This document shows positions 1 through 64,000 of a stretch of 64,000 nt of DNA, one piece after another (position 1 is the stretch's first letter; each line of letters opens with the position of its first letter). Position numbers and translations under genes: made by a program. The notes under the pieces were generated by a model that did no database searches, was not told where the DNA came from, and worked only from the letters and a program-made list of their open reading frames with translations. The DNA is taken from positions 96,879 to 160,878 of the forward strand of contig DAHXMV010000001.1 in the NCBI GenBank assembly GCA_027371535.1. Reading direction: 5' to 3'. Source of the DNA: Candidatus Amesbacteria bacterium. Its GTDB lineage: Bacteria > Patescibacteriota > Microgenomatia > CAZETR01 > Amesbacteraceae.

Positions 1-333
1 GAAATTATTCCCGCTGATACTGCCGACCCGCTGATTATTCCGGTATTTGTGAAGCAACTCCTGGGCAAAATAAAAGAAACTGGGGTCCGCCAAAACATCA
101 TCTTCAAGAATAATTCCCATTTTTTCATTGGTAAAAAACCAGTCCATGGCAGCAACAGGACCGAATTTACAGCCCAGATTCCGGTCCTGGAATTTCGTTT
201 TGACTACGCACTGCCAGTCTACCAAACCGATTATCCGCTGAACCTCTTTGACTAAGGTCTGTTCTTTATCGTTCCGGGGGCCGTCTACAGCAAAATACAA
301 TGCCCGGGGTTTAACTTTTTTAATACTTGCCAT
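1..333 (-). CDS. Partial CDS: N-terminal 111 aa of a glycosyltransferase-like protein (GT-A-type 'ILEDD' DxD-like motif). The C-terminus lies beyond the window edge.
   Basis: Manual translation of the minus strand from ATG (rc of 331-333) is open to position 1. It reads MASIKKVKPRALYFAVDGPRNDKEQTLVKEVQRIIGLVDWQCVVKTKFQDRNLGCKFGPVAAMDWFFTNEKMGIILEDDVLADPSFFYFAQELL... The plus-strand ORF 49-255 in the track overlaps it and is likely a shadow ORF. Confidence 0.5.
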   Translation of the reverse strand, partial: MASIKKVKPRALYFAVDGPRNDKEQTLVKEVQRIIGLVDWQCVVKTKFQDRNLGCKFGPVAAMDWFFTNEKMGIILEDDVLADPSFFYFAQELLHKYRNNQRVGSISGNNF

Positions 334-358
334 GACCCGGGCGGTGAGGTCAGGCCGG

Positions 359-1285
359 TTAAAACCAATTAATAATACCGGCGTATTTAGTTGTTTTGGC
401 ATAGTATTTCAAACTTAATATTCCGACTAAGATTATAACCGATAACATGACTTCATATACCCAGATCAGCCCTAACAAATAGACGGTGAGAAAATAACTA
501 AGATTATTAATATATGGGTGAATAACAAAAATTAGCATTGACTCTTTTCCGAACTGCTGAAATATTTTTAGCTTTTCAGGTAAATACCTAATAAAGCCAA
601 CAAGGGTGTTGATGACTAATAGGCTATATATAACTCCATATCCACTTATTACTTTTAATGCGATGTCTGTTTGCGGTATTGGAAGCAAAAACAAAGCTGC
701 AAGACAAAAAACTTTATATCTGCCCGCCAACAGCCAACCAAGAGATAGCCAGAACAAGCCCAGAAAAGCTTTATCAATTCCGAACGGCAATAACCAAGAA
801 CGGTTTGAAGCAAATAATAGAATTAATAAACTAACTAATGATATCAAGTATTTATTCCGGATAACTTTTAGCAAAATACGGTAAACAACTTTGGACCAAA
901 ACAGTGCAGGTAAAAACCATAAAACAAAACCATAATGGTGTAGATGGGAAAAATCCATCCACCAAAATATACCTATTATTTCCTGCCGGAAATTCAGTTT
1001 CCCGTTTATAAACAGGAAACCCGGAAACAACCGGTGTTTAAGGTATTCAAAAAACAAACCAATTAAAGAAAAGACTATAAAGGGGATAATCAGCCTGAAG
1101 AAATCCTTCTTTGTGGATTGTTTTAATGACGCTTCACTTTTCAGCAGCAAACCGGATACAAAGAAAAATAAGGGGATATGCCAGGCGTAGATAAAACCGG
1201 ATAACGGAGAAGCCATATGGCCAATGACAACCGCAATGATTGCCAGTCCTTTCAGGTTATCTATCCAAACGATTTTATTTTTCAT
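359..1285 (-). CDS. Acyltransferase family 3 (OatA/WecH-like) integral membrane O-acyltransferase
   Basis: 308 aa with about 10 predicted TM helices. The N-terminus 'IVWIDNLKGLAIIAVVIGHM...WHIPLFFFVSGLL' is typical of the Acyltransf_3 family. The region is low in GC. Confidence 0.65.
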   Translation of the reverse strand: MKNKIVWIDNLKGLAIIAVVIGHMASPLSGFIYAWHIPLFFFVSGLLLKSEASLKQSTKKDFFRLIIPFIVFSLIGLFFEYLKHRLFPGFLFINGKLNFRQEIIGIFWWMDFSHLHHYGFVLWFLPALFWSKVVYRILLKVIRNKYLISLVSLLILLFASNRSWLLPFGIDKAFLGLFWLSLGWLLAGRYKVFCLAALFLLPIPQTDIALKVISGYGVIYSLLVINTLVGFIRYLPEKLKIFQQFGKESMLIFVIHPYINNLSYFLTVYLLGLIWVYEVMLSVIILVGILSLKYYAKTTKYAGIINWF

Positions 1286-2037
1286 CCTATGAAGATTTTT
1301 CCGGTGAAATATTTCATCCTGGATAAGAAATCGATGATGTTTATCAGCATGGCCGGAGCTATATGGTTTTTCAGCCTTATCTTCTTGTATTCGTCATAAA
1401 TTTGTAATGTCTTATCTTTGCCGACCCCGCCTTCTCTCCATGCTGCGACAATTATGTCTTTTAAGACTACCGCCGGAAATATTTTATATGATCTCAGAAG
1501 TAAATCGTAATCCATGGCAAATTTACATTTAATATCAAATAAACCGTATTTATAAAAGTATCTTTTATTCATAAAAAGGGCTTGGTGCGGAAGGCCCATC
1601 TTGTATAAAAGTTGCCATTTATGAAAATTTATACCTGATGTATATAGGACCTGATCCCCTTTTTCAGCAATCCGGTTTATTCGGCCGCAGACTAAGATAT
1701 CTATTTCCGGATTAATACCCTGCATCATTTTTTGCAGTATATCTTTGCTCCAAAAGAAATCCCCTGCCCCCATAAAATACAAATAGTCCCCCTTAGCCGC
1801 TTTTACCCCTTTGTTAAACGCGTCGGAAATGCCTTTATCGGGTTCACTTACCCAGTAGTCTATGTATTTTTGATATTTCCTTATTATTTCTTTCGTATTA
1901 TCTTTTGATCCGCCGTCGATCACCAATAACTCTTTCTTTAGGTAATCCTGACTTATAAAACTAATAATTGTATTTTCTAGATCCGATCCATGATTAAGAC
2001 TGGGAGTTATAACAGATATAACAGGTTTATCTTTCAT
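1282..2037 (-). CDS. GT2 family glycosyltransferase (GT-A fold)
   Basis: 'ISVITPSLNHGSDLENTIISFISQDY...LLVIDGGSKDNT' followed by a DxD-like 'GAGD'. Start chosen at the internal Met (rc ATG at 2035-2037) to avoid a 41-nt overlap with the upstream gene. The ORF-track start at 2085 is an alternative. Confidence 0.75.
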   Translation of the reverse strand: MKDKPVISVITPSLNHGSDLENTIISFISQDYLKKELLVIDGGSKDNTKEIIRKYQKYIDYWVSEPDKGISDAFNKGVKAAKGDYLYFMGAGDFFWSKDILQKMMQGINPEIDILVCGRINRIAEKGDQVLYTSGINFHKWQLLYKMGLPHQALFMNKRYFYKYGLFDIKCKFAMDYDLLLRSYKIFPAVVLKDIIVAAWREGGVGKDKTLQIYDEYKKIRLKNHIAPAMLINIIDFLSRMKYFTGKIFIG

Positions 2038-2044
2038 AAATTCT

Positions 2045-3154
2045 TTAAGATTTATTATAATTACGAAGTACATCCCTATATACAATCGATGTTTGATATG
2101 CGGTTTTATCCCAAGAATATTTTTTTATTCTGATGTTACCTTTACTGACAAGGTCTTTACGAAGTTTGCTGTTTTCTATCACCTTCTGGATAGAATTTCG
2201 AATAGAGGTTTCATTTTCAGGCCTAAAATAGATAGCTGCGTCTCCCGCAATTTCAGGAAAACTACTATTATGGCTGATTACAACAGGGCATTTATTTTCA
2301 AATGCTTCCAATATCGGTATCCCGAACCCTTCATACCTTGATGGATACACAAAAGCCAAAGCTCTGCTATAACATTCCGACAAATCACGGTCATTAGTTA
2401 TAGATTGGTAAATCACTCTGTCGCTAATCCCCAGTTTGGAAAACATGTCAATTTCGTCAGAATTAAATATATTACCCCCCGCCGATACCAAATAAAGATT
2501 ATTCTTAATCAGAATATCAGATACCGCTTTAACAAAACCCATAAAATTTTTGTATATCCAGCGGAACCCAACATATAGCAGATATTTTTCAGGTAATCTT
2601 AATTTAACTTGTTTATCCCAGGGTAAAAGAGAATTGGCAAGAGGTATAACCGAAATGCTATTTCCATCTATCCCGTATATTTTCTGAATATCAGACTTGG
2701 TGCTATTAGAAATAGCAATAATATGGTCTGCTTTGGAAAGTATATATTTTTTGTTTTTTATAATTTTATTTTTAAGTGATGGGTACTCTTTTGAAAACAG
2801 TTCATGAATCATGTCATAGACTGTTATTATCAAAGGTTTTTTATGAGTTAGGGGTAAGAATATCTTTTCATAATAAGTTGGGTGATAAAGATCATAATCA
2901 ATAAAGTTCAGTTTAATTATGCCTAAAGCAGTATTTAATATTCTGTAAATATAGTTATGGTATTTATTACGGTAAATCCAGCTGTCAGTAATACCATAAC
3001 TTAAATCTTTAAGGTATTGGTTATGGCTTAATGTTAAATCGGATACAGGTAAAATATCGTATTTCGGTAATCTAGCCATTATCTCAGCGTAGTATCTTGA
3101 TATACCACCATAATCCTGTAAACTGAATATTTGTGAGTCAAATAGTACTTTCAT
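2045..3154 (-). CDS. GT4 family glycosyltransferase (GT-B fold, retaining)
   Basis: 369 aa. The C-terminal 'EGFGIPILEAFENKCPVVISHNSSFPEIAGDAAIYF' matches the E-x7-E signature region of the GT1/GT4 family. Confidence 0.8.
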   Translation of the reverse strand: MKVLFDSQIFSLQDYGGISRYYAEIMARLPKYDILPVSDLTLSHNQYLKDLSYGITDSWIYRNKYHNYIYRILNTALGIIKLNFIDYDLYHPTYYEKIFLPLTHKKPLIITVYDMIHELFSKEYPSLKNKIIKNKKYILSKADHIIAISNSTKSDIQKIYGIDGNSISVIPLANSLLPWDKQVKLRLPEKYLLYVGFRWIYKNFMGFVKAVSDILIKNNLYLVSAGGNIFNSDEIDMFSKLGISDRVIYQSITNDRDLSECYSRALAFVYPSRYEGFGIPILEAFENKCPVVISHNSSFPEIAGDAAIYFRPENETSIRNSIQKVIENSKLRKDLVSKGNIRIKKYSWDKTAYQTSIVYRDVLRNYNKS

Positions 3155-3933
3155 TTTTTCTGTGAATAACTTAGATGATCCGAAAAAGTTTTACTCTTAT
3201 AAAATATTGGTAATATTATGCTTAATACCATCCATAATTTGGAAAATATAATATTTATAGAAGAAGAGATATATATTTTAGAAAAAATATGATAAAAACT
3301 GCCGTTTGTTGTTAAGTGGTATCCAAGCTTGTCGGCGATAATTTGCAGGCTTTTTCTGGTATAAAACGATATATGCTGGCCACCTTCCGGTACAAAATAC
3401 CACCAGTCCTTCCCCGGATCGCCGTCATGAAGCGTTGTACTAAATATCAGCATATCTGGACTGTATATATTCAAAATATCACCAATTTCTTTTAGGGGAT
3501 TGTCTAAATGTTCAAACAACTCAAAACTGCATACCACATCGTAATGTTTTTCTTTTGACTCAAATCCTCTTACAAATATATTTTTGGCATACCTGTCCTG
3601 CCAATAACAATCAAGACCTATGTCTCTTAATAATCTCGTCATAACCCCATAGCCTCCAGCATAATCAAGAACCTGGGAATCCTTTTTACCAGTTAGTAAT
3701 AATAAGATTGCCGTCATCTTAGATAAGGTGATATTCCTGGACAGTAATCCCGTATCAGCTGATATTATCGCCTGCTTATATGCTTTTTTTAACCAATATC
3801 TGGGTTTTTGAGCCTCTATAAAGCTACAATTTGTACATCTATAATAATTTATGTTATATATTTTCAAGACTGTTTGAGTTACATATTCTTCCACCAGATT
3901 TCCACATACTGAGCATTTCATGACTATATTCAT
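3151..3933 (-). CDS. Class I SAM-dependent methyltransferase with an N-terminal Cys4 zinc-ribbon
   Basis: CSVCGN...CTNCSF zinc ribbon. Methyltransferase motif I-like 'VLDYAGGYGVMTRLL' and an acidic residue after beta2 'LDCYWQD'. Confidence 0.6.
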   Translation of the reverse strand: MNIVMKCSVCGNLVEEYVTQTVLKIYNINYYRCTNCSFIEAQKPRYWLKKAYKQAIISADTGLLSRNITLSKMTAILLLLTGKKDSQVLDYAGGYGVMTRLLRDIGLDCYWQDRYAKNIFVRGFESKEKHYDVVCSFELFEHLDNPLKEIGDILNIYSPDMLIFSTTLHDGDPGKDWWYFVPEGGQHISFYTRKSLQIIADKLGYHLTTNGSFYHIFSKIYISSSINIIFSKLWMVLSIILPIFYKSKTFSDHLSYSQKK

Positions 3934-4057
3934 AAATTATATCGTAGTCTCAATATATTAGATAAATTTACTTGTCTTCGGGTTAGATATACTTAGAAGG
4001 TATCATATCTAAAGATAGAATTATAATTGGCTTATATACAAAAAAGTGCATTTCAAG

Positions 4058-5359
4058 CTATGTATTATTGACTAATTCGTACTTTTTGATAACAAAGTAT
4101 TGGATTAAATAGTCAAATAAATTTGATATAAATACCATCATAAAAAAATAATATAAACCTGTATTTCTAAAGAACACCATATAATTTATATATAAAACTA
4201 GCGTCAAAAGGGGTTTATATAAGTACATTTTAACTACTTTTTGATATATTCTTGCTGAAGATAAAGCAATTTGTCCGTATAAACTAGCTACCAGTTGAAT
4301 ACATGAAATTATGGATACTAGAAATATATACCAGTAATTTATGGCATAAGACTTACCCACTAAAAACATGATAAAGAAAGTGATAAGAAATACACCGATA
4401 AAAAGAGGCGATAGTGATAATAGTATAATTTTATCGATTTTCTTTTTTGTTGAAATATAATCCCGATATTCAGTTAGATTTGGCAGTAAAACATTATTTA
4501 CGGCCACCAATACCTGAGAGATTACTGTTGTTGAAGCTATCAGATATACACTATAGATGCCCAGTAAACGAAAACCAAGATATTTTGCCATGAAGATCCT
4601 ATCCATATTAGAAATCAGCACACCTATAATTATAGCTAAATAGCAATTTATAGAATATCGAAGGCTTTTTTTGAATAAAGGCATATTCCATCGACCCAAA
4701 TATGGATATATGAATTTTAAAAAAATAATTGACATCGAGAAATAAATAATAATCGAGCCATAAATATAATATTGGTATTGATGTAAACTACAAAATACTA
4801 TTCCAGCTACCAATATAAAGATGCCTACACCCTCTATTAGCTTGGAAAGAGACTGAACTTTGAAATTTCCGAAAGCTTTAATTACAGATTCAAATAGATA
4901 TTTAAATGCCAACACCGATGAATAGACAAGGGAGTAGAAAATTATTTGGAATATATTACCGAAGTGACTTTTGATATAACCTGAAATTGATAAAAATATC
5001 ACCCATACTAATAGAGTAAAACCTGTAATCAAATATACAGAGTTTGAGATTTCCGCTTTACGGAAATTTTTGTCATGGTTCCCTGGAACATATTTTATAA
5101 CTACAGAATCACGGCTTAGCAATAAGACCATACTCAAAATCCCAGAAATAGAAATAAATAAACTATATTTACCAAATTGTTCAGGACCTAGCTGCCGGCC
5201 CAATAATATATATGAAATAAACAGTAAGATTGAGCTGATTCCGATACCTATGAATGACCATGTAATGTTATTAATAAACGAAGTAAATCTGTTTCCGGGA
5301 GTATGGCCATATATAAATATATAAGCCGAGTCTATTTTCCTTTTCAGATAAGAATACAT
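4058..5359 (-). CDS. Wzx-like oligosaccharide flippase / polysaccharide biosynthesis protein (MOP superfamily)
   Basis: 433 aa with about 12 TM segments throughout. Architecture and neighbourhood fit O-unit flippases. Low-GC island. Confidence 0.6.
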   Translation of the reverse strand: MYSYLKRKIDSAYIFIYGHTPGNRFTSFINNITWSFIGIGISSILLFISYILLGRQLGPEQFGKYSLFISISGILSMVLLLSRDSVVIKYVPGNHDKNFRKAEISNSVYLITGFTLLVWVIFLSISGYIKSHFGNIFQIIFYSLVYSSVLAFKYLFESVIKAFGNFKVQSLSKLIEGVGIFILVAGIVFCSLHQYQYYIYGSIIIYFSMSIIFLKFIYPYLGRWNMPLFKKSLRYSINCYLAIIIGVLISNMDRIFMAKYLGFRLLGIYSVYLIASTTVISQVLVAVNNVLLPNLTEYRDYISTKKKIDKIILLSLSPLFIGVFLITFFIMFLVGKSYAINYWYIFLVSIISCIQLVASLYGQIALSSARIYQKVVKMYLYKPLLTLVLYINYMVFFRNTGLYYFFMMVFISNLFDYLIQYFVIKKYELVNNT

Positions 5360-5381
5360 TTCAACAAACTTCTAAGAAAAA

Positions 5382-5726
5382 TTATTTTTTATGAGTTGTT
5401 TTTTTAGCGTTCTCGGAAACCAGTTTGCCGATTTGGCGGTAGAGATCACGGACAGCCATGTGGTCGGAAAAGGCCAGGTATGTCAGGATCATAAAGGCCA
5501 GGATCATTAGCAGGTCTAAAGCCCGGACAATACTGAGGGTGGTTAAAAGCGGAGACAGGATATGCGGAAACAGGGCAAAAATGATAAAAACCACCCAACT
5601 AAAGCACCAAAATATATATTCTTTAATCCCCAAATGTCCGCGCTTATAATGCACGCGCACCAAATAGAGCATGAAGATGGCAAAAAATATGGATATGACC
5701 TGAATGCCTAGAAAAGTTTCCACCAT
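5382..5726 (-). CDS. Small 3-4 TM membrane protein, DUF2304-like partner of polyprenyl-phosphate glycosyltransferases
   Basis: 114 aa, 'FFAIFMLYLVRVHYKRGHLGIKEYIFWCFSWVVFIIFALFP...'. It sits immediately downstream of a Dpm1-like GT2, the usual DUF2304 arrangement, and overlaps it by 19 nt. Confidence 0.45.
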   Translation of the reverse strand: MVETFLGIQVISIFFAIFMLYLVRVHYKRGHLGIKEYIFWCFSWVVFIIFALFPHILSPLLTTLSIVRALDLLMILAFMILTYLAFSDHMAVRDLYRQIGKLVSENAKKTTHKK

Positions 5727-6370
5727 AGACTGTTGGCCAATATTTTAACACTATCGGCAGGGGAAATACCCTTGTATTTATTGATATAAATGGTGTCAAT
5801 GGGAATTTCGACCCACTTCAGTTTATGCTGATGGCGGCTGAAGCGGGCGATCATTTCAGTTTCGACTCCGTAACGGTCAGACTGCCATTTAGATAAAAGA
5901 TAAGCCTTTCTGGTTAAAGCCCTGTAGCCGGATAAGATGTCCCTGATCCGCACCCCGAAGACCAAACGGCAATAAATTCTTGCCAGGAAATTCCCCAGAT
6001 GCCGGTCATGCGGATCGCCGGCAGAATAAGTCCGGGAACCGAAAACCAGATCGGTTCCCTGCTGCAGATGTTTTATAAAAACCGGTATTTCCTTGGGATC
6101 ATGCTGCAAATCAGCATCCATGTAGATCACCGCATCCGCACCCGAGGCAAAGGCATAATCAGCCCCCGTCTTCATGGCCGCCCCCTTACCCAAATTCAGC
6201 TGGTGACGTAACAGGGTGACCGGATATCGGCGGGGAATTTCCAGCGGAGCTTCGGAGCCGTCATCCACGATCACCACCCGGGATAAAGGGAAGACGGAAC
6301 GCAGTTTGGACAGCAACATCGGCAGCCGCGGTTGTTCGTTAAAAGCCGGAATAACAATAAATATTTTCAT
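5708..6370 (-). CDS. GT2 polyprenyl-phosphate sugar synthase (Dpm1/GtrB/ArnC-like)
   Basis: 'FIVIPAFNEQPRL...VVIVDDGSEAP', 'NLGKGAAMKTG', 'DADLQHDP', 'DILSGYRAL'. This motif order is characteristic of dolichyl/undecaprenyl-phosphate glycosyltransferases. Confidence 0.75.
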   Translation of the reverse strand: MKIFIVIPAFNEQPRLPMLLSKLRSVFPLSRVVIVDDGSEAPLEIPRRYPVTLLRHQLNLGKGAAMKTGADYAFASGADAVIYMDADLQHDPKEIPVFIKHLQQGTDLVFGSRTYSAGDPHDRHLGNFLARIYCRLVFGVRIRDILSGYRALTRKAYLLSKWQSDRYGVETEMIARFSRHQHKLKWVEIPIDTIYINKYKGISPADSVKILANSLWWKLF

Positions 6371-7641
6371 TTGTCGGATAATTTAACCGCTGCTAAACGC
6401 CGGTAAACAACAACCGCGGAAAGGGTCAGGAGCAATTGACCGGCTAAATTGGAAAGGGCAGAGCCGATTATCCCCAATGGGGGTATCAGAAGCAAACCGG
6501 AGACGATGGTAACCACGCCGGAGCCCAGGCTGGCCCAGAAAAAGAATTTGGGGCGGTTGTAAAAATAGAGCAAACTATCCCTGACAGGAGCGCCCAACAT
6601 GAATACCAACATGGAAACCAGCACAATTAAATACGGAACCAGGCCGGAAGTATACTGCCGGCCGGAGATCAGAAATAAGACATAACCCCCCGGAATCATG
6701 ACCCCTGCGGCCAGCAGCGCGATGCCCCCGGAAAGCAGGGTAGCTTTTAAGACATAGCGGCGGTTATGGGAGTGGTCGCTGAAACTGGCAAATTTGGGTG
6801 CCGTCACAGCGCCAATGGCATTCATCACCTGGGGCAGATAACTGACTGCCTGAATACCCAAGCCATAGACTCCGACTGCAGAAAGGCTGGCCAGACCGGA
6901 GGTCAGATAAGTATCCAGCCGGGAACTCACCGATGAGGCAACGGTAAAAGCAGTCACCCATTTGTTGAAGTGGAAGATATCGGACAATCTGGATAACGAC
7001 CCTGAAACAGTAAAAACCTCCCTTTCCACTTTAAAGAGACCGAGGATAAAACCAAAGAGGGGTATTACGGCCCACAGGGCGGTAGATATATAAGCATTCA
7101 ACCAGCCAATCCGCCAAAAGAAGATGAGGAAAATGAAACGGGCGATATTGGTCCCGGCCAGGACACTTCCCCACCAAAAAAATTTTTCATAAGCCTGCAT
7201 GTAGTAAAGGGCGAAATTAAAAAGCTGCTGACAAAGCAGGCCGATACCGATGAGGGGTATAAGAGGGGTCATTTCGGGTTGATGAAAGAGGACTACTGAC
7301 AACCAGTGAGCTGAAAAAATACAGAAGAAGGTTATCACAAAACCAACCGTAACTTTAATTTTTAGGGCCAAATTGGAAACCTGCAGCCTGGCGGTACGGT
7401 CATTTCGGTAATGGGAAATAAATTTAATCATGCCCCGGTCCGTGCCGAGCTCCAAAATGGTCGACAAAATAACAATCGTAGTCGTAGCCAAAGTAAACAG
7501 TCCATATTCGCTGCTGCCGATGTTCCTGGCCAGAAGCAGGTAAAATGTCACGGCGAAAACTCCGCTGATGACGGTGGCAACCAGAGTCACGGCCGTCTGC
7601 CTGATAGTATGGGTGTGGATTAGATGGCTGATACGGATCAT
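6367..7641 (-). CDS. MOP-superfamily flippase / polysaccharide biosynthesis membrane protein
   Basis: 424 aa and about 12-14 TM. 4-nt overlaps with both neighbours. Confidence 0.55.
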   Translation of the reverse strand: MIRISHLIHTHTIRQTAVTLVATVISGVFAVTFYLLLARNIGSSEYGLFTLATTTIVILSTILELGTDRGMIKFISHYRNDRTARLQVSNLALKIKVTVGFVITFFCIFSAHWLSVVLFHQPEMTPLIPLIGIGLLCQQLFNFALYYMQAYEKFFWWGSVLAGTNIARFIFLIFFWRIGWLNAYISTALWAVIPLFGFILGLFKVEREVFTVSGSLSRLSDIFHFNKWVTAFTVASSVSSRLDTYLTSGLASLSAVGVYGLGIQAVSYLPQVMNAIGAVTAPKFASFSDHSHNRRYVLKATLLSGGIALLAAGVMIPGGYVLFLISGRQYTSGLVPYLIVLVSMLVFMLGAPVRDSLLYFYNRPKFFFWASLGSGVVTIVSGLLLIPPLGIIGSALSNLAGQLLLTLSAVVVYRRLAAVKLSDK

Positions 7642-8915
7642 AAGGATTTTAAAACAGTATGAGCTGCACGGTTACCCAAATCGAGGGCATAATTAACGCC
7701 CCTGTCCCAGGGATAAACCTGCTGAATATTGGCTAAGTATAATCCGCTGACCGGGGTTTTGAAGGGCGTGATCCGGGAACCGGCGCCGGGATAAAAAACC
7801 GGTTGGGCAAAACCTGTTTTCCAGGCCCAGGATTTTCTGACCCGGGTTAAATTAAATCCGGGATTAATTTTTTTCAGGTGAGGTAAAAACAAATGCAACA
7901 ACTGTTTATCCGTAAAGGAGAAAAACCGATGGCCGGCCGGTAAATAGTTGCCGATATACAATATATGGTCGCCGCCATAATGATCCGGGGAGATAAAATT
8001 GGTGTGCTCCACCACCGCCAGATAGGGCATGGTCCGGTCGTTGATATTCAGCCAATAAACCCGGTCCATAAAGCCGGCTTTCAAAGCCAGGACCAGAGAA
8101 ACGGCCCCCAGGCCGGTCTGAAACTTTAGATTTTGGACATAATCGGCCGGAAATTCGGAGAACAAATTGAGAAAATATGCATTGGGCAGGGTGCACAGCA
8201 CCCGATCAAATTCGAAAGTATGTCCGTTTTGGGATACCAGCCGGAAAGCAGATCCAGTTTGGCTGATTTTTGCAATGCCGGTCTGATACCGGGTCCGGCC
8301 GCCGAGGGCGGAAAAATATTTATCCAGGCCTTTAGCAAAGGCGGTAAAACCCCCGTCCGGGTATCCCAACGACGGGGTACGGGTATGAATCCGGGCCCAA
8401 AACCAGGAGGCACAGATTTGGTCGGCAAGCGGACCGAATTTACCGGCAAAAAGCGGTTCCCAGAGAGTTTTCCAGGAAGTTTCCCCCATAGACGAGGCGA
8501 TCAGCCGGCGGGCGGTCTGATTTTCATAGATTTGCCATACGGGGTTAATTTTCAATCCTGCCAGCCCCAGACCGGTCCGCAAGCGGTCTACCACCGGCAT
8601 GCGGGAAAACCGGAGCAGGGAAAGCGGGGAATCCAGCTGTTCTATCCGACCGTCAATTAAAGTGGAAGTTATGGGACGATGGTAAGAAACTTCCGATTTT
8701 ATGGTATCGGCATAATCCAAAAATACCCTATCGGAAGCAAAGACGTGATGATAATGCCTTTCCAGCGGCCAGGACCACGATTCATCCTGAAACCCCGCGG
8801 CCAAACCGCCGGGCAACGCCTCTTTTTCCAGAATGGTGACCCGATGACCGGCTGCGGCCAGAGTAATCCCGGCAGCCAAACCCGTATAGCCCGCGCCGAT
8901 AATGCCGATCTTCAT
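7638..8915 (-). CDS. FAD/NAD(P)-binding oxidoreductase (amine-oxidase / phytoene-desaturase / protoporphyrinogen-oxidase-like fold)
   Basis: N-terminal Rossmann dinucleotide motif 'KIGIIGAGYTGLAAGITLAAAGHRVTILEK' then 'GGL'. 425 aa soluble protein. The substrate cannot be inferred. Confidence 0.7.
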   Translation of the reverse strand: MKIGIIGAGYTGLAAGITLAAAGHRVTILEKEALPGGLAAGFQDESWSWPLERHYHHVFASDRVFLDYADTIKSEVSYHRPITSTLIDGRIEQLDSPLSLLRFSRMPVVDRLRTGLGLAGLKINPVWQIYENQTARRLIASSMGETSWKTLWEPLFAGKFGPLADQICASWFWARIHTRTPSLGYPDGGFTAFAKGLDKYFSALGGRTRYQTGIAKISQTGSAFRLVSQNGHTFEFDRVLCTLPNAYFLNLFSEFPADYVQNLKFQTGLGAVSLVLALKAGFMDRVYWLNINDRTMPYLAVVEHTNFISPDHYGGDHILYIGNYLPAGHRFFSFTDKQLLHLFLPHLKKINPGFNLTRVRKSWAWKTGFAQPVFYPGAGSRITPFKTPVSGLYLANIQQVYPWDRGVNYALDLGNRAAHTVLKSL

Positions 8916-8919
8916 TTGG

Positions 8920-9204
8920 TTAATAACCCAAAAACTGGCGGGCCGGAATTAACAGCCGGCCCGGTTCTATTTTATCCGGTTTAGAGGTCAAATATAAAGC
9001 GGCTGCGACCCGGGGATAATAATCGGCAAAATAATTATTATCCGAGAGAGCGGTTTTTAAAACCGCCGCCGGCTGCAGGGGATTTTCAGCCCGGCTGATG
9101 TTTAACAAAAAGAAGTCATCGTTGGTAAAAAAGGTGTTAAAGGCCGGAAAAAAAAGGCAGACGGTTATGAGGAATCCCACCAGCAAAGTTTTTATCCCCG
9201 GCAT
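8920..9204 (-). CDS. Small protein with an N-terminal signal/anchor helix, unknown function
   Basis: 94 aa. 'MPGIKTLLVGFLITVCLFFPAFNTFF' is a hydrophobic N-terminus. Tightly packed between flanking genes. Confidence 0.35.
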   Translation of the reverse strand: MPGIKTLLVGFLITVCLFFPAFNTFFTNDDFFLLNISRAENPLQPAAVLKTALSDNNYFADYYPRVAAALYLTSKPDKIEPGRLLIPARQFLGY

Positions 9205-9205
9205 A

Positions 9206-10339
9206 TCAGGCTACCCAATAACCAAACGCAAACAGGGAAAGATAAATAAAGAAAGCCATACCGGACAGACTGAATAACAGATACCTGAGACGGGGAAATC
9301 CGGCCGCAAAATCCCCCAATACGATAAACAACGGAAAGCACACCAGCACATAACGGGGCAGGGAAACAAAATTACCGGTAAGGGTGGGTAAAAATAAGGC
9401 AAAAAGACTGAAAACAGAATATGAAAGCCGCTGTCTGAACAGAGAAAAAACAGTCAGAGTGATGAAAACGATACCGACGATGAATTCCAACCAGATGGTT
9501 AAATAAAGAAAATCATTTGTCGATACGGTCGTAATCATTTTCAGATAACGCCAGATAACCTGATAGGGTAAAACTATACGCAGACTGCGGGATTGATTAA
9601 AAGCCGTCTGAACGTGATAAAAAGCCAGGGCGTCACCGGTGGTTTTATAAAGATAAAACATGTATATTCCCAAAGACAGCGGGATTAAAAGCAAAGGCAG
9701 CAACCGGGTCAAAATCCGGCCGAAAGTAAGGTTTTGCATACCCGATTGCCAGAAATATTCGATAATCAAAGCCGGGAAGAGAAACACGCCGACCAATCTG
9801 GTATAGGCAGCCAGGGCCCCGAATATGCCTGCCAGCAGCCATTTCCCCCGTCTGGCCGTGTAGAAGGACAGCACGATCCATAACAAACAAAGCCCTTCCG
9901 TATACACCGAGGAGAAAAAAAAGCTGGTGGGAAAAAATAACAACAGCAGTACCGTCCATCGTGAGACCTGCCGGGGATAATCCATCTCTATTAATCTGAC
10001 CAGAAAAATCAGGGCCAGGAAAAAAGAAAAAGAGGAAATAACCACGCCGATTAAAACCGGTGATCTGACATATGTGAAGACCCAACTGATAAGCTTGGGG
10101 TACAAAGGGAAAAATGCCTGCTGTCCGAAATTGTATCCATGAGTGGCGATCAATATAAAATGCACGCCGTCAAAATTTGAGCGGAAGTTTAAGAGCGGGT
10201 CCCGGTGATATTCTGTTACCCCCCCGCCCAAATAGGTGCCGCTTTCCCTGACCGGTAAAAACCCGGAAGCAATGATGACTACGGCGAGGATCAGGACCTG
10301 CCAGATAAGATAATATTTCAGAATAGCTTTAAATGTCAT
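9206..10339 (-). CDS. PIG-V/Gpi18-like (GT76-like) integral membrane mannosyltransferase candidate
   Basis: 377 aa polytopic protein. 'DGVHFILIATHGYNFGQQAFFPLYP' resembles the conserved 'D..HF..IA..GY...AFFP' loop of the PIG-V mannosyltransferase family. Confidence 0.45.
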   Translation of the reverse strand: MTFKAILKYYLIWQVLILAVVIIASGFLPVRESGTYLGGGVTEYHRDPLLNFRSNFDGVHFILIATHGYNFGQQAFFPLYPKLISWVFTYVRSPVLIGVVISSFSFFLALIFLVRLIEMDYPRQVSRWTVLLLLFFPTSFFFSSVYTEGLCLLWIVLSFYTARRGKWLLAGIFGALAAYTRLVGVFLFPALIIEYFWQSGMQNLTFGRILTRLLPLLLIPLSLGIYMFYLYKTTGDALAFYHVQTAFNQSRSLRIVLPYQVIWRYLKMITTVSTNDFLYLTIWLEFIVGIVFITLTVFSLFRQRLSYSVFSLFALFLPTLTGNFVSLPRYVLVCFPLFIVLGDFAAGFPRLRYLLFSLSGMAFFIYLSLFAFGYWVA

Positions 10340-11400
10340 ATGGACTTGTTTAATACCGAACGATAGACGGACAACATTTCCCCGGCAACCCGGTCCCAGG
10401 AAAATAACAGGGCTTGGGCCGGTCCTGCAGCGGACATTCCGGAACGCAAAGTCTTATCAAAAAAAACGGACTTTAATTTGGCGGTGAAATCCATTTGATT
10501 ATAAGGGTCAAAGTAAACAGCACTAAGTCCGGCAATTTCTGGCAGTGATGAAGCCCGGCTGCAAATAACCGGGGTACCGCACGATAAAGCCTCCAATACC
10601 GGAAATCCAAAACCTTCCCGGAATGAAGGCTGACAGTAAACAGTAGCCAATTGATAAACGGAGACCAGTTCCGCATCCGGGACAAAACCCAATCTGATAA
10701 ATTGGGATTTTTGATTTACGATGTACGATTTAAGATTTTCCAGGTGCCTGAGTTCGGGGTGACGGGAATCCAGGGTTTCAATCTCCAAAGCGGATTTGCC
10801 GGCCAGAACCAAAGGTATTTTCAATTCCTGACAGGCCCGGAATAAACCCGGCAGATTTTTATTCCAGTTAATGTCGCCGACATAAAGCACAAATTCGGGC
10901 GGTAAATGATATTTGCTCCTGACAATTTTCAATTCGGCCGGATTTTTTTTACGGGTATATACCGGGTCGGCAGCCAAATATACCAATTTGATTTTGGCAT
11001 CGGGTATCTGCAGGTATCTTTTTATACCTTTTACAGAGGCGTAGGAATCCGTTACCACTACAGAAGCTGATCTTAACGCGATTTTTTGCCATAAAAAATT
11101 CAGGCTACCACGCAGCCCGGGGCGGTAAATATCGGGAAATTCCAGGGGGATGACATCGTGGACGGTGACGACCGCGGGGAGTGATTTGAAAAAGGGCAAA
11201 CCGGGTTTAAACAGATCAAAATAGGGATAGTGGACCAAATCCAGCCCGGAAAAATTTCCCGGACCGACCTCCAGAATTTGGAAATCACTTTGTAACGCAG
11301 CCCGCGTTAAAGCGGCTACCAGATTGCGGGTATAAAACCCCACCCCGCGCACCCCATGAGCCTGGCTTAAGTTCCGGGTGACGATGCCGACCTTATTCAT
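10336..11400 (-). CDS. GT4 family glycosyltransferase
   Basis: 'REGFGFPVLEALSCGTPVICSRASSLPEIAG' GT-B signature. Start placed at the Met of 'MNKVGIVTRNL...' (rc ATG at 11398-11400). This gives an 8-nt overlap with the upstream GT2 stop instead of a 120-nt overlap. Confidence 0.8.
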   Translation of the reverse strand: MNKVGIVTRNLSQAHGVRGVGFYTRNLVAALTRAALQSDFQILEVGPGNFSGLDLVHYPYFDLFKPGLPFFKSLPAVVTVHDVIPLEFPDIYRPGLRGSLNFLWQKIALRSASVVVTDSYASVKGIKRYLQIPDAKIKLVYLAADPVYTRKKNPAELKIVRSKYHLPPEFVLYVGDINWNKNLPGLFRACQELKIPLVLAGKSALEIETLDSRHPELRHLENLKSYIVNQKSQFIRLGFVPDAELVSVYQLATVYCQPSFREGFGFPVLEALSCGTPVICSRASSLPEIAGLSAVYFDPYNQMDFTAKLKSVFFDKTLRSGMSAAGPAQALLFSWDRVAGEMLSVYRSVLNKSI

Positions 11401-12178
11401 CCGGGTACCTGGAGATCTGCCAGTATTTAATGTAGGAAATACCCCAGCGTAAACCGGAAAACAGGGCAAATACAAAACCCGGAAAGCCGTCCGCGTAGCC
11501 CCTGTGCCTGACATAAATACTGAAAAATTCGCTGAAGGGTTTGATAAACAGATAGTCTACCGCCTGCCATGAGCCGACAGGAATATTTTCAGTCCGTAAC
11601 TGATCGGCAATCAGCGAGGTGTAACGCTGATAACGGAGTAAATAATTTTCAAAGTCGGGCGTATTATAATGCAGCAGGTTATTTTTCAGATACTCCGTGG
11701 GGCCATTTACCTCTGCCTGTTCATGAACGTCTTTGGCCGGCAGCCGGCCCAAGCCCCGTTTATAAAGCCTAAGGGTAAGATCCGGGTATTGTCCGCCTTT
11801 GGTTAAAGGTGAACCCAAAAAATAATTTAACCGGGGAATCCAGTAACCGGCTAATTGCCCAGGTTGGCTGATAACCCCGGCAATTTCCTCAGCCAGCGGA
11901 GGTGAAACCACCTCATCGGCATCCAATTGCAATATCCAGTCCCCGCCGGCCGCATCTATCGCCATATTTTTATTGATATGGAAGTTCGGTTTATTGTCAG
12001 CGGAGTAGACCTGAGCGTGGTATTGGCGGGCAATATCGACAGTTTTATCAGTTGATTTACCGTCCACGACAATAATTTCGTCCGCCAGGCGGCTGACAGA
12101 TTCCAGACAGCGGGCCAGATTTCTTTCCTCATTGTATGTGGCTAAAACAACCGAGAGGAGAATTTTTTTATCAGCCAT
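11393..12178 (-). CDS. GT2 family glycosyltransferase (WaaE/KdtX-like small GT2)
   Basis: 'ILLSVVLATYNEERNLARCLESV...IIVVDGKSTDKT...QLDADEV'. Start at 'MADKK' (rc ATG at 12176-12178). Confidence 0.8.
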   Translation of the reverse strand: MADKKILLSVVLATYNEERNLARCLESVSRLADEIIVVDGKSTDKTVDIARQYHAQVYSADNKPNFHINKNMAIDAAGGDWILQLDADEVVSPPLAEEIAGVISQPGQLAGYWIPRLNYFLGSPLTKGGQYPDLTLRLYKRGLGRLPAKDVHEQAEVNGPTEYLKNNLLHYNTPDFENYLLRYQRYTSLIADQLRTENIPVGSWQAVDYLFIKPFSEFFSIYVRHRGYADGFPGFVFALFSGLRWGISYIKYWQISRYPDE

Positions 12179-12182
12179 AAAT

Positions 12183-13802
12183 TCAGTTGGAAATAATTTT
12201 AAAAGCCGGACTGCCACCCGGAAAATAAATAGTTTTGACGATATTGACACCGACAGACGGGATATCCTCCGGGGCCGCGACGATCAGGGTACCATGAATA
12301 TCCCGTACCAGGTTCCAGTTTGTGTCCGTGAACCGGTATTTGTCAAATTGCTTCACCGTAGAGAAATTATACCGGTCACGCAAAGTTAATTCATGATGAC
12401 CCTGGAATTTTTGGGGCGGATATTTTAAATAAAATAAAAACAAAATATAGGGCTGGTCATATTTATCGGTCACTAAAATCCGGTGATACCTGTCCTGGTT
12501 TCGAGCCACATAGGCTACCATTTCCTTAAACCCGTATTCCCAGGCTGAAGGATAAGTTTGGGGATAATGAACATAATATTCATGAAGGTAACGGGTAAAC
12601 TGATACGTATAAATCCCCAGCACCAAAATACATATTACAGACAATTTCCAATCTGAAAACAAACCCAAAAAATAAGACAGACCGGCGGCGGTAATAATGG
12701 TCAGGGGAATAACCATATTCTGGGCTCTTAAAGCGTGGGGGACCTGGAAAGTCATGGCGGCAGCCACGGGAGCCACCAGAAGCCATAACCAGACAATTTT
12801 TAATTTCGAATTTTTAATTTTTAATAAATAAAATAACCCGAAGAGCAAAAAAACAAAATCTGTCCAGTAGAGAAGACCCGTTTCCGGCACCCGGTTGCGC
12901 TGGATGGCATCGCCGCCGATAAACAGGAAATTTCCGTCAAAATGGGAAAGGTAGTTTTTAATAAACTGAATGGTATAGAAGACAGGCCGGTTGAAAAGCA
13001 TTTTTTCAAGCACCGCCCCCGGTCCGTGATATTGGCCGCGCAGCTCATTAACCAGATTCAGCGGACCCATATCGGCCAACAGACCGACACCGGAAAGACG
13101 CGAGGCGGTATCTTTATTAAAAACCGAAAAAAGGAGCGGCAGAGAAATCAAAAACATCAGAGGAAGCGCTGCCATACAGGTTTTTGCATGGGAAAAAACA
13201 TATTTATAACTGATAATTAACAGGCCGAATAACAACAACGGGGAGATGACTCTGGCAGACTGATATGTGTACATCGACAAAATCAAATTTAAAAGAAAGA
13301 AGGTAAAATTAATAAAAGTGGGTGTTTTTCGCCACTTGAGGAAAAAAATTACTCCCAGAAGTATCAGAGCAGTAGATACATTGACTTCCCAGGCACCCCG
13401 GGAAAAGTGAAGATGCCAGGGGGAGATAGCCAGGAGTACGGAGCTGACGGCAGAGAGTTTGTAGTTATAAGTTATCAGTAAGACAAAAACAAAAATTAAA
13501 AATACCGAAAGAACACCAAAGAGAGCTGACGGAAGACGGACAGCAAATTCATTCAAGCCCAGGAATTTAACGACCGGAACCAAAAGGTAAGAATAAAGAG
13601 CCGGTTTATAGTCACCGAAAGATTCCAGGTTAACCGGCAGCAGATGACCATCTTCGTCCTTACCGGTATTTAAAAGCGAATAGGCGTTATAACCCAGAGC
13701 CGCCTCATCGGCGTTTAAGCCTGAAGGGAAATCGGAAACGGCATAAAATCGCAGAACAGCTGCAAAAATTATTATCAGGATTATTAACAGATATTTTTTC
13801 AT
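12183..13802 (-). CDS. GT39/PMT-like GT-C membrane glycosyltransferase (family A paralog 1)
   Basis: 539 aa. TM1 then a loop reading 'NADEAALGYNAYSLLNTGKDEDGHLLP...FGDYKPALYSYL', comparable to the PMT 'DE' loop-1 motif. At least 10 further TMs. Confidence 0.7.
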   Translation of the reverse strand: MKKYLLIILIIIFAAVLRFYAVSDFPSGLNADEAALGYNAYSLLNTGKDEDGHLLPVNLESFGDYKPALYSYLLVPVVKFLGLNEFAVRLPSALFGVLSVFLIFVFVLLITYNYKLSAVSSVLLAISPWHLHFSRGAWEVNVSTALILLGVIFFLKWRKTPTFINFTFFLLNLILSMYTYQSARVISPLLLFGLLIISYKYVFSHAKTCMAALPLMFLISLPLLFSVFNKDTASRLSGVGLLADMGPLNLVNELRGQYHGPGAVLEKMLFNRPVFYTIQFIKNYLSHFDGNFLFIGGDAIQRNRVPETGLLYWTDFVFLLFGLFYLLKIKNSKLKIVWLWLLVAPVAAAMTFQVPHALRAQNMVIPLTIITAAGLSYFLGLFSDWKLSVICILVLGIYTYQFTRYLHEYYVHYPQTYPSAWEYGFKEMVAYVARNQDRYHRILVTDKYDQPYILFLFYLKYPPQKFQGHHELTLRDRYNFSTVKQFDKYRFTDTNWNLVRDIHGTLIVAAPEDIPSVGVNIVKTIYFPGGSPAFKIISN

Positions 13803-15436
13803 TTGAGAGCGACTGCTGTTAAAGCCGGCTGGCCGTCAGGATATTTAATGTCTCCCAGGTGCAATAGTCCGGCAAACCGGGTATCTTTGTCCGGCAGCTC
13901 ATACTGATCACCGATAAAAATCGTGTCTTTCTGGCCTCTCAGAGACGGCCAGAAAACAGGCATAAACCTGAATTGGGAAAAACCTGAAACCTGTCCCACG
14001 TCGCCATTGGGTCCGGCAATCAACCTGGCCTGTTTCTGATACCCGGCCGGGTTGATTTTGAGATAAAAAAGGAAAAAGATATAAGGCTGACCCAGCTTGT
14101 CAGTCATAACCACATGGTGATATTCAGAGAGATATGGTTTAATTAATTGAATCACGGGTTTGTAAGCCGAAACCCATTCCCGACTTGAGTAATAAGAGTT
14201 GTGAAGGTAATACATATCCAGATAAAGGACCAGAAATAATCCGACTAACAGTACATATGCCCCGGCCAAAAATTTGCGGTTTAGCAGACGGGAAATTCCA
14301 ATTCCGATAAAGATAGTGAGCGGAATTAGCATCGGTAAAGACCTGACTCCAGACACCAAATCCCGGGAAAAGGCAGACGGAACAGGAGCCAGGAACAACC
14401 AGGAAAGCAAAAAAACCGTGCTGCGGTTTAATTTCCTCAAAATATAAATTATTCCCATAAGCAAAGTGACCAGTTCAGGATAATAAAAATAACCCTGATT
14501 ATATTCAGCCAGACGCAAACTGGTCCAATCACCCTGAATAAATAAGAACCGGGGTGAAAAATGATTTAAATATCTCTGATAGACCCCTATCAGCTGATTA
14601 AGCAGTTCCGAATGAAAAAGAAAGTATGTCCAGTCTTTTGAGGCAGTGTGATCCTGGGCCAAAAGCCGGCTGACGTAATCGCCCCCCCGGGTGTAACTGA
14701 AAACACTGAAGACTTTTAACCGGCCGGACTGGGAAGCAAATCCCCAAATTATAGGTAAAAGGAATAAAGCTGAAACAAGCAAAGGGGTGATGATGCGGGT
14801 CAGTTTCAAATTACGGCGAAATATTAAAAGCAGGCTGAAAACAATTAATGGGGTAAATAATTTAGCACCCTGATAAGACCAGAAAGTCAGACCGAAAAAC
14901 AGAAAAGCCAATAGATAATGCCATCTGGATGCTGATTTATGTGCACGGATAAACAGGACTGCACCTAAAACGGTTAAAAACAGCGACAGGTTGGCCTCCC
15001 AGGCCCCCCGGGAAAAATGGATAGCCCAGGGATTTAAAGAAAGAACCAGGGTAGAAAGCAGCGCAGAAGAGGGATTTTCAGGATATAAATACCGCACCAG
15101 AAGAAAAATCAAAACGATCATTATCGTGCCGAAAAGAGCCGAAGGCAGCCGGGTGGAAAATTCGTTTAAATCCAAAAATTTTACCGAAGGGACGGTAAAA
15201 TAAATATATAAACCCGGTTTATAATCCCCAAACGATTTAAAGACAACCGGAGCCAACTGCCCGTATTCGTCCCTGCCCGTTCTTAACAGCGAATAGGCAT
15301 TGTAGCCGAGAGCCGCTTCATCCCAGGTAAATCCGGCAGGACGGATATTTAAGCCCACAACGCGCAATATCAGGCCTATAAAGATAATCAGTCCCAGTAA
15401 AACAAAATTCTTTTTCATATCAAATCTGTTTAACAA
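13799..15436 (-). CDS. GT39/PMT-like GT-C glycosyltransferase (family A paralog 2)
   Basis: 545 aa. 'WDEAALGYNAYSLLRTGRDEYGQLAPV...GDYKPGLYIYFTVP'. Tandem to paralog 1, about 60% identical across the conserved loop. Confidence 0.7.
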   Translation of the reverse strand: MLNRFDMKKNFVLLGLIIFIGLILRVVGLNIRPAGFTWDEAALGYNAYSLLRTGRDEYGQLAPVVFKSFGDYKPGLYIYFTVPSVKFLDLNEFSTRLPSALFGTIMIVLIFLLVRYLYPENPSSALLSTLVLSLNPWAIHFSRGAWEANLSLFLTVLGAVLFIRAHKSASRWHYLLAFLFFGLTFWSYQGAKLFTPLIVFSLLLIFRRNLKLTRIITPLLVSALFLLPIIWGFASQSGRLKVFSVFSYTRGGDYVSRLLAQDHTASKDWTYFLFHSELLNQLIGVYQRYLNHFSPRFLFIQGDWTSLRLAEYNQGYFYYPELVTLLMGIIYILRKLNRSTVFLLSWLFLAPVPSAFSRDLVSGVRSLPMLIPLTIFIGIGISRLLNRKFLAGAYVLLVGLFLVLYLDMYYLHNSYYSSREWVSAYKPVIQLIKPYLSEYHHVVMTDKLGQPYIFFLFYLKINPAGYQKQARLIAGPNGDVGQVSGFSQFRFMPVFWPSLRGQKDTIFIGDQYELPDKDTRFAGLLHLGDIKYPDGQPALTAVALK

Positions 15437-17006
15437 AAAGGGCGGGAGAACGGTCTAAAAAGTTTATCCGGTATAAAAGCCCCCCGTTTTTTATCTGATG
15501 ATCCGGACTGGTAACCACAATGGCGTGAATCCCCGGATCCCGCTTACTAACTATATCCGGCAACTCCCAATCGTTAACAAAACGGAATTTGGAAAAAGCA
15601 TCCACCCAGAACCAGTCATCGTGAAAGTTCCAGGCAAGACTTGCTGTGGTCTGATAATAACGGGGGTCGATACGCAGATACCAGAGGAAATATTCGTGCG
15701 GTTCACCGTACCTTTTAGTGACTATAATCCGGTCATATCTGTTTGAAATTGTGTTCAGATAAGAAGTCAGCTGTTGATAACCGTATTGCCAGCTGGCAGA
15801 GTATTTAACCGGATAATTGCTTAAAAAATCCGAGAAATAGAACCACACAAACAGACAGTAAACCCCGATAAAAAGCCCGCCCAAAACAAGATGAAATTTT
15901 TGCTGAAGACGTTTCCAGAAGTACCAGAAACCATAGACAGTGATTAAAAATACCACAGGCAGCATAGCGGTGGACCTGATGACAGCAAACTCGTCCCTGG
16001 TAACCGCAGCCGGAAGAGGCGAAAGCAGGATCCAACTTAAAAGAAAATATTTACGTTTTTTGAATAAAAGGTATAAACCAAAATAAAAGAAGGGCAAATC
16101 GGCCCAATTCATGACCCCGAATCCGGGTATGCTGTACTGATACTGAGTACCTCCGGATATAAATAAAAATGCCGGAGAAAAATATTGGAAATAATGCCGG
16201 ACGGCGGTGGTCATAAAATACACCGGCCGGTTTACCAGCAACCTGGTGAGTAATAACGGCAAAGGGCTATGGTTTCTTAATTGCTCCAAATAGGCTATGG
16301 CACCGGAATCCAATATCCCAACCCAGGAACTCCGGGCCCGGGTCTGGGGTAAAATGAGGATTCCCAATCCGAATATAATTACTGACAATGAGGCCAGAAA
16401 GACCCTGGTATTTTTAATAAATTTGGGGAGCAAAAAAATTAAAAACAGGGGAATAAATATCCGGGTGTTGTGATATGCAAACAAACTTAATCCCCAGATA
16501 ACCACCGCCCAAAAAGGCCTTTTAGCAAAATAAAGCGCCAGGCCCAAAGTAAGCAGCAGAACCGCCAGGTTTGATTGGAAGACCGCCCGGGAAGGAAAAA
16601 AAGTCCAGGGCTCAAAGGCAATAAACAAGCATAACAACAAAGCCGGAGCGGGCTTTTTGAAATAATAAAAACCGGCTAAAAAACCCAAAAGACAGGTTAA
16701 CACCCCTACCAAAGCCGGTACCATACGGACCGAATAATCTGTGGGGCCAAAAAGAAAAATCGGAACGACCGTCAGATAGGTATCCAGAACTGCCGGATAA
16801 TCCCCATAAGCGCGATAATTTAAAACCGGAAAAGGCACCCCCCACTGATCCCTACCGGTTTTTAACAGGGAATAAGCATTATAAGCATGGCTGACTTCGT
16901 CCCAATTTAAAGCAGGAGGCAAATCCACCAGCCGGTAAAACCGGATAAAGGCAGCGGAAAATAAAATTAATACCAGAATCAGCCAATACGTCTTTTTAGC
17001 AAACAT
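15420..17006 (-). CDS. GT39/PMT-like GT-C glycosyltransferase (family A paralog 3)
   Basis: 528 aa. 'WDEVSHAYNAYSLLKTGRDQWGVPFPV...YGDYPAVLDTYL'. Confidence 0.7.
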   Translation of the reverse strand: MFAKKTYWLILVLILFSAAFIRFYRLVDLPPALNWDEVSHAYNAYSLLKTGRDQWGVPFPVLNYRAYGDYPAVLDTYLTVVPIFLFGPTDYSVRMVPALVGVLTCLLGFLAGFYYFKKPAPALLLCLFIAFEPWTFFPSRAVFQSNLAVLLLTLGLALYFAKRPFWAVVIWGLSLFAYHNTRIFIPLFLIFLLPKFIKNTRVFLASLSVIIFGLGILILPQTRARSSWVGILDSGAIAYLEQLRNHSPLPLLLTRLLVNRPVYFMTTAVRHYFQYFSPAFLFISGGTQYQYSIPGFGVMNWADLPFFYFGLYLLFKKRKYFLLSWILLSPLPAAVTRDEFAVIRSTAMLPVVFLITVYGFWYFWKRLQQKFHLVLGGLFIGVYCLFVWFYFSDFLSNYPVKYSASWQYGYQQLTSYLNTISNRYDRIIVTKRYGEPHEYFLWYLRIDPRYYQTTASLAWNFHDDWFWVDAFSKFRFVNDWELPDIVSKRDPGIHAIVVTSPDHQIKNGGLLYRINFLDRSPALFVKQI

Positions 17007-18634
17007 AAGGGTGATAATAATAAACTAAACAGGCTAATATAATTACCAAGGCTTCTGGGCCAGGTATCAGAAAATACGGCGTAGATCTGATGGAACCCGG
17101 GGTCAAGCAAACGGAAACTAGTCAAACCGAGCAATCCCGAAGGTGAGGAGGCAACTGACCGGCCATCCACCAGCACATGCCAACCAGGAAAATAGGTAAT
17201 GGGCAAACTGACAACCGCCGGCGCCCGGGAAACATCGAGAAGATAATCAGCTGAAGAAGATTTCTTGACTGCTGAGACAGTCAGTCCGTCACCTGAGATA
17301 AACCGGGCGGAAACAGGGGCAAAATCCGCCGGCGGCTGGGGAGCTGACCGCGGCCAAAAATCGGTTAATGAAGAACTGCGGCCTTCATCCCACAACGGGC
17401 CGGAATACTGCTCTTTGTCCGTGATGTTTCTCCAGATATCCGGGCGGAAAAAATTGTAATTAATCAGAATTACCAATAAAATCAATAACACAGGCCACAA
17501 GCGGATGCCGGGCCAGTTAAAAAAACTGACGGCGTAGCCGGATGCCAGGGATAAAAAGAAGAGGGCCGGCCCTAAAAATCTCCAGGGAAACTGAATGTAT
17601 TTCATTAACGGGACCAGGTTCCAAATGACGGAAGACTTACCATGGGTGAGAAACAGAGCCGCCACTCCCAGAAGACAAAAAGTTAAGAAAGAAAAATTGT
17701 GTTTCTTCAGAATGAAACCAAGACAGATAATCACCAGGGGCAGGATCCAGTGCAGCTGGCCGATGGAGATACTGAGGAATTTTTTAGCCCATAACGAGGC
17801 CCCATATCCCCAGAAGCGGGAAATAAATAATTCGTTGAGAGTGGCGAAATGAATATGAAAATCATAATAGCCACTTACGGTACTACCCAGATCGATAAAT
17901 TTATTTTCAGCCAATACCGGCAGTAAATAGTAAGCGGATAAGCCCAAAGCTATAATTCCAACCAGTACTAATCCGGGAACGCCGGAAAAGTCGTGTCTAT
18001 GGACAGCACCGATCAGCCAGTACAAACCCAGAAAAGGTAAAAACATAAATACGGATAAATTATGGGTGGTAATTAAAAGCGCCAGGGACATAGCTAAAAG
18101 AAGCAAATAGCGTGAGGAATGTTTTTCCAAATAAAGATCCAGAAAATAAATCAGCAAAGGATATAAAACAAAAGACAGAGCCTCGGGTAACGCCCCCCTG
18201 ACCCAAACATCCACCGAGCGATAGGGGGCATAAAGGTAGAAAACCGCCGAGACCAAGCCGCCTTTATTTCCCCAGTATTTTCTGGCCAGGAGAAACATGG
18301 TGAAACCGGAAAGCAGCAGGGATAAACCGTAGACAATTTTGGCGGAATCCAAAAGCGACAGACCGGTAAAATGGACAAGTTCAGTCAGCCAGTAGGGAAA
18401 TTGGGCATAATAGTTGAACAAGGGTTCACCATAACCTTTTCCGGAATCGGCTGCCCACCGGCAGGGAAAAACACGGTCCTTTATACACTGATCAAACTCC
18501 TTCATTCTGAAGAGGTGAGGGTCGTGCATGGTAAAGATTCCCGACCTGACCATCAGAGAAAAAGTCGGCAGGGCCAATACCACCAAAACCGCCAAAAAAC
18601 GCAGAGTTTTCATCCTAAGGTCCATTATACTCAA
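16979..18634 (-). CDS. YfhO-like polytopic membrane protein (family B GT-C candidate)
   Basis: 551 aa. N-terminal motif 'MHDPHLFRMKEFDQCIKDRVFPCRWAADSGKGYGEPLFNYY' is shared with the proteins at 50782-52419 and 59829-61535. It resembles the YfhO-family 'HD..FHL.R...G.FP....GYG...FY' opening. Confidence 0.45.
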   Translation of the reverse strand: MSIMDLRMKTLRFLAVLVVLALPTFSLMVRSGIFTMHDPHLFRMKEFDQCIKDRVFPCRWAADSGKGYGEPLFNYYAQFPYWLTELVHFTGLSLLDSAKIVYGLSLLLSGFTMFLLARKYWGNKGGLVSAVFYLYAPYRSVDVWVRGALPEALSFVLYPLLIYFLDLYLEKHSSRYLLLLAMSLALLITTHNLSVFMFLPFLGLYWLIGAVHRHDFSGVPGLVLVGIIALGLSAYYLLPVLAENKFIDLGSTVSGYYDFHIHFATLNELFISRFWGYGASLWAKKFLSISIGQLHWILPLVIICLGFILKKHNFSFLTFCLLGVAALFLTHGKSSVIWNLVPLMKYIQFPWRFLGPALFFLSLASGYAVSFFNWPGIRLWPVLLILLVILINYNFFRPDIWRNITDKEQYSGPLWDEGRSSSLTDFWPRSAPQPPADFAPVSARFISGDGLTVSAVKKSSSADYLLDVSRAPAVVSLPITYFPGWHVLVDGRSVASSPSGLLGLTSFRLLDPGFHQIYAVFSDTWPRSLGNYISLFSLLLSPLCLLKRRIG

Positions 18635-18636
18635 AG

Positions 18637-20247
18637 CTAGGGGGATTTTTCAGCCAGGACAATAGCCGGAGTGTCATCGGGATATCTGGCGGCGACGAAG
18701 TAAGTGATTGACGCGGGAAAATCTTCCGGACGGCCGACATATAATGTGGGAACATATACGGGATCGGGATAAAATAAATTACCAAAGCGAAAATTACTGA
18801 GTTTATAACCATCATACTGATCCAGGAATTTGTAACCCTGGTTTTCAAAATCCGACCAGTCGGGAGTAGAAGCCTGAAAAAATCGGGGGTCAGTCCGGGT
18901 ATAAAATGCCAGGTAGATCTGGGGTTCGGAAAGGGATCTTGAAAAACGTATTTCCGGGTAGTCAGGAGCGGCCTTTAATATCCGGGGAAGTGCCTGCAAC
19001 CAGCCATAACCCATAGCCTTGGCAGAAACCAACGGCAGCTTTTGTGTATACGTAACCGTAAAAGCGCCGAAGGAAACCAACAGGGCAATTAAGAACAAAC
19101 CTGTCATCAGTCCTTTACGGCCGGCTAAAGAATCTAAATAAATTCCGCCGCCGACGGCGGATAATAACACCAGCGGGATAATCATGACTGCGGACCGATT
19201 GGCAGCAAAACCGGGTCCCTTGGTTAACGCAGCCGGGACAGGGCTTATAAAAAGCAGAAGGAGAATAAAGAAATATATTTTCCCGGGCTTCTGGATAAAC
19301 TTAACCAAAAAAATCATTAACAGAGGAAATTCAATTAAATAAATTACACCCAAACCCGGTAGCATGCCATAGGTGGCTTCTCCGGGACCGGAAAAAAACA
19401 GAAAATCCGGAGAAAAGTAAGTCAGATAATTTTTAATAAAAACCGGTAAGGCAAAGGTGAGTTTGTTGTAGAGTAACTGAGCCAGCGGCCCCGGCCAACC
19501 GGACTGAACTGCAACCCTGTGGTATAAAGACATCGACTGCCATTTGTCAGGGGGATTAAAAATGGAGATATCATATGATCTGGGATTTAAGAAGATTAAC
19601 GAATAAAAAGCTCCGCCGGAAAGAATTAAAAATATAACCCAAGTGAGAAATATTTTCATTTTCGGGATATAAATGACTGAAAGTCCCAACAATATCAAGG
19701 GTGTCAATAACCGGGCAGAATGATAGGAATACATGCCCAGGGCCAAAATTAAAGCCCCTAGGTAAGGTCTTTTATAAAAACACAGAGCCATCCCCAAAAG
19801 AACAAAAATCACCGCTAAATTTGCCTCAAAAGCCCCCCGCGAAAGAGATATATACCAGGGAGAAACAGTCAAAAGCAAAGCAGCTAATAATCCTGTAGTA
19901 TGACCGAGAATTTTGACTGTTAACAGATAGATGACCAGGATAGCCAAAAAGCTTAAAATGGAGTTTGGCAAGCGGGTGGAAAATTCATTCAAACCAAAAA
20001 ATCGGATTGCAGGCACGGTCAAAAAGCTATACAGAGGCAGTTTATAGTCGCCATATGATTTCAACCCGGTTACCGGCAATTTCCAAAAAGCAGTCCCCCA
20101 TTCATCCCTACCAGTCTTTAAAAGGTTATATGCATCATAACCGAAGGTGGCCTCGTCGGGGGTAAAACCAAGCGGAAATTTATCCAGCCATAAAAATCTG
20201 GTCAGACAAGCCAGAACTATGATCAATATAAAAATGAAACAGCGCAT
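18637..20247 (-). CDS. GT39/PMT-like GT-C glycosyltransferase (family A paralog 4)
   Basis: 536 aa. 'TPDEATFGYDAYNLLKTGRDEWG...YGDYKLPLYSFLTVP'. Confidence 0.7.
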   Translation of the reverse strand: MRCFIFILIIVLACLTRFLWLDKFPLGFTPDEATFGYDAYNLLKTGRDEWGTAFWKLPVTGLKSYGDYKLPLYSFLTVPAIRFFGLNEFSTRLPNSILSFLAILVIYLLTVKILGHTTGLLAALLLTVSPWYISLSRGAFEANLAVIFVLLGMALCFYKRPYLGALILALGMYSYHSARLLTPLILLGLSVIYIPKMKIFLTWVIFLILSGGAFYSLIFLNPRSYDISIFNPPDKWQSMSLYHRVAVQSGWPGPLAQLLYNKLTFALPVFIKNYLTYFSPDFLFFSGPGEATYGMLPGLGVIYLIEFPLLMIFLVKFIQKPGKIYFFILLLLFISPVPAALTKGPGFAANRSAVMIIPLVLLSAVGGGIYLDSLAGRKGLMTGLFLIALLVSFGAFTVTYTQKLPLVSAKAMGYGWLQALPRILKAAPDYPEIRFSRSLSEPQIYLAFYTRTDPRFFQASTPDWSDFENQGYKFLDQYDGYKLSNFRFGNLFYPDPVYVPTLYVGRPEDFPASITYFVAARYPDDTPAIVLAEKSP

Positions 20248-20825
20248 ACAATCAGCCCGGCACAGAATACGAACAGGATTAAAAAAGCGGCTAAAAATTT
20301 AAAATCCAACACTGATTTAACCAGACCATTTACTTCAGCCTGCAGAACCTGAATGCGCAGAGTGGGAAAATAATAGGTTTGATAAGAAATATTGCCTGAA
20401 GATACACCCACACCAATGGCTTCCCGGGTATCCGTCCCGGGGGATTCCAGCCTTATTTGAAAAGTCTGTCCGGCAGAATCGGTAATGGGTGAAAACTGAA
20501 ATCTGACTGAATCCCCGTCACCCACATTATAACCATTCAGGGATATCCGGCGGATAATTTTGCCGTTTTGCAGAAGATAAAAAAACAACGGTTTTTGATT
20601 TCTCAGCCCCACATTTTTTAAATAGATGGTGACTACATTCAGTCCGTCATGTCCGGGGTAGATATCCTGATCCACCGGGTGATTTTTTGAAATCCAGATA
20701 AATTCATCCGACCGGGGTTGTCCGGTATCCGGTAAACGCCTGATAAACAGAGACAGGCTGACGGCAAACAAAACAGGCAGTAAACAATAAACGAGAGCGA
20801 TAAGCCAATATTTATTCTGAAGCAT
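20223..20825 (-). CDS. Bitopic membrane protein: N-terminal and C-terminal TM helices flank an extracytoplasmic domain of about 140 aa. Unknown function.
   Basis: 200 aa. N-terminal 'YWLIALVYCLLPVLFAVSLSLFI' and C-terminal 'FLAAFLILFVFCAGLIVCAVSFLY' hydrophobic helices. Confidence 0.4.
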   Translation of the reverse strand: MLQNKYWLIALVYCLLPVLFAVSLSLFIRRLPDTGQPRSDEFIWISKNHPVDQDIYPGHDGLNVVTIYLKNVGLRNQKPLFFYLLQNGKIIRRISLNGYNVGDGDSVRFQFSPITDSAGQTFQIRLESPGTDTREAIGVGVSSGNISYQTYYFPTLRIQVLQAEVNGLVKSVLDFKFLAAFLILFVFCAGLIVCAVSFLY

Positions 20826-22062
20826 ATGATTTCCAAAGAAAATAAGTGAGCCAGATTCCGGATCCAGTCAGTATTGCCTGAAACAAACCCTGAAGCAGCC
20901 AGGGGTCAATAAATAATTTGATCATTTCCGAAAGAGCGGGAAACATTACCGACTGGGAATTTAAAGGACTGAATAATCCCAGGAAAACATACTGGTCCGG
21001 CGTTAACCAACTGACGGCAAAATAGCTTAATAAACAAATATATATCAACCACCTTCGGGAAGACGGCAGACGGGTCCATAACAGGGCTATAAAAGGCATG
21101 CTCCAGACAATCCACTGGGCATGAAACGGAGATAATAGAATAACGTAAAAAGTCGTGACCAAAAACTCCGGAGTGACGTCTGATCTTTGACGACTAAACC
21201 AGGAATAAACAAGCATCAGAGCGTAAACCAATACGTAATAAGGGATCCTCTGAGTCGGGCTGACTTCCAGACCGGAAATAAATATACCCTGCATTAAATT
21301 TGAATGCGTCATTGTATAGCGATAATCGTTGGAATTCAAAACCGGTAACATAGGGAAAATAAAAGCCGTTATAAAAGCCATAGCCGAGATAATAAATTGT
21401 TTGAGATTCCGGGATCTGAATAACAGAAATGGCATCAGTAATAATGGGTATGTTTTCAGGGCAGCCCCCAAGCCTAAAAGCAGTGCGGCACAGGAATTTT
21501 TACGGTCTTTAATTAAATAAAGCGCAGCCACCGTCAGGAAGGCGCAGACGATATCAAACTGGCTTAGCATATAGACGGCATAGAGGGTAACAGGATTGTA
21601 AAACCAAAAAATTATCAAAAGGCGCCGGTGTTTCTTTTCCGTGATAAATTTGGCGAGCAACAAACCGCATGCCAAATCAAATAACAGATAAGGTAACTTG
21701 AGTACCAGCATTATTTCAAACATTCGGGAATTAAAATAACCAAGCGGACCCCAGTCGTTCAACCATGAACCCAGGGTTTGGGGGCCGATTATCCAACCGG
21801 CTATTTTGTCCCAGCTGCCTAAAAAGTAGTACGCCAAAGGCGGATAGTTGAAGCTGTCGGTGTACGGCAGACGGGCTTTATTTTGCCCTATAAACGAATA
21901 AATATCGGCAATCCCCCGGCTCAAAAACTGGGCGTGGAAATGCTGGCTTTTAATATCGGGGTGAAAAAAGAAAGCGGCAAAAATCAGACGGATAATTAAA
22001 GCCGGAATCAGAATATTTAACCAGGGTGAATCAATTCTGACTTTCATTGAAATAGACAGCAA
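20812..22062 (-). CDS. GT87/DUF2029-like polytopic membrane glycosyltransferase candidate (family C)
   Basis: 416 aa. After TM1: 'HPDIKSQHFHAQFLSRGIADIYSF...NYPPLAYYFLG'. This is the D...F.A...G...Y plus YPPL pattern shared by four paralogs in the window. Confidence 0.45.
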   Translation of the reverse strand: MLSISMKVRIDSPWLNILIPALIIRLIFAAFFFHPDIKSQHFHAQFLSRGIADIYSFIGQNKARLPYTDSFNYPPLAYYFLGSWDKIAGWIIGPQTLGSWLNDWGPLGYFNSRMFEIMLVLKLPYLLFDLACGLLLAKFITEKKHRRLLIIFWFYNPVTLYAVYMLSQFDIVCAFLTVAALYLIKDRKNSCAALLLGLGAALKTYPLLLMPFLLFRSRNLKQFIISAMAFITAFIFPMLPVLNSNDYRYTMTHSNLMQGIFISGLEVSPTQRIPYYVLVYALMLVYSWFSRQRSDVTPEFLVTTFYVILLSPFHAQWIVWSMPFIALLWTRLPSSRRWLIYICLLSYFAVSWLTPDQYVFLGLFSPLNSQSVMFPALSEMIKLFIDPWLLQGLFQAILTGSGIWLTYFLWKSYASE

Positions 22063-23314
22063 TCCAGGAATACCAGGAAATAAATAAGATAATGACTGCG
22101 CTCACAATTGTAACCCAGGCGGAGACCAGAGGAACCAACACCGGAATATCCGGAAACCACCACTGATGGTACATATTAATCAGGTGGGCGAGCGAGACCA
22201 GAAAATAAATCGGCCAAAGTTGCCGGTTTTTAGAAGCCGAGATGGCCATAAAAGGCAAAACAGGTGCCAGATATCGCTCATGCATCCGGGTCAGAAACAT
22301 GAATGAGGTGAAAGCCAGGAGGCCAAACAAATTAATCAGAGCGGTATTTTTGCGGGAGACCAAAAATCGGGAAAAAAGGATGGCCGTCAGACATATAAAT
22401 ATCAATTGCCCGAACAAACTGGCGGAAATACCGCGGATAATTTCGACCGAATCAGAAATTTTTGCCAAATGGCTGAACAAAGCCCAAAGATTAAAAGCGT
22501 GATCGGAAATATAATCGGAACCGGAGCCGGTCTGGAAACGATTAATGTAGACAGAGACAGGATAAAAAAGGTTATCCGTATGCCAATTAATAAAAGGCAG
22601 GTAAGCCGCATAAAAAAGCAGACACTGGAGGACCAGACCCAGCAGGGTTTTCCGCCAGCCGACTTTTTTTATACTGAATACGGCAAAAACGGGAAAAAAT
22701 AAGAGCGAGGATTGCTTAAACAACAAAGCAGCCATAAATGAAGCGTGGGCAGACAGATATTTATTATGCAATAACAGCCAGACAGCCAGTAAAACAAAGA
22801 ATACAGGTACGGATTCCAGCTGTCCCCAGAGGGTGCTGTTATAAAACACTGAAGGATTGAATAAATACAGACACATGGCTCCAAAAGCTGCCGGTGACTT
22901 AACATTAAAAATGGTTTTAGCCAGCAGATAAATCAAAATACCGATACCAATATCGGAAAAAATGGAAACAATTTTGTGAAAAGCGGGTAAAACATTCTGA
23001 TTTTCAAAAAAGAAAACCAAAAATGACGGAGACAAGTGGATATTAACCCGAAAATGAACGAAGCGGACAAGAGAATTCAAATTATTAAACAACCAATGGG
23101 AGGTCACAAAAGAATAAAGCGCCAGGGGCGGATAAGTTGGCTGCATCACATGGCTATATGACCGGTCGTAAGCACCGGAAAAACCGGATTCCAAAATACC
23201 CGCCGACCAGGCGATATGATTGTTTACGTCCCCGCTGTAAATTGATGTGGACAAGTATATCCGTAATCCCAAGGCCAAAATTACTGCCAGAAGAATATTC
23301 ACGGGGTGTTTCAT
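22031..23314 (-). CDS. GT87/DUF2029-like polytopic membrane protein (family C)
   Basis: 'SGDVNNHIAWSAGILESGF...PTYPPLALYSF'. Start at 'MKHPVNILLAVILALGL' (rc ATG at 23312-23314) gives a 4-nt overlap with the upstream gene. The ORF-track start at 23410 would overlap by 100 nt. Confidence 0.45.
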   Translation of the reverse strand: MKHPVNILLAVILALGLRIYLSTSIYSGDVNNHIAWSAGILESGFSGAYDRSYSHVMQPTYPPLALYSFVTSHWLFNNLNSLVRFVHFRVNIHLSPSFLVFFFENQNVLPAFHKIVSIFSDIGIGILIYLLAKTIFNVKSPAAFGAMCLYLFNPSVFYNSTLWGQLESVPVFFVLLAVWLLLHNKYLSAHASFMAALLFKQSSLLFFPVFAVFSIKKVGWRKTLLGLVLQCLLFYAAYLPFINWHTDNLFYPVSVYINRFQTGSGSDYISDHAFNLWALFSHLAKISDSVEIIRGISASLFGQLIFICLTAILFSRFLVSRKNTALINLFGLLAFTSFMFLTRMHERYLAPVLPFMAISASKNRQLWPIYFLVSLAHLINMYHQWWFPDIPVLVPLVSAWVTIVSAVIILFISWYSWIAVYFNESQN

Positions 23315-24924
23315 GATTTGGTCACCAGGTAAAATATCGGCTGATTCAGAGGGTTGGTACTGGTAAATAAAACTTTTACACCGCCCGGGGGATTTTTTCT
23401 CCAATCCCAATCACCGGCAACGTTATCCCGCTGACTGACCACATACAGGTCTCCGGGAATCAGGACATCGGGAATGGATTTACCGGGAGGTAAGGAAAAA
23501 TTTCCGAAATAATATTTCGGGGCCAGGAAAAAGCCATAATAATCGGGGGCGATTCCGCTTTTGGGCTGATCCAAAGTGAAATTCCGCTGAAACTCCGCCG
23601 GCGGATAACGGGAATAGAACAGGAAACGGATCAGGGAAGGTTCGTAGGTGTTATTGATAAACACCCGGGGATATAAAGGAGCCAGTCGGGCGACCTGGGT
23701 CATGGCGGTTTTAAAGCCGACATGCCACCAAATCCAGGTTCTTTGTGAATAATGGTTAAGATAATAGTTTGCCGCCTGGACAAATTGATAAGAAATAACA
23801 AGCCAGATTATCAGGTAGACGAATATTTTTACCGGACGGCGGAAAAAATTGACGGAAGTTATTATACCTGTACCGACAGCTACCGAAAGCGGAGGGATCA
23901 TCATAAATAGTCGGGTAGCATGATAAGCTCCGTCATAAGTCAAAGCTGCCGGGACAGGGGCCAAAAGCAACCAGGACAGCCAGAGATATTGCCGTCTTTT
24001 AATCATAAACACCAGGCCGAGGATGAGAAAGGGTGCCCAAACCGGCAATAACTCACCGATATACTGGAGACTTTGCCGGGCTGTGGGGTCTCCCCGGATA
24101 AACAGGAATTCGGGGGAAAAAGCCGACAGATAATTCGTGTAAATTTTCTGGGCGATGACGACGGGTTTATTGGAAAACCATCTTTCCCAGAAACCGGGGT
24201 TTTCCCGGCGGAAATTGAATATCTCATCGGTAATTTCCCGGTTATTAAACAAGCCCACCTTACCAAACCGCTCGGCGGCATGGCCTGAAAACAGGGAAAT
24301 TACAAAAGGCAGTATCAACACAACCGGCAACAGACTGACCAATTTAATTTTAGGTTTGTAAAAAACGCCCAGACAAACAAGCCATAACGGGGTAAAGACG
24401 GTGGCGGTGCTGTAGATATACGGCGTCAGAATGAAAAACAGACCCGCCATAAAATACTGCCGCCTGATAAATAACAGGGTACCCAAAAGTTCAAAATCCA
24501 AAAGCAGAACGGCTTCGAATGCCGCCCGGGAATAGAGAATATGCCAGGGCATTAAAGATAAAGCCAGGGATGAGATCAGGGACAGAGAACGTTTATGGGA
24601 AAGCTGATACACAAGCAAAAATAAGATGACAGGCGACAGAGTTCCCAGGACGACCTCAGGACCCCGGACGCCCCATTCGGTATTATTAAAAATAAAAATT
24701 GCGGGGACGGTGTAATACATCAGCAAAGGAGTCCGCCATTCTGACAGGGAATGGATATAGGTGGGAAATAACTGACCGTATAAATCCCTGCCGGTATGCA
24801 GGAGGGAATAAGCCTGATAACCGACATCAACTTCGTCCCCGAACAGTTCGGGCGGTAAAGATGAGACTGCATATCCCCGTATGAGGCCTGAAAACAGAAG
24901 CAGTAAACTTAAAATCAAACCCAT
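23311..24924 (-). CDS. GT39/PMT-like GT-C glycosyltransferase (family A paralog 5)
   Basis: 'FGDEVDVGYQAYSLLHTGRDLYGQLFPT'. Start chosen at 'MGLILSLLLLFSGLIRG', where TM1 begins as in the paralogs. Alternative upstream ATGs lie at 24975 and 24960. Confidence 0.65.
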   Translation of the reverse strand: MGLILSLLLLFSGLIRGYAVSSLPPELFGDEVDVGYQAYSLLHTGRDLYGQLFPTYIHSLSEWRTPLLMYYTVPAIFIFNNTEWGVRGPEVVLGTLSPVILFLLVYQLSHKRSLSLISSLALSLMPWHILYSRAAFEAVLLLDFELLGTLLFIRRQYFMAGLFFILTPYIYSTATVFTPLWLVCLGVFYKPKIKLVSLLPVVLILPFVISLFSGHAAERFGKVGLFNNREITDEIFNFRRENPGFWERWFSNKPVVIAQKIYTNYLSAFSPEFLFIRGDPTARQSLQYIGELLPVWAPFLILGLVFMIKRRQYLWLSWLLLAPVPAALTYDGAYHATRLFMMIPPLSVAVGTGIITSVNFFRRPVKIFVYLIIWLVISYQFVQAANYYLNHYSQRTWIWWHVGFKTAMTQVARLAPLYPRVFINNTYEPSLIRFLFYSRYPPAEFQRNFTLDQPKSGIAPDYYGFFLAPKYYFGNFSLPPGKSIPDVLIPGDLYVVSQRDNVAGDWDWRKNPPGGVKVLFTSTNPLNQPIFYLVTKS

Positions 24925-25819
24925 TTCTGATATTATAACTGTAGTGGTATCAGTAATCATTATTTCCTTTAACACAAAGGAAATTACCCTAAAATGCCTG
25001 GATCATCTGCTGGCATCGGAAGGAGCGGATCTGGAAGTCATTGTGGTGGATAACAGTTCATTTGACGGATCGGCCGAAGCAATTGCCGAAAAATATCCGC
25101 AAATAAAGCTGGTCGTTAATAAAAAGAATACCGGTTTTGCCAGGGCAAATAATCAGGGCATGGGACTGGCTAACGGGGAATATTTGCTTTTGTTAAACAG
25201 CGACTGTTTTGTGGATAAGGATACAATTAAAAAGATTCTGGCCTCCGATTACGTGCTGAATAACAGCGACGTCATAGGGATCAAATTATTAAATACCGAC
25301 GGCAGTATTCAACATACATTCGGCTATTTTCCCACATTATTCAGGGTCATCGCTCTCATGTTGTTCATAGATAACCTGCCGATAGCCAGAAATTTTTTTA
25401 AATCCATTCATGTCAGGGATAATAACCGGTATTTGACCACCCATGAAGCAGACTGGGTAATGGGAGCTTTTGTATTTTTAAAACGCCGCGTCTGGGAAAA
25501 TACGCGGGGTCTGGATGAAAAATATTTTATGTATGGGGAAGAAATGGAATGGATGTACAGGATAAAAGCCGGAGGGATGACCATTAGGTATTTCCCGGGC
25601 TCAAAAGCATATCACATCGGAGGAGCAAGTTCGCCGAACAAAGCCCCGGCAATTATCGGCGAAATGGTCGGCTGGAAGTACTGGTTTGGCAAATACTACC
25701 CCCCCTGGCAGCAAAAAATACTGCCTTTTTTTATTATCTTCGGCTGCATGCTGAGGATGGTGTTTAAGCCAAAACTGGGCAGGTTTTATCGGGAAGCTAT
25801 AGGAAAAATTCGCAGTTAG
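24881..25819 (+). CDS. GT2 family glycosyltransferase (rhamnosyltransferase-like)
   Basis: 'VVVSVIIISFNTKEITLKCLDHLLAS...EVIVVDNSSFDGS...LNSDCFV'. The 5' end is ambiguous: ATG 24881 overlaps the divergent minus-strand gene, and an in-frame GTG at 24944 is a possible alternative start. Confidence 0.7.
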   Translation: MRPENRSSKLKIKPISDIITVVVSVIIISFNTKEITLKCLDHLLASEGADLEVIVVDNSSFDGSAEAIAEKYPQIKLVVNKKNTGFARANNQGMGLANGEYLLLLNSDCFVDKDTIKKILASDYVLNNSDVIGIKLLNTDGSIQHTFGYFPTLFRVIALMLFIDNLPIARNFFKSIHVRDNNRYLTTHEADWVMGAFVFLKRRVWENTRGLDEKYFMYGEEMEWMYRIKAGGMTIRYFPGSKAYHIGGASSPNKAPAIIGEMVGWKYWFGKYYPPWQQKILPFFIIFGCMLRMVFKPKLGRFYREAIGKIRS

Positions 25820-26958
25820 GGTGAAACCGTTGGAGTAGCTGACGGACTGGCAACGGGAGCCGGTGTGGAGGTGAGAAATGTTTCAGGTACTGCCGACGGA
25901 GTGGCTAGCGGATGGTTGACAAACAAACCCGAGGCATTACCCGGGATCAGTAAAATACGCCTGGCTAATACAGAATCCGGACCGGTAGTATCGCCGACAG
26001 CGATTAACCGGCTCCCGACTGTAATCTCTGCCAGGCTGATAGCGGTATTTTTGAAGGTAAATATGGTATGGGTATCGGTAAGCACTGTGAATTGGCGCCC
26101 GGCCCGAGTCGGATGAGTCAGAGTGACAGTCAAACCATTCACCGCCGTAACCACACCCTGTACGGCCCGTCTTTTGGACATCAACAGCCGGGCTGAATCG
26201 GTAGCACTGGCAAAAAATACTTTTAATGCAGCACTGTCAGAGGCTATAATAATCGCCTCGTGTTCAGCTTTAATCAGACTGCTTTTGATCGGTTTGTTCT
26301 TTTCGTCGACAAAAATTGTCCGTTTATCCACTTTGAGATTTTTCATTTGCTGACCCGGGTTTTCCCTGACCTGGATGTTATCAGAGCTGAATGAAGAAAT
26401 TTCACCTCCGATTACAGGATTGGTATGCCGGAATTTAGAAGTATCGGTTGTGGCACCCAAAACCTGTGAATTATAGGCAATAACCCGGGTAAGGGTGGTT
26501 TCCCGGCCATCGGAACCCATGGCAGTTACTATCAAAGTATTCAACCCCCCCGTCAGGGTCAGGGCAGCGGTAAATTTACCTGCAGAATCACTTATGACTG
26601 CGGCATCAGAAGTGTCGGTATACATCGCCACAGGCGTATCGGGGGCAGTATTACCGGTGACTACCAGCTGACCGGAGTCGACCACTGACATGTCCTGCGG
26701 ACCGGCAATGTCCAGAAACAGTTGGGGAGAAACCGGGGCAGGGGAAGGTTTGGGTAATTGGATCACTGCCGTCGGTGACAAGGCGGGGGTTTTGACGGAA
26801 AAATACATATAGGAAATACCAGCTGCACAGATTAAACAGAACATTGCCAGCGACAGAAAAAATTGCAATGGCGTCAGTGTTTTTTTTAAACCGGAAGGAG
26901 GGGCAGTTGCTACAGCGGAAGACGGAACCGAAGCCACCGGCGGGTCAGGTTTCTCCAT
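25816..26958 (-). CDS. Membrane-anchored Pro/Ser/Thr/Ala-rich surface protein, a candidate glycoprotein
   Basis: 380 aa. N-terminal low-complexity 'PPVASVPSSAVATAPPSG', then TM 'FFLSLAMFCLICAAGISYMYF', 'PKPSPAPVSPQ', a beta-rich T/S/G-rich body, and C-terminal 'TSTPAPVASPSATPTVSP'. Confidence 0.5.
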   Translation of the reverse strand: MEKPDPPVASVPSSAVATAPPSGLKKTLTPLQFFLSLAMFCLICAAGISYMYFSVKTPALSPTAVIQLPKPSPAPVSPQLFLDIAGPQDMSVVDSGQLVVTGNTAPDTPVAMYTDTSDAAVISDSAGKFTAALTLTGGLNTLIVTAMGSDGRETTLTRVIAYNSQVLGATTDTSKFRHTNPVIGGEISSFSSDNIQVRENPGQQMKNLKVDKRTIFVDEKNKPIKSSLIKAEHEAIIIASDSAALKVFFASATDSARLLMSKRRAVQGVVTAVNGLTVTLTHPTRAGRQFTVLTDTHTIFTFKNTAISLAEITVGSRLIAVGDTTGPDSVLARRILLIPGNASGLFVNHPLATPSAVPETFLTSTPAPVASPSATPTVSP

Positions 26959-27040
26959 GTCTACACGTTACAAAAACAAAAAGGGATTGTCAACCTTAAT
27001 CTTCCTTATGTAAAAAATCCTATAGATTTGTACGGTAGGC

Positions 27041-27046
27041 TATAAT
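27041..27046 (+). promoter_or_regulatory. Candidate -10 element (TATAAT) 11 nt upstream of the ATG at 27058. It would imply a near-leaderless transcript.
   Basis: 'ggcTATAATataaaaaattcATG', with AT-rich sequence upstream. No convincing -35 element. Confidence 0.2.
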
Positions 27047-27057
27047 ATAAAAAATTC

Positions 27058-27504
27058 ATGGCAGATTACGAACGATTCCGAAACCCATTCTCTCCAAACA
27101 AACGAAAGGAGGACGTCAAAGAGGTTTGTGTACGTTTTAGTGAGAGTATAACCAAATTTAAAAATCATTTGGCAAACAGACAAGTGGTAAAAACGGAAAT
27201 AAAAGATAAAAACTGCTCTTTAGTATCTGCGTCCATTGAAGGTATGGACGCACGGGTTGAGGGGCAGGAAATCTGGCACTTTCCCGATGTGACAAGGGTG
27301 ATTACCCGTTTGGCTAATAATCACATTACCCTGAGAAAACAATTGGCTGAATTGGAAATTGATAAAGTCAGGGAGATTGTCGGGGATAAGGGGGACGATG
27401 ATGCCCTGGCAGCGGACACCAGAATGCTGGCAGAAGATTTATGGAAAATCTGTTATTACCAGAATAAATTGGCAATAAAAGAGCGAGGAGTGAATCTAAA
27501 ATAG
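27058..27504 (+). CDS. Hypothetical soluble protein of 148 aa. It is charged and probably cytoplasmic.
   Basis: No TM segments and no recognisable motif. It lies alone on the plus strand between two minus-strand operons. Confidence 0.45.
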   Translation: MADYERFRNPFSPNKRKEDVKEVCVRFSESITKFKNHLANRQVVKTEIKDKNCSLVSASIEGMDARVEGQEIWHFPDVTRVITRLANNHITLRKQLAELEIDKVREIVGDKGDDDALAADTRMLAEDLWKICYYQNKLAIKERGVNLK

Positions 27505-27552
27505 CTGGCCGTGGGGGGATATAAGAAACGGAACTGACAAGAAACCCAAACC

Positions 27553-28056
27553 TCAATAATGAACCAGGCCAAGAGTATCAAGATCAGGCGATTGTCCGGA
27601 AACCAAATTACGTATCGCCTCCGGGGATTTAAAGAGTATGTATAGATCCGGTACCAAATCAAGATGAGACAATTCTTCAGGACTAAACGAAGCTATTCTC
27701 TGCCCCTCATTACCTTTTCTTATCTGGAGTTCCTGTTGGGGTGTCAATTTGGCCATGGCAATATGTTTACAGTGATCACGATCATCGCCGGCATCTAAAT
27801 TTCCCAGTAAAGTAATCTGTTGTTCATCCAGTGTGACATTTGCCTCTTCGCGTACTTCCCTAATGAAAGTATCCAACGGAGATTCACCGGGTTCCGACCT
27901 GCCGCCTAATATTCCCCATTTGCCCCGATAGGGAATTTGGGGAAAATTGTCCCTTTGTAAAAGCCATAATCTCTGACCGTCGGCAGAGATAACAAAACCG
28001 CCACATGAAGCAGGTTTTATATTTTCTTTTTCAGCTATATAAGGGTGCGTCTCCAA
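27553..28056 (-). CDS. NUDIX hydrolase
   Basis: Nudix box 'GILGGRSEPGESPLDTFIREVREEANV' (GX5EX7REUXEEXGU). Confidence 0.8.
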   Translation of the reverse strand: METHPYIAEKENIKPASCGGFVISADGQRLWLLQRDNFPQIPYRGKWGILGGRSEPGESPLDTFIREVREEANVTLDEQQITLLGNLDAGDDRDHCKHIAMAKLTPQQELQIRKGNEGQRIASFSPEELSHLDLVPDLYILFKSPEAIRNLVSGQSPDLDTLGLVHY

Positions 28057-28059
28057 TTT

Positions 28060-28878
28060 CTACATTATATTATGTAATTTGCGGAATTTTTGACCGGAGT
28101 AGGAGATCAGAAAAATCAGATAGTGTTTTACCAGGCCGTTGTACCAGAGGCTGGACTGCCATAAATATTTTAAGGCCAAAGGAGACTGACGGGAGCTGGC
28201 GCCGTGCTCGTGGGTGATTTGAATTCCGGGATGGAAATAAATAAACCAACCGGCCCGACGAATCCGGCGGCAGAAATCCAAATCCTCATAATACATAAAG
28301 ATTTTTTCGGTTAACCTGCCCACCAGGGCCAATGTAGTTCTTGGAAATAACATACAAGCTCCCGAGACTGCATTTACTTTTACAGGCTGATCGCCGTATG
28401 GAATATATTTTGCAGTCAGATTTTTATTACCAAACCAAAATTCCCTCAGGGTATTGATTACGGAAGGTTCGGGAAAAACACTTCCCTGTGCCGTACCGTC
28501 CGGATTCAAAAATTCGGGACCCAAAAGAGCCGCATCGGGATATTCATTAAAAAAACGGATCCCCGAATTGAAAAAATCTGATGAAAGCAGGCAATCAGGG
28601 TTTAATAGCAAAATATATTCGCCCCCGGCAATATCCAGCCCCTGATTGACAGCCTTCGGAAAGCCAAGATTAATGGAGTTTTTTATAATTTTGATATTCA
28701 GATTCCGAAAACTTTTTTGGCTGAGAATCTTCAGACTGCGGTCGGACGAAGCATTATCAACTACAATAACTTCCAAAGCCGGATATTTGGTTAAACGAAT
28801 TGATTTAAGACATCCGTCTAAGAGATCAGCCACGTTCCAGGAGACGATAATCACCGAAACTACCGGAACCGTTGGCAT
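28060..28878 (-). CDS. GT2 family glycosyltransferase
   Basis: 'VVSVIIVSWNVADLLDGCLKSI...VIVVDNASSDRS...LLNPDCL'. Start at 'MPTVP' (rc ATG at 28876-28878). The track ORF extends to 28956. Confidence 0.75.
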   Translation of the reverse strand: MPTVPVVSVIIVSWNVADLLDGCLKSIRLTKYPALEVIVVDNASSDRSLKILSQKSFRNLNIKIIKNSINLGFPKAVNQGLDIAGGEYILLLNPDCLLSSDFFNSGIRFFNEYPDAALLGPEFLNPDGTAQGSVFPEPSVINTLREFWFGNKNLTAKYIPYGDQPVKVNAVSGACMLFPRTTLALVGRLTEKIFMYYEDLDFCRRIRRAGWFIYFHPGIQITHEHGASSRQSPLALKYLWQSSLWYNGLVKHYLIFLISYSGQKFRKLHNIM

Positions 28879-29135
28879 GGGATTTATTTTCTCATAAAAT
28901 GCCAAAACTGTATAATTTACCCGCCTGATCAGGAAAACTGTTCCCGATGTTTCCATAATAGTGCCGGTTTACAATGAGGAATTTCCGATAGATGAATTCG
29001 TCCGGCAGGTGACCGAATACCACATTTTATTTTTAATTGTGCAGTGCAAAAGTACCTGCTTAGCCACAGCGGGGTGGAAATCAGTCAAAATGATTATATT
29101 AATAATCGGTGCCCGTGTTAAAAAAATCTTCCCGA

Positions 29136-30020
29136 TTAAAGCTGATTATAGGCTGTATTTATGAGAGAGAACATCTGCGAATCCGAAAGCTGCCGGACCG
29201 GTTTAGCCTTTTTCCGATAGGTAAATATATGTCCCAGTGAGGCAAGAGCCCAGATGACCGGCAGCAGATATCCGGGGCGGGTGAGGCAGCGTTTTAAAAG
29301 ATTAATGGTGTGAGCAGGCAGGTTGGTGGCGTCTAAATTTTTCCAATGGCAAAGCAGATAATTCCGGTCTTTTAACCGGGTCAGGTAAGCGGGGGGGAAA
29401 GCCATCCGGAAACTGGTTTCGGGAGTGTGATTAACTTTGGAACGGGGATTCCATATAATCCGGTATCCCCTCTTCCAGCACCGATAACCGTAATCAAAAT
29501 CCTCATAATACCCGGGTGAAAAAACCGGGTCAAAACCTCCCAGAGATTTCCAGACGGTTTTATTAAAAGCCGCACTGCCCCCGGATGCCCATAAAGAGAA
29601 ATGCACATGGTTGTCTATAGGACCATTGGTATAATCAATAACTCCCTTTTTTAACCGGGCCAGGGCCCAGGAACGACGGTTTTCATTAAAGGTAACGGCA
29701 GCCAGCCGGGGATCCGTAACATAGGCAGATAAAGTTGTTAAAAGATCTTTTTGCGGACGGACATCCTGGTTTAAAAGAATTACCCAGTCTCCCCCGGCAG
29801 TCTGAAAACCGTCATTTACGGTAACCGGAAAACGCTGATTTATACGATGGACTATAATTTTGATCTCCGGGAAATTCCGTCTGACAAAATCCGCTGAACC
29901 GTCTGCGGAGGCGTCATCAACCAAAATCACTTCATCGGCCCCGATGGCCATGATTGAAGGCAGATTTTTTTTCAACAGGCTTAAACCGTTATAAACGGGG
30001 ACCACGACTGAATATGTCAT
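29136..30020 (-). CDS. GT2 family glycosyltransferase
   Basis: 'YSVVVPVYNGLSLLKKNLPSI...VILVDDASADGS...LNQDV'. Confidence 0.75.
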   Translation of the reverse strand: MTYSVVVPVYNGLSLLKKNLPSIMAIGADEVILVDDASADGSADFVRRNFPEIKIIVHRINQRFPVTVNDGFQTAGGDWVILLNQDVRPQKDLLTTLSAYVTDPRLAAVTFNENRRSWALARLKKGVIDYTNGPIDNHVHFSLWASGGSAAFNKTVWKSLGGFDPVFSPGYYEDFDYGYRCWKRGYRIIWNPRSKVNHTPETSFRMAFPPAYLTRLKDRNYLLCHWKNLDATNLPAHTINLLKRCLTRPGYLLPVIWALASLGHIFTYRKKAKPVRQLSDSQMFSLINTAYNQL

Positions 30021-30670
30021 TTTGGTTTGCGGGCTTTAATTAACAAGAGCATACCAAGAATAAAAGTGTGAATCCTGATATCGGCGAAACCGCAGGCATG
30101 CATCAAATCCGGAAGTTTTGAACCGGAAAAAAAATTTAAATGAGTTTCGTTCCAGATTTTTCCCCGGGTTTTAAGCCAAACCGGCCAGCCTAATTTAAAT
30201 AGCCAATTTTCCGAAGGCACAAGCACCAAAACAAAGCCACCCGGTCTGAGAATCCTATAAATCTGATTCATAACATGACGGGCATCCGGGATATGTTCCA
30301 GGGCTTCCAGAATGTAAACGGCCGCAAACCTGCCGGAGGTAAAATTTAATTTTTGGGCATCTGCCACCCGGAAGACGAGCGATTTGTTTTTTTTATAGCG
30401 CCTATTGGCATAGGCCACGGAACTTTGTAAAACATCGATGCCGATAACTTTCCGGGCCCGGGTAAAATCAAGCAACCGCTTCGTAAAATACCCGTCTGCA
30501 GAGCCGATATCCAATATTTCACCGGCCACGGGTTCGGAATATTTCCCAACTTCCGATATCCTCCTGGAGTGCCAGTAACGCTGCAGCAGATTGTCGCGGA
30601 CCGAGGTTTCATACCAGTCCGGGGGCACCCGTTCATGCAGCTTGGCGGCGGAAAAATTTGCTGAGTCCAA
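30017..30670 (-). CDS. Class I SAM-dependent methyltransferase
   Basis: Motif I 'ILDIGSADGYFTKRL', post-I 'VIGIDV', motif II-like 'FAAVYILEALEHI'. Confidence 0.65.
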   Translation of the reverse strand: MDSANFSAAKLHERVPPDWYETSVRDNLLQRYWHSRRISEVGKYSEPVAGEILDIGSADGYFTKRLLDFTRARKVIGIDVLQSSVAYANRRYKKNKSLVFRVADAQKLNFTSGRFAAVYILEALEHIPDARHVMNQIYRILRPGGFVLVLVPSENWLFKLGWPVWLKTRGKIWNETHLNFFSGSKLPDLMHACGFADIRIHTFILGMLLLIKARKPK

Positions 30671-32927
30671 AGATAGTCATCAGAGAAATAATGCTGACGG
30701 ACGCTCCAATTTTAATTGAATCCGGCTCGTAAGTAAATTCAACCCGGTGACTGCCGGAGGGCAGTATAACCGCCTGGAAGGCGTAATCCGCCCGGTAAAT
30801 TTGCACCGGATTTCCGTCTACTACCGCTTGCCAGCCGGGATAATCCTCCTGTGTATTTAAGAGAATGGCCGGGGCGGGCAAGTCCACCGCGAATAATTGG
30901 TTACCCGGAATATCAGACAAAAGCTTAAGACTGCCGTTATTTGTAGTGCCGGCGAGCTTGACTCCCGGATTTTCTTCTAAAACTACCAGACGTTTTGAAT
31001 CAAACCGGGGGTCCTGCAACCGGCTGATTATATTGTCTTCTCCTTTAATCACCTCATATCCGGTTATCAGGGAAAATTCCGGAAGAGCCTGCAAATTACG
31101 GTACACCCGGACAGTTTTGTAGGCAAAAACCTGTTCAAACTTGGGCAGACTGAAGCGCGGATAAGGAACGCCTGCCGGGTCGGGTAAACCGTCCGGGCGG
31201 CGGTTTAAGGCCAGAATATAACCGTTACCTGCAATGTCAAAGAGCGGAGAAGCGTAATTCGTCACATCATTGAAGCGGCCTTTGGGACGATAAATACTTC
31301 CGTAATCCAGGGCAGATTCGTAACGCGACCAGAGACCCGGATATACGGCGTCGTATCCGCTTCCCGATTTCAGGCCGTAAGCCATCCAAACGCTTAAAGG
31401 CAGAACATCACCCCCATCGAGCCGGTAACCAGGATGAGCTTTTAAATAATCCGTTATTTTTGTCGGAGGAAAAATCAGTCTATCCGGGAAAAAAACATTA
31501 TATTTCCATCCAAAACGGAAAAGTTCGGCAGTAACTTCCAACACCAGAAGAACCAAGACAATATTTTTCAATTTGGGAACCATGGTTATCAAAAAGACAG
31601 AAAAATAAGCGGTAATAACGAAGATCGTGGGGAAAAACAGGTTGCGCAAAGCGATTATTTTCTCCGGACCGGTCCTCACATCAGCCGCCCAGGCAAAACC
31701 AACAATGATGAATAATGGTAAAAGCAGGTACTTTAACTGACTAAAACGAAAAGCAACCGACCGACTGAGTACGTCTGTGCCTGCTGCCGCCAGAACTGCC
31801 AGTGAAAACCCGGAAAAAACCATGATCCGGGTCATGACTGAAGCGGAAAACACGGGCAGCTTCTGAATAAAAAAGGAGGCCGGGGTCGGAAGTGACAGGA
31901 ATACGGGAAGCAGATATAAACCCGCAAAAAAATACTTATCGCGGCGGCGGGATAATACCAAAGCCAGGAGTCCCAGCACCAAAGCTACTGCTGATGCATA
32001 ACCGGTATTATTGGTATATTGCACTCCGCCCCAGACGTTGTATGTGGAAGGGTTGCCGAAATAATCAGGTGCTATTAGGGTAATAAGCTGGGATACAGGA
32101 TAAAACGCACCGGATTTACTGCCGCCTGCCAGAGACTCGCCTACCCGCTGAGACCGGCTGAAGAGTTCAAAGCCCGGGACCAGAAGCAGGCCCGCCAGAC
32201 CCAGGCCCAGTAAAACCGTCAATATATATTTATAAAGCGGGGCAAATGTAATCCTGGTCCGGCCCCAGAGCACCCAGAAACCTAAGAAGATAATGGTATA
32301 TAAAGAAATCTGGGGATAACCGGCAAACAGCTGAGCTGCCAGAACCACCGCAGCCATCAGCCACCGGCGGCGGCCGACCAGCAAAAACAGTAAGGGAATA
32401 TATGCCGCTACATAGCCGTGGATGCCGTATTCAAGCCAGAGGAGGTTAAACCCGCAAAAAGCGTAAACTACAGCTCCGAGAACAGAGGCGATTTTGCGGA
32501 TGCCGAGAGTACGCAGGAAAAAGTACATAAACAACAAAGCCAGCAGAGGCTGAGTGGCTATGTAGAGCGTCCAGGCAACCGGATTGGAAAAGAACATGAA
32601 GTACAGATTAAAGGGATTGAGAACCCCGGACTGGAATGTAGCCAGGAGGGGGTAGCCATTGAAAATCATGGGGTTCCAGGTAGGAAATTTACCTGATCTG
32701 AATAATCCCATGGAGAAGATTTTCAGCGGGTAAAACAATGAGGGAACGTCGGCCAGCAGAGGATTTTTAACCGGGACGCCGGCAGGAAAACCGGGCCATT
32801 TGTAGTCGAGCCAGGGGTAATAGACTCCGACAATATGATCTCCGGGCATGGGTATTTCCCCGTATATCCAGGAGCGGTAAAAAAACACTGCTACTAAAAA
32901 AATGAACAACAGGAATATTTTCTTCAT
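30633..32927 (-). CDS. Large (764 aa) polytopic membrane protein with a C-terminal extracytoplasmic domain of about 250 aa. GT-C/YfhO-like candidate.
   Basis: About 14 TM segments in the N-terminal 500 aa (N-terminus 'GDHIVGVYYPWLDYKWPGFPAGVP'). The C-terminal 250 aa are hydrophilic. Confidence 0.45.
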   Translation of the reverse strand: MKKIFLLFIFLVAVFFYRSWIYGEIPMPGDHIVGVYYPWLDYKWPGFPAGVPVKNPLLADVPSLFYPLKIFSMGLFRSGKFPTWNPMIFNGYPLLATFQSGVLNPFNLYFMFFSNPVAWTLYIATQPLLALLFMYFFLRTLGIRKIASVLGAVVYAFCGFNLLWLEYGIHGYVAAYIPLLFLLVGRRRWLMAAVVLAAQLFAGYPQISLYTIIFLGFWVLWGRTRITFAPLYKYILTVLLGLGLAGLLLVPGFELFSRSQRVGESLAGGSKSGAFYPVSQLITLIAPDYFGNPSTYNVWGGVQYTNNTGYASAVALVLGLLALVLSRRRDKYFFAGLYLLPVFLSLPTPASFFIQKLPVFSASVMTRIMVFSGFSLAVLAAAGTDVLSRSVAFRFSQLKYLLLPLFIIVGFAWAADVRTGPEKIIALRNLFFPTIFVITAYFSVFLITMVPKLKNIVLVLLVLEVTAELFRFGWKYNVFFPDRLIFPPTKITDYLKAHPGYRLDGGDVLPLSVWMAYGLKSGSGYDAVYPGLWSRYESALDYGSIYRPKGRFNDVTNYASPLFDIAGNGYILALNRRPDGLPDPAGVPYPRFSLPKFEQVFAYKTVRVYRNLQALPEFSLITGYEVIKGEDNIISRLQDPRFDSKRLVVLEENPGVKLAGTTNNGSLKLLSDIPGNQLFAVDLPAPAILLNTQEDYPGWQAVVDGNPVQIYRADYAFQAVILPSGSHRVEFTYEPDSIKIGASVSIISLMTIFGLSKFFRRQAA

Positions 32928-32931
32928 TCAC

Positions 32932-34443
32932 CTATATCCTAACCCGTTTCTGTACCCGGATTTTTCCAAAATTATATTCTGCCTCTAATTTGGAAAAGCC
33001 GTTTTCTTCTTCAATACCGGGTTGGATGAATCTGACGAAATTGGGTTCCGGAGGATCAATAATCAAATAATAATCGGTCACATCTGCGGGTGTTTTTTGC
33101 AGGTTATTCCCCAATAAACCTATCTGGTCATGACCGTGCCAATAAGGTAGATAACCGTATTTAGATTCACCATACCAATTAAAAAGATATGACCAGGATG
33201 TATTTATATGTAGAGGCGAAGTAATAGAGTTTAGAGAAAATCTAGTACCGTTTTCTGAACGGTAGATAAAATCTATGGCTGCTGTTTCGTTTTTTATGGT
33301 TAAATCCGGTTGAAGAGCGAAAATTGTCTGTCCTGATGGATTATTTTTAAATATTGCCAGTAAATTACCTACTGTAATAAGGGTTATCACAATTAAAAAC
33401 AGAAACCTTCTTTTTAATATTGCACTTAGAAAATATCCCAAAATAAGGTAGATTACAAAACCAATACCTACATGGACAAAGGGTGTCGCTACTCCACCAT
33501 AAGGAAAAGCTATTAGTGAAGAAAAAAGATAAGCTAGCAAAATATTTTTTTGTGGTGTATCTATTACATGTCTGATAAACCAAAACACCAAACAAATTCC
33601 GGCCAACCCACCTAAAAATATCTGGATCGGGAATAGATTTAGGGCAAAAGTCCTGGTGAGTTGATTCAGATAGATTAGAGCCGTATCGGTAAATAATGCT
33701 TTTGTCTGGTTAATTCCTGAAGGCAACAATAAATTCCTGACGGCAACAAAACCAGTGAAACCAAATTTAAATTGAGCGATTACCAGAGGTAGTATTCCAA
33801 TCAGTAAACCAGTAATAAACTTAGCCAGAAGCTGCTTGGTAAAGGGAATCGTCCTGATTATGAACAATATTAGTAGTGGGAATATATGATAAGCTAAAAA
33901 TATATCCGCTTGAATACTCAAACCTAAGAACAAACCGGCTAATAATGGTGACCACCGGTTTTGACCCCTGCTTTTAAATAAAAAATAGTAGTACAAGGGA
34001 ACAGTTAGCGCTGCATATGAGGGGTTGCTTAACCAGACTGCATACTGGCTTTGTTCAAAGGAAAAAGCGTAAAAGAGGGCTAAAGTCAACGATATCGGAC
34101 GGCTAAAATTTAGTTCCCTGGCAAAATAATACATGAGTAAAATACCCAGACAATTAAGAACGGCTAAACCGAAAACCGGGTAAATTGGGTTCCCTAATCC
34201 AAGAAAATAAAAAGGAGCAAGTAAATAATAATAAAACACACCATGATAAAGACCCGGCGTAGAGGACGGAGGTCCTTGGATTTTAAAGTCTCCAGCTAAT
34301 ATTTCCCTGACGATAAACGCATCTCTCCCTTGGTCATAACTAAAAGTTAATGCGCCGAAGGGAATAAATACATATCGTAAAATTAATCCAATTAAAATAA
34401 TCAGAAGTAATTTAATTACGTTTCTGTATCGCATTATCAACAA
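32932..34443 (-). CDS. ArnT/GT83-like GT-C glycosyltransferase (family D paralog, low-GC copy)
   Basis: 503 aa. 'FSYDQGRDAFIVREILAGDFKIQGPPSSTPGLYHGVFYYYLLAPFYFLG' (compare the ArnT 'DE.RYAE' loop-1 motif). GC is about 30% against about 50% in the flanks. Confidence 0.6.
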   Translation of the reverse strand: MLIMRYRNVIKLLLIILIGLILRYVFIPFGALTFSYDQGRDAFIVREILAGDFKIQGPPSSTPGLYHGVFYYYLLAPFYFLGLGNPIYPVFGLAVLNCLGILLMYYFARELNFSRPISLTLALFYAFSFEQSQYAVWLSNPSYAALTVPLYYYFLFKSRGQNRWSPLLAGLFLGLSIQADIFLAYHIFPLLILFIIRTIPFTKQLLAKFITGLLIGILPLVIAQFKFGFTGFVAVRNLLLPSGINQTKALFTDTALIYLNQLTRTFALNLFPIQIFLGGLAGICLVFWFIRHVIDTPQKNILLAYLFSSLIAFPYGGVATPFVHVGIGFVIYLILGYFLSAILKRRFLFLIVITLITVGNLLAIFKNNPSGQTIFALQPDLTIKNETAAIDFIYRSENGTRFSLNSITSPLHINTSWSYLFNWYGESKYGYLPYWHGHDQIGLLGNNLQKTPADVTDYYLIIDPPEPNFVRFIQPGIEEENGFSKLEAEYNFGKIRVQKRVRI

Positions 34444-35614
34444 TCAATAGAGAAATAACCGCTCCAGCAAATATTCCCCTGACTATCGATGCCAGCTGGT
34501 CCGGGACAATATAACGGCTCACCAGCCGGGAAAAATTAAACGTGAGGCCAAATAGACCGAAATTCAAAGATGGTTCAAATAACAGGACGATCAGCAGATA
34601 ACAGGCAATTAAAGCGATGATCTGAAGCCGGGAGGATGACACCTGCGACCAAAACAGAACCAGAAAAGGAGTGATCCAGACAAACCATTGGGGATGAAAG
34701 TTGGAAACCATATAAAACAAAAACAGAGGCAGGGAAAGCCATATCCAATCCCGGAAACGTTTGGGGAAAAAAATGTGCCACCAGTAAATCAGCACCAATC
34801 CCAGGACGAATACGGGGATGTACTGGGATCCCGAAACCAGGATTTTGGCAAACAATAATTTATCGCTCTGACTGGCCAACAGGGCATATTGTTTAAAAGC
34901 CGTTGAGTGCAGATACGGCAATATGGTACCCAGATAGACACCGCAGGAAATGATAATGTTTTTAATTTTATTTCCGGGTAAAAGAGGAGACAGCACCAGG
35001 GTGAAGGGTTTAAAACAGGCACTCAAACCTAAAAATACCGCCGAGAGTAAAGGCTTTTTGTCCAGATAATAAACGGTCAGCAGTAAAAATAAGGCGATAA
35101 AAATATCAAACTGGCCTACCATATAAGAAACATAAATTGTCACCGGATTAAAGAGCCAAAACAACAAACCGCTGAATCTGGTTTTTTCGGGCAGAATTTT
35201 TGAAATTAAATACAGGCAGGCTGCATCGGCCAATAAATAAGGAAGTTTTAACAGGAACATAAGCGGGAAAAAGCCAGGGGTACGGCGGAGGGCCCCGATG
35301 TCATTTATCAGGGTCCAGAAAGCGTTCTGAGGGTAGGCCCAATACAACATTTTATTAAAGACGGCATGGGTCAGATAAGCCAGGGGCGGATAAATAAACA
35401 GGTTGTCACCATAAAGAAGAACCAAATGATTATTTCTGGGCAGGCGACTGATGTGATCATAAAAAGTGAAAATTTCACCTTTCTGGGCGATCCAGTAGGC
35501 GGCTAAATTAACCGCCCGAAAGTCCGGATGCAAAGTAATCGGTATCAGTATCAGCCGGAGAAGCAAACCGGCTGATAACCAGGGCAGTAATCTGGTCCAC
35601 AGAGATTTGGTCAT
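34412..35614 (-). CDS. GT87/DUF2029-like polytopic membrane glycosyltransferase candidate (family C)
   Basis: 400 aa. 'HPDFRAVNLAAYWIAQKGEIFTFYDH...IYPPLAYLTHA'. Confidence 0.45.
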   Translation of the reverse strand: MTKSLWTRLLPWLSAGLLLRLILIPITLHPDFRAVNLAAYWIAQKGEIFTFYDHISRLPRNNHLVLLYGDNLFIYPPLAYLTHAVFNKMLYWAYPQNAFWTLINDIGALRRTPGFFPLMFLLKLPYLLADAACLYLISKILPEKTRFSGLLFWLFNPVTIYVSYMVGQFDIFIALFLLLTVYYLDKKPLLSAVFLGLSACFKPFTLVLSPLLPGNKIKNIIISCGVYLGTILPYLHSTAFKQYALLASQSDKLLFAKILVSGSQYIPVFVLGLVLIYWWHIFFPKRFRDWIWLSLPLFLFYMVSNFHPQWFVWITPFLVLFWSQVSSSRLQIIALIACYLLIVLLFEPSLNFGLFGLTFNFSRLVSRYIVPDQLASIVRGIFAGAVISLLIVDNAIQKRN

Positions 35615-36648
35615 TGATGTAATAACCCGGAAAAGGCTTTCCGGAAATTAGCTACACTAAATATATTACTTTTATCCCTGGCGCTTTGCGAGAGCTGAAG
35701 AATTTTTCCGGGGTGCGAAATCAGATCCAAAGTTATCGATTGCAACTCATCCAAAGTGTGCCAGAGGTAGCCGTTTTTCCCGTCATCAACGATTTCCCGG
35801 AAACCGCCGAGCCCGATAACTACCGGGACGGCTCCGGCTGTCATGGCCTCGGCAACGGAAATGCCAAAGTGCTCAACTTTTTTCGGGTCGGTCTGATCAT
35901 CAAAGCCAAAGCCGGCAGCAGACCAAAATATTTCGGCGTGAGAATAAAGCTCCTTTAAAGTTATCAGATCCGGGTCGGTAATGATTTCCACCGGTAAATC
36001 GGAGACTTCGGTTTTTAAACGACTGATAACCCGGGGCGGTGATCCCACACCGGTGCCTCCGGCCAATATCAATTTCCAGCCGGGAATCCGGGGAGAAATT
36101 TTGCGAAAGGCGGAGATTAGAACCGACTGACCCTTATTTTGGGTCAAATTGGAGAACCGACCGACATAAAGGATATAAGGGCTTTTTTTACCGGGCGTGA
36201 ATACCGTCGTATCCACCGGAGGATAGACTATCCGGCTGTCGACTCTAAACTCGGCATCTATAAACGACTTGGTAAACCGGGAGTTGACCACAAATTTATA
36301 AAACCGGGATTTTACCAGATTAGACAAAGATCCGCCGCCAATATGCCGGAAAGGGAACTGGATGTGAATTATAGTCCGATTTGAAAAAGAGATGGGCAAA
36401 CTGCCGTCTGAAACCCAAAATAGCAATCCGAGACCCAATGATTTGGCCGGAGAATATTTTTCATTTTTCCACCCGGCAGCTGAGATATCCAGCCCAAAAC
36501 GGTTGGACAGGGCCGGGGAATAATTTCGGTCGGAAAAAATATCCACCTGCCATTTTTTATCCAAAAGCCATCTGACAAATGTAGCCGTATATCTCTCCCC
36601 TCCTCCCAAAGTATCCCAATACGGATTAATGATCAAGGCTTTAGCCAT
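35611..36648 (-). CDS. GT4-like (GT-B fold) glycosyltransferase
   Basis: 'LIINPYWDTLGGGERYTATFVRWL' N-terminal domain and C-terminal 'EHFGISVAEAMTAGAVPVVIGLGGFREIV'. Start at 'MAKALII' (rc ATG at 36646-36648) gives an 8-nt overlap with the upstream stop. Confidence 0.7.
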   Translation of the reverse strand: MAKALIINPYWDTLGGGERYTATFVRWLLDKKWQVDIFSDRNYSPALSNRFGLDISAAGWKNEKYSPAKSLGLGLLFWVSDGSLPISFSNRTIIHIQFPFRHIGGGSLSNLVKSRFYKFVVNSRFTKSFIDAEFRVDSRIVYPPVDTTVFTPGKKSPYILYVGRFSNLTQNKGQSVLISAFRKISPRIPGWKLILAGGTGVGSPPRVISRLKTEVSDLPVEIITDPDLITLKELYSHAEIFWSAAGFGFDDQTDPKKVEHFGISVAEAMTAGAVPVVIGLGGFREIVDDGKNGYLWHTLDELQSITLDLISHPGKILQLSQSARDKSNIFSVANFRKAFSGLLHQ

Positions 36649-37393
36649 GTTTGGATAGCTGCATTTCCCAAAGCCTGGCATAAATAACAAACATATTAAA
36701 AACCTGGAACAGGCCATCGATGATCCCTTCCGGACCGTCCCGCCAGGCCGACAGCCTGACGAACCGCTGCCAAAATTCGGTGATCATAACCCGAAAAATC
36801 CGCCACCAGACTACCGGCGGGTGACCGGACCGATAACGCAACCCGGCTTCATACCCGGTAAACAGTAGGGTCTTTTCCAGCATGGAGGTCAGGTCGCGAT
36901 GTGAATAATGGATGAGTGACGAAGATAATTTTCCCAGCCGGCCGTTAAATTCCGGCTGCTCATGCAAAGCATGGTGCCAGGTAACCAGGCGTTCCCTGAC
37001 GAATAACCTGATGACGCGATCATGGCCCCAGCCACCGGAATGCATTTCCCGACCCAAAAAAATATTTGTGCGGGGAATTTCAAAGGCTGCATCCGTGACC
37101 GGAGCGGATATCAGCTGCTGAATTTCTTCAGCCAACTGCCCGGAGACTCTCTCGTCAGCATCGACGTACAAAAGCCAGTCATATCCCGCAGCTTTCAGAC
37201 CATAATTTCTGAATTCCGAATAATCCGATCCGATTACGGAAACTACCCTGGCACCCATCCGTCGGGCAATTTTTATGGTGTCGTCCGTACTACCGGAATC
37301 AATTATCACGATTTCATCCGCAAATTTCAGTGATTTCAGACAATCGCCGATCATCCGGGATTCATTTTTGGCAATCACAACTGCGGAAATCAT
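36641..37393 (-). CDS. GT2 family glycosyltransferase (WaaE/KdtX-like)
   Basis: 'ISAVVIAKNESRMIGDCLKSLKFADEIVIIDSGSTDDT...VDADERV'. Confidence 0.75.
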   Translation of the reverse strand: MISAVVIAKNESRMIGDCLKSLKFADEIVIIDSGSTDDTIKIARRMGARVVSVIGSDYSEFRNYGLKAAGYDWLLYVDADERVSGQLAEEIQQLISAPVTDAAFEIPRTNIFLGREMHSGGWGHDRVIRLFVRERLVTWHHALHEQPEFNGRLGKLSSSLIHYSHRDLTSMLEKTLLFTGYEAGLRYRSGHPPVVWWRIFRVMITEFWQRFVRLSAWRDGPEGIIDGLFQVFNMFVIYARLWEMQLSKHG

Positions 37394-38310
37394 AACGGTT
37401 TACCGGGAACAAAAGATCCCCGGCCCATATTTCCCGTATAAAAATCCCAGACACCCTTCTTTTGCCAGGGACGACCGGTAAACAATAACTTCAGGGATTG
37501 TCTTATTAACAGAATTTTCATTTTTAACGGGGCGTATCTCAAACCGAATAACAGACGGTTTCTGGTGATGTAATAATCCTGCAGAGGGGAGCCGACGCCG
37601 GTTGCCTGAGCGTTGGCATGCCAGGCAACACTTTTGGGGATGACCATCAGATTAAAACCCTTTCTTTCGGCCCGCCGGCAAAAATCGTTTTCTTCATAAT
37701 AGAGAAAGTATCCGGGGTCAAACAAACCAATTTCTTCGAACACCTGACGACGGACAAACATGGAAGCCCCGGTGATAAAATCCGTGACCCGGTCATCTTG
37801 AAACTGACCATGATCGACTTCATCCACTCCGGGGTGGACGCCCTGGATATTATTCCAGTCATTTAATCCTCCGACATACCAAATCACCTTACCTAAATCT
37901 TTTTTGGTATAACGGTCTTTGTGAAATTCATAACCGGGAGCGAAATAAATCTTTGAACCGAAGATGCCGGTTTGGGGGTAAATGCCAGCAGCCTTTACCA
38001 GGGCCGTGAGGGAATCCGGAGAAACTTCGATATCGGGGTTAACTATCCAGATGAAATCACTCCGGCTGGCCAGTGCCTGTCTGATACCGACATTATTGCC
38101 TTCGGTATAACCCAAATTGTCAGGATTTTTAATCAGTTTAAATGAGGAGAATTTATTAATGACTGATACAGAGTTGTCGGTTGAGGCATTATCAACCACG
38201 ATCGTCTCCAATTCTATCCCGGAAGGAAGATGTAAATGCCCCAGCGCTGTCAGACATTTAGCAATATACCTTCCCCCGTTCCAATTCACCACCACCACCG
38301 TAATTTTCAT
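37390..38310 (-). CDS. GT2 family glycosyltransferase (rhamnosyltransferase-like)
   Basis: 'ITVVVVNWNGGRYIAKCLTAL...TIVVDNASTDNS...VNPDIEV'. Confidence 0.75.
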   Translation of the reverse strand: MKITVVVVNWNGGRYIAKCLTALGHLHLPSGIELETIVVDNASTDNSVSVINKFSSFKLIKNPDNLGYTEGNNVGIRQALASRSDFIWIVNPDIEVSPDSLTALVKAAGIYPQTGIFGSKIYFAPGYEFHKDRYTKKDLGKVIWYVGGLNDWNNIQGVHPGVDEVDHGQFQDDRVTDFITGASMFVRRQVFEEIGLFDPGYFLYYEENDFCRRAERKGFNLMVIPKSVAWHANAQATGVGSPLQDYYITRNRLLFGLRYAPLKMKILLIRQSLKLLFTGRPWQKKGVWDFYTGNMGRGSFVPGKPL

Positions 38311-39224
38311 ATAAATTTACTGATAATGACAGACAGATCTTTGATAATCCGGATAAACGGCCTAAAAACTAGGGGGCTTTTATCGACTAGTTTTTCATAA
38401 TACCACCATTGAAACTGGGATATTTTACGGCGGACCGGCAGGATAAATTCCCGGGGGGGGATGTTTTCAGGTTTAAAACCCAAATACTGCCAGTACTTGG
38501 CATAGAGGACCAGCTCCGAAAAAGCCTGCAAACCTGATAAAAGTAAACCGTGCAGGCCTTCCCGGTAACCGTTCCTGGCAAAATACTGGCTGAAGAATTC
38601 TTCGCTGGGTTTGGTGATCAGAAGTTTCCAGGAAAAAACAGCTCCGGAGTCGATTAACAATTGCAGCTGGTTATCCGTGTAGCGGTTAATCCGGTCAACA
38701 TACTGGCTGACGGTCTGATAATTATGATGGATGATGGCATATTTTTCTTCCGGGGGAAAATCACCGCCGACCCCCCGGGTCTGGGGAATGCTATGAACGG
38801 CAGGAGACCAGGTAACATAACCATTTCTGAATAAGCGGTAGACATAGTCGGGCCACCAATGTTCGCTTTTGATCCATGAGCCAAAAATGATATTTTTTCT
38901 GGGAAGACGGTAATAATCAATACCGGGGGTGGTGATTACCTGTTTAATATAAGCCGCCAGCCCGGAGGATATTTCCTCATCCGCATCCATTAAAAGGATC
39001 CAGTCGCCACGGGCTTTGGAAATGGAATAATTTCTGACCGGTTCGACAATGCCGGTATTTTGGTGGTGAAATACCCGACAGCCGAATTTTTTGGCTATTT
39101 CTACGGTTTTGTCCGTACTTTGGGTATCCACAACAATTATCTCATCAGCCAGCCGTTTAACGGACGGCAATACCCGGGGCAGGTTTTTTTCCTCGTTCCA
39201 CGTGGTAATGACTACGGATAGCAC
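38307..39224 (-). CDS. GT2 family glycosyltransferase (WaaE/KdtX-like). It contains a G8/C8 homopolymer tract.
   Basis: 'LSVVITTWNEEKNLPRVLPSVKRLADEIIVVDTQSTDKT...MDADEEI'. A run of 8 G (plus strand 38453-38460) encodes 'IPPRE' about 50 codons before the stop. Confidence 0.75.
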   Translation of the reverse strand: MLSVVITTWNEEKNLPRVLPSVKRLADEIIVVDTQSTDKTVEIAKKFGCRVFHHQNTGIVEPVRNYSISKARGDWILLMDADEEISSGLAAYIKQVITTPGIDYYRLPRKNIIFGSWIKSEHWWPDYVYRLFRNGYVTWSPAVHSIPQTRGVGGDFPPEEKYAIIHHNYQTVSQYVDRINRYTDNQLQLLIDSGAVFSWKLLITKPSEEFFSQYFARNGYREGLHGLLLSGLQAFSELVLYAKYWQYLGFKPENIPPREFILPVRRKISQFQWWYYEKLVDKSPLVFRPFIRIIKDLSVIISKFI

Positions 39225-39232
39225 AAGCTGAT

Positions 39233-39262
39233 TTTACATTATTTAACGGTTTAATGTATAAA
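39233..39262 (+). promoter_or_regulatory. Candidate sigma70-type promoter in the 64-nt divergent intergenic region. -35 TTTACA (39233-39238), 18-nt spacer, -10 TATAAA (39257-39262).
   Basis: 'gaTTTACAttatttaacggtttaatgTATAAAaatt', 27 nt upstream of the ATG at 39289. Confidence 0.35.
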
Positions 39263-39288
39263 AATTAAGGGTCTGATATGATTGCCTG

Positions 39289-40860
39289 ATGAAGCGGGCA
39301 GCGGGTATAATTTTACCGGGATTGGTAATTTTTTGGAGCCTGGCGGTGCTCTTAAATCATTTTCCACCCGGTGAGCAGGAAATCCAGTTGAGATACCTGG
39401 CATGGTCGCAAGCCCGGCATATTCCGGTCCCGGATAATTATTACCGGGAAATGCCTTTTCCGCTGCCAATTTGGCTGCTGTCCGTCTGGCCGGCCAGGCT
39501 ACTTTTTTCAGACACTTACTTCCGGCTGCCGAATCTGATTATCGGGTGGGGGGGATTGGCATTGCTTTACATGATGTTGAAAAAGCAACAGCCGGAAATT
39601 GCCTTGGCAACAATAATAATTTTTGGGATCACCCCCTGGGTCTTATGGATGATTATCAGCGATACGGCGGCCGTACTGACTTTATTTATGGCTTTACTGA
39701 TCACGGTCATGGGATTTAATACCAAGGTCAATCAATTAATATTAATCGCGGTGTGGCTGGGTTTATGTCTGACCAGCCTGTCCGGGCTGGTTTTCGGGGT
39801 GATCTTCGGAATCCGGTGGGTGGGAAAACAGAAAATGGTGATTGCCGGCAGCCTGATGTTTTTAGCAGCAGCCGGAATAAGCTGGCAGTACAGGGGGTAT
39901 ATATATCAGCAGTCTATTTTTTATATTAATGGCATCAATAATGAAAGCATCAGTAAAGAAGTCGATCAAAGAGTGAGAGATGAATTCAAGCTGGATAATT
40001 TTCAAAATATAGTTCCGCTGTTTATAAAGAGGTGGGTTTATAACAAACCATTTTATTGGTACCGGGCGGTGACGGGACAAATATTGGGTAATTTCAGTGT
40101 GGAAAAACTGGCATATCCCGCCGAAAGTTCGGCGACGGTTACCAGAAGTCTGTGGGACAGCAAGGACTTACCCTGGCTCTTATTTTGGGAGGTGGGACTG
40201 GTGATGGCCGGAGGGTATTTTTGGAGGGTATTAAAACCGGAACTTGGAACCGTTTGCGGGTTGTTCGGAGTCTGGAGTTTTACCGCAATGGGAATCTTCG
40301 GAAACAATTTTTTGGCAACCGGAATAGGTCTGACAGTTCCCGTGGCAATTTTGGCTGCCATGGGTTGGCGGAAATTTCCCCGGCTGCTGAAGGGGTTGTC
40401 AATATTAATTGTGATTTTCAGTCTGCTGTCCACATATGACCTCTTCTTCAACCGGGAAATGGTTTGGAGAGACAACCGGCCCGAAGTGCAGATGATGATA
40501 GCCAAAATGGCCAAAAAATATCAGGCAGACTATGCCACCGCGGTACTGGGGCGGTCTTTTTTATACTATGCCTGGCTGGTTAAACTTTCACCTGAAAATT
40601 TGTGGACCGGGATAGCCGACCATAATCATCCGGAAAAAACTGTTTTTGAAAGTTTTAATCTCAAATCAACGGCAGCGGCCAAAGGCCGGGTGTATGTAGG
40701 ATTTCCGGGGGAATTCTTAGGCAACAGAAAAGAAAACGGCAGCAATGAATTTCATATCAGCGAGCTCCCATTGAATTGGCAATTATTAGCCAGTTACCCG
40801 ATTCATGATACGGTAAGTTTCGGCAACGGTGATTTTATCTGGACGGTGAAAATAAATTAA
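39289..40860 (+). CDS. Polytopic membrane protein (523 aa), a possible GT-C-like glycosyltransferase of an unassigned family
   Basis: At least 10 TM helices in the first 330 aa, then a hydrophilic C-terminal domain of about 190 aa. First gene of a plus-strand operon of GT-C paralogs. Confidence 0.4.
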   Translation: MKRAAGIILPGLVIFWSLAVLLNHFPPGEQEIQLRYLAWSQARHIPVPDNYYREMPFPLPIWLLSVWPARLLFSDTYFRLPNLIIGWGGLALLYMMLKKQQPEIALATIIIFGITPWVLWMIISDTAAVLTLFMALLITVMGFNTKVNQLILIAVWLGLCLTSLSGLVFGVIFGIRWVGKQKMVIAGSLMFLAAAGISWQYRGYIYQQSIFYINGINNESISKEVDQRVRDEFKLDNFQNIVPLFIKRWVYNKPFYWYRAVTGQILGNFSVEKLAYPAESSATVTRSLWDSKDLPWLLFWEVGLVMAGGYFWRVLKPELGTVCGLFGVWSFTAMGIFGNNFLATGIGLTVPVAILAAMGWRKFPRLLKGLSILIVIFSLLSTYDLFFNREMVWRDNRPEVQMMIAKMAKKYQADYATAVLGRSFLYYAWLVKLSPENLWTGIADHNHPEKTVFESFNLKSTAAAKGRVYVGFPGEFLGNRKENGSNEFHISELPLNWQLLASYPIHDTVSFGNGDFIWTVKIN

Positions 40861-40875
40861 CAATTAATAATGTAA

Positions 40876-42480
40876 ATGAAACAGATAATAATTATAACCA
40901 GCATTATTTTTTTATTATTGGCCAGTTTCGGGTTGAGGATATGGCGAATAGACAAAGCACCCGCGTCAGTAAATTGGGATGAAGCCGCCTTGGGATATAA
41001 CGCCTATTCAATGCTGCTTACAGGGAAAGATGAATTTGCCAAAGCCATGCCGGTTTCTTTAAGGTCGTTTGATGATTACAAACCGGCACTGTATGCCTAT
41101 CTGGCAGTGCCGTTTATCAGATTTATCGGCTTAAACGCATTGTCCACCCGGATAGGGTCCGTAATCAGCGGAGTAATGCTGGTATTTTTTGTGGTTTATA
41201 TCACCAGTTTTCTGCTGGGGAAGTTGAAATACGGGCTGCTGGCCGGGGTATTCACGACTGTCAGCCCATGGGCTTTACATTTTTCCCGGATTGCTTTTGA
41301 GGCCAATCTGGCAGCCAGCCTGTATTTTGCCGGGCTGGCATTATTTGTAATGGCACTCAGGCACAAATATGCTTACATAGGGGCAATTATGATGATGGTG
41401 TTGTCCATGTATGCCTACCATGCCCAACGAGCGATTGCAATCCCGACTTTAATCATCCTGACTATGCTGTTTTGGAATAATTTTAAAGATACCTTTATTT
41501 CCAAGTGGAAAATTTATCTGGCAGTGGCAGTAATTGGCCTGTTACCTTTAATCTATAGTTTTCTGACCGAACCGGCGGGCAGCCGTCTGGTATCGACCTT
41601 TATCCTGAAACTGTGGCCGTTTGCACCGCATGATTATCCCCTACTGATTTATAACCCGATTTACAGTCTCATCATGCAGTTGGCGGGGCAATTTTTAGCC
41701 TATTTTTCCCCGGTAAATATTTTTCTGAAAGGTTCGACAGAACCCATACTAAGGATTCCGACACTGGGCCTCCTGCCTCTGGAATTATTTCCCTTATGGA
41801 TATTCGGGCTTTTCAGATTAAATAAAAACAGATCCCTGGCCAAAGTACTGGGGACAGTTTTGGTGATGGCCCCGCTGCCGGCGGTGATTACCTGGAACTG
41901 GTTTTCGGTAGTGAGAACTTTGGCATTGTATCCGGCTTTTATAATCCTGGCTGCAGCCGGGGGGAAGTGGCTGTGGGAAAGGCAATTTCACCATAGCGGA
42001 TTAAAATTTGCGGTGGGCGGCTTTTGGGCCGTCTTATTTTCCCTGTCTTCGCTGTACACGTTTCTGACCATCACTATTTACGCACCCCTGGTTACCTTCG
42101 GTGATTTTCAGCCGGGATTTAAGGAGACCGTGCCATATGTAATGCAGGAGTCAGCCAAGTATTCCAAAGTGGTTATAGACAGTGACCAGGCGGCACCCTA
42201 CATTTTCTTTTTGTTTTATTCCAAATACCCACCGGCGTTATATTTAAAAGACAATCACGTGATCAAAACCAATAACGGTACGGAAAAAAGATCTTTCGGA
42301 AAATTTGAAGTCAGGAATATCACCAGAGCAGATCTGGACCAAACGGGGATATTATATATGGGTCCGGTAAAGAGCCTGCCGGACTGGGCAGTGACCAATA
42401 TTTTTCAAAAAGAAGGCGCCAGGGTAAAAGATTTCAAAGATCTTTTGGGCTATACTAGTTACCGGGTTGTCAGTTTATAA
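40876..42480 (+). CDS. GT39/PMT-like GT-C glycosyltransferase (family A paralog 6)
   Basis: 534 aa. 'NWDEAALGYNAYSMLLTGKDEFAKAMPVSLRSFDDYKPALYAYLAVP'. Confidence 0.7.
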   Translation: MKQIIIITSIIFLLLASFGLRIWRIDKAPASVNWDEAALGYNAYSMLLTGKDEFAKAMPVSLRSFDDYKPALYAYLAVPFIRFIGLNALSTRIGSVISGVMLVFFVVYITSFLLGKLKYGLLAGVFTTVSPWALHFSRIAFEANLAASLYFAGLALFVMALRHKYAYIGAIMMMVLSMYAYHAQRAIAIPTLIILTMLFWNNFKDTFISKWKIYLAVAVIGLLPLIYSFLTEPAGSRLVSTFILKLWPFAPHDYPLLIYNPIYSLIMQLAGQFLAYFSPVNIFLKGSTEPILRIPTLGLLPLELFPLWIFGLFRLNKNRSLAKVLGTVLVMAPLPAVITWNWFSVVRTLALYPAFIILAAAGGKWLWERQFHHSGLKFAVGGFWAVLFSLSSLYTFLTITIYAPLVTFGDFQPGFKETVPYVMQESAKYSKVVIDSDQAAPYIFFLFYSKYPPALYLKDNHVIKTNNGTEKRSFGKFEVRNITRADLDQTGILYMGPVKSLPDWAVTNIFQKEGARVKDFKDLLGYTSYRVVSL

Positions 42481-43855
42481 GATGAAGTATAAATGGATTT
42501 TACTGATTATATTTTGTCTGGCAGTATTTGCCAGGGTTTACAGACTGGATGTATCCAGTCATTTCGAATTTGACGAATCACGCGATCTGGTAAACATGCA
42601 TCAAATTTGGGTAGAGAAAAAAATCACTTTAGTGGGGCCTATTTCTGAAGACAGAGGCCATGCGTACAGTTCCCTGACCTATTATATGCTGCTGCCGTTT
42701 GCGGTTCTGTTTAATTTCGATCCGATAGGGCCGGCGGCAGGGGCGGTTTTTTGGGGACTGGTGACCGCCGGCATGCTGACATGGGTACTGGCAAAAATTA
42801 ATTCCAAATGGCTGATTCCGGCAGCAATAATCTCCGCCATCTGGGTACCGCTGGTGATTACATCCAGATGGGCCTGGAATCCCAATTTGCTGATGTTTTG
42901 GTTTTTAGCCGGAATAATATTGGAGCAAAAACCCCAATGGGGTTTTAAGCTGGCAGCCGGCGTGGCATTCGGGCTGATGATCCATCATCATTATCTGGCA
43001 ATAGTGCCTGTGGGTTTATGGATTTTGTGGAAAAGAAATCTCTTTACAGCAGCGGGCGCGGGCCTGGCCCTACTGCCATTTCTGATTTTTGACCTGAGAC
43101 ATCCGCCGGGAATATTCATCATGAGAATGATTCAGTATAATCAGGGCCCCCTAAGCCAGAATCCGCTGCACTTAATACAACAAATACCGGGAGTATTTAC
43201 TTATTTCTTTGATTATGTTTTCAGATTGAGATTTTTAACCATCATCGGCGGATCTGTGATTGTTTTTTTGGGCATCTGGGACCTGATTACCAAAAGCAGA
43301 GCCAGGATGTGGCTTTTGTTGTGGGCGGGGTCGGTACTGCCGATTGTGTTTTACAACAACAACGTCCAGTATGTGCTGCCGGCTCTTCCGGGTTTTATCA
43401 TCTGGGTGTTTTTTGCCCGGAAGGGTAAAGGCATTATTTTGGGAAAATTACTGTCGGCTTTAATTATTACGGGTTCGATACTAACTGTAGCCAACACCTG
43501 GCATGAGGCGGATTGGGAAGGCAACCTGCAGCTGGACCGGGGCGGCACACAGATAATAGCCGAACAAATAAAAACGCAAAAACTGGTCAACCCCAACCTG
43601 GCGGTTTTGGGCAGCCCCGATATTTTTACCAACGGAAATAAATTCAGGAATCTGTTATTGGTGGAAAATATCAAAGTCAAACCTTATGAAGAATATTTTT
43701 CCTCGGATAATTTATTCGTGGTTACTAAAGCCGATATCAAGGCATTAAGATTAGATCCGGCGGCTGAAATGATGTATTTCCGAAACGGACCGGTCAAGGG
43801 GGTATGGAATATTCCCGAAACCGACTGGAAAGTGGTTCAGTTTAACAGATATTAA
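42467..43855 (+). CDS. ArnT/GT83-like GT-C glycosyltransferase (family D paralog)
   Basis: 462 aa. 'FEFDESRDLVNMHQIWVEKKITLVGPISEDRGHAYSSLTYYMLLPF'. Confidence 0.6.
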   Translation: MSVYKMKYKWILLIIFCLAVFARVYRLDVSSHFEFDESRDLVNMHQIWVEKKITLVGPISEDRGHAYSSLTYYMLLPFAVLFNFDPIGPAAGAVFWGLVTAGMLTWVLAKINSKWLIPAAIISAIWVPLVITSRWAWNPNLLMFWFLAGIILEQKPQWGFKLAAGVAFGLMIHHHYLAIVPVGLWILWKRNLFTAAGAGLALLPFLIFDLRHPPGIFIMRMIQYNQGPLSQNPLHLIQQIPGVFTYFFDYVFRLRFLTIIGGSVIVFLGIWDLITKSRARMWLLLWAGSVLPIVFYNNNVQYVLPALPGFIIWVFFARKGKGIILGKLLSALIITGSILTVANTWHEADWEGNLQLDRGGTQIIAEQIKTQKLVNPNLAVLGSPDIFTNGNKFRNLLLVENIKVKPYEEYFSSDNLFVVTKADIKALRLDPAAEMMYFRNGPVKGVWNIPETDWKVVQFNRY

Positions 43856-43863
43856 AATCCAAA

Positions 43864-45225
43864 ATGTTTAAAAAATTTCTGCCGATAATAATTCTGTTAT
43901 CGGCGGCGCTGGTTTTTCGGCTATGGCTAACCGACAAAGGCTGGCACGTGGATTTATTTTCCAATGCGGGCTGGGGAGAATGGATCTATGAACACGGCCC
44001 GGGCAAGTTTTATGACAATGTGTACTGGACTTATTCCTGGCCTACCCAGCCACCACTGATTAACAGCGTCTATGCCTATAACAAAAATCTGTATATTAAT
44101 ATTTTGGGCAGACTGGCCTGGATAGATTTTCAGATCAAAAAAATAACCCATGTCAGGGAAGTTATTTGGCTATCCAATTTCGTCACCTGGTTCGGTTACG
44201 GAAAAATCAATACCGAAATTCCGTTTCAGATAGGTTATCTGGTGACGATGAAACTTTTCCCAATAATGGCGGATATTTTCATCGGTTTGATAATTTATTT
44301 TGTGAGCGGAAAAAAATGGCAGTGGGCCTCAATTTATCTTTTCTCACCTTTTACATGGTACCTGTCTGCCATGTGGGGACAATACGATCAGGTCAGCTTT
44401 TTAATTGCCCTTGCGGGTTTTGTTTTGGTGGGCAGGAAATCAGATTTCCTGGCGCCACTATTATGGGGAATTGCAGTGATGATAAAACCCACCGCACTGA
44501 TCCTCTTACCATTTGCCGTCTACTGGCTGATCAGGCGGGGAAAAAGTCCCGTCATTATTAAACTGCTCAGTTTCATCCTGCCACTGATCTTTTTTTGGAT
44601 TACCACGGCACCGTATACTAATAAAAATCCTCTGGTTTTTGCCAGATATGACCTGATCCGGATCATTTTTGAAAAGTCCGAACCCCGGGTGACGGTAAAT
44701 GCTTTTAATTTCTGGAGAATTTTCTTAGGCGATCAGGCAGAAAATCAGCAAATGAAATTCCTTTTTATACCAACTTATATCTGGAGCTGGATAGTTTTCG
44801 GGGTATTAAACCTGATGGCAGGATACAAGTGCGAGAAAGAAACCAAAAATAAATACGTGCTGTGGGAAAGCCTGTTTTTGATTACCGGCGGGTCCTGGAT
44901 GTTTATGGCGGGAATGCTGGAACGATATTATTTTCCCGGAATAGTTTTTGCCCTACTGGCGGTAATTAACAAACCCAAACTGGTGAAATGGTGGTGGGTA
45001 ATATCCATAATATTCTTTATTAATCTTTATTATCATTGGTGGGTACCGGAATTCTTCGGGATTCCGAAAAATATATTATCATGGCAAAACAGCCTGGTGA
45101 CCAGAATATTGGCACTGGCTAATACGGCAGTTTTTGTGATATTGGCAGTCAGTTTGTATCCACCTGCCAAATTGATGCCTGGGAATTTTCAAAAATTATT
45201 TTACCGCCCAGCTGAGAAGCCGTAA
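43864..45225 (+). CDS. GT87/DUF2029-like polytopic membrane protein (family C)
   Basis: 453 aa. 'HVDLFSNAGWGEWIYEHGPGKFYDN...WPTQPPLINSVYAY'. Its 3' end overlaps the convergent gene by 77 nt. Confidence 0.45.
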   Translation: MFKKFLPIIILLSAALVFRLWLTDKGWHVDLFSNAGWGEWIYEHGPGKFYDNVYWTYSWPTQPPLINSVYAYNKNLYINILGRLAWIDFQIKKITHVREVIWLSNFVTWFGYGKINTEIPFQIGYLVTMKLFPIMADIFIGLIIYFVSGKKWQWASIYLFSPFTWYLSAMWGQYDQVSFLIALAGFVLVGRKSDFLAPLLWGIAVMIKPTALILLPFAVYWLIRRGKSPVIIKLLSFILPLIFFWITTAPYTNKNPLVFARYDLIRIIFEKSEPRVTVNAFNFWRIFLGDQAENQQMKFLFIPTYIWSWIVFGVLNLMAGYKCEKETKNKYVLWESLFLITGGSWMFMAGMLERYYFPGIVFALLAVINKPKLVKWWWVISIIFFINLYYHWWVPEFFGIPKNILSWQNSLVTRILALANTAVFVILAVSLYPPAKLMPGNFQKLFYRPAEKP

Positions 45226-46972
45226 GAAACGGCCGATATTTAGCTACTAAAGCCAGGTAAATATATTTAATCCGGTTTTGGTGAAGAAATTCCCTGGCCT
45301 GATTAATGTTCTGCATGGCGATAAATTCTTCCGACTGGGCCTGCCTCCGGGGCCAGTCAAAACCGGTAATATTCAAATTAACCGTATCCTCCATAAAGAC
45401 CGGGTGGCCGCTATAAGCCGAGACATAGGCCGTAGAATCGTAATAATACAGCGGGCGGGGAGGAGGATAATAAGCGTCGGGCTGAATGGGATAGGTAAAA
45501 ACGTTACCGGGGGGCAGGGAAGCCAGTTTATTTAACGCCTGCAGTTCATCTTTGCTGATCATGGCCGGAGGACGGGAAGGCAGATAGTGGTCCAGGGTAT
45601 CCAGAGTGGTAGGGATAGTGACAATAATTATCAATAACCAAATCGCATACCGAAAATACTTATGGTGATTTAATCTGCCGAATAATCCGGATATAAATAA
45701 GGCGGCCAAAATCCCCAGAAATATCTGGGAGTAATAGAAAAACTGAATAGTATTCCAGGGAGTGCCTTTTTGTAAAAATAACATCGGTAAAAGCAAACCG
45801 CCAAAAATAAATGAATAAATAAACAAGGAAACAATATCTGGTTTACGGTTTTTGATAACAGCAATTAAGGCCAGGACTCTGGTTCCCAGGTTACCGATCA
45901 GAAAAATAAATAAGGCCAAAAAATATCCCAGGAGGGATTTTGGCCAATTATGCAACTGTCTGGAATCAACAATGGTGTGATAGAGCCTGGGCCAGTAAAA
46001 CCGATCGGAATAGATGAGCATCGTTTCCAAAAACCAACCGGGACGAAGCACAATCAGAGATTGGGAATTCCGGTTAAACGGTAAAAAAATGATTAAAGAT
46101 ATTACCAAACTGCCTAAAAATATCCGCAAAAGACCAGTTTTTTTTTCGGTCAGAAACTCATAAACCGAAATCACCAACAGTGAGCCCAGGGCCAAAATAC
46201 CGGCATAGACTTTGATCTCCAGCAAAAAACCGAACAAAATAACCGAAATAAGCCAAGCCGTTTTAGTCGGGTGGCGCTGATATTTGAGGAGGCTGGTCAA
46301 GCTAAAAAAGACGATAATAAGCGACAAAGCAAACGGCGGATTCAACAGGGTGGAAATACTCTGCTGGGACCAAAACATGGATTCACCTCCGGTCTGACCG
46401 TTTCTGATCAGGCTGACCAGCCAACCAAAACTGCCTCCGAAATAGGTAAAAAACAATCCCCATCTGATTGCCCTGTCATCCTTTTTCCAGGCTTTGAGAA
46501 AGCCCATTACCGACCAGCCGACTCCCAGGGCCAGAAGCGGCGGCAAAATTTGAAAATAGAGAAAACTAACGGGAAGATCTGAAATAAGATGCAAAACCGC
46601 CACCAATAAATCAAAGCCTATATGGTAATTTTTGATTAATTCTCCGGCAAATATGGGCATACCAAAACTACCCCTGGCTAACCCGGTAATGAGAGAAAGA
46701 TGCCAGATGCCATCATGACCGTTCGGGCCCCAAAAACCGATGCCATAAGAATATATCAAACCGCTTTTGACCATGGTCAGAGACCAGATAAAAGATCCGA
46801 ATAAAATCAAAAGCAGGGTTTTATATTTTGGCACGGAAGTGGGTATAAAAAGGTTTAATATCCGCCAATAACTGCCGACCACCGATAAAATAGACAGCCA
46901 TGACATAGACCACAGTTGCCGATAATAATGCCATGACAAGTCCGGTATGATAAAGGATGACCCCGGTGACAA
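45149..46972 (-). CDS. Polytopic membrane protein (up to 607 aa) with a C-terminal extracytoplasmic domain. GT-C-like candidate of an unassigned family.
   Basis: About 12 TM helices. The C-terminal 150 aa are hydrophilic and Pro/Tyr-rich ('YPIQPDAYYPPPRPLYYYDSTAYV'). The true start is uncertain: in-frame Mets at 46972, 46906 and 46774, and the first two overlap the upstream flippase gene. Confidence 0.5.
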   Translation of the reverse strand: MSPGSSFIIPDLSWHYYRQLWSMSWLSILSVVGSYWRILNLFIPTSVPKYKTLLLILFGSFIWSLTMVKSGLIYSYGIGFWGPNGHDGIWHLSLITGLARGSFGMPIFAGELIKNYHIGFDLLVAVLHLISDLPVSFLYFQILPPLLALGVGWSVMGFLKAWKKDDRAIRWGLFFTYFGGSFGWLVSLIRNGQTGGESMFWSQQSISTLLNPPFALSLIIVFFSLTSLLKYQRHPTKTAWLISVILFGFLLEIKVYAGILALGSLLVISVYEFLTEKKTGLLRIFLGSLVISLIIFLPFNRNSQSLIVLRPGWFLETMLIYSDRFYWPRLYHTIVDSRQLHNWPKSLLGYFLALFIFLIGNLGTRVLALIAVIKNRKPDIVSLFIYSFIFGGLLLPMLFLQKGTPWNTIQFFYYSQIFLGILAALFISGLFGRLNHHKYFRYAIWLLIIIVTIPTTLDTLDHYLPSRPPAMISKDELQALNKLASLPPGNVFTYPIQPDAYYPPPRPLYYYDSTAYVSAYSGHPVFMEDTVNLNITGFDWPRRQAQSEEFIAMQNINQAREFLHQNRIKYIYLALVAKYRPFLTASQLGGKIIFENSQASIWQVDTN

Positions 46973-48281
46973 CCATCAGGATGGCGGAAATCACAGAAGT
47001 CTTCAGACTTTTCGAAATGCTGAAACCGATAATTTTTTTGGCGATAAAAAAGGGCACGAACGATGAAAAAGATATTATTCCGGCCGCCACAGCTATACCA
47101 AGATAACCGAATTTAACAGCTAAAATCGGTTTTAACAGCCATTCCAACACTAACCACATAATCATCAGACCCGTGTTTATTTTGGCCTTACCCAAGGCAT
47201 AGAGCGTATTAGTCAGGGGGGTTGAAAGACAGGAGAGCAGAGCGCTGAAACAATAAATATAAAGAGAGATGAGCGCCGGCTGCCATTTAAACCATTTGGG
47301 GACCAAAAACGCCAGATGGGACCAGGCCAGGGCAATACCAACCAGGGCCGGAAATATTACCAGACATATAAACTGCAGCAGTTTTTCTACCGACTTTCTG
47401 AATTCCTCGGGACGGGATTGCATCCGGGATAGGGCGGGAAACGCCACTTTGGTGGCATTATCCATTACCAGACGCTGAGGTATCTGACTGTAATAGAAAC
47501 CCCAACTAACCAGACCCATGCCGGCGGCCCCGACAATTTTCCATAAGAAAAGATTAACCACCTGATCTTTGGCTACGGCCAAAAGAGAATTGGTCTGATA
47601 CGGAACTCCGAATTTGAGCAGTTTTTTGAGCGAAGGTACGGAGAAAGCCAACCCAACAGGCCAGGGTTTAAAAATATAAATCAAAATCAGGCCGATCAGA
47701 CTCTGGGCCAGGACAGCCGGAACATAAGACATGACCCCCATCCCCCGGATGGCCAAAATGACGGCGATGATATTAAACGTCAGAGCTTCAACAATGCGAA
47801 CTGCCATAATCAAATCAAAACGCAGGGTCCTTTCCAGCATCACCGAAGGTACGGATTTTAAAGAGGACATGAAAAAACTGACCAAAAGGGCAATGAGCAG
47901 TGAAAACTCCGGATTCGCGAGACCATAATAGTTTCTGATGGCACCGGAAAATATAAATACCAAAAGCACTAAAGTTGTTACCAGAGCCTGCTGAATGGTA
48001 AAAGTCGTCCGGAGATCCGAAACGGAGAGCTGGTCCTTTTTTTGGATCAGAGAGGCGGCCAAACCGATATCGGAAAAATAACCGAGAATAACGATTATAT
48101 TTCCCACCAGTCCATACAGTCCGAATTCCTTGGGACCGAGATAGGTCGTCAAAAGCAAAACCCCCAAACCGGAAATTAATACCAGGATTACTCCCCCGCC
48201 GGTCAGGGTGGCCATACCCCTGACAGCCCGGGATTTAACCAAATTCAGGTCCACATCTTCTACCAGGCTATCCGGATCCAT
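46821..48281 (-). CDS. MOP-superfamily (Wzx-like) oligosaccharide flippase
   Basis: 486 aa and about 14 TM. N-terminal cytoplasmic segment then 'GMATLTGGGVILVLISGLGVLLLTTYLGPKEFGLYGL' is typical of polysaccharide biosynthesis/flippase proteins. Confidence 0.6.
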   Translation of the reverse strand: MDPDSLVEDVDLNLVKSRAVRGMATLTGGGVILVLISGLGVLLLTTYLGPKEFGLYGLVGNIIVILGYFSDIGLAASLIQKKDQLSVSDLRTTFTIQQALVTTLVLLVFIFSGAIRNYYGLANPEFSLLIALLVSFFMSSLKSVPSVMLERTLRFDLIMAVRIVEALTFNIIAVILAIRGMGVMSYVPAVLAQSLIGLILIYIFKPWPVGLAFSVPSLKKLLKFGVPYQTNSLLAVAKDQVVNLFLWKIVGAAGMGLVSWGFYYSQIPQRLVMDNATKVAFPALSRMQSRPEEFRKSVEKLLQFICLVIFPALVGIALAWSHLAFLVPKWFKWQPALISLYIYCFSALLSCLSTPLTNTLYALGKAKINTGLMIMWLVLEWLLKPILAVKFGYLGIAVAAGIISFSSFVPFFIAKKIIGFSISKSLKTSVISAILMVVTGVILYHTGLVMALLSATVVYVMAVYFIGGRQLLADIKPFYTHFRAKI

Positions 48282-48338
48282 GAAGTAATTATAACAAGCA
48301 ATCCTGCCGAAGGATTGATTTATATACCGGTTGGGGTT

Positions 48339-48344
48339 TATGAT
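48339..48344 (+). promoter_or_regulatory. Candidate -10 (TATGAT) with a TTGATT -35 (48315-48320, 18-nt spacer) upstream of the dehydrogenase gene
   Basis: 'aggaTTGATTtatataccggttggggttTATGATcctttaatacgATG'. Confidence 0.25.
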
Positions 48345-48355
48345 CCTTTAATACG

Positions 48356-49300
48356 ATGAAAATAGCTATTTATTCGCCCAAAGCAGCCTTTTCCGATTTC
48401 CTGGTGAAACGCCTGTCCAGCCTGGGTGAGATAATTTTTTCAGACACTTCCCAGGGGATGTCTGATAATGAATTGATTAAACTGGCGCAAGGAGCGGAGA
48501 TAATCGCACCGGATCCCGATAATTTCGGTGGCTTTGAGAAGGCCAAACCCCGGCTGACAAAGGTGATGGAAACCTTACCAAACCTGAGGGGGGTATGCCT
48601 GTCGACAACATCTTTCGGGTGGATTGATACTGATTACTGCAAGAAACGAAAAGTCCCGATCAGCAATGTGCCCGGCTATTCCGGAGAGTCGGTGGCCGAA
48701 CATGCCCTGGCACTGATGTTAAATCTGGCTAAAAATATTCTGATTTCCGACCGGAGATACCAGAAAGGCCGATATAAACTGCAAATGGGTTTTGAATTAA
48801 GAGGTAAAACGTTAGGAATAATAGGCCTCGGTAACATCGGCAGCCGGGTGGCGCAGTTGGGAATGGGAATCGGGATGAAAGTAATCGCCTGCAACCGGTC
48901 ACCCAAAACAATGGCGGGTGTAGAAATGACGACTTTTGAAGAAGTCCTAAAAAAAGCCGATGTGATTTCGCTGCACACTACCCACGAAAAGGCCAATAAA
49001 AATTTAATCGGCCAAAAACAAATCGCGTTGATTAAACCGGGGGCAATAATCGTCAATACCGTGGACCGGGAACTGGTGGATGAAGCAGTGATGGCCGAAG
49101 CCCTGAAATCCGGAAAAGTGTACGGGTATGCCCTGGAGGCAGAAGATTTGGAGCACGGACCGCTCTCCGGAGTGGAAAATGCCATTTTAATCAAAGGTTT
49201 TGGCTGGTATACCAGGGAAGCCCTGGAAAATTTATATCAGATTTGGGCGGATAACATTCAGGCTCTGGCAAAAGGAAAACCACAGAATTTAATTTATTAA
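48356..49300 (+). CDS. D-isomer-specific 2-hydroxyacid dehydrogenase family (NAD-binding)
   Basis: 'LRGKTLGIIGLGNIGSRVAQLGMGIGMKVIACNRS' Rossmann motif. C-terminal catalytic region 'ADVISLHTTHEKANKNLI...PGAIIVNTVDRELVDE'. Confidence 0.8.
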   Translation: MKIAIYSPKAAFSDFLVKRLSSLGEIIFSDTSQGMSDNELIKLAQGAEIIAPDPDNFGGFEKAKPRLTKVMETLPNLRGVCLSTTSFGWIDTDYCKKRKVPISNVPGYSGESVAEHALALMLNLAKNILISDRRYQKGRYKLQMGFELRGKTLGIIGLGNIGSRVAQLGMGIGMKVIACNRSPKTMAGVEMTTFEEVLKKADVISLHTTHEKANKNLIGQKQIALIKPGAIIVNTVDRELVDEAVMAEALKSGKVYGYALEAEDLEHGPLSGVENAILIKGFGWYTREALENLYQIWADNIQALAKGKPQNLIY

Positions 49301-49854
49301 ACCGGACGGATAATCAGAAATACCGTCAGACTATCTATAAATATTATATATAAAGGATAGGTTGATTCACCAATAGTCCAATTCGAGATAGCCAGGAGAT
49401 TTAAAACAGAAGCCAATATATCCAAAAAATAAAAAGTCCATACTTCAGTTTTCGGAAATTTGTAAGTTTTAATTAACATGGGGATTTGTCCGAACAAATC
49501 CGCCAGTATGGACGAGAATAATCCGAATAACGGATTAGTCGTTAATTGCCAAATGAAAATACCCAGCACTGAAATAATCAGGCAACCGAGATCGACTTTA
49601 GTCCAACCACCCATACCATATTTAAGACTTAACACAAAAACAGCCAGGCAACCGATTGCAAAAGCGCCTGATAACCAGACCGCTCCGGAACTACCCTGGG
49701 CGATTAAGGACCAGGTGGCAGTGATGGTAATTAATGCCAGAATAAATCTGGTAGTCCGGTGAGGTTTTGCCCTGCCTTGGAAAATTGCCCGGATGTAAAC
49801 AATATAAGATACCAAAGCCAACAAACTGCTACCACCAAGCAGAAGGTGTGTCAT
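49297..49854 (-). CDS. Integral membrane protein (185 aa, about 5-6 TM), unknown function
   Basis: Continuous hydrophobic segments. Diverges from the next gene with a 38-nt spacer. Confidence 0.45.
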   Translation of the reverse strand: MTHLLLGGSSLLALVSYIVYIRAIFQGRAKPHRTTRFILALITITATWSLIAQGSSGAVWLSGAFAIGCLAVFVLSLKYGMGGWTKVDLGCLIISVLGIFIWQLTTNPLFGLFSSILADLFGQIPMLIKTYKFPKTEVWTFYFLDILASVLNLLAISNWTIGESTYPLYIIFIDSLTVFLIIRPV

Positions 49855-49892
49855 TCCAAAATTATATCTTCAATGGGTGGTAAACTGAAGAT

Positions 49893-50810
49893 ATGAACCC
49901 GGTACAGCTGCCGACCAATCAAAAGCTGGTAGGCAAGCTCAGGCAGGCGGCGTTTTTGGTGAATCTGACAGCCGTTCTGGTTTTGGGAATAGCTTTTTGG
50001 GGTGGATTGATTGTGCCCTTAGGAACCGCAATCCTGTTTTTAATAATTACCGGAGCGACGATATTTCATGCTACGGAAAGCTCCGGTGATAAAACTAAAA
50101 GATTGTTTATGGTTATTCCCGTGATTACGGGTTTATTGGTTGCGTTTGTCAGCAGCAACCTGTTTTGGTTACATCTTGAAGCCATCAGTTTTTATTCCTG
50201 GATAAGTTTTTTGTGTGTCGGGGCGGCCATCTCCATCCCATATCTGAAAATTATTGCGCACAGGTTTCACCCGGCCCAATTACTGGCTTTTTTTACCCTG
50301 GTACCGAATTTAATGTCTACCTTGGGAATGATTAATGTTGACAGGCAGATATTCTTTGTTTCGCTGATATTCACACTGGAAAGCCTGGCAATCCTTCTCA
50401 GGTGGCCCGGCAGGGGTTTTATGAGTGTATTTACCATTGAATCTGTCAGCAGTAAGCTGGCTTTTAAATTGCTGGCCGGCAGCCTGGTCCTGGTGCCGGT
50501 AATCGGATGTCTGGCGATCGTCTGGGGCAGCCTGGCAGACAGGAGTGTAAATGAAATTGCGGCCTTAATTACCGCCTCGGTGATGGCAATGATGATTATT
50601 CTGATTTGGATAAATATCCGGGCGGTAAAAAAAACCGAGCTGAACAATCTACTGTTTAAAGAAGAGTTGGTGGAACTTAATACTGATCTGAAACAGAACA
50701 ATGCCAGTTTGGCAAACCAGATGGAAGAATTGGAAAAGGTCAAACAGGAATTGGCTGACAGGTTAAATTACCAGGATAAATTCAGAGATATCGCCGAAGG
50801 ATTGGGATAG
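49893..50810 (+). CDS. Integral membrane protein (about 7-8 TM) with a C-terminal cytoplasmic coiled-coil tail
   Basis: 305 aa. The C-terminus 'ELNNLLFKEELVELNTDLKQNNASLANQMEELEKVKQELADRLNYQDKF' shows heptad-like periodicity. Confidence 0.45.
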   Translation: MNPVQLPTNQKLVGKLRQAAFLVNLTAVLVLGIAFWGGLIVPLGTAILFLIITGATIFHATESSGDKTKRLFMVIPVITGLLVAFVSSNLFWLHLEAISFYSWISFLCVGAAISIPYLKIIAHRFHPAQLLAFFTLVPNLMSTLGMINVDRQIFFVSLIFTLESLAILLRWPGRGFMSVFTIESVSSKLAFKLLAGSLVLVPVIGCLAIVWGSLADRSVNEIAALITASVMAMMIILIWINIRAVKKTELNNLLFKEELVELNTDLKQNNASLANQMEELEKVKQELADRLNYQDKFRDIAEGLG

Positions 50811-52419
50811 CAGGCAATGCCAGCCAGGACAGCAGACTGAGAAGATCACCGGCAGTTCTGACCGGGGTATTGCCAAAAACGGCGGTCAGAAGATGATCGC
50901 CCCGGCTGACATCTATCTGCATCCGGCCCAGCAGGGGGTCGCGGGCAGGATCAACGGCCACCCGTTTACCGTCCAACCAAACCCGCCAACCCGGAAAATA
51001 AAAGGTCTGGAGTTCAACAACGGCTGAAGAAGAAGCGATATTCAGGGAATATTGCTGATAATCCGAAGTTTTCTTAATCCGGGTATAAGTTCCGGTACCG
51101 CCGGTGATGCCCAAATCGCTTCCGGGAGGATTAACCGGAGGCAACGGGGCATAAATAGGCAGATAATCAAAAATACTCCCGGTAATCTGCAACCTCCAGG
51201 AATTACCCGAGAATTTTTGAGCATCGGACATGCCGGGAAACCATTTGTCAGGATGAAAATAACCCGCGTTAAGAATGAGCGTAAAAAACAATAACAAAGG
51301 CAGCCATTTTCCGGCCACGAGTGAAAAACAGCCGGCAATAAAAGCGGCCGAAAAAACGGCCAATGCCAGAAAACGCCAGGGGAACTGAAGATATTCCAAA
51401 GGCGTAATCTTTAACCAAATCGGCGTCGACCGGCTGTGGGTCATGAAAATGGCCGTAAGCGAAATCGTTAGCATTAGAATAATTAAATATTTATGCTGCC
51501 TGACAGACCGGGAAAAAATAATCAACAATCCGACAAGAAGAGGAATCAGCCACTGAAGATAGCCCAGATTGAAACTGAGGTGGTCCGTCTGGCCCAGATT
51601 ACTGGCACCATATCCCCAATTTATTATAAAAAAGATACGGTTTAAGGGTACAAAGTGGGCCAGGAAGTTGAAGTATCCCTCTACCAAAGATTCGATATGG
51701 GCGAATTTCTGTTCAAATAAAACCGGCAGGGTGAAAAAGGCCGCCAGACCAAAAGCCCAAACCGCAGAAAGAATTAAAGGTCCAAAAGAGGCCGGGGATT
51801 TGGTCCGCCAAACCCAAAAAAGGCACCAGATCACCAGGACCGGGGAAAAAATCATCAGTATGGGATTGTGGGACAGCATAAGCAGGGCGACTGATACAGA
51901 CAACCACGGCAAATACCTGAATTTTGAGGAACCGGAGATAAGTTTATAAGACAGCCAAAAAATGTAAGGGAAAAGCGCCATAGCCCAAAATTCATTCATA
52001 GCACCGCGGACATAAAAATCTACGGAATGGTAAGGGGCGTAGGTATACAAAACCGAAGACAACAAGCCGCCTTTTGAACCCCAGAACTCCCTGCCCAGTA
52101 AAAACATCCCCAGGGCGCAAACCACAAAACCCAAGATACCGACAATTTTGACAATATCAATATTCTGAAAACCTAAGTAATGGAAAGGCACTCCAAGAAG
52201 ATATGGCAGGGGGGGATAATAATTAAACAGGGGGTAACCAAATCCATATCCCATATCGGGAACCCAGCGACAGGGAATCTGGCCGTCGGCAAAACACTTA
52301 TTCATTTCCAGTTGCCGGGCTGCCTGTAAATCGTCATGCATGGTAAAATAACCTTTCTGAAATAAAGGACCGATAGCCGGAAGCAGAAGTATCAGCAAGA
52401 CTAGGAAAAACTTATTCAT
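50782..52419 (-). CDS. YfhO-like polytopic membrane protein (family B GT-C candidate)
   Basis: 545 aa. 'YFTMHDDLQAARQLEMNKCFADGQIPCRWVPDMGYGFGYPLFNYYPPLPY'. Confidence 0.45.
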   Translation of the reverse strand: MNKFFLVLLILLLPAIGPLFQKGYFTMHDDLQAARQLEMNKCFADGQIPCRWVPDMGYGFGYPLFNYYPPLPYLLGVPFHYLGFQNIDIVKIVGILGFVVCALGMFLLGREFWGSKGGLLSSVLYTYAPYHSVDFYVRGAMNEFWAMALFPYIFWLSYKLISGSSKFRYLPWLSVSVALLMLSHNPILMIFSPVLVIWCLFWVWRTKSPASFGPLILSAVWAFGLAAFFTLPVLFEQKFAHIESLVEGYFNFLAHFVPLNRIFFIINWGYGASNLGQTDHLSFNLGYLQWLIPLLVGLLIIFSRSVRQHKYLIILMLTISLTAIFMTHSRSTPIWLKITPLEYLQFPWRFLALAVFSAAFIAGCFSLVAGKWLPLLLFFTLILNAGYFHPDKWFPGMSDAQKFSGNSWRLQITGSIFDYLPIYAPLPPVNPPGSDLGITGGTGTYTRIKKTSDYQQYSLNIASSSAVVELQTFYFPGWRVWLDGKRVAVDPARDPLLGRMQIDVSRGDHLLTAVFGNTPVRTAGDLLSLLSWLALPAIPILRRYL

Positions 52420-53918
52420 GGCAATGTCTGCCGGACTTTAAAAAACAGTAAATAATCCCGCGAACCGTCCGGGTGAGCGGCTTTAGGGTAAGAATTAATT
52501 AATTCCAGGCCCAAATTATCGGGACTTCCCATAAAGCGGTTGGAATTAACCACCAGATAGACCCGGTTATCAACCAATGCGTTTTTGAGTTTTGGATCTA
52601 CAGACCGGATATCCAGCCCCACACCGATAACCCGGACTCCCGGTCTGTCATTTAAATACATCTGCAGAGCCGAAAATGGTGTCCCAAAATAGCCTTCTGA
52701 ACCCACCAGGATGTGGGTATTTGCCGGTAATCCGTGAAGATAATCCGAGACCTGCCTGAGGCCTGTACCGGCAGTCCAATCCTCCAGATAACCGGATCTT
52801 TCGTTTTCTGGTAATACGGCTTTGGCCGGGTTAACAATCAACAAACCATCTGAAACCAAACAAAGAAATACCAATAAGCCAAAAAGTATCATACCTAAAA
52901 AGTGTTTTTTGGTCCGGTCGCCGAAATGCCACAAACCATGGGCCATTAAAATGACGGCAAAAGGCACTGTAAATAACAGATATCGGGCGGTAAAAACTTT
53001 GGCAATGAAAGCCTGGCCCAGAACCGGTATCAACCACCAGGCAGCTAAAACGATCCGGGCCCGGACATGCTTTAATTCACCGTCAGCCAGGCCGAGCAGG
53101 GCCAAAAGCAAGCCTAACGGGGTAGTCAGATACAAATAAAAAGTCAGGGCATCTTTGATGTGCGGCAGGAGGGGATCCAGGGGATGTTTAATAATTTCAG
53201 ACAGCGGCCAGACATAGTCCCGGTTTCTGATACCGATCATGTAAAATTCAGGTCCCAGGCGCAAAATGTTGTACATGGCAAAACTGATAAAGAATGTCAC
53301 CAAAACCAACCCCACTGCCAACAATCTGGCTTTAAGAGGCCGGGTCCACCAACCGGAAAAAAATAAGGTCAACGGGATGAGAAAATAAGCAAATATAGCC
53401 GGGAATTTGGTGAGCCAGGCAAAACCCAGGGTAAAGCCGGCCAGCATGGCCAAATCCAGGCGAAGGCGTTGCAGCGCCAGCCAGGCAAAAACGAAAGTCC
53501 AGATCATAAACATCACCAGCATACCGTCGGCCAAGGCCATTCTTTCAAAAAACAGGGCATACGGCAGGACTGCCCAGATAGCAGCAGCAAAAAGGGCCAG
53601 GCGGTAATTTTTAAACAGGATAAAAGCCGCCATCCCCACGCCGATTACGGTCAGCAAACCGCATAAAGCCGAAACCGCTCTCCCGGCGATTAACGGATCG
53701 GAGATGAACTTCAGAAAGGGAATTACCGTCCACATAAACAGCGGTTGCTTACCGTCTGACAGAGGCAGAAAACGCAGGGTTGATTCTACCCGCATGACCT
53801 GGGACCACCTGACATATATGGATTCATCGGCAAAAACCGGCAGAGAATTCAGATTGAAAAACCTTAAAAAAGCACCTCCGATCAGAATCAATAAAGCCAA
53901 CAAAATCACCTGTTTCAC
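52416..53918 (-). CDS. ArnT-like (GT83/GT39 superfamily) GT-C glycosyltransferase
   Basis: 500 aa. 'FADESIYVRWSQVM' closely parallels the ArnT loop-1 'DETRYAEISREM' motif. About 11 further TMs. Confidence 0.6.
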   Translation of the reverse strand: MKQVILLALLILIGGAFLRFFNLNSLPVFADESIYVRWSQVMRVESTLRFLPLSDGKQPLFMWTVIPFLKFISDPLIAGRAVSALCGLLTVIGVGMAAFILFKNYRLALFAAAIWAVLPYALFFERMALADGMLVMFMIWTFVFAWLALQRLRLDLAMLAGFTLGFAWLTKFPAIFAYFLIPLTLFFSGWWTRPLKARLLAVGLVLVTFFISFAMYNILRLGPEFYMIGIRNRDYVWPLSEIIKHPLDPLLPHIKDALTFYLYLTTPLGLLLALLGLADGELKHVRARIVLAAWWLIPVLGQAFIAKVFTARYLLFTVPFAVILMAHGLWHFGDRTKKHFLGMILFGLLVFLCLVSDGLLIVNPAKAVLPENERSGYLEDWTAGTGLRQVSDYLHGLPANTHILVGSEGYFGTPFSALQMYLNDRPGVRVIGVGLDIRSVDPKLKNALVDNRVYLVVNSNRFMGSPDNLGLELINSYPKAAHPDGSRDYLLFFKVRQTLP

Positions 53919-53920
53919 AA

Positions 53921-54673
53921 CTAGATTTTATACGCTCCCCGGACAGAACGCCAACGGATGAGAAGCAGTTCCTTTAAACCGTTGACCGAGTCTTTGAAAA
54001 AAGATACCCGGTTACTCTCCCGGTGAGTCCAGAATACCGGAACTTCGGCAATCCGATGACCCATCCTACGGGCCAGAAACAGAAATTCCACATCGAAACC
54101 GGGATTGGTCGAAGGACCGCGGATGCTTTTGGGGGGGTGGGCGGCGGCAATAATTTTGAAAATTTTCACTGCCAGGTCAGTTGAAAAGGCTTTGAATCCG
54201 CATTGACTATCCCGAACCATAACCTGCAAAATCAGAGTCCGGAAAACGGGCATACCCAAGGCCAGTATCTGTCTATATAATGGGGCCCCTTTTCTTCCGG
54301 TCCGGGAACCGATAACGACCTGAAAACCCTGATCCAAAAGCGGTTTAAATTTGTCAAACTCAGAAATTGGAGTAGCCTGATCGGTGTCGGTAAAGAGTAA
54401 ATATTTTCCCAGGGCATTAAAAACCCCGGCGGCTACCGTGGCGGCTTTTCCCTGGTGAGGATTATCGATGACCCGAACACCCGGATGATGAGCAGAAAAA
54501 GCCTGAATTATTTTCAGCGTGTCATCGGTTGAGCCATCATTGACCAGCAACATCTCCCAAGTAAAAACCCGGCTTTTCAGATAATCACAGACTTGCTCCA
54601 GACTCCCTTTTTTCAGGTTGTCAGCTTCGTCATAGAGGGGAATGATGACTGATAAATATGGTTTTGTAGTCAT
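53921..54673 (-). CDS. GT2 polyprenyl-phosphate sugar synthase (Dpm1/GtrB-like)
   Basis: 'LSVIIPLYDEADNL...LLVNDGSTDDT', 'HQGKAATVAAG', 'DTDQATP', 'DSQCGFKAF'. Confidence 0.8.
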   Translation of the reverse strand: MTTKPYLSVIIPLYDEADNLKKGSLEQVCDYLKSRVFTWEMLLVNDGSTDDTLKIIQAFSAHHPGVRVIDNPHQGKAATVAAGVFNALGKYLLFTDTDQATPISEFDKFKPLLDQGFQVVIGSRTGRKGAPLYRQILALGMPVFRTLILQVMVRDSQCGFKAFSTDLAVKIFKIIAAAHPPKSIRGPSTNPGFDVEFLFLARRMGHRIAEVPVFWTHRESNRVSFFKDSVNGLKELLLIRWRSVRGAYKI

Positions 54674-54674
54674 T

Positions 54675-56144
54675 TTATCTGGTAAACCCGAACAGAGGAT
54701 CTGTGAGATTGGCGTCAGGTCCCTGACAGCTTATTTTAACAGTTTGGGCAGAATACCGCTGATAGTCCGGGAGAATTAATCCCAACGCACCGTAGGTTTT
54801 ATCCAGGTGATTGACCAGACTATGCGGAAAAACGATGGTATAAACCGGGCTGCCGCTTTTGGGCTGGTTAACATGCAAATGCACTAAATAGAAAAAATAG
54901 CGGTAGCCCAGGTTGTAACCGGGATTGGTGATATATGACACGGAAACGCATGGGTAACCATGCAGTTTGGCATCAGCGGCAATCTGAGCCGTGAGAGCTT
55001 TTTTCTCCAGGTAACCGAAACGGTTGATATTGGAAGTAAAAAACAAGTAAAGATTGTAATAAATAATAAGGGTGATCAAACCCAGTGACAGAAATTTCAG
55101 AATTCTATACTGCCAGAGACAGTCTAAAAGCAAGGCAGTGATGATCACCCAAAGAATATTGAGACTGTTTAAATAATATTCGGAAAGATTCAAAGACTGC
55201 AGGGCAAAGAAAATAATATTAAGAATCAGCCAGACCGGGACGATGAATAAATAAAAACCGGGAAGACGCTTTTTTGCCAGCAGATAAATGAAAGCCGCAA
55301 TCAGAAGCAGGGGCAGGATGTATACAGAGACGGAATGGGGGTTATCCCAGAAAATAGTGTTGATATTTTTAGAAACATAATCCCCGACGTGGACAATTTT
55401 ATCTGCCAAGTCTGATTTTATCGACCCCGATGATACCATGGTAGAAAACAGGGCCCGGGTTTGGATAAAATGATGTTTGATTTCAAACAGCCATAACGGA
55501 GAGGATAAGAAAAACAAAACCAATAGAGGCCTGACAAAATCCCGGAGGGTAAAATGGCGCCGATTTAATAAGCCGGCAATTAAAACCAGCGGGAAAGTGA
55601 GGAACAGGGCAAGATTAATGTTCCAAACCAAAGCAAACAGGACTGCCAGCCAAATCAGAGCTGATTTTTGGCCCTGAAACAAGCGGTGAATGAAATATAA
55701 AAACCAGACTGACCAGAGCATAACCGGAGTGGTGGGCACCATTTCCCTTTCAGTCTGAGAGATGGTGAAAGAGACAGCATAAATCAATACGGCAAAATTG
55801 GCGGCCGAGGATGAAAATAATTTTTTAGTCACGATGTAGACACTAAATATTGCTGCCATGCCCACAAATAACGGGAAAGCCAAACCACCAACCGGATCCA
55901 TACCGGTAAACAGGTAGAAAGGAATCAGCAGGTAATAAAAAAGCGGACCGATAAAAATACCCGGAGAGGAGGTTTCCTGGCCGATAAGCCTGAGGTGGTG
56001 GTCAACGACTATGTCTTTGACTATCCAGGACGCTAAATCCCCGTCATGAGCGTATAAAAACCTCTCCTCAAGCTGCCATCCCCGGGTAACCAAACCCAAA
56101 ATTAAAGCTGCCAGAAAAAGCCAGGAAAAGGTTTTGGATTTCAT
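54675..56144 (-). CDS. ArnT/GT83-like GT-C glycosyltransferase (family D paralog)
   Basis: 489 aa. 'YAHDGDLASWIVKDIVVDHHLRLIGQETSSPGIFIGPLFYYLLIPFY'. Confidence 0.6.
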   Translation of the reverse strand: MKSKTFSWLFLAALILGLVTRGWQLEERFLYAHDGDLASWIVKDIVVDHHLRLIGQETSSPGIFIGPLFYYLLIPFYLFTGMDPVGGLAFPLFVGMAAIFSVYIVTKKLFSSSAANFAVLIYAVSFTISQTEREMVPTTPVMLWSVWFLYFIHRLFQGQKSALIWLAVLFALVWNINLALFLTFPLVLIAGLLNRRHFTLRDFVRPLLVLFFLSSPLWLFEIKHHFIQTRALFSTMVSSGSIKSDLADKIVHVGDYVSKNINTIFWDNPHSVSVYILPLLLIAAFIYLLAKKRLPGFYLFIVPVWLILNIIFFALQSLNLSEYYLNSLNILWVIITALLLDCLWQYRILKFLSLGLITLIIYYNLYLFFTSNINRFGYLEKKALTAQIAADAKLHGYPCVSVSYITNPGYNLGYRYFFYLVHLHVNQPKSGSPVYTIVFPHSLVNHLDKTYGALGLILPDYQRYSAQTVKISCQGPDANLTDPLFGFTR

Positions 56145-57628
56145 AGTGCGATACGGATCCGTTTTGAGACCGTAATCCCGCCGAATTTCACAGTCGCCCC
56201 GGGAGTGGCAATCCCCGCCTGGCGGGCCAGCCAGGCAGTCAGTCTTTCAGGGTGGGGAGTATCAACTTCCGATAAGGTGTAAAGCAGGGGCCGGAGATGA
56301 GTATCGGGCACGGTATGATATTTGGTAGTCCCCTGCCAGAGAAAGAGATAATCATAGGCGTAGGGAATAACCGGCGGGACATAAACATCAACATTAAACG
56401 GCGTACTGCCGGCGTCGGCATAAACCCAGTCAACCGCTTTTAATGAGGCTCCCAAGACTATCTCCGTCGGGCCGTCCGTCCCGGCAGACAGGTAATTTCT
56501 GAGATGGAAAAGATTTGTAGCCAGAAAAAGACAAACCAGAAAGCTGGCTAAAATGGTAAATAATCGGGTTTTCTCAGCCGAAGCAACCAATATTTCCGCT
56601 ACCAATAAGACAAACAGGGAAAAGATCCCCGTGAAATAATAATCCCAGACATAGCCGTTGTTACCGTGATAAAAAAGCAGGAGAAGTAAAGGAGTGGCAA
56701 TAATTATGGCCAATGCAGCAGTTGAACGATTCATAAACCGCTTAAAATTAAACAGCAGCATGGTAGCAGTCACGGTAAAGAACAGAATTGCCCAGGATCT
56801 GTCGAGCAGCAACTTCTGGGAAAATGAATCAAAATAAAAAGCCAGTCTTTGGGTATAAAAACCGCTCAGAACAGGGGTAAAACTTTTTTCGGAAACCAGA
56901 AAACGTTTAAAAGCATTAACCAGCAGGTTATCGTGCCGGTAATTAAAATAGAGCTGGGGAAGCAGAGTCAGGCAAAAAAGAAACACCGAAAACAGTAATT
57001 TGAAGTTCCAATTTACGTGTTTGCGAAAGATGATTAAAATTAACAGGGTAGCCGGCAGGAAAAAGACCGCGGAAGCGGCTTCACACTGCAAACCCAAACC
57101 AAGGCTCAGTCCCAGCAACAGCCACGACCAGACAGATTTTGAACCATGGATTAATTTCAGGAGGCAATAAACCGCCAGGGCGGTAAAGAAAGGCAGGGGG
57201 GTAGGATTGGAAAGCCAGCGATGGGCCTGGGTTAACGGCAATGAGAAGGTAATAAAAAATGCCGCCAGTAAACCGATGCTTTTATCAAAAAAGTCCCGAC
57301 CAATCAGATAGATCAGATAAATACCGGCTACATTTATCAATGCCAGAGCAAAAGAAGCCGCTACCGGATTGCCGTTTCCCAACCAATAGAAAGGCGTGAT
57401 CAAATAATAATAAAACGGCCCCAAAAAGATACCCTCAATACCGGTAGTGGGACCGATAAGAAAAAATTTATGCTGATGAATCAAGTTCCAGACCACCAGG
57501 GCGTCACGCCCCTGATCGTAATAAAATCCGGTCAAATCCCCGGCCCGATAAGTTCTGAGAAAAAGGGCGGTCAGAAGTATAACCAGAAGCAGCCAGCTTT
57601 TTTGAGAAATAATTTTTAATAATTTCAT
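56141..57628 (-). CDS. ArnT/GT83-like GT-C glycosyltransferase (family D paralog)
   Basis: 495 aa. 'FYYDQGRDALVVWNLIHQHKFFLIGPTTGIEGIFLGPFYYYLITPFY'. Confidence 0.6.
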   Translation of the reverse strand: MKLLKIISQKSWLLLVILLTALFLRTYRAGDLTGFYYDQGRDALVVWNLIHQHKFFLIGPTTGIEGIFLGPFYYYLITPFYWLGNGNPVAASFALALINVAGIYLIYLIGRDFFDKSIGLLAAFFITFSLPLTQAHRWLSNPTPLPFFTALAVYCLLKLIHGSKSVWSWLLLGLSLGLGLQCEAASAVFFLPATLLILIIFRKHVNWNFKLLFSVFLFCLTLLPQLYFNYRHDNLLVNAFKRFLVSEKSFTPVLSGFYTQRLAFYFDSFSQKLLLDRSWAILFFTVTATMLLFNFKRFMNRSTAALAIIIATPLLLLLFYHGNNGYVWDYYFTGIFSLFVLLVAEILVASAEKTRLFTILASFLVCLFLATNLFHLRNYLSAGTDGPTEIVLGASLKAVDWVYADAGSTPFNVDVYVPPVIPYAYDYLFLWQGTTKYHTVPDTHLRPLLYTLSEVDTPHPERLTAWLARQAGIATPGATVKFGGITVSKRIRIAL

Positions 57629-59085
57629 GAGCCGGTGGGGTTATGAACTAAACGGTAAACCACGACCCCCCAGGGAAATTCCCATTGTTTATCGATCCTG
57701 GCCCAGCCGAAAGCCGCGATTTCCCACAGAGGATTACCTACCGGATGACACGGGGTCTCTTCGCAGATGACAAACAGCTGATCGGTCAGTTTTTCATGGA
57801 TGGTAACATTAGAACTATTCAAAAGGGCCAATTCATAGCGATAACCGGCGTCATAGTTATTTTTCGAGAGCAGGGCCAGATTGAAGGGAATTCCGGCAGT
57901 CTGATCGGTGATGAAGTAGGCAATTTTTTGGGTATGGACAAGTTGGGAATTTGGAGCAAATTTTAAAGGATTATGCTGAAGGTTAACCAGCGCCAATAAT
58001 ATAAACAGAACAACCGATACGGCTTGTGCAGCCAGGCGGCGGCTGAAGGACTGCAGCCAAAAACCCAAAAGCAGAAACGGAACCGGGAAAAGAAATCCGT
58101 AATAGTGGATATAAATATGCTGTTTATACAGGCCCAAACCCAGCAAGCCGAAGCCCAACCAGGTCAGGGTAAAGATAAATTGGGAGGAGATTTGCCTTTT
58201 TATCAATCTGATCAGCGTAAAGAAAACCAGTAACAATGACAACAACCAACCCAGGAAATAATTTTGAGCGGTTAACAAACCCGAGACAAGGTCATTCCAG
58301 ATCGGCCAGAGGTTGGGCATGGCTTTGTAAATCCTGAGGTTGACCGTATTACCCCGGTTGGTTAAAAAAGTGACCAGGGCATGGAAATTTGTCCATCCAT
58401 GGCGCATATCAAATATCACCAGCGGGGACATTAACAAAATAAAAATCAGCACGGATGCAAGAAGTAAGGGATAGGATTTATGAAGCTGTTTGGATAAAAA
58501 CAAAAAAATAACCACGGTCGGAAACAGCAGCAAGCCAAGATAGTGGGAATTCAAAACAAATGCCAGACAGACACCAATTACGGGTAACCACCGGGGGTCG
58601 TGCCGGCGCCAAAAAAGCCAGGTACCATACATAGCCAGCAAGGCAAAAAAAGGCATGATATTGGGATTCCAGGATGAACGGGAATAAGTTATGACTACCG
58701 GAGAGATGGCATACAAAAATGAAATACCCAAACCGATTTTCGGACCAAACCACGATCTGGCTATCCACCACAACAGGGCGACAGTCAATATGCCGATGAC
58801 CGCGACTTCACCGGCCAGACCCACCGGAGAAAAACCTGCCAGCCAAAGCGACGGAGCCACCAGATAATAATAGAGCGGACCCAAATACATGCTGCCTACC
58901 GAAGTCCCCGGACCGATTAAAGGAAAATGCTTCCCCAGGACAATATCCCTGACAGCCAGCGCATCACGGCCTTCATCACCCAAAAAGGTCATGTATTCAG
59001 AAATTCTATATAATCTGAAGACAGACCCCGCCACCAGAATCAGGGTGAGGAAGAGAATTTCAATTTTGGTGATTTTTAGAGTCAT
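57625..59085 (-). CDS. ArnT/GT83-like GT-C glycosyltransferase (family D paralog)
   Basis: 'FLGDEGRDALAVRDIVLGKHFPLIGPGTSVGSMYLGPLYYYLVAPS'. Start at 'MTLKITK' (rc ATG at 59083-59085) gives a 4-nt overlap with the upstream gene. The alternative start at 59100 would overlap by 19 nt. Confidence 0.6.
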   Translation of the reverse strand: MTLKITKIEILFLTLILVAGSVFRLYRISEYMTFLGDEGRDALAVRDIVLGKHFPLIGPGTSVGSMYLGPLYYYLVAPSLWLAGFSPVGLAGEVAVIGILTVALLWWIARSWFGPKIGLGISFLYAISPVVITYSRSSWNPNIMPFFALLAMYGTWLFWRRHDPRWLPVIGVCLAFVLNSHYLGLLLFPTVVIFLFLSKQLHKSYPLLLASVLIFILLMSPLVIFDMRHGWTNFHALVTFLTNRGNTVNLRIYKAMPNLWPIWNDLVSGLLTAQNYFLGWLLSLLLVFFTLIRLIKRQISSQFIFTLTWLGFGLLGLGLYKQHIYIHYYGFLFPVPFLLLGFWLQSFSRRLAAQAVSVVLFILLALVNLQHNPLKFAPNSQLVHTQKIAYFITDQTAGIPFNLALLSKNNYDAGYRYELALLNSSNVTIHEKLTDQLFVICEETPCHPVGNPLWEIAAFGWARIDKQWEFPWGVVVYRLVHNPTGS

Positions 59086-59792
59086 CGAAGCTGGTACCAC
59101 AATTTCAACAGATCACGGATACTTCTGATAATGACCTTTAAATCGGCACCGGTATTATGGCCGAACCGGCGGGGGTAATGATGAACCCTAACCTGGGCAA
59201 ATTTAAATCCCATACGCTGGGCTTTGGTTAACATTTCAATCTGAGTCACTTTCTCCTCGCCGATTAAGGGTTGGACGCCGGTATACACTTTTTTATTGAT
59301 CAATTTATATCCGCAGGAATAATCAGTCACTTTCAAACCCAGGAGGATTCTGGGTAACAGTTTGGACCAGACAAACGTATAAAACTTGCGGATAAAGGCA
59401 TCTGCCCTGCCGATGCGGATACCCAGTACCAAATCCGCACCGGTCAGCTTTTGAGCTTCAATAAATAATTTAATTTCCGAAAAATCAAACTGGCCATCCG
59501 AATCCATAAAGGCCACCCACTGAAAACGGGACGTCTCATAGCCGCTTTTTAAAGCACCGCCGTAACCGCGATTCGGATGATGATGGACGACCCGGACATG
59601 TTTGTTTTTAGCCGCCATCGTGTCGGAAATTCCGCCTGTCCGATCACTTGACCCGTCATCCACAATAATTACCTCCCATTTACCGGCAACCCCGGGGAGG
59701 ACAGCGAGGACCCCATTGACTGTTTTTTCGATATTTTTTTCCTCATTGTAAGCCGGCAGAAACACTGATAACTCGTCAATAAGCTTTGTCAT
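59082..59792 (-). CDS. GT2 polyprenyl-phosphate sugar synthase (GtrB/ArnC/Ppm1-like)
   Basis: 'LSVFLPAYNEEKNIEKTV...VIIVDDGSSDRT', 'NRGYGGALKSG', 'DSDGQFD', 'DYSCGYKLI'. Confidence 0.8.
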   Translation of the reverse strand: MTKLIDELSVFLPAYNEEKNIEKTVNGVLAVLPGVAGKWEVIIVDDGSSDRTGGISDTMAAKNKHVRVVHHHPNRGYGGALKSGYETSRFQWVAFMDSDGQFDFSEIKLFIEAQKLTGADLVLGIRIGRADAFIRKFYTFVWSKLLPRILLGLKVTDYSCGYKLINKKVYTGVQPLIGEEKVTQIEMLTKAQRMGFKFAQVRVHHYPRRFGHNTGADLKVIIRSIRDLLKLWYQLR

Positions 59793-59828
59793 TGCAGGGA
59801 CAAGTTTATCACAAACCGAAGACCCGGT

Positions 59829-61535
59829 TTGGAATATAATCAGAAGGTGGTAAAAAAGAATTTACTGGTGCTGGGGGTAATGATAATCCTGACATTTCCG
59901 GCATGGAAAGCACTCAGGCATATGGGAATGATTTCCGGGCATGATACCCAGGCGGCGGTTTTCAAAGGGGAAGAGTTTTTTAATGCTATAAAAGACGGCA
60001 GTTTTCCGCCCAGATGGTCAAAAAGGCTGGATTTTGGATTAGGGCAGCCAACTTTTACTTTTACCTATTCCATGCCCTATTACCTGATGTCTGCAATTAT
60101 GTTTTTAAACAGCGGACCCATATGGGCATTTAAGATTGTCATGGCTGCCAGTTTTCCTTGCGGTGCATTCTTTACCTTTCTGTGGCTGAAAAAACATTTC
60201 GGTGGCTTACCGGCTTTTTTAGCCAGCCTGCTTTATGCCTATTTACCATATCATTTTGCCAATGTCTATGTCCGGGGCGACATCGGAGAAACCGTAGCTG
60301 CTGCCTGGTTACCGCTGGCTTTCTGGGGATTGGACAGGGTAATCGACTCCCCAACCCCGGCTAAAACGGCGGTGGCTGCCCTAACCGTGGCAGCGGTAAT
60401 AATCAGTCATCCGTTTTACGGTTTGGTTTTCGGGGCGATCTGGACCGGTTATATATTATTGAGAAGCCGGAAGAATATCCAAGCATTGAAAATGGCAATG
60501 ACTGCTCTGATATGGGGATATGTCTGTTGTGCCTTTTATATAATTCCGTCGCTGGTTTATAAAAATATGACTTTTTTAAGCAGGCTGGAAAGTTATTTTA
60601 TTGAAAAGCAATATTTTGTGACTTTGGACAGAATTTTTTATTCGCCGTGGGGCTTTGACGGGGCTAATGAGTTGGACAGGCGGCCGATGTCGGTCCAGGC
60701 GGGATTGGTCGCATGGGGCTTTTTTACCGGCTGGTTAGGAATTGCATTATTATCAAAGAAAGTCAGAAAAGACAGACATTTTTATGAAGGACTTTATTTT
60801 TCCATGCTGACTGTTGCGGCTGTTTTTTTGATGCTTTCTATAAGCCTGCCGGTGTGGAAATTATTATCCCCCATGGAAAACCTACAGTTTCCCTGGAGAC
60901 TGTTATTTGTAGTCAATATCGGAATGACATATCTGGCCGGATTTGTGTTGAGATATCTGGCCGGGATTTTAAAACAAAATAAAATCAAATTACTCGTCTT
61001 TACCGGATTAGCGGGGCTGATAATTATTGCCAGCAGAAGTTACTGGAGTGTAGGCCGGTATTTTCCGTATGTTGATCTGACCCGCGAGGCCATCGGTTAT
61101 CCGGGGACTTTGACAATGCTTTTGGAGGAAACCCCGGTCTGGCATAGCCGGAATCAGGAAGCTAACCCGCATAATTTCATCCAAAATGCCGAAGGCCGGG
61201 CAATATTACTGACAATGCTGGTTTGGAAAACCAATTATCACAAGTTTCTGGTGGTGACGGATAAACCGATTGCAGTTAACGATAAGACTCATTTCTGGCC
61301 GGGCTGGAAAGTATGGGTGGACGGAGTGGCTTCTCCGACTTTGGATCCGTTTGCTAAAATCAGCCAGGGATTAATTACCTTCAGGGTTGGTCCGGGGACA
61401 CATATAGTAGAGACCAGACTGACGGAAACCGGGGTAGAACAAACTTCGGATTCCATAAGTCTGATCAGTATTTTCGGAGCAGTCGCCATCAGTCTCCCGG
61501 GAGTGCTAAGATTGAAAAGGCATGACACAGTTTAG
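59829..61535 (+). CDS. YfhO-like polytopic membrane protein (family B GT-C candidate)
   Basis: 568 aa. 'MISGHDTQAAVFKGEEFFNAIKDGSFPPRWSKRLDFGLGQPTFTFTYSMPYY'. Confidence 0.45.
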   Translation: MEYNQKVVKKNLLVLGVMIILTFPAWKALRHMGMISGHDTQAAVFKGEEFFNAIKDGSFPPRWSKRLDFGLGQPTFTFTYSMPYYLMSAIMFLNSGPIWAFKIVMAASFPCGAFFTFLWLKKHFGGLPAFLASLLYAYLPYHFANVYVRGDIGETVAAAWLPLAFWGLDRVIDSPTPAKTAVAALTVAAVIISHPFYGLVFGAIWTGYILLRSRKNIQALKMAMTALIWGYVCCAFYIIPSLVYKNMTFLSRLESYFIEKQYFVTLDRIFYSPWGFDGANELDRRPMSVQAGLVAWGFFTGWLGIALLSKKVRKDRHFYEGLYFSMLTVAAVFLMLSISLPVWKLLSPMENLQFPWRLLFVVNIGMTYLAGFVLRYLAGILKQNKIKLLVFTGLAGLIIIASRSYWSVGRYFPYVDLTREAIGYPGTLTMLLEETPVWHSRNQEANPHNFIQNAEGRAILLTMLVWKTNYHKFLVVTDKPIAVNDKTHFWPGWKVWVDGVASPTLDPFAKISQGLITFRVGPGTHIVETRLTETGVEQTSDSISLISIFGAVAISLPGVLRLKRHDTV

Positions 61536-62601
61536 ACCGGGGTTAAAAACTTTATTAGGGGTAGCCATTTTAAGTACGCTGGCGATATGGGTGGTCTTGG
61601 GGATGCCAAAAATTTATCAGAACTACGACGGGCCTTTTTATCTGGTGGTAGCCAAAGCCTGGTACAACAAAGACTTAATAAGGCACAGTTTTTCTTTTGC
61701 CCTGCCGCTGGAATATTACCCGGCGCATTTTCCCCTTTATCCAATGCTTATTGACCTGTTTGCGCTGGCTTTTTTAAATCATCTGCAGGCCATGGTGGCA
61801 GTCAATTTAATTATCTCAGCTGCCGGGGCGGCGGTAATATACAAAACGGCAGAAAAAATGAGATGGGAGAGCCCTTTCTGGACGGGTTTGGCCTGGTTAT
61901 TCTGGTGGCCCAGGATGTGGGCCGTACGCAGTGTCGGCAGTCCGGAATCGTTATTTGTTACAGCCATCGTCTTATCCTTATACTTTTTCGGCAAAAGAAA
62001 ATACTGGTTAGCGGGTTTGGCGGGGTCTGCAGCGATGCTGACTAAAAGTCCGGGGATATTGCTGCTGGCGGCTTTTGGCATGTGGCTCGTGGTAAATTAC
62101 ATTAAAACAAAAAAATGGGATAAAGATATTTGGCCGGTGGCACTAATCGGGCTGACGGCACTGGGCCTATTTTATTTTTTCTATCTGAAAACCGGTGACT
62201 TCATGGCATATTTTCACACCGGTGACAACATTCATCTGCAGATTCTGCCGTTTCGGGTTTTTGACAGCAGCCAGTTATGGGTAGGTAGTTTCTGGCTGGA
62301 AGATATCATTTGGATATACCTGATTGCCGGGATCGGAGTATACAGGGCCTTGAAAAAGAACCTGGTGTGGGGAGGGTTTGGGCTGATATTTTACCTGACG
62401 TTACTCTTTGTATCCCATAGGGATATCAGCCGGTATAGCCTGCCGCTGGTACCCGTGGTGCTTTTGGGATTTTCCGATTTGTTAGCCAGAAAGGAAGTAA
62501 AATGGGCTTTGGCATTAGCCATTATCCCCTTGTTTTTCTACACCCTAAACTTTGTGAATAACAATACGCTGACAATTGCCAACTGGGCCCCGTTTCTTTA
62601 A
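61522..62601 (+). CDS. PIG-V/GT76-like integral membrane mannosyltransferase candidate (second copy)
   Basis: 359 aa. 'YDGPFYLVVAKAWYN...YYPAHFPLYPMLIDLFA' parallels the 'DGVHFILIATHGY...AFFPLYP' motif of the protein at 9206-10339. Confidence 0.4.
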   Translation: MTQFRPGLKTLLGVAILSTLAIWVVLGMPKIYQNYDGPFYLVVAKAWYNKDLIRHSFSFALPLEYYPAHFPLYPMLIDLFALAFLNHLQAMVAVNLIISAAGAAVIYKTAEKMRWESPFWTGLAWLFWWPRMWAVRSVGSPESLFVTAIVLSLYFFGKRKYWLAGLAGSAAMLTKSPGILLLAAFGMWLVVNYIKTKKWDKDIWPVALIGLTALGLFYFFYLKTGDFMAYFHTGDNIHLQILPFRVFDSSQLWVGSFWLEDIIWIYLIAGIGVYRALKKNLVWGGFGLIFYLTLLFVSHRDISRYSLPLVPVVLLGFSDLLARKEVKWALALAIIPLFFYTLNFVNNNTLTIANWAPFL

Positions 62602-62609
62602 TCTTTCAA

Positions 62610-63767
62610 CTACGCCCGGGGTTTTTTCTGCCAGATAAATTTGTTGTAGATAAACCAGTTATAAGGGACGGTAAAACCGAAAACAGCCAAAACCAGAAAT
62701 AGCGTCCGGTACCGGTCCCCGAAAACCTGAGTCCCCAAACCGATAATCAAAGAAGGAACTAATATTCCGCCTAATACCGAGGAGAAATTAAACGCCAGGA
62801 ATTTGGAAATTAATTGGGAAACCCTGGAAATTTTGTCCTGGGAGAAAGTCCAGAGGTTGTTGAAAATAAAATTGGAGATAATGGAAATTTCAGCCGCAGT
62901 TGCATTAGCTAAAAAATTAATCACACCAATGGGAAACGGTAAACCGGAATACGTCTTATTAAAATATATCAAACCCAGGTAATTGATGACAAATCCAAAA
63001 CCGCCGACCACCCCGAATTTGAAAAATTTAATCGTCGCGGGGTTGTGCAGTTGAATTAGAAAAATAACCCTAATGGTTTCCTGCATCTCGTTTTTGATAA
63101 TTTTGGATTTACCTTCAGTGCGGGGGGAAAAGTGAAAAGGCAGTTCTTTAACCCGGGCCCCTTTCTGAACCATGTAATGCAGGAGCTGGACTTTGTAGGC
63201 AAAACTTTTAGAATACAGAGCGGAAAAATCAAACTGATCCATAAATCCCTTTACACGGGAGAGTTTAAAACCCCCGGTTACGTCATGCACCCCAAGGGTC
63301 AGCAAACCTACACGGCCAACCAGATTGCCGACTACGCTTAAAAATTTCCGGTCAAAGCTCCAGGCGCCGGGAATGGATCCTCCCGGGATATACCGGGAGG
63401 CAATAATATAGTCAAAACCACGGTCTATCTGTTCTATCATCCGGGGAATATCCCGGGGAGGATGCTGGAAATCAGCGTCGAATTCCATTAACCAATCAGC
63501 GTGCATTTTTTTCATGGCATAAGTCATTCCCCGGGCATAGGCCACACCCAAACCCTGCTTTTGACTGCCGCCCAACAAGTGCAGCCAGGGGTATAAACGC
63601 ATGGCTTTTTCCACTTCCAGGGCTGTGCCGTCGGGGCTGGAATCATCCACATATAGGACTTCAACATCATGTTTGGGAATCAGGGGGATTATTTCTGCCA
63701 GGGTACTGATCATTTCCCGGGTGTTTTTCCGTTCATTATATGTGGGGATGATAATAACAATTTTCAC
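62610..63767 (-). CDS. Fusion protein: Dpm1-like GT2 polyprenyl-phosphate sugar synthase with a C-terminal GtrA-like 4-TM domain
   Basis: N-terminus 'IVIIIPTYNERKNT...VLYVDDSSPDGT', 'FDADFQHPP', 'DVTGGFK'. C-terminus 'KFFKFGVVGGFGFVINYLGLIYF...ANATAAEISIISNFIFNNLWTF' (GtrA-family signature). Confidence 0.75.
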   Translation of the reverse strand: MKIVIIIPTYNERKNTREMISTLAEIIPLIPKHDVEVLYVDDSSPDGTALEVEKAMRLYPWLHLLGGSQKQGLGVAYARGMTYAMKKMHADWLMEFDADFQHPPRDIPRMIEQIDRGFDYIIASRYIPGGSIPGAWSFDRKFLSVVGNLVGRVGLLTLGVHDVTGGFKLSRVKGFMDQFDFSALYSKSFAYKVQLLHYMVQKGARVKELPFHFSPRTEGKSKIIKNEMQETIRVIFLIQLHNPATIKFFKFGVVGGFGFVINYLGLIYFNKTYSGLPFPIGVINFLANATAAEISIISNFIFNNLWTFSQDKISRVSQLISKFLAFNFSSVLGGILVPSLIIGLGTQVFGDRYRTLFLVLAVFGFTVPYNWFIYNKFIWQKKPRA

Positions 63768-63805
63768 AGGAATTAATTCTAAGGCATTTTAGGTATAATT
63801 AATAC

Positions 63806-64000
63806 ATGAGGATAGACATACTGACGCTGTTTCCGGAAATGTTTACCGGACCATTCGATTATTCAATTGTTAAAAGAGCCCAGATCAAAGGGGCGGCGGA
63901 TATAAAAATACACAATTTAAGAAATTGGGCTACCGATAGTTATAAATCAGTAGACGATCATCCGTTCGGCGGAGGTGCCGGTATGATAATGAGAGTGGAT
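63806..64000 (+). CDS. trmD: tRNA (guanine37-N1)-methyltransferase TrmD, N-terminal fragment running off the window
   Basis: Manual translation from ATG 63806: [65 protein letters not shown]. This matches the conserved TrmD N-terminus 'LTLFPEMF...H.LR.....H..VDD.P.GGG.GM'. It is absent from the ORF track because there is no stop within the window. Confidence 0.85.

Follow-up and report, generated by a model that had tools for sequence, protein, structure and literature searches.

Twenty-four GT-C-type membrane enzymes are encoded, together with helper genes, in 64 kb of DNA from Candidatus Amesbacteria (Microgenomates, CPR), an organism with a small genome, and the cluster they form most likely operates as an assembly line that builds a complex glycan of the cell surface in two phases. 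The window, by which the whole analysed stretch of 64 kb is meant, makes up most of a gene cluster that extends over at least 74 kb, and the dTDP-rhamnose genes rmlABCD lie immediately past its right end. Open reading frames of 359–764 aa are present at all 24 start coordinates listed in the initial annotation, and a Kyte–Doolittle scan predicts 5–11 transmembrane segments in each, which confirms that all 24 are polytopic. The same genes were recovered by an independent gene caller run on the source contig, and these proteins recur on three contigs, each assembled independently. The GT-C genes occupy 35.9 kb (56%) of the window, and with 12 GT2, three GT4 and three Wzx genes they cover 83% of it, in agreement with the earlier view that it is given almost wholly to glycosylation.

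The 24 membrane proteins, named here by their start coordinates, are of the GT-C type, as established by Pfam, BLAST links, profile–profile comparison (hhalign) or predicted fold. Pfam GT-C matches above the curated cut-off were obtained for about 11–13 of the 24 (12183, 13799, 18637, 54675, 56141, 57625, 52416, 20812, 16979, 50782, 59829, 9206 and 30633). Three proteins match only below the cut-off (22031, 43864 and 61522), and eight lack a Pfam GT-C match of their own (15420, 23311, 40876, 32932, 42467, 34412, 39289 and 45149). The paralog families proposed initially were reproduced by all-against-all BLASTP: A (12183, 13799, 15420, 18637, 23311 and 40876, with 25–34% identity), B (32932, 42467, 54675, 56141 and 57625), C (20812, 22031, 34412 and 43864), D (16979, 50782 and 59829) and E (9206 and 61522). 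Families A and B do separate by this criterion; the labels GT39 and GT83 that they had been given are not distinguishable on these data. The families are linked to one another by hhalign, with probabilities of 98.5% for A–B, 97% for D–B, 83% for E–B and 88% for 39289–A. In 23 of the 24 proteins, an acidic residue is conserved in the first extracytoplasmic loop (loop 1): D38 in families B and D and in 52416, D32-E33 in A, D36 in C, D57 in E and D33 in 45149. Structure comparison was carried out for family A and 45149, and a GT-C fold is predicted for both.

Coordinates below are on the minus strand unless a plus sign is given. Family A comprises 12183..13802 (539 aa; Pfam PMT above cut-off), 13799..15418 (PMT_2, 40.7 bits; 34% identity to 12183; reciprocal-best ortholog in a relative at 51%), 15420..17006 (no match in the Pfam search; BLASTP to 12183 with 2e-61; ortholog 47%), 18637..20247 (PMT_2, 29.2 bits; ortholog 43%), 23311..24924 (7e-60; ortholog 52%) and 40876..42480 (+; 1e-54). 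The DE motif is kept in 15420, 23311 and 40876. The last of these sits in an inverted block that is absent from the relative, where no reciprocal-best ortholog of it was found. A divergent family-A-like protein, 39289..40860 (+), aligns with family A over 433 columns. Its loop-1 Asp is replaced, with QE where family A has DE, and its orthologs in loci L004 and L005 carry N/T-E at this position.

Family B, marked by the motif DQGRDA, includes 32932..34434 (BLASTP to 56141 with 4e-22; D38 invariant), 42482..43855 (+; ORF start 42467; 1e-14 to 57625), 54675..56144 (PMT_2, 29.9 bits), 56141..57628 (PMT_2, 52.3 bits, and PMT, 27.3 bits; ortholog 41%) and 57625..59085 (PMT_2, 50.3 bits). The single-copy ArnT/PMT-like 52416..53918 (PMT, 44.2 bits, and PMT_2, 40.4 bits; ortholog 59%) belongs to the conserved core, and its position is kept in most of 80 loci from related genomes. 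Family C is GT87/PIG-M-like and consists of 20812..22047 (GT87, 44.5 bits; PIG-M, 23.6 bits), 22031..23314 (ALG6_ALG8, 17.8 bits against a cut-off of 25; 1e-21 to 43864), the core member 34412..35614 (1e-38 to 20812; ortholog 48%, itself with a weak GT87 match) and 43864..45225 (+; GT87, 22.5 bits, below the cut-off of 25). Family D had been described as a YfhO-like trio; its members match PTPS_related/PMT_2 and not YfhO. They are 16979..18613 (PMT_2, 31.0 bits; PTPS_related, 25.9 bits), the core member 50782..52419 upstream of Wzx (PTPS_related, 33.0 bits; ortholog 52%) and 59922..61535 (+; ORF start 59829; PTPS_related, 45.6 bits). The PIG-V-like family E is formed by 9206..10339 (Mannosyl_trans2, 30.7 bits against a cut-off of 22.4) and 61522..62601 (+; 29% identity to 9206; PMT_2, 21.6 bits, below the cut-off of 26.1). 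Three large membrane proteins had been left unassigned; they can now be described as family-A-like (39289), OST-like (45149) and YfhO-type (30633). The latter, 30633..32849 (738 aa; YfhO, 59.1 bits), shows a weak C-terminal match to NCBIfam PgfM1/PgfM2, and in most of the 80 loci its ortholog comes behind the GT4 gene.

The protein 45149..46810 (553 aa) represents an unnamed family without a Pfam model that is encoded in 264 species genomes. Its gene lies always immediately behind Wzx, and in one protein from the family search (P0281), Wzx and the 45149 domain are on one chain. Its predicted fold is closest to that of the oligosaccharyltransferases STT3, AglB and PglB, their C-terminal domain included. 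It differs from these enzymes in that their WWDYG motif is absent, and Pfam STT3 is not matched; a segment Y457-[E/D]-S-T-A-Y is conserved. We tentatively regard 45149 as the best candidate for moving a flipped lipid-linked glycan to its final acceptor, which may be a protein or else an anchor in the wall or membrane.

The accessory genes agree in number with the initial count of four candidate polyprenyl-phosphate sugar synthases, three MOP/Wzx flippases, eight other GT2 and three GT4 enzymes. The core flippase is 46821..48281 (Polysacc_synt_3, 154.9 bits; ortholog 73%). The second, 4058..5359 (Polysacc_synt, 65.3 bits), lies in a cassette of low GC content and has a GC of 28%, and the third is 6367..7641 (Polysacc_synt, 63.8 bits). 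The four small GT2 proteins considered as candidate synthases cluster together in all-against-all BLASTP, and their best NCBIfam matches are the polyprenyl-phosphate glycosyl synthases PpgS, AglJ, ArnC and PgfS, with scores far under the curated cut-offs. Thus, 59082..59792 (Pfam GT2, 105 bits), at the head of a B-B-B operon, matches ArnC best, over its full length and below the cut-off; 53921..54673 (Pfam GT2), upstream of 52416 and conserved in position among the 80 loci, matches PgfS and ArnC weakly; and 5708..6370 matches PpgS (full length) and AglJ, both below their cut-offs, with a DUF2304 membrane protein behind it at 5382–5726 (66.8 bits). The fourth, 62610..63713, combines a GT2 with a GtrA/DPMS transmembrane domain in one protein (Glycos_transf_2, 86.3 bits; GtrA_DPMS_TM, 45.1 bits). 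Both 59082 and 53921 lead runs of GT-C genes in which stop and start codons overlap. In a relative, 59082 and 57625 correspond to a single 715-aa GT2-PMT_2 protein (L085:334-2481), whose C-terminal part is 54% identical to 57625.

The remaining glycosyltransferases are grouped in several blocks. The core cytoplasmic block at 35611..39224 contains three GT2 and one GT4 (Pfam; orthologs 42–59%), including 37390, which weakly matches a rhamnosyltransferase family (NCBIfam), and almost every one of the 80 loci has this GT2-GT2-GT2-GT4 arrangement downstream of its 45149 ortholog. Two further GT2 genes (28060..30670; Pfam) are accompanied by a SAM methyltransferase (30017–30670), which is conserved in 37 of the 80 loci. 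A GT4 and a GT2 follow the family A array (10336..12178; Pfam; orthologs 47% and 64%), and a conserved GT2 at 24944..25819 (+; Pfam; ortholog 43%) has the opposite orientation in the relative as well. At the left end, a variable cassette with a GC of 32–38% (359..3933; Pfam) encodes an acyltransferase_3, a GT2, a GT4 and a methyltransferase, and the relative has no ortholog of any of them. No initiating phosphoglycosyltransferase of the WecA/MraY or WbaP type was detected in the window or within 10 kb on either side, nor was there any sign of a Wzy polymerase, an LCP ligase or an evident conserved acceptor protein.

The comparison between genomes that the initial annotation had suggested revealed a collinear core, B-B-(B)-GT2-52416-D-Wzx-45149-GT2-GT2-GT2-GT4-(YfhO)-B-GT2-GT2-A, in 80 species genomes of Amesbacteria, Woesebacteria, Blackburnbacteria and Shapirobacteria, obtained in many studies. 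Each of these genomes holds 4–11 GT-C genes in a stretch of ~21 kb around the 45149 ortholog, arranged alike, and the density is not a peculiarity of the window. In the relative, a 38-kb version of the cluster with 12 GT-C genes contains collinear reciprocal-best orthologs of 27 window genes, with identities of 41–73%, which exceed the 25–38% between paralogs. For 21 full-length GT-C paralogs (family A and 45149), comparison with a relative gave one-to-one orthologs; five of the six family A paralogs have reciprocal-best orthologs, in unchanged order. The core is fixed and old, and the surrounding blocks differ between species (the inverted block 39289–45225, the pair at 20223–23314, the YfhO/B block and the low-GC cassette). 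For the core, this does not bear out the combinatorial diversification proposed earlier. Since the core paralogs are old and their orthologs one-to-one and collinear, the pattern agrees with an assembly line of several fixed steps, surrounded by add-on blocks that vary.

In the first phase of the proposed assembly line, cytoplasmic GT2 and GT4 enzymes, with the conserved block at 35611–39224 as their central set, would assemble an oligosaccharide on a polyprenyl carrier, and the core flippase 46821 would then carry the product across the membrane. In the second phase, for which family membership, gene order and one gene fusion are the basis, 5708, 53921, 59082 and 62610 would charge polyprenyl phosphate with single sugars. 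Once flipped, these lipid-phosphate sugars would be donors to some 23 GT-C enzymes, which belong to seven or more families and would each add one defined residue or branch on the membrane's outer face. A transfer step to an acceptor by the OST-like 45149 may follow. With four synthases for 24 GT-C enzymes, many of the latter have to draw on common donors or on donors supplied from elsewhere.

The membrane proteins might instead be transporters or permeases, or their density an artefact of a chimeric or collapsed contig. The eight members without their own Pfam match could be taken to favour this, but all eight are tied to GT-C-matching members by BLAST or hhalign, or by predicted fold, the same proteins occur on independently assembled contigs, and the gene order is repeated in 80 genomes. 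This reading, to which we assign practically no probability, is refuted, and the initial assignment of the proteins to GT-C holds. An unlikely, though considerably more plausible, alternative is that the cluster consists of independent three-component modules that combine a GtrB-like synthase with a flippase and a GT-C enzyme and add one side-chain sugar each to a polymer made elsewhere. Gtr of Shigella and Salmonella, CsbB/GtcA/YfhO and GacI/J/L are known examples of such systems. The polymer might, for example, be teichoic-acid-like, a rhamnose polymer or an S-layer glycan, and the large number of GT-C enzymes would vary the surface, for example in phage evasion or host recognition. This idea stands near the combinatorial diversification mentioned above. 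It is favoured by the GT2 synthase genes directly upstream of GT-C genes and the fused pair, by the variation in GT-C copy number and block make-up (4–11 per 21 kb; 12 in 38 kb versus 24 in 64 kb), by the several blocks without an ortholog in the relative and by the left-end cassette, which looks acquired. However, the core paralogs are kept one-to-one in unchanged order, only four synthases accompany the 24 GT-C enzymes, and no long simple-sequence repeats of the phase-variation kind were found, the longest G/C runs being 7–8 nt. Moreover, a Wzx and a conserved block of cytoplasmic glycosyltransferases belong to the cluster itself, whose role thus goes beyond decorating a glycan from another source.

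It is improbable that the cluster serves mainly in protein O-glycosylation, with PMT/PMT_2- and YfhO/PgfM-like enzymes directly glycosylating or mannosylating various Ser/Thr-rich surface proteins such as pilins, S-layer proteins or sortase substrates, in parallel to actinobacterial Pmt and the Pgf system of Streptococcus mutans. The Pfam PMT/PMT_2 matches, the PMT-type DE motif kept in loop 1 of family A and the weak PgfM1/PgfM2 match of 30633 would agree with this. According to PMC6744442, pili are reported for CPR cells and sortases are near-ubiquitous in Microgenomates. The cluster also encodes a membrane-anchored protein, 25816, with ends rich in Ser/Thr/Pro/Ala, but no other surface protein of the cluster is Ser/Thr/Pro-rich, and this one is not conserved in relatives. 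To our knowledge, protein-O-mannosylating bacteria get by with one Pmt. The PMT_4TMC and MIR domains were not detected by Pfam, and because PMT_2 also spans ArnT-like enzymes that act on lipids, a match to it does not indicate protein acceptors. Families C and E, furthermore, resemble glycan-extending enzymes (GT87, PIG-M, PIG-V and ALG6) and not protein modifiers.

A full-text literature search found no paper describing such a GT-C cluster arrangement, in agreement with the initial supposition that it had not been characterised as a system. The baseline of 0–3 GT-C enzymes per bacterial genome, with which the cluster had been compared, overlooks the Mycobacteriales. These bacteria are likewise rich in GT-C enzymes, with well over ten, but theirs are dispersed across a genome about four times larger. 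In the Microgenomates, the dense GT-C cluster is the norm for a whole lineage and not a one-off of one window.

In the window, 52 ORFs of at least 150 aa tile the sequence nearly without gaps. They lie predominantly on the minus strand, and their stop and start codons often overlap. The same DNA forms positions 30561–94560 of a 153-kb ENA metagenome contig (ERZ27233560, k141_910440), on which independent gene calls concur with the window ORFs, with only a few starts shortened. All 24 start coordinates at which the initial annotation had placed polytopic GT-C glycosyltransferases (GT-Cs) are true ORFs of 359–764 aa, with 5–11 hydrophobic segments apiece, as counted by a crude hydropathy scan. 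These genes, named here by their start coordinates, make up 56% of the window, and together with 12 GT2, 3 GT4, and 3 Wzx genes they account for 83%. No noteworthy tRNAs, Rfam elements, or simple repeats that would signal phase variation were found in the window.

The proposed paralog groups were reproduced exactly by all-against-all BLASTP: family A has six members (mutual identity of 25–34%), B has five, C has four, D has three, and E has two. Families A and B and the single gene 52416 match Pfam PMT and PMT_2; C matches GT87, PIG-M, and ALG6_ALG8; D matches PTPS_related and PMT_2; E matches PIG-V; and 30633 matches YfhO. We take all of these to be families of the Pfam GT-C clan. The curated Pfam cut-off is passed by 11 of the 24 proteins, and three more match below it; those without a Pfam match were joined to families by BLAST or profile–profile comparison. 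The profile–profile links are A–B at 98.5%, D–B at 97%, E–B at 83%, and 39289–A at 88% over 433 columns. The hhalign links of 45149 with A, 45149 with C, A with D, and C with E were not significant, and C, and 45149 especially, are tied to the GT-C superfamily solely through Pfam or fold. A few residues past the first helix, in the first extracytoplasmic loop (loop 1), each family has an invariant acidic residue (DE in A, D[QE]GRDA in most of B), except in the 39289 subfamily, where Q/N/T-E stands at this place. In the AF2 models of 12183 (family A) and 45149, 11–13 membrane helices are seen. The superfamily was recognized by a polytopic topology with at least eight helices, a conserved acidic motif (D, DxD, or DE) in loop 1, and a GT-C-clan Pfam match or GT-C fold, and the window membrane proteins agree with all three, apart from 39289 in the loop-1 motif. 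Pfam, BLAST or profile links, and predicted folds show that they are not transporters, an identity that the initial annotation had named among those that would overturn its proposal. The profiles of A, B, and 45149 found nothing meaningful among all PDB sequences; for this reason, the nearest solved family was assigned from predicted folds, for which two structures were predicted. For the eight GT-Cs that lack a Pfam match, NCBIfam offered no name that could be used. Its only matches, Agl23 for 15420 and 23311, were set aside as too weak, with scores of 24.5 and 16.6 bits where the cut-off is 126. Agl23 is an archaeal "flippase activity-associated protein", and some PMT_2-like proteins may aid the flipping of lipid-linked sugars instead of transfer.

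The finer labels fared less evenly. The groups called GT39 and GT83 stand as sequence families, but the two labels are not separable on these data; neither an ArnT-specific nor a PMT_4TMC signal was found. The Pfam PMT score of 12183 (23.6) barely exceeds the cut-off (22.7), and 52416 alone matches clearly (44.2); the PMT-type DE motif is present in loop 1 of family A. Pfam PMT_4TMC was found in none of the 24 GT-Cs. Family models for ArnT (GT83) gave no match, B and 52416 matching PMT_2 or PMT alone; NCBIfam gave no match for 52416, 32932, and 42467; and in the predicted fold, ArnT is one of several structural neighbours at about equal score. In family C, Pfam PF09594 (GT87) is matched by 20812 (44.5 against a cut-off of 25) and, below the cut-off, by 43864 (22.5), while 22031 and 34412 are linked through BLAST alone. 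The trio 16979, 50782, and 59829, previously called YfhO-like, matches PTPS_related and PMT_2 and does not reach the PF09586 cut-off. The YfhO-type protein is 30633 (59.1 against 28.5), which had been given no family and whose C-terminus is weakly like the protein-glycosylation enzymes PgfM1/PgfM2 in NCBIfam. Likewise left without a family, 39289 is by its sequence an offshoot of family A. Its subfamily of family-A-like GT-Cs comprises 39289–40860 (+) in the window and, in related genomes, L004:17771–19306 and L005:6772–8364. The Asp of the loop-1 DE is replaced (QE in the window, NE and TE in the orthologs), and the TGRDE segment after the motif is missing; because of the replaced Asp, the subfamily may be catalytically altered, mechanistically different, or non-catalytic.

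The independent gene calls place 45149 at 45149–46810 (553 aa). It has no match in Pfam, NCBIfam, or PDB sequences, and among 42 homologs of its family, four match PMT_2 weakly and none matches Pfam STT3 (PF02516). Its AF2 model (pLDDT 86.2, pTM 0.88) has a GT-C fold, for which Foldseek ranked six STT3 chains at the top (E ~1e-7), with AglB and PglB close behind. When compared with the oligosaccharyltransferases (OSTs) of GT66, the predicted model has the overall fold and the C-terminal globular domain, and this domain resembles that of AglB-S2. The C-terminal domain has no WWDYG motif, the closest conserved stretch being L-Y-[LY]-Y-[E/D]-S-T-A-Y (454–462), and the family profile has no detectable similarity to any solved OST in the PDB. 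The conserved residues are G-F-W-G-x-N-G-H-D33-G-x-W-H, N-Y-H...D67, G-E143-S-x-F-W, W-F-L-[E/D]262-T, D269-R270, and Y457-[E/D]-S-T-A-Y. Since WWDYG is missing, 45149 is kept out of GT66, and its modelled architecture is described as OST-like. The family comprises about 1,600 clusters at 50% identity among 1.84 billion representatives. In related loci, the 45149 ortholog always follows Wzx, and one family member, P0281 (1,639 aa), begins with a Wzx domain and thus carries Wzx and 45149 domains on a single chain. For a putative diphosphate-linked oligosaccharide donor and protein acceptor of 45149, the support is this gene context together with P0281. Many members are 1,000–1,160 aa long (e.g., P0191, P0246, P0259, and P0261) and have an added N-terminal membrane-anchored, apparently extracytoplasmic domain of about 450–590 aa that had no Pfam match in our scan; another group has ~100 additional N-terminal residues with three more helices.

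Three window proteins (4058, 6367, and 46821) are Wzx/MOP flippases, matching Pfam Polysacc_synt or Polysacc_synt_3 at 64–155 bits with 8–13 predicted segments, where the class is defined by such a match together with 10–14 helices. Four small GT2 proteins (5708, 53921, 59082, and 62610) group together in all-against-all BLASTP and are candidate polyprenyl-phosphate sugar synthases (GtrB/DPM1/ArnC/PpgS type), a class defined by a GT2 catalytic domain most similar to known synthases and an adjoining GT-C gene. Their Pfam GT2 matches are clear, and their best NCBIfam matches are PpgS, AglJ, ArnC, and PgfS at 53–76 bits against cut-offs of 325–529; Pfam also finds a GtrA/DPMS membrane domain in 62610. 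There are thus four candidate synthases for 24 GT-Cs. In a related genome, the orthologs of 59082 (GT2) and 57625 (family B) form a single 715-aa GT2–PMT_2 fusion (L085:334–2481). By the gene-fusion argument, 59082 would feed 57625, the adjoining family-B transferase. No WecA/WbaP-type initiating phosphoglycosyltransferase was found by family models among the scanned ORFs, and no polymerase, ligase, or conserved acceptor was found for the cluster.

The closest homologs of 12183 and 45149 are found in Candidatus Amesbacteria and other Microgenomates MAGs. A 45149 profile run over one genome per GTDB species matched 264 genomes, and the best 80 of these belong to Amesbacteria, Woesebacteria, Blackburnbacteria, Shapirobacteria, and other Microgenomates. 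When these 80 loci were searched with HMMs made from the window families, a recurring order was found, B-B-(B)-GT2-[52416-like]-D-Wzx-45149-GT2-GT2-GT2-GT4-(YfhO)-B-GT2-GT2-A, with 4–11 GT-C genes per ~21 kb. Many loci (L005, L011, L015, L016, L018, and others) come from TPA metagenome bins titled "uncultured Gammaproteobacteria"; these bins are evidently mislabelled, because they carry the Microgenomates-type cluster at 45–52% identity. In GCA_900218215.1, two overlapping loci together give a 38-kb collinear version of the cluster with about 12 GT-Cs. Reciprocal-best orthologs of 27 window genes are present there in the same order at 41–73% identity. Of the six family-A paralogs, five have such an ortholog, as does the D gene that lies among them. 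Paralogs within the window share only 25–38% identity, which is less than the orthologs share, so the duplications are older than the species split and every copy has been kept.

In comparison with this relative, the window contains several extra blocks: an inverted block at 39289–45225 with A-offshoot (39289), A, B, and C genes; two C genes at 20223–23314; a methyltransferase, YfhO, and B at 30017–34434, which is found in many other Microgenomates; a B gene at 54675; a D gene at 59922–61535; the left end at 359–8915; and an insertion at 48356–50810. The insertion lies between a D gene and Wzx and consists of three genes: one for a D-2-hydroxyacid dehydrogenase and two for membrane proteins, one of 185 aa with five helices and the other of 305 aa with seven helices and a coiled coil at its C-terminus. 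Both membrane proteins lack a family match, and none of the three genes is present in related loci. A low-GC island at 1000–5400 (28–39% GC against ~45% elsewhere in the window) carries one gene each for GT2, GT4, methyltransferase, and Wzx flippase, all without orthologs in the 38-kb cluster, and has the look of a variable cassette that was acquired or is serotype-like. The SAM-dependent methyltransferase at 30017–30670 (−), beside the YfhO and B genes, is conserved in 37 of the 80 loci, and for this reason methylated sugars probably belong to the product.

The cluster ends on the right at ~63.7 kb and is followed directly by trmD and then by a complete rmlA–D set for dTDP-rhamnose (L003:12285–16095, from window position 63806 onward). 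This adjoining set suggests that rhamnose is one of the sugars used; NCBIfam gives 37390 a weak match to a rhamnosyltransferase family. On the left, the cluster runs at least 10 kb past the window (L002:10884–20927). This stretch adds three GT2 and two GT4 genes; also encoded are a protein of 698 aa with 13 predicted helices, which matches no family, and a six-helix protein of 376 aa, and a further family-A-like GT-C begins there. Inside the cluster, 25816–26958 (−) encodes a protein of 380 aa that has a membrane anchor at its N-terminus, is rich in Ser/Thr/Pro/Ala at its ends, and weakly matches Ig-like domains. It could be a glycosylation substrate, but it is mentioned here as a remark alone, because it is absent from the neighbourhoods of the 80 relatives and was rejected as the acceptor glycoprotein.

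With family memberships, folds, motifs, synteny, and fusions as the observations, we favour a two-phase glycan assembly line, in which a glycan would be started in the cytoplasm, flipped by Wzx, and then extended outside by the GT-Cs with polyprenyl-phosphate sugars; its donors, step order, acceptor, and product are those that we infer. The conserved Wzx-45149-GT2x3-GT4 unit resembles a flippase-dependent lipid-linked oligosaccharide pathway. Weak points of this favoured reading are that neither an initiating phosphoglycosyltransferase nor a polymerase, ligase, or conserved acceptor was found, and that 24 GT-Cs face only four candidate synthases. The varying copy number and the blocks that look acquired speak for independent Gtr-like decoration modules that vary the surface, but the core is conserved 1:1 and phase-variation repeats are absent, and such modules seem to us rather unlikely. 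It is distinctly improbable that the cluster serves PMT-like enzymes that directly O-glycosylate many proteins. Non-GT proteins or an assembly artefact have practically no chance of being the explanation, as they are refuted by the fold results and by the recurrence of the cluster across independent assemblies.

A bolder reading, to which we give a small probability, is that Microgenomates possess a eukaryote-like two-compartment lipid-linked oligosaccharide pathway with 45149 as a novel bacterial OST lineage. Cytoplasmic GT2 and GT4 enzymes would start the glycan, Wzx (of the MOP superfamily, as is RFT1) would turn it outward, ALG-, PIG-, and PMT-like GT-Cs would extend it with polyprenyl-phosphate sugars, and 45149 would transfer it en bloc onto surface proteins. 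If this were true, 45149 would be a third type of bacterial protein-glycosylation OST, and an ultra-small symbiont would hold, in one operon-like cluster, the closest prokaryotic analogue of ER N-glycosylation.

For the favoured assembly line, the closest working analogies are mycobacterial LAM/arabinogalactan synthesis and the ER lipid-linked oligosaccharide pathway. Mycobacterial and corynebacterial LM/LAM and arabinogalactan assembly (PimE, MptA/B/C and other GT87 enzymes, EmbA/B/C, AftA–D, and Ppm1 for polyprenyl-phosphate mannose) likewise uses GT-C paralogs of several families for extension and branching on the outer face with polyprenyl-phosphate sugars after a cytoplasmic GT4/GT2 start. 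Window family C matches Pfam GT87, and AftA, AftB, AftD, PimE, and EmbA are among the structural matches of the window models. However, there is no sequence-level orthology, the A, B, and 45149 profiles matching no PDB sequence, and the Amesbacteria core includes a Wzx flippase and an OST-like enzyme. While the mycobacterial genes are scattered in a genome of about 4.4 Mb, those of Amesbacteria are packed in one 64–74 kb cluster of a genome that we assume to be roughly 1 Mb.

In three-component systems, namely GtrA/GtrB/GtrX (O-antigen), CsbB/GtcA/YfhO and GtlA/GtlB (teichoic acids), GacI/GacJ/GacL, PgfS/PgfM1/PgfM2, and ArnC/ArnE-F/ArnT, a small GT2 makes a polyprenyl-phosphate sugar that is used outside the membrane by the GT-C of an adjoining gene, and the window proteins would play similar roles. 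The best matches of the window GT2s (PpgS, AglJ, ArnC, and PgfS), the YfhO-type 30633, and the GtrA/DPMS domain of 62610 agree with this. In contrast, each module of these systems comes with a single GT-C, and a genome has one to three such modules, against 24 GT-Cs and four candidate synthases in the window; all NCBIfam matches of the window proteins lie under the curated cut-offs, so no window protein belongs to a named equivalog family. As in N-glycosylation with an OST (eukaryotic ALG, RFT1, DPM1/ALG5, and STT3; archaeal Agl with AglB, AglD, AglS, and AglR; bacterial Pgl with PglB), one cluster holds cytoplasmic GT2/GT4 enzymes, a MOP-family flippase, candidate DPM1-like synthases, and GT-Cs resembling ALG12, ALG6, PIG-M, and PIG-V, and the predicted fold of 45149 is nearest to STT3, AglB, and PglB, with an AglB-S2-like C-terminal domain. 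Unlike those OSTs, 45149 is without WWDYG, a Pfam STT3 match, or sequence similarity to solved OSTs. The bacterial N-OSTs reported so far are those of Campylobacterota, Desulfobacterota, and a small number of other groups, with none known from CPR; no paper linking OSTs with CPR was found among the full-text papers searched.

Taken singly, the parts of the cluster belong to known kinds. Its novelty, so far as could be established, lies in the scale and packing (24 GT-Cs from seven or more families within 64 kb of a very small genome), in a core cluster conserved across Microgenomates, and in an unnamed OST-like GT-C family coupled to Wzx. The full-text papers searched on CPR glycosylation contained no description of the cluster, but most subscription-journal papers lie outside this coverage, so this absence is no proof. 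A large part of bacterial diversity falls to the CPR/Patescibacteria, which have genomes of ~1 Mb and for which a life in attachment to other cells is assumed; their surface chemistry is scarcely known. The cluster genes already appear in public MAGs, where they carry the annotations "hypothetical protein" or "glycosyltransferase family 39 protein". A survey of CPR protein families noted that most of the families enriched in Microgenomates are hypothetical and that many are located in the membrane, and glycosyltransferases go unmentioned there (PMC6744442). The present analysis assigns likely functions to membrane proteins that are now "hypothetical". The 45149 family, with its OST-like architecture, its coupling to Wzx, and no Pfam model, gives biochemistry, and perhaps also glyco-engineering, a concrete target, and the paralog array conserved 1:1 is a natural experiment on the diversification of GT-C specificity. 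A single glycan-building cluster takes up at least 64–74 kb, or ~6–7% of a genome assumed to be ~1 Mb. Its core is conserved in at least 80 Microgenomates species and probably in more than 260. As it is conserved so widely, a complex surface glycoconjugate is probably central to Microgenomates biology; it may act, for instance, in attachment to a host, in protection, or in defence against phages.

Follow-up and report, generated by a model that had tools for sequence, protein, structure and literature searches.

An AT-rich gene cassette in a variable slot of a surface-glycan locus in a Microgenomates-type bacterium

Near the start of the window, by which we mean the whole 64-kb stretch of DNA that was analysed, lie five neighbouring genes of low GC content, encoding a membrane-bound acyltransferase, glycosyltransferases of families GT2 and GT4, a methyltransferase and a Wzx-type flippase. 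[quoted passage not shown] The five genes are probably the window-side half of a variable cassette of about 10 kb, which fills a fixed slot of a conserved surface-glycan locus and owes its low GC to import from related Patescibacteria. This cassette looks imported and swappable, and is of a kind long known from O-antigen and capsule loci, real but ordinary. It reveals no new mechanism or gene family; rather, it provides a clear case in an uncultured CPR bacterium of a glycan locus that keeps its flanks and swaps an AT-rich central cassette, as in cultured bacteria. The features are as follows, in window coordinates.

1-402, minus strand: 3' part of p302, a 302-aa gene running off the window start, inside the low-GC cassette; soluble product
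359-1285, minus strand: membrane-bound acyltransferase (Acyl_transf_3, PF01757), 308 aa; 63.7 bits against a cut-off of 31
1282-2037, minus strand: GT2 glycosyltransferase (Glycos_transf_2, PF00535); 83.7 bits against a cut-off of 23.3
2045-3154, minus strand: GT4 glycosyltransferase (Glycos_transf_1, PF00534, and Glyco_transf_4, PF13439), 369 aa; 94.9 and 41.3 bits
3151-3933, minus strand: SAM-dependent methyltransferase (Methyltransf_23, PF13489), 260 aa; 80.8 bits against a cut-off of 27
3934-4057, no strand: intergenic gap of 124 nt, the sole sizeable gap in the block and its most AT-rich stretch
4058-5359, minus strand: Wzx-type (MOP-family) flippase (Polysacc_synt, PF01943), 433 aa; 65.3 bits against a cut-off of 28.2
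5360-5404, no strand: right junction of the cassette, comprising the 22-nt spacer from the Wzx start codon to the DUF2304 stop codon, together with the GC change point
5382-5726, minus strand: DUF2304 small membrane protein (PF10066), conserved right flank, 114 aa; 66.8 bits; GC3 0.53
5708-6370, minus strand: PpgS-like GT2 (GT2f; PF00535), conserved right flank, 220 aa; 82.1 bits
6367-7641, minus strand: resident Wzx-type flippase (PF01943), 424 aa; 63.8 bits; GC 0.494, GC3 0.581; internal composition control

Extent and base composition of the low-GC block

A low-GC region at about 340-5400, reported by the first-pass annotation, is real. Positions 341-5404 have a GC of 0.28-0.39, compared with about 0.44-0.45 in the whole window and 0.50 just downstream. 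The six 1-kb bins of positions 1-6000 have GC values of 0.383, 0.370, 0.320, 0.325, 0.277 and 0.392, and the next kilobase has 0.528; the 58 one-kb bins outside the first six span 0.358-0.530, with a window mean of 0.443. Likelihood segmentation of the window together with 8 kb of upstream contig sets the right change point at 5404 (log-likelihood gain 105); the DUF2304 stop codon, at 5382, is 22 nt away. A second, internal break falls at 2489, with a GC of 0.374 to its left and 0.299 to its right. The flanks on either side of the block have a GC of 0.499 and 0.485.

The five genes make up the right half of a larger low-GC cassette of 10.1 kb (window -4740 to 5404), which extends 4.7 kb beyond the window start and supersedes the 5-kb unit originally described. 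The abrupt GC shift described at the same time is sharp at the right edge, whereas on the left a single gene interrupts the low GC, which resumes past the window start. Surroundings of about 50% GC are found only in the adjoining 3.5 kb, the remainder of the window being at about 0.45.

Individually, the island genes have a GC of 0.29-0.35 and a GC3 (third-codon-position GC) of 0.28-0.38, with a GC1 of 0.32-0.40 and a GC2 of 0.27-0.33. Relative to the 44 other window genes (GC 0.455, SD 0.024; GC3 0.50, SD 0.042), their z scores range from -4.4 to -6.8 in GC and from -2.7 to -5.2 in GC3, on a background that represents 64 kb of one glycan-rich region and not the whole genome. AT-coded residues (F, Y, M, I, N, K) are over-represented, their share being 2.5 to 5.1 SD above that of the same 44 genes. 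For the island, the dinucleotide distance (Karlin delta*, x1000) reaches 91, whereas host 5-kb windows have 33 +/- 10 with a maximum of 60. Sliding-window GC, codon and dinucleotide checks alike show a deviation from the 64-kb background, in agreement with the first-pass annotation. Protein type fails to explain this composition, because neighbours of the same families are compositionally normal: GC3 is 0.58 in the resident Wzx (6367-7641) against 0.28 in the island Wzx, 0.56 against 0.38 for GT2, and 0.50 against 0.29 for GT4. The composition of the island is foreign to the host. Elsewhere in the window, one other gene, at 32932-34443, has a similarly low GC.

Within the cassette, GC3 falls into strata of 0.28-0.32 (Wzx, methyltransferase and GT4), 0.38-0.39 (GT2 and acyltransferase), 0.39-0.43 (three upstream genes) and 0.51 (p302). 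Because of these strata, and of the host-like p302 in its middle, the cassette is a mosaic and not the product of one event, contrary to the single acquisition first proposed.

Genes of the cassette

All five genes are of the types originally named, including the zinc-ribbon methyltransferase, and their domain calls exceed the Pfam curated cut-offs. Wzx, the first gene of the cassette, has the lowest values in the window (GC 0.293, GC3 0.281), about ten hydrophobic segments and a further match to PF13440 (33.4 bits against a cut-off of 23). The gap between it and the methyltransferase gene falls within a 300-nt window (3901-4200) with a GC of 0.23; promoter-like and terminator-like matches in positions 1-6500 show no excess over shuffles. 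The methyltransferase carries an N-terminal CxxC...CxxC zinc-ribbon-like motif, both parts of which are retained in its homologue on contig L003, and one C-terminal hydrophobic segment. Its gene forms a conserved pair with that of GT4 (GC 0.321, GC3 0.289), the same adjacency recurring on L003 and L042.

The GT2 gene as called encodes 251 aa from an ATG at 2037, and the longest open reading frame 267 aa from a TTG at 2085; its GC3 is 0.38-0.39. This GT2 is a distant paralogue (32-35% identity) of the GT2 genes of relatives and does not correspond to the conserved slot GT2 described below. NCBIfam matches for GT2 and GT4 all fall far under the cut-offs and give no sugar specificity. The acyltransferase (GC 0.351, GC3 0.379; about seven hydrophobic segments) has no counterpart in the slot of 13 relatives, and presumably O-acylates the glycan. 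Its 3' end and the start of p302 overlap by 44 nt.

The full p302 gene (L002 12753-13661) has a host-like composition (GC 0.438, GC3 0.512). The protein has no match in Pfam or NCBIfam and matches the GT13 catalytic domain of POMGnT1 weakly (E=0.011); it is probably a GT-A-fold glycosyltransferase. Homologues with 41-46% identity occur alongside the methyltransferase-GT4 pair on L003 and L042, and alongside GT4 on L041.

As read from the window, the glycan pathway is incomplete, with neither an initiating phosphoglycosyltransferase nor a recognisable polymerase. No Pfam family of the former type (WecA/MraY-type or WbaP-type) occurs among the 40 window and L002 proteins scanned, and the proteins scanned have no Pfam or NCBIfam match to a Wzy polymerase, chain-length regulator or ligase. 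Just outside the window lies the gene of a 727-aa orphan membrane protein with about 14 hydrophobic segments, which has no Pfam or NCBIfam family, no Protein Data Bank match and no homologue in any fetched locus. It is a candidate for the missing Wzy-type function. This protein and the very divergent Wzx are the only parts lacking known close relatives.

A conserved slot with variable contents

The right flank of the slot consists of the DUF2304 gene, with 68-73% identity to those of L044 and L045, the closest relatives, and the overlapping gene for GT2f. The top NCBIfam match of this flank GT2 is PpgS (NF058614) at 75.9 bits, far under the equivalog cut-off of 370, a family-level resemblance only; the enzyme may act as a polyprenyl-phosphate sugar synthase. 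Its homologues range from 70% identity downward, the named ones belonging to Woesebacteria, Amesbacteria and Patescibacteria. PIG-V-like and PMT_2-like GT-C genes occur in the same minus-strand run, and the cassette is surrounded by 23 large polytopic membrane proteins, 12 of which form one PMT_2-like family. The resident Wzx is 41% identical to its syntenic counterpart on L044. The other border of the slot is formed by the two conserved genes f234 and f400, located past the window start on the contig.

GT2f, DUF2304 and the slot GT2 share a strand in 13 relatives. The three genes are contiguous in 11, with one intervening gene in the Amesbacteria locus L015, where GC is uniform and no island is present, and two in L044. 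In this genome, 9.2 kb separates DUF2304 from the slot GT2, which is inverted, and seven of the nine genes in between have no counterpart in any relative's slot. The presence/absence comparison agrees with the first-pass annotation in that all 13 relatives lack the five island genes at the slot; these relatives are distant (flank proteins 40-70% identical), and their lack of the genes therefore cannot date the gain.

L044, the closest relative with a long contig, keeps both flanks of the slot (DUF2304 68%, f234 30% and f400 40% identity) and carries a 4.9-kb cassette of its own, with a different gene set and a GC of 0.29-0.33 and GC3 of 0.22-0.29, compared with a core of 0.47-0.53. A layout of GT2f-DUF2304-Wzx-...-GT4-inverted slot GT2 is shared by L041. 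Since the resident slot GT2 is displaced and inverted here, and a different low-GC cassette occupies the same place in L044, what had been described as insertion into a resident GT-C operon is better seen as the filling of a conserved variable slot. The collections searched contain no close relative of this genome, and exchange at the slot is seen here across distant relatives only, not among strains.

Homologues and probable source

The 'recent' acquisition of the first-pass annotation is not supported by the homologues. The top non-self matches are 57% identical for GT4 (P0002, on a contig with a GC of 0.31), 56% for the methyltransferase (L003) and, among 5.8 billion proteins, 31% for Wzx, and no recent donor was identified. 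Flank genes have top matches of the same order (50-70%), the named ones all from Patescibacteria. Contigs with a GC of 0.30-0.33 and a Microgenomates-type gene order carry the top homologues of GT4 and the methyltransferase. L041 and L046 bear GT2f-DUF2304-slot GT2 (GT2 being inverted on L041), and L003 bears a PMT_2 gene. Homologues on low-GC contigs have a GC3 of 0.22-0.29, and most of the Microgenomates loci fetched have a GC of 0.33-0.39. Named GT4 matches with 42-45% identity belong to Shapirobacteria, Thermodesulfovibrio, Pedobacter and Lentisphaerota. The likely source, from these comparisons, is low-GC members of the same radiation and not a distant lineage. In the genome of L042/L046, island genes are 49-55% and flank genes 53-58% identical to those here, values that alone would also fit old common ancestry.

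Alternative explanations

A single recent 5-kb insertion, by which an unrelated lineage's complete O-unit module entered an otherwise intact GT-C operon, would suit the sharp change point at 5404, the very low GC3 of Wzx, methyltransferase and GT4, the absence of the five genes from the relatives' slot, and the spread of the named GT4 matches over several phyla. It is nevertheless improbable and is already contradicted on size and unity, given a 10.1-kb block that reaches beyond the window, is broken internally at 2489, shows a gradation in GC3 and encloses a host-like gene. The nearest homologues are at most 57% identical, the best of them in Microgenomates-type contexts, and the module lacks an initiating transferase or polymerase. 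Vertical inheritance, with AT-richness arising from relaxed selection, low expression or selection for AT-rich codons in variable glycan genes, is unlikely but carries some weight. On the low-GC contig L046, too, GC3 is lower in variable-region genes (0.24-0.30) than in the conserved triad (0.38-0.44), so AT-richness may partly be common to genes of this type. The slot is AT-rich in the two higher-GC genomes, L044 and the present one, and island and flank identities to L042/L046 are alike. Against this, amino-acid content is shifted as strongly as synonymous sites, the dinucleotide signature differs too, same-family paralogues in the locus are normal, seven of the nine genes are unique to this genome's slot, and p302 is host-like under the same presumed regime.

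The joining of a low-GC fragment of another organism into the contig, during assembly or binning, is very improbable. This is a metagenome assembly, and all records holding the sequence may stem from one sample; however, ENA, NCBI and Logan all record the same gene order, in contigs reaching 320 kb. The block is flanked by host-like sequence on both sides and encloses a host-like gene, the junctions are tightly packed (the p302/acyltransferase overlap and the right-edge spacer), and L044, a separate assembly, has the same kind of island in the same slot. Equally remote is carriage by a phage, plasmid or integrative element, in favour of which only the atypical composition speaks. No integrase or transposase is found among the annotated genes, in keeping with the first-pass annotation, nor are there tRNA genes or flanking direct or inverted repeats beyond chance-length matches. 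Plasmid and phage collections contain no similar DNA, and viral contigs no close relatives of GT4 or Wzx.

A proposed pathway and its wider use

Under the preferred reading, an imported cassette in a variable slot, low GC would stem from genes imported, in at least two or three steps, out of the gene pool of related Patescibacteria, most of which is low in GC, with Wzx, methyltransferase and GT4 as the apparently least ameliorated part (least shifted toward host composition). Recombination in the conserved flanks, and not a mobile element, is the likely route. Against this reading, p302 belongs to the same recurring module elsewhere, yet has host composition here.

For the biochemistry we infer the following order. 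By the logic of the PpgS/Rv3632/GT-C pathway (PMC9671496), the PpgS-like GT2 and DUF2304 would supply the numerous GT-C enzymes encoded here with a polyprenyl-phosphate sugar. In the cytoplasm, GT4, GT2 and probably p302 would extend a lipid-linked oligosaccharide, which the methyltransferase could O-methylate. Wzx would then move the oligosaccharide across the membrane, where the membrane acyltransferase may acylate the glycan on the outside. Genes elsewhere presumably encode the initiating enzyme and the final transfer step.

More tentatively, and with somewhat less than even confidence, the interval between the PpgS-like GT2/DUF2304 pair and f234/f400 may be a serotype-like switching site of Microgenomates and related Patescibacteria, at which whole glycan-modification cassettes are swapped by flank recombination across genus- or family-level distances. 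Such a site would explain why two higher-GC lineages each carry a different cassette with the composition of low-GC relatives. These organisms are believed to live attached to host cells, and the site, if it exists, could control their host or phage recognition. As a concrete, bounded interval (DUF2304 to f234/f400), the slot offers a handle for surveys of glycan diversity and gene flow in Patescibacteria, and for searching metagenomes for cassette switching at strain level.

Comparison with known systems

Rv3632 is, we presume, a member of the DUF2304 family. The right flank resembles the PpgS/Rv3632/Rv3779 arabinogalactan-modification system of mycobacteria and corynebacteria in pairing a small soluble GT2 with a small membrane protein beside GT-C enzymes. 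In that system PpgS, aided by Rv3632, loads sugar onto polyprenyl phosphate for a GT-C transferase (PMC9671496). Unlike PpgS, the flank GT2 is not an equivalog by its NCBIfam score, and the likeness concerns the flank and not the low-GC genes.

Hypervariability of surface-glycan genes, and its interpretation as phage evasion, is described in PMC9426551. The cassette is similar to the 'glycotype' islands of free-living bacterioplankton, in which variable glycosyltransferase and modification genes occupy a conserved position and differ between relatives; a role in phage or host recognition is conjecture here. With classical genomic islands it shares deviant composition and absence at the site in distant relatives, but not the mobility hallmarks.

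O-antigen and capsule loci typically have a low-GC variable centre, conserved flanks and a fixed slot, without mobility genes. In contrast to those of Enterobacteria and other bacteria, the present locus belongs to a member of the Patescibacteria, its flanks are the PpgS-like GT2/DUF2304 pair and unannotated membrane proteins, and the cassette lies among large polytopic membrane proteins. Of the features of a Wzx/Wzy-type cluster, the MOP-family flippase and cytoplasmic glycosyltransferases are present, whereas Wzy, Wzz, a ligase and the initiating phosphoglycosyltransferase were not recognised in the window and proteins scanned. Like O-antigen and capsule clusters, the cassette combines Wzx and cytoplasmic GT2 and GT4 enzymes with methyl- and acyl-modifying enzymes, has a GC well under that of its host, graded within the cassette and unaccompanied by mobility genes, and sits in a fixed slot with conserved flanks whose contents differ between related genomes.

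Composition and gene content of the island

All sizeable open reading frames (ORFs) of the island region lie on the minus strand. The five gene identities proposed in the first-pass annotation are each matched by Pfam above the curated cut-offs, as follows.

359-1285, minus strand, acyltransferase (Acyl_transf_3)
1282-2085, minus strand, GT2 (Glycos_transf_2)
2045-3154, minus strand, GT4 (Glycos_transf_1 / Glyco_transf_4)
3151-3933, minus strand, methyltransferase (Methyltransf_23)
4058-5359, minus strand, Wzx-type protein (Polysacc_synt)

The methyltransferase carries an N-terminal CxxC...CxxC arrangement, and both motifs are kept in a 56%-identical homologue. Promoter-like and terminator-like matches do not exceed the frequency obtained after shuffling the sequence.

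In one-kb bins, the GC content of positions 1-6000 is 0.383, 0.370, 0.320, 0.325, 0.277, and 0.392, followed by 0.528 in the next bin; the other 58 bins range from 0.358 to 0.530, and the mean of the window is 0.443. A 300-nt profile confirms the deviation from the window background, falling from 0.44 to 0.35 near 300-450, staying at 0.23-0.40 up to about 5400, and then returning to 0.45-0.56. Measured against the 44 other genes of the window, a background drawn from one glycan-rich 64-kb region, the island genes stand apart in GC (0.29-0.35 vs 0.455, SD 0.024; z -4.4 to -6.8), in GC3 (0.28-0.38 vs 0.50, SD 0.042; z -2.7 to -5.2), and in their share of F, Y, M, I, N, and K residues (0.37-0.45 vs 0.295; z +2.5 to +5.1). 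GC1 and GC2 are likewise low, and the bias is therefore present in proteins and synonymous sites alike. Protein type does not explain the low GC, because genes of the same families elsewhere in the locus have normal composition: GC3 is 0.58 in the resident Wzx (6367-7641) vs 0.28 in that of the island, 0.56 vs 0.38 for GT2 (resident 5708-6370), and 0.50 vs 0.29 for GT4 (resident 10336-11514). The Karlin dinucleotide distance to the host (delta*, x1000) is 91 for the island, against 33 +/- 10 and a maximum of 60 in 22 host windows of 5 kb. The low-GC island reported initially is thus borne out by GC bins, gene z values, same-family controls, and dinucleotide distance.

A second, isolated low-GC gene lies at 32932-34443 on the minus strand (503 aa; GC 0.364, GC3 0.319; surroundings about 0.45-0.49), adjoining a YfhO-like gene of 764 aa. 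Its product has about eight hydrophobic segments and is without match in Pfam and NCBIfam searches, while the N-terminal part shows 31-43% identity to the PMT_2-like paralogues encoded at 56141-59100. The gene could represent a further GT-C paralogue that was imported or replaced.

Extent and mosaic structure of the cassette

The island had been described as about 5 kb long. GC is indeed low over that stretch, but segmentation shows it to be only the right-hand part, about half, of a longer block of mosaic make-up. When the window and the source contig beyond its start (locus L002, which reaches 8 kb past that point) are joined into 72 kb and segmented by likelihood, a single low-GC block of 10.1 kb emerges from -4740 to 5404, here called the cassette. 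Inside this block GC changes at 2489 (0.374 to the left, 0.299 to the right), and the flanks are at 0.485 and 0.499.

L002 13636-17758, out to 4.7 kb left of the window start, opposite strand, left half of the cassette: 727-aa orphan, GT4, and slot GT2 ortholog

The gene following the acyltransferase in minus-strand reading encodes a 302-aa protein (p302), overlaps it by 44 nt, and is host-like in composition (GC 0.438, GC3 0.512). Pfam and NCBIfam give no match for its product, and a Protein Data Bank sequence search gives a weak GT13-like one (E = 0.011). Beyond p302, on the opposite strand, follow the 727-aa membrane protein (GC3 0.40), the GT4 (0.39), and the GT2 (0.43), past which GC3 is back at 0.52-0.56. 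The 727-aa orphan, with about 14 hydrophobic segments, has no family or structure match in Pfam, NCBIfam, and Protein Data Bank sequence searches, and a homologue is absent from every fetched locus; it is only a candidate for a polymerase or ligase.

The cassette is stratified in GC3. The island Wzx, methyltransferase, and GT4 genes have values of 0.28-0.32, the other low-GC genes 0.38-0.43, and p302 0.51; cassette homologues on low-GC contigs have 0.22-0.29. Such a gradient is consistent with several imports that differ in age, and it gives no date. An age estimate based on amelioration, which would need substitution rates for this lineage, was rejected.

A variable slot between conserved genes

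The right flank of the cassette consists of a DUF2304 gene (5382-5726) and a PpgS-like GT2 (flank GT2, 5708-6370). Scanning a genome collection with the flank GT2 retrieved 35 loci, the best in MAGs of Candidatus Amesbacteria, Woesebacteria, Microgenomates, Shapirobacteria, and ‘Patescibacteria group’ (39-51% identity). No close relative of this genome was found in that scan, where the top match is 51% identical, and exact-protein look-ups with one flank gene and one island gene returned the source contig alone, in three records with identical neighbours. A protein search gives a smooth series from 70% identity down, its named members being Woesebacteria, Amesbacteria, and Patescibacteria.

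Eleven MAGs that match the flank GT2 (L006, L007, L009, L013, L017, L019, L020, L024-L026, and L030) are titled ‘uncultured Gammaproteobacteria’ or ‘uncultured Pseudomonadales’. Most of them have a Microgenomates-type DUF2304 gene and a GT-C array alongside, at a GC of 0.33-0.42 (L017, 0.50), and the titles look like wrong or placeholder taxonomy.

Gene order is kept across loci. It begins with several GT-C genes, a GT2, a GT4, and a PIG-V-like GT-C, and ends, in some loci after an oxidoreductase and a Wzx, with the PpgS-like GT2, the DUF2304 gene, and a further GT2 (slot GT2). In a family-clustering comparison these last three genes lie together on one strand in 13 of 13 loci and are contiguous in 11, with one gene in between in L015 and two in L044. 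The slot GT2 ortholog of this genome, 54-55% identical to the L006 and L015 copies, is inverted and lies 9.2 kb from the DUF2304 gene; of the nine genes in between, seven lack a counterpart in the slot of any relative among the 13 loci. Comparison with related genomes, suggested by the first-pass annotation, accordingly finds the island genes absent at this site, in relatives that are distant. The Amesbacteria locus L015 has a uniform GC of 0.38-0.47 and no island, and most fetched Microgenomates loci have a GC of 0.33-0.39.

The closest relative with a long contig, L044 (ENA ERZ27249449 k141_5299), shares the oxidoreductase-Wzx-GT2 order, with 61-68% identity in the flank GT2, the DUF2304 protein, and a GT-C. 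The far flank is kept as well: two conserved genes, f234 and f400 (L002 17793-19704), match L044 16923-18957 at 30% and 40% identity. Between these flanks, at 12000-16900, L044 has its own low-GC island of 4.9 kb in the same slot, with a GC per kb of 0.33, 0.29, 0.29, 0.32, and 0.30 (surroundings 0.41-0.55, core 0.47-0.53) and gene GC3 values of 0.22-0.29. Its gene set (a GT2, two methyltransferases, and two unannotated proteins) is unlike that described here, and several of these genes belong to families also present in the slots of low-GC Woesebacteria. With a different cassette between conserved flanks in L044, the site bounded by DUF2304 and f234/f400 is thus a variable slot, and what fills it in each of the two higher-GC genomes has the composition of low-GC relatives. 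The DUF2304 gene of L044 is also AT-shifted (GC3 0.35), though 68% identical to the one described here.

Source of the cassette genes

The island GT4 has 7,388 homologues at E <= 1e-10. Named matches at 42-45% identity span several phyla (Shapirobacteria, Thermodesulfovibrio, Pedobacter, and Lentisphaerota). The top matches lie on low-GC contigs with a Microgenomates-type gene order. The top non-self match (57%) lies on L003 (GC 0.31), preceded by the 56%-identical methyltransferase, and this locus also has a p302 homologue and a PMT_2 gene. One 31-kb contig (L042/L046, GC 0.33-0.34) combines the methyltransferase-GT4 pair and a p302 homologue with the flank GT2 (58%), DUF2304 (53%), and slot GT2 (55%). 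Another locus, L041 (GC 0.30), mirrors the layout with flank GT2, DUF2304, Wzx, modification genes, a p302-like domain, GT4 (52%), and an inverted slot GT2 (47%). The island Wzx has four non-self matches, all 31% identical or less, which do not indicate a donor. No closer homologues of the island genes were found in a search of 5.8 billion proteins. Since the best homologues reside on low-GC contigs with a shared frame, the likely source pool is the low-GC members of the same radiation.

Import and alternative explanations

The cassette is probably an import into the variable slot. No donor was identified, the best identities being 57%, 56%, and 31%, and the cassette is absent from relatives that are themselves distant. 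Island genes are 49-55% identical to their L042/L046 counterparts, about equal to the 53-58% of flank genes. The variable genes of L046 are also AT-richer than its conserved triad, so that a tendency shared by such genes may explain part of the GC offset; variable glycan genes being intrinsically AT-rich is nevertheless a rather improbable account of the cassette.

An assembly chimera is unlikely, as host-like sequence flanks the block on both sides and occurs inside it, and genes overlap at the junctions. The same order is found in ENA ERZ27233560 k141_910440 (153 kb), NCBI, and Logan, on contigs of up to 320 kb, and L044 carries an analogous island on an independent contig. Insertion as a mobile element is likewise unlikely. 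The initial observation that no transposase or integrase flanks the island holds: there are neither such genes nor tRNAs, repeats at the cassette ends are short, chance-length matches only, megablast of the island found no match among plasmid and phage records, and viral-contig scans with GT4 and Wzx gave none either. The cassette resembles a horizontally acquired island in composition and presence/absence, and not in mobility. Import into the slot is the preferred explanation; a serotype-like switching site of Patescibacteria, with exchange reaching across genus- or family-level distances, is a more tentative reading.

Proposed function and locus setting

In NCBIfam the flank GT2 comes closest to PpgS, but with 75.9 bits vs a cut-off of 370 it is not an equivalog. 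Its gene overlaps that of the DUF2304 protein, a family to which Rv3632 presumably belongs. In mycobacteria and corynebacteria, a GT-C transferase is supplied with a sugar that PpgS, together with the small membrane protein Rv3632, has attached to polyprenyl phosphate (PMC9671496). The window encodes 23 large polytopic membrane proteins, and a single PMT_2-like family accounts for 12 of these, in keeping with a locus organised around sugar donors that are lipid-linked.

From the gene families assigned, we infer an order of reactions in which GT4 and GT2, perhaps with p302, would extend a lipid-linked oligosaccharide that the methyltransferase may methylate. Wzx would then flip it, and the seven-segment acyltransferase could acylate it outside the membrane. 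The proposed O-unit-type module is present as far as Wzx, transferases, and modifying enzymes are concerned, but it is incomplete as read: the 40 proteins scanned include neither an initiating phosphoglycosyltransferase nor a polymerase or ligase that could be recognised. The cassette is a partial Wzx-type module and not a complete Wzx/Wzy cluster.

Almost the entire window (9206-63767) is one glycosylation region, with tandem runs at 12183-20247 and 52416-59100. Other types in this region are PTPS_related, YfhO, GT87, and PIG-V-like proteins, and GT2, GT4, and methyltransferase genes, at least nine in all, lie scattered among them. For the resident GT4 (10336-11514) and the upstream GT2 (11393-12250), the longest ORFs overlap by 122 nt; public calls give 354 aa and 261 aa with an 8-nt overlap, so that starts taken from the ORFs probably lie too far upstream. 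Picking non-overlapping ORFs of >= 90 aa leaves four stretches of 0.8-1.4 kb with no or short ORFs (22063-23310, 24976-25815, 43856-45148, and 46973-48355) in a region otherwise tightly packed.

Comparison with known systems

In O-antigen and capsule loci, conserved flanks typically enclose a variable AT-rich centre that encodes Wzx, transferases, and modifying enzymes, and mobility genes are typically absent. Hypervariable surface-glycan islands also exist in bacterioplankton (PMC9426551). The literature searched contains no description of variable glycan cassettes, or of such a slot, in Microgenomates. The cassette follows the pattern of both kinds of system, the O-antigen and capsule loci as well as the surface-glycan islands of bacterioplankton: its flanks are conserved, its AT-rich centre is variable and combines Wzx with transferases and modifying enzymes, and it has no mobility genes.

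What the first reader, a model, noticed from the sequence alone, without database searches (positions are those of the whole stretch)
12183..20247. Tandem array of four GT39/PMT-like paralogs with diverged extracytoplasmic loops
Three head-to-tail copies (12183-17006) plus a fourth (18637-20247) share the 'DEA.LGYNAYSLL.TGKDE.G...P' loop-1 and 'GDYKP.LY.Y' motifs. Elsewhere they are only about 40-60% identical. The pattern fits serial duplication followed by specialisation, for example different acceptor positions or linkages on one glycan, or different protein acceptors. A YfhO-like gene (16979-18634) interrupts the array.
Basis: seen in the sequence. Interest (0 to 1): 0.55.

Follow-up and report, generated by a model that had tools for sequence, protein, structure and literature searches.

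The report
Ancient conserved array of membrane glycosyltransferases
The tandem genes are real membrane sugar-transferases, but they are ancient paralogues kept in the same order across a whole group of ultra-small uncultured bacteria (Microgenomates), so they probably build one conserved, still unknown cell-surface glycan and are not a recent local duplication.

Summary
Four head-to-tail paralogues sit at the stated coordinates on the minus strand and share the loop-1 motifs. They are only 28-34% identical overall, not 40-60%.

An AlphaFold model of copy 1 (pLDDT 88.8) is a GT-C class-A fold. The closest solved structure is ArnT, followed by STT3/PglB and Pmt4. No solved structure is detectable by sequence. 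The interrupting gene is also GT-C (PTPS_related/YfhO clan).

The window comes from an Amesbacteria-like Microgenomates genome. In 80 related genomes the order (A5)-(Alg6-like)-A4-(Y)-A3-A2-A1-GT2-GT4-PigV-like-Dpm1-like GT2 recurs. In a 301-sequence tree each window copy falls in its own clade, with one member per genome (bootstrap 71-98). The duplications therefore predate the Microgenomates radiation.

The catalytic loop residues are universal. Divergence is concentrated in one flexible outer loop and the C-terminal outer domain. A dolichol-phosphate-mannose-synthase homologue and Wzx-like flippases lie nearby.

Best reading: non-redundant, polyprenyl-phosphate-sugar-dependent transferases that assemble one conserved envelope glycan. 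The acceptor is unknown. I classify it as a new member of a known kind, of moderate interest.

The parts
12183..13802 (-). A1: GT-C class-A glycosyltransferase paralogue 1 (539 aa)
   Evidence: ORF. Pfam PMT 23.6 bits against a cut-off of 22.7. AF2 model pLDDT 88.8; best fold match ArnT. Orthologue clade in 73 loci, bootstrap 98.
13799..15418 (-). A2: paralogue 2 (539 aa by the gene call; the ORF extends to a TTG at 15436)
   Evidence: Pfam PMT_2 E 3.8e-10. 34% identical to A1. Clade of 61 loci, bootstrap 71.
15420..17006 (-). A3: paralogue 3 (528 aa)
   Evidence: No Pfam hit. Homologous to A1 at E 2e-61. Clade of 60 loci, bootstrap 87.
16979..18613 (-). Y1: a different GT-C enzyme (PTPS_related/YfhO clan, 544 aa) with a beta-sandwich outer domain and a C-terminal TM helix
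   Evidence: Pfam PMT_2 31 bits and PTPS_related 25.9 bits. Some orthologues hit PF09586 YfhO. AF2 pLDDT 91.2; fold matches STT3, ArnT, PglB and AftD. Window paralogues at 50782-52419 and 59829-61535.
18637..20247 (-). A4: paralogue 4 (536 aa)
   Evidence: Pfam PMT_2 E 1.3e-6. Clade of 37 loci, bootstrap 93.
20223..20825 (-). Small bitopic protein (200 aa) of unknown role; recurs next to the GT87-like gene in some genomes
   Evidence: No Pfam or NCBIfam hit. About 2 TM segments. Co-occurs with the G87a homologue in L010, L014, L050 and L060.
20812..22047 (-). GT87-like GT-C glycosyltransferase
   Evidence: Pfam GT87 E 2e-11 and PIG-M weak. Gene call.
22031..23314 (-). Alg6/Alg8-like GT-C membrane protein
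   Evidence: Pfam Alg6_Alg8 weak, E 0.0018, below cut-off. Recurs between A5 and A4 in many genomes.
23311..24924 (-).
   Evidence: BLASTP to A1 at E 7e-60. Motif GDEVDVGYQAYSLLHTGRD. Clade of 39 sequences from 38 loci, bootstrap 89.
40876..42480 (+). A6: sixth paralogue on the other strand (534 aa)
   Evidence: BLASTP to A1 at E 1e-54. Motif DEAALGYNAYSMLLTGKDE. Orthologue-like representatives at 43-53% identity.
11393..12178 (-). Conserved cytoplasmic GT2 directly downstream of A1
   Evidence: Pfam GT2. Best solved relatives are GmaR at 3.8e-17 and SunS. Positional orthologue in nearly all loci.
10336..11400 (-). Conserved GT4 glycosyltransferase
   Evidence: Pfam Glycos_transf_1 / GT4. Weak matches to MshA and PimA. 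Conserved position.
9206..10339 (-). PIG-V-like (Mannosyl_trans2) GT-C enzyme, a conserved cluster member
   Evidence: Pfam PF04188 at 30.7 bits against a cut-off of 22.4. Conserved position.
6367..7641 (-). Wzx-like (Polysacc_synt) flippase
   Evidence: Pfam. A MOP-type flippase also recurs downstream of the array in 29 other loci.
5708..6370 (-). Dpm1/GtrB/ArnC-like GT2 (probable polyprenyl-phosphate-sugar synthase), followed by DUF2304 at 5382-5726
   Evidence: PDB phmmer: DPMS 5mlz 2e-14, GtrB 7e-9, ArnC 2e-8. DUF2304 neighbour. Homologues close the cluster in most genomes.
62610..63767 (-). Full-length dolichol-phosphate-mannose-synthase homologue with a GtrA/DPMS TM domain (donor supply)
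   Evidence: PDB 5mlz at E 8.8e-40 over residues 1-369. Pfam GT2 plus GtrA_DPMS_TM.

Best explanation
The array is the core of an ancient operon, conserved across the Microgenomates, that encodes non-redundant GT-C class-A glycosyltransferases.

Proposed mechanism:
- Each enzyme has about 12 transmembrane helices. Its active site faces outward and is formed by the first outer loop (D32-E33, D49) together with conserved arginines (R89, R135, R235, R359).
- Dpm1/GtrB-like GT2 enzymes encoded nearby make polyprenyl-phosphate-sugar donors. Each GT-C enzyme transfers a sugar from such a donor to an acceptor outside the membrane.
- The copies share donor chemistry and catalytic residues. They differ in the flexible loop EL4 and the C-terminal outer domain, so each probably adds a different residue or linkage to one conserved surface glycoconjugate.
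- The likely sequence is as follows. Cytoplasmic GT2 and GT4 enzymes build a lipid-linked primer. A Wzx-like flippase moves it across the membrane. The PigV-like, A1-A5, Y1, GT87-like and Alg6-like GT-C enzymes then extend it. This resembles mycobacterial LM/LAM and arabinogalactan assembly, or lumenal ALG/GPI mannosylation in eukaryotes.

Shown: homology, fold, conserved residues, orthology, synteny, and the presence of donor-synthase and flippase homologues.

Inferred: enzymatic activity, donor identity, sequential action on a single glycan, and the nature of the acceptor.
For: - Fold: AF2 model pLDDT 88.8, pTM 0.90. Foldseek matches ArnT at E 3e-8 (TM 0.53-0.56), then STT3, PglB, AglB, Pmt4, ALG9, DPY19 and Emb.
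- Family hits: Pfam PMT or PMT_2 for four of the six copies.
- Retained catalytic residues: D32, E33, D49, R89, R135 and R359 are invariant in all six window copies and, with R235, universal in five orthologue clades. None looks like a dead enzyme.
- Orthology: positional orthologues at 35-65% identity against 25-34% between paralogues. Separate clades with one member per genome, bootstrap 71-98. Within-clade identity 37-47% against 27.5-34% between clades, and co-variation r 0.56-0.90.
- Where they differ: EL4 and the C-terminal domain have a within/between conservation ratio of about 1.5. EL4 is also the low-confidence (flexible) part of the model.
- Donor supply: DPMS homologue at E 9e-40, and a DPMS/GtrB/ArnC-like GT2 whose homologues close the cluster in most genomes.
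- Flippases: Wzx-like genes in the window and in 29 related loci.
- Context: 22 GT-C-related ORFs in 64 kb.
- Glycan acceptor hint: Y1 has a beta-sandwich outer domain resembling the accessory beta-sandwich domains of glycosidases.
Against: - No biochemical data exist for any member.
- No priming phosphoglycosyltransferase, ligase or LCP-type attachment enzyme was found in the window or among recurrent neighbours. The carrier and final destination of the glycan are therefore unknown.
- The nearest solved relatives of the adjacent GT2 are protein- or peptide-glycosylating enzymes (GmaR, SunS). This fits a protein acceptor at least as well.
- The tree is neighbour-joining on p-distance-derived distances, not maximum likelihood, and A2 support is only 71%.
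- Positional equivalence of D32/E33 to the catalytic Asp/Glu of ArnT or PMT is inferred from the fold and from loop position. It was not checked by residue-level superposition.
Confidence: 0.6

Rival explanations
1. The paralogues are PMT-like protein O-glycosyltransferases. Each recognises a different set of secreted or surface proteins (pilins, S-layer proteins, Ser/Thr-rich disordered regions) and does not act on a shared glycan chain.
For: - Marginal Pfam PMT hit for A1, and PMT_2 hits for others.
- DE motif in loop 1, as in PMTs.
- Pmt4 is among the fold matches.
- The adjacent GT2 is most similar to the protein glycosyltransferases GmaR and SunS.
- In monoderm bacteria, GT-C enzymes fed by GtrB-type synthases do O-glycosylate proteins (PMC11092751).
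Against: - ArnT and the OST catalytic subunits match better than PMTs.
- No MIR or PMT_4TMC domains.
- The enzymes are embedded with PigV-, GT87- and Alg6-like GT-C enzymes, GT4 and Wzx-like flippases. These are typical of lipid-linked glycan assembly.
- Five strictly retained 1:1 orthologue groups in fixed order fit a multi-step pathway better.
Confidence: 0.22
2. Each paralogue is the GT-C part of a three-component decoration system (GT2 synthase, flippase, GT-C). Each adds an optional side-chain sugar to a pre-existing wall polymer, in the way YfhO/CsbB or GacL/GacI decorate teichoic acids or rhamnopolysaccharides.
For: - Several Dpm1/GtrB-like GT2 genes are in the window (5708, 53921, 59082, 62610).
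- YfhO-clan genes are present.
- The mechanism is documented in Firmicutes (PMC5836110 and PMC7389260).
Against: - Decoration systems are usually variable, strain-specific and dispersed.
- Here A1-A3 and their partners are retained in fixed order across candidate phyla (Amesbacteria, Woesebacteria, Collierbacteria, Shapirobacteria, Daviesbacteria, Blackburnbacteria).
- No teichoic-acid or rhamnan backbone genes were seen.
Confidence: 0.13
3. The array arose by recent serial duplication in this lineage, or by independent horizontal acquisition of each copy.
For: The head-to-tail arrangement and shared motifs. A1 and A2 are adjacent and are the most similar pair, which fits a tandem origin at some point in the past.
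Against: - Each copy is closer to its positional orthologues in other genomes than to its neighbours.
- Separate clades with one member per genome.
- dS is saturated, and no DNA-level repeats remain.
- Gene order is conserved and distances co-vary, which argues against piecemeal acquisition.
Confidence: 0.03

Closest known systems
ArnT (CAZy GT83), undecaprenyl-phosphate-L-Ara4N:lipid A transferase
   Same: Best structural match (5ezm/5f15, E 3e-8, TM 0.53-0.56). Similar length and architecture: a polytopic TM core plus a C-terminal alpha/beta outer domain. Uses a polyprenyl-phosphate-monosaccharide donor. JGI names the orthologues 'ArnT-like'.
   Different: 11% identity, and not detectable by sequence against the PDB. 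No NCBIfam ArnT hit. No lipid A modification genes were seen in the window, so a lipid A acceptor is unlikely; the absence of LPS in Microgenomates is from background knowledge and was not tested here.
Protein O-mannosyltransferases (GT39; Pmt1-Pmt2, Pmt4, bacterial PMT)
   Same: GT-C class-A fold. Asp-Glu pair in the first outer loop. Pfam PMT and PMT_2 hits. Paralogues that work together (Pmt1-Pmt2 heterodimer). NCBI labels some orthologues 'glycosyltransferase family 39 protein'.
   Different: The PMT Pfam score is at threshold for one copy only. No MIR or PMT_4TMC domains. Pmt4 ranks below ArnT and STT3 in the fold search. A protein acceptor is unproven.
Mycobacterial embC-embA-embB and the LM/LAM/arabinogalactan GT-C set (PimE, MptA/B, AftA-D) with Ppm1
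   Same: Tandem paralogous GT-C enzymes with distinct acceptors on one envelope glycan. Polyprenyl-phosphate-sugar donors made by a Dpm1-like GT2. GT4 enzymes for cytoplasmic priming. GT87-like members are present. Emb, AftA and AftD are among the fold matches.
   Different: Emb proteins are about 1,050-1,090 residues in the matched chains and carry large C-terminal carbohydrate-binding modules. There is no detectable sequence similarity. The glycan product here is unknown.
Three-component periplasmic glycosylation systems (GtrB/CsbB-type GT2 + flippase + GT-C such as YfhO, GacL, GtrX)
   Same: Same logic of donor synthesis, flipping and outside transfer. YfhO-clan genes and DPMS/GtrB-like GT2 genes are present in the window (PMC5836110).
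   Different: Those systems are usually single, accessory and variable. Here five to six GT-C genes form a fixed, deeply conserved operon.

Membership tests
GT-C superfamily, class A fold | Polytopic membrane core with the conserved N-terminal helix module and a long first outer loop; structural similarity to ArnT, PglB/STT3 and PMT | tested here: met
   AF2 pLDDT 88.8. Foldseek probability 1.00 to ArnT, STT3, PglB, AglB, Pmt4, ALG9, DPY19 and Emb. The same holds for Y1.
GT-C superfamily, class A fold | Acidic catalytic motif (D/E) in the first outer loop, conserved in all members | tested here: met
   D32-E33 and D49 are invariant in the six window copies and universal across five orthologue clades. 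Equivalence to the catalytic residues of solved enzymes is inferred from loop position, not from superposition.
GT39 (PMT, PF02366) | Score above the Pfam PMT gathering threshold | tested here: inconclusive
   A1 scores 23.6 bits against a cut-off of 22.7. A2 and A4 hit only PMT_2. A3, A5 and A6 hit nothing.
GT39 (PMT, PF02366) | MIR domain in loop 5 and the C-terminal PMT_4TMC module (eukaryotic PMT architecture) | tested here: not met
   No such Pfam hits in any copy. The C-terminus is a soluble alpha/beta domain in the model.
GT39 (PMT, PF02366) | Transfers mannose to Ser/Thr of proteins | not testable with these tools
   Needs biochemistry or glycoproteomics.
GT83 (ArnT) | Sequence-level membership (NCBIfam or PDB sequence match to ArnT) | tested here: not met
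   No ArnT model in the NCBIfam hits. No ArnT in PDB profile searches even at E <= 10. The similarity is at fold level only.
YfhO family (PF09586), for the interrupting gene 16979-18613 | Score above the Pfam YfhO threshold | tested here: inconclusive
   Y1 itself hits PMT_2 (31 bits) and PTPS_related (25.9 bits against a cut-off of 26.4), not YfhO. Several orthologues carry precomputed PF09586 hits. The clear YfhO hit in the window is 30633-32927.
Recent tandem duplicates | Copies are each other's closest relatives, with residual DNA similarity | tested here: not met
   Orthologues in other genomes are closer. dS is saturated. Only short motif-level DNA matches remain.
Polyprenyl-phosphate-sugar dependent outside glycosylation pathway | A Dpm1/GtrB-type synthase encoded with the GT-C enzymes | tested here: met
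   62610-63767 matches DPMS 5mlz at E 8.8e-40 over its full length. 5708-6370 matches DPMS, GtrB and ArnC. Homologues sit at the end of the cluster in most genomes.
Polyprenyl-phosphate-sugar dependent outside glycosylation pathway | Priming phosphoglycosyltransferase and a final ligase or attachment enzyme | tested here: not met
   None among the window ORFs scanned with Pfam or among recurrent neighbours. They may lie elsewhere in the genome.

The most novel reading that the evidence does not exclude
The array is the outward-facing half of an assembly line found across the Microgenomates that builds a lineage-defining envelope glycoconjugate. This could be a lipoglycan or wall glycan standing in for teichoic acids in these ultra-small, lipid-scavenging cells. 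The pathway would be organised like the eukaryotic ER lumenal ALG/GPI or the mycobacterial LAM pathway. A1 and A2 would work as an obligate heterodimer, as Pmt1-Pmt2 or EmbA-EmbB do; their distances co-vary at r 0.90 against 0.56-0.70 for other pairs.
Probability: 0.25. Interest if true: 0.7.

Novelty: new member of a known kind. Interest (0 to 1): 0.45.

Why it matters
Almost nothing is known experimentally about the cell envelope of Microgenomates and other candidate-phyla-radiation bacteria. These organisms have tiny genomes, yet this one devotes about half of a 64-kb stretch to outward-facing membrane glycosyltransferases.

A gene block kept in the same order across several candidate phyla marks a conserved and probably important surface glycan. 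That gives a concrete target for glycomics on enrichments, for antibodies or lectins to label these cells, and for studying how they attach to hosts.

It also provides a clean natural set of five to six GT-C paralogues with an identical catalytic core and divergent acceptor-side regions. That set is useful for learning what determines acceptor specificity in this fold.

Tried and rejected
- Sequence searches of the paralogue profiles against all PDB chains gave no meaningful hit, even at E <= 10. The weak match of the C-terminal domain to a DEAD-box helicase domain (E 0.045) was treated as chance similarity between alpha/beta folds.
dS is undefined or above 2.2 for all 15 pairs.
- Promoter and terminator consensus scans were at background level.
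- No tRNA genes or Rfam families are in the window.
- Seven literature searches found no description of this array. The only related remark was 29 glycosyltransferase genes in one Microgenomates genome (PMC7143001).
- I looked for a priming phosphoglycosyltransferase, an O-antigen ligase or an LCP ligase in the window and among recurrent neighbours. None was found.
- Recent duplication and independent acquisition were considered and rejected.
Full report
**1. What is at the coordinates**

All genes between about 4 kb and 25 kb lie on the minus strand, and most abut or overlap their neighbours by a few bases. A metagenome gene call places the A2 start at 15418.

They are homologous beyond doubt, with BLASTP E-values from 1e-46 to 3e-87. 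They share the loop-1 motif and the GDY motif.

Two details of the observation are wrong:
- Overall identity is 25-34%, not 40-60%. By region, identity reaches 46-53% only in the first two outer loops and is 19-33% in the remaining regions except loop EL5 (40%).
- The family has six copies in the window, not four. The fifth is at 23311-24975 (gene call 23311-24924, minus). The sixth is at 40876-42480 (plus).

Signs of recent duplication are absent. At DNA level only short 60-80% matches at the motif-coding segments remain. Synonymous divergence is saturated for all 15 pairs, so the proposed dN/dS test cannot be applied.

**2. What the proteins are**

- Pfam gives weak PMT or PMT_2 hits for A1, A2 and A4, and nothing for A3, A5 and A6.
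- NCBIfam gives only sub-threshold hits to the archaeal Agl23 model.
- Profile searches against all PDB sequences find nothing meaningful.
- An AlphaFold2 model of A1, built on 44 sequences, is confident (pLDDT 88.8, pTM 0.90).
- Foldseek places it in the GT-C class-A fold. The best match is ArnT (E 3e-8, TM 0.53-0.56). Next come the oligosaccharyltransferase catalytic subunits STT3, PglB and AglB, then Pmt4, ALG9, DPY19 and the Emb arabinosyltransferases, all at 10-16% identity.

'GT39/PMT-like' is therefore only loosely right. These are GT-C class-A enzymes with an ArnT-like build: a TM core plus a C-terminal alpha/beta outer domain. They belong to a large uncharacterised subfamily, with 6,050 50%-identity cluster representatives at E <= 1e-30.

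The interrupting gene (16979-18613, Y1) hits PMT_2 and PTPS_related, and some of its orthologues hit YfhO. Its model (pLDDT 91.2) is also GT-C class A. It differs in having an all-beta sandwich outer domain followed by a C-terminal TM helix. The clear YfhO-family gene of the window is 30633-32927.

**3. Origin and evolutionary depth**

A1 is identical to a protein on a 320-kb NCBI contig and on an ENA metagenome contig. Its nearest named relatives are Candidatus Amesbacteria and other Microgenomates, within the Patescibacteria group.

A1 has more than 100 homologues at 53-67% identity. That is far above its 30-34% identity to its window neighbours.

Position-by-position comparison with three other genomes shows a one-to-one orthologue for each gene in the array, in the same order.

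Across 80 species-representative genome loci the order (A5)-(Alg6-like)-A4-(Y)-A3-A2-A1-GT2-GT4-PigV-like-Dpm1-like GT2 recurs. It is seen in Amesbacteria, Woesebacteria, Collierbacteria, Shapirobacteria, Daviesbacteria and Blackburnbacteria. A3-A2-A1-GT2-GT4 is the most constant core.

I built a neighbour-joining tree of 301 family members. Each window copy falls in a separate clade holding essentially one member per locus:

| Copy | Loci in clade | Bootstrap (of 100) |
|---|---|---|
| A1 | 73 | 98 |
| A2 | 61 | 71 |
| A3 | 60 | 87 |
| A4 | 37 | 93 |
| A5 | 38 | 89 |

Clade membership tracks position in the array. Within-clade identity is 37-47% and between-clade identity is 27.5-34%. The adjacent pair A1-A2 is the closest pair. 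Pairwise distances co-vary between groups (r 0.56-0.90).

The duplications therefore predate the radiation of these lineages, and the block has been inherited as a unit. The explanation is ancient tandem duplication, not independent acquisition.

**4. Where the copies are the same and where they differ**

Twenty-one residues are universal across the five orthologue groups. They include D32, E33, G37, Y38, D49 and G52 in outer loop 1, S134 and R135 in loop 2, and R89, R235 and R359.

All six window copies keep D32, E33, D49, R89, R135 and R359, so none looks inactive.

Conservation between groups is highest in loop 1, loop 2 and TM2-4. It is lowest in loop EL4 (residues 230-313) and in the C-terminal domain (418-539). 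In those two regions each group is conserved internally but differs from the others, with a within/between ratio of about 1.5.

EL4 is also the lowest-confidence part of the model. In solved GT-C class-A enzymes the corresponding flexible loop closes over the substrates; that comparison comes from background knowledge of ArnT and PglB.

**5. Context and mechanism**

The window is dominated by glycan-assembly genes:
- 22 ORFs with GT-C homology. These are the six A copies, three Y copies, a five-member second PMT_2 subfamily that includes a head-to-tail trio at 54675-59100, four GT87/Alg6-like genes, two PIG-V-like genes, one PMT and one YfhO.
- About a dozen GT2 genes and several GT4 genes.
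- Methyltransferases.
- Three Wzx-like flippases.

Donor supply is encoded locally. ORF 62610-63767 matches archaeal dolichol-phosphate-mannose synthase over its full length (E 8.8e-40). ORF 5708-6370 matches DPMS, GtrB and ArnC, and its homologues close the conserved cluster in most genomes.

The most economical model has three stages. Cytoplasmic GT2 and GT4 enzymes build a lipid-linked primer. A flippase exports it. The GT-C enzymes then each add a specific residue from polyprenyl-phosphate-sugars on the outer face.

The closest analogies are the mycobacterial embCAB and LM/LAM enzymes and the eukaryotic lumenal ALG and GPI mannosyltransferases.

What is shown:
- Homology, fold and conserved residues.
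- Orthology and synteny.
- The presence of donor-synthase and flippase homologues.

What is inferred:
- Enzymatic activity and donor sugar.
- Sequential action on one glycan.
- The acceptor.

**6. Rivals**

- Protein O-glycosylation remains a serious alternative. The adjacent GT2 is most similar to GmaR and SunS, and monoderm bacteria do use GT-C enzymes with GtrB-type donors to O-glycosylate proteins (PMC11092751).
- A set of optional decoration systems of the CsbB/YfhO type (PMC5836110) fits the parts list but not the deep, fixed conservation.
- No priming phosphoglycosyltransferase, ligase or LCP enzyme was found in the window or among recurrent neighbours. The carrier and destination therefore remain open.

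**7. Novelty and verdict**

I found no paper describing this array. The nearest remark is a count of 29 glycosyltransferase genes in one Microgenomates genome (PMC7143001).

The enzymes are new, uncharacterised members of a well-known fold. The organisation (tandem specialised GT-C paralogues plus a Dpm1-like donor synthase) has clear precedents.

Interest is moderate. The array is not mechanistically surprising. It does mark a conserved, unexplored envelope glycan in a major uncultured lineage, and it offers a natural series of paralogues for studying acceptor specificity.

Noticed in passing
window 54675-59100 (-), also 32932-34443 (-) and 42467-43855 (+): A second, different PMT_2-type GT-C subfamily (N-terminal motifs such as YDQGRDA and GDEGRDAL) forms its own head-to-tail trio and has two further copies. 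These are 25-43% identical over partial alignments.
   Followed up: partly
window 1-6000: GC content drops to 32-38%, against 42-50% in the rest of the window. This stretch holds an Acyl_transf_3 acyltransferase, a GT2, a GT4, a methyltransferase and a Wzx-like flippase. It may be an exchangeable or horizontally acquired glycan-modification module.
   Followed up: no
window 11393-12178 (-): The conserved GT2 directly downstream of A1 has as its best solved relatives GmaR (a flagellin O-GlcNAc transferase, E 3.8e-17) and SunS (a peptide S-glycosyltransferase). This hints at a protein or peptide acceptor somewhere in the pathway.
   Followed up: partly
window 16979-18613 (-), 50782-52419 (-), 59829-61535 (+): The interrupting GT-C gene has two paralogues in the window (38% and 25% identity). 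Its model shows a beta-sandwich outer domain (residues 437-514) resembling the accessory beta-sandwich domains of glycosidases, followed by a C-terminal TM helix.
   Followed up: partly
window 12183-15418 (A1 and A2) and orthologues in L005-L084: Pairwise distances of A1 and A2 orthologues co-vary more tightly (r 0.90) than those of other pairs (0.56-0.70). This could reflect a physical A1-A2 complex like Pmt1-Pmt2 or EmbA-EmbB, or simply less noise in the better-conserved groups.
   Followed up: no
window 7638-8915 (-): A CrtI/amine-oxidase-like flavoprotein sits inside the cluster. In several other genomes it lies between A1 and the GT2 (for example L023, L028, L031, L033, L035). Its role is unknown; it might modify a sugar or the polyprenol.
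   Followed up: no
window 62610-63767 (-); 5382-6370 (-): A full-length dolichol-phosphate-mannose-synthase homologue with a fused GtrA/DPMS TM domain is present. Separately, a short Dpm1-like GT2 is paired with a DUF2304 small membrane protein.
   Followed up: yes
window 39289-40860 (+), 45149-46972 (-): Two large polytopic membrane proteins (about 10 and 17 hydrophobic segments) have no Pfam hit. Both recur next to family-A genes in other genomes: 39289-like with A6-like genes in L067 and L078, and 45149-like next to A5 in L036, L043, L057, L059 and L062.
   Followed up: no
loci L007, L011, L013, L014 and many others: Many third-party MAG records titled 'uncultured Gammaproteobacteria' or 'Pseudomonadales' (and single 'Clostridia' and 'Spirochaetia' records) carry this Microgenomates-type array. 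The titles are probably placeholder or wrong taxonomy.
   Followed up: no
window 25816-26958 (-): A 380-aa protein with an N-terminal membrane anchor has a sub-threshold Glucodextran_B-like beta-sandwich hit. It may be a surface protein encoded next to the glycosylation genes.
   Followed up: no
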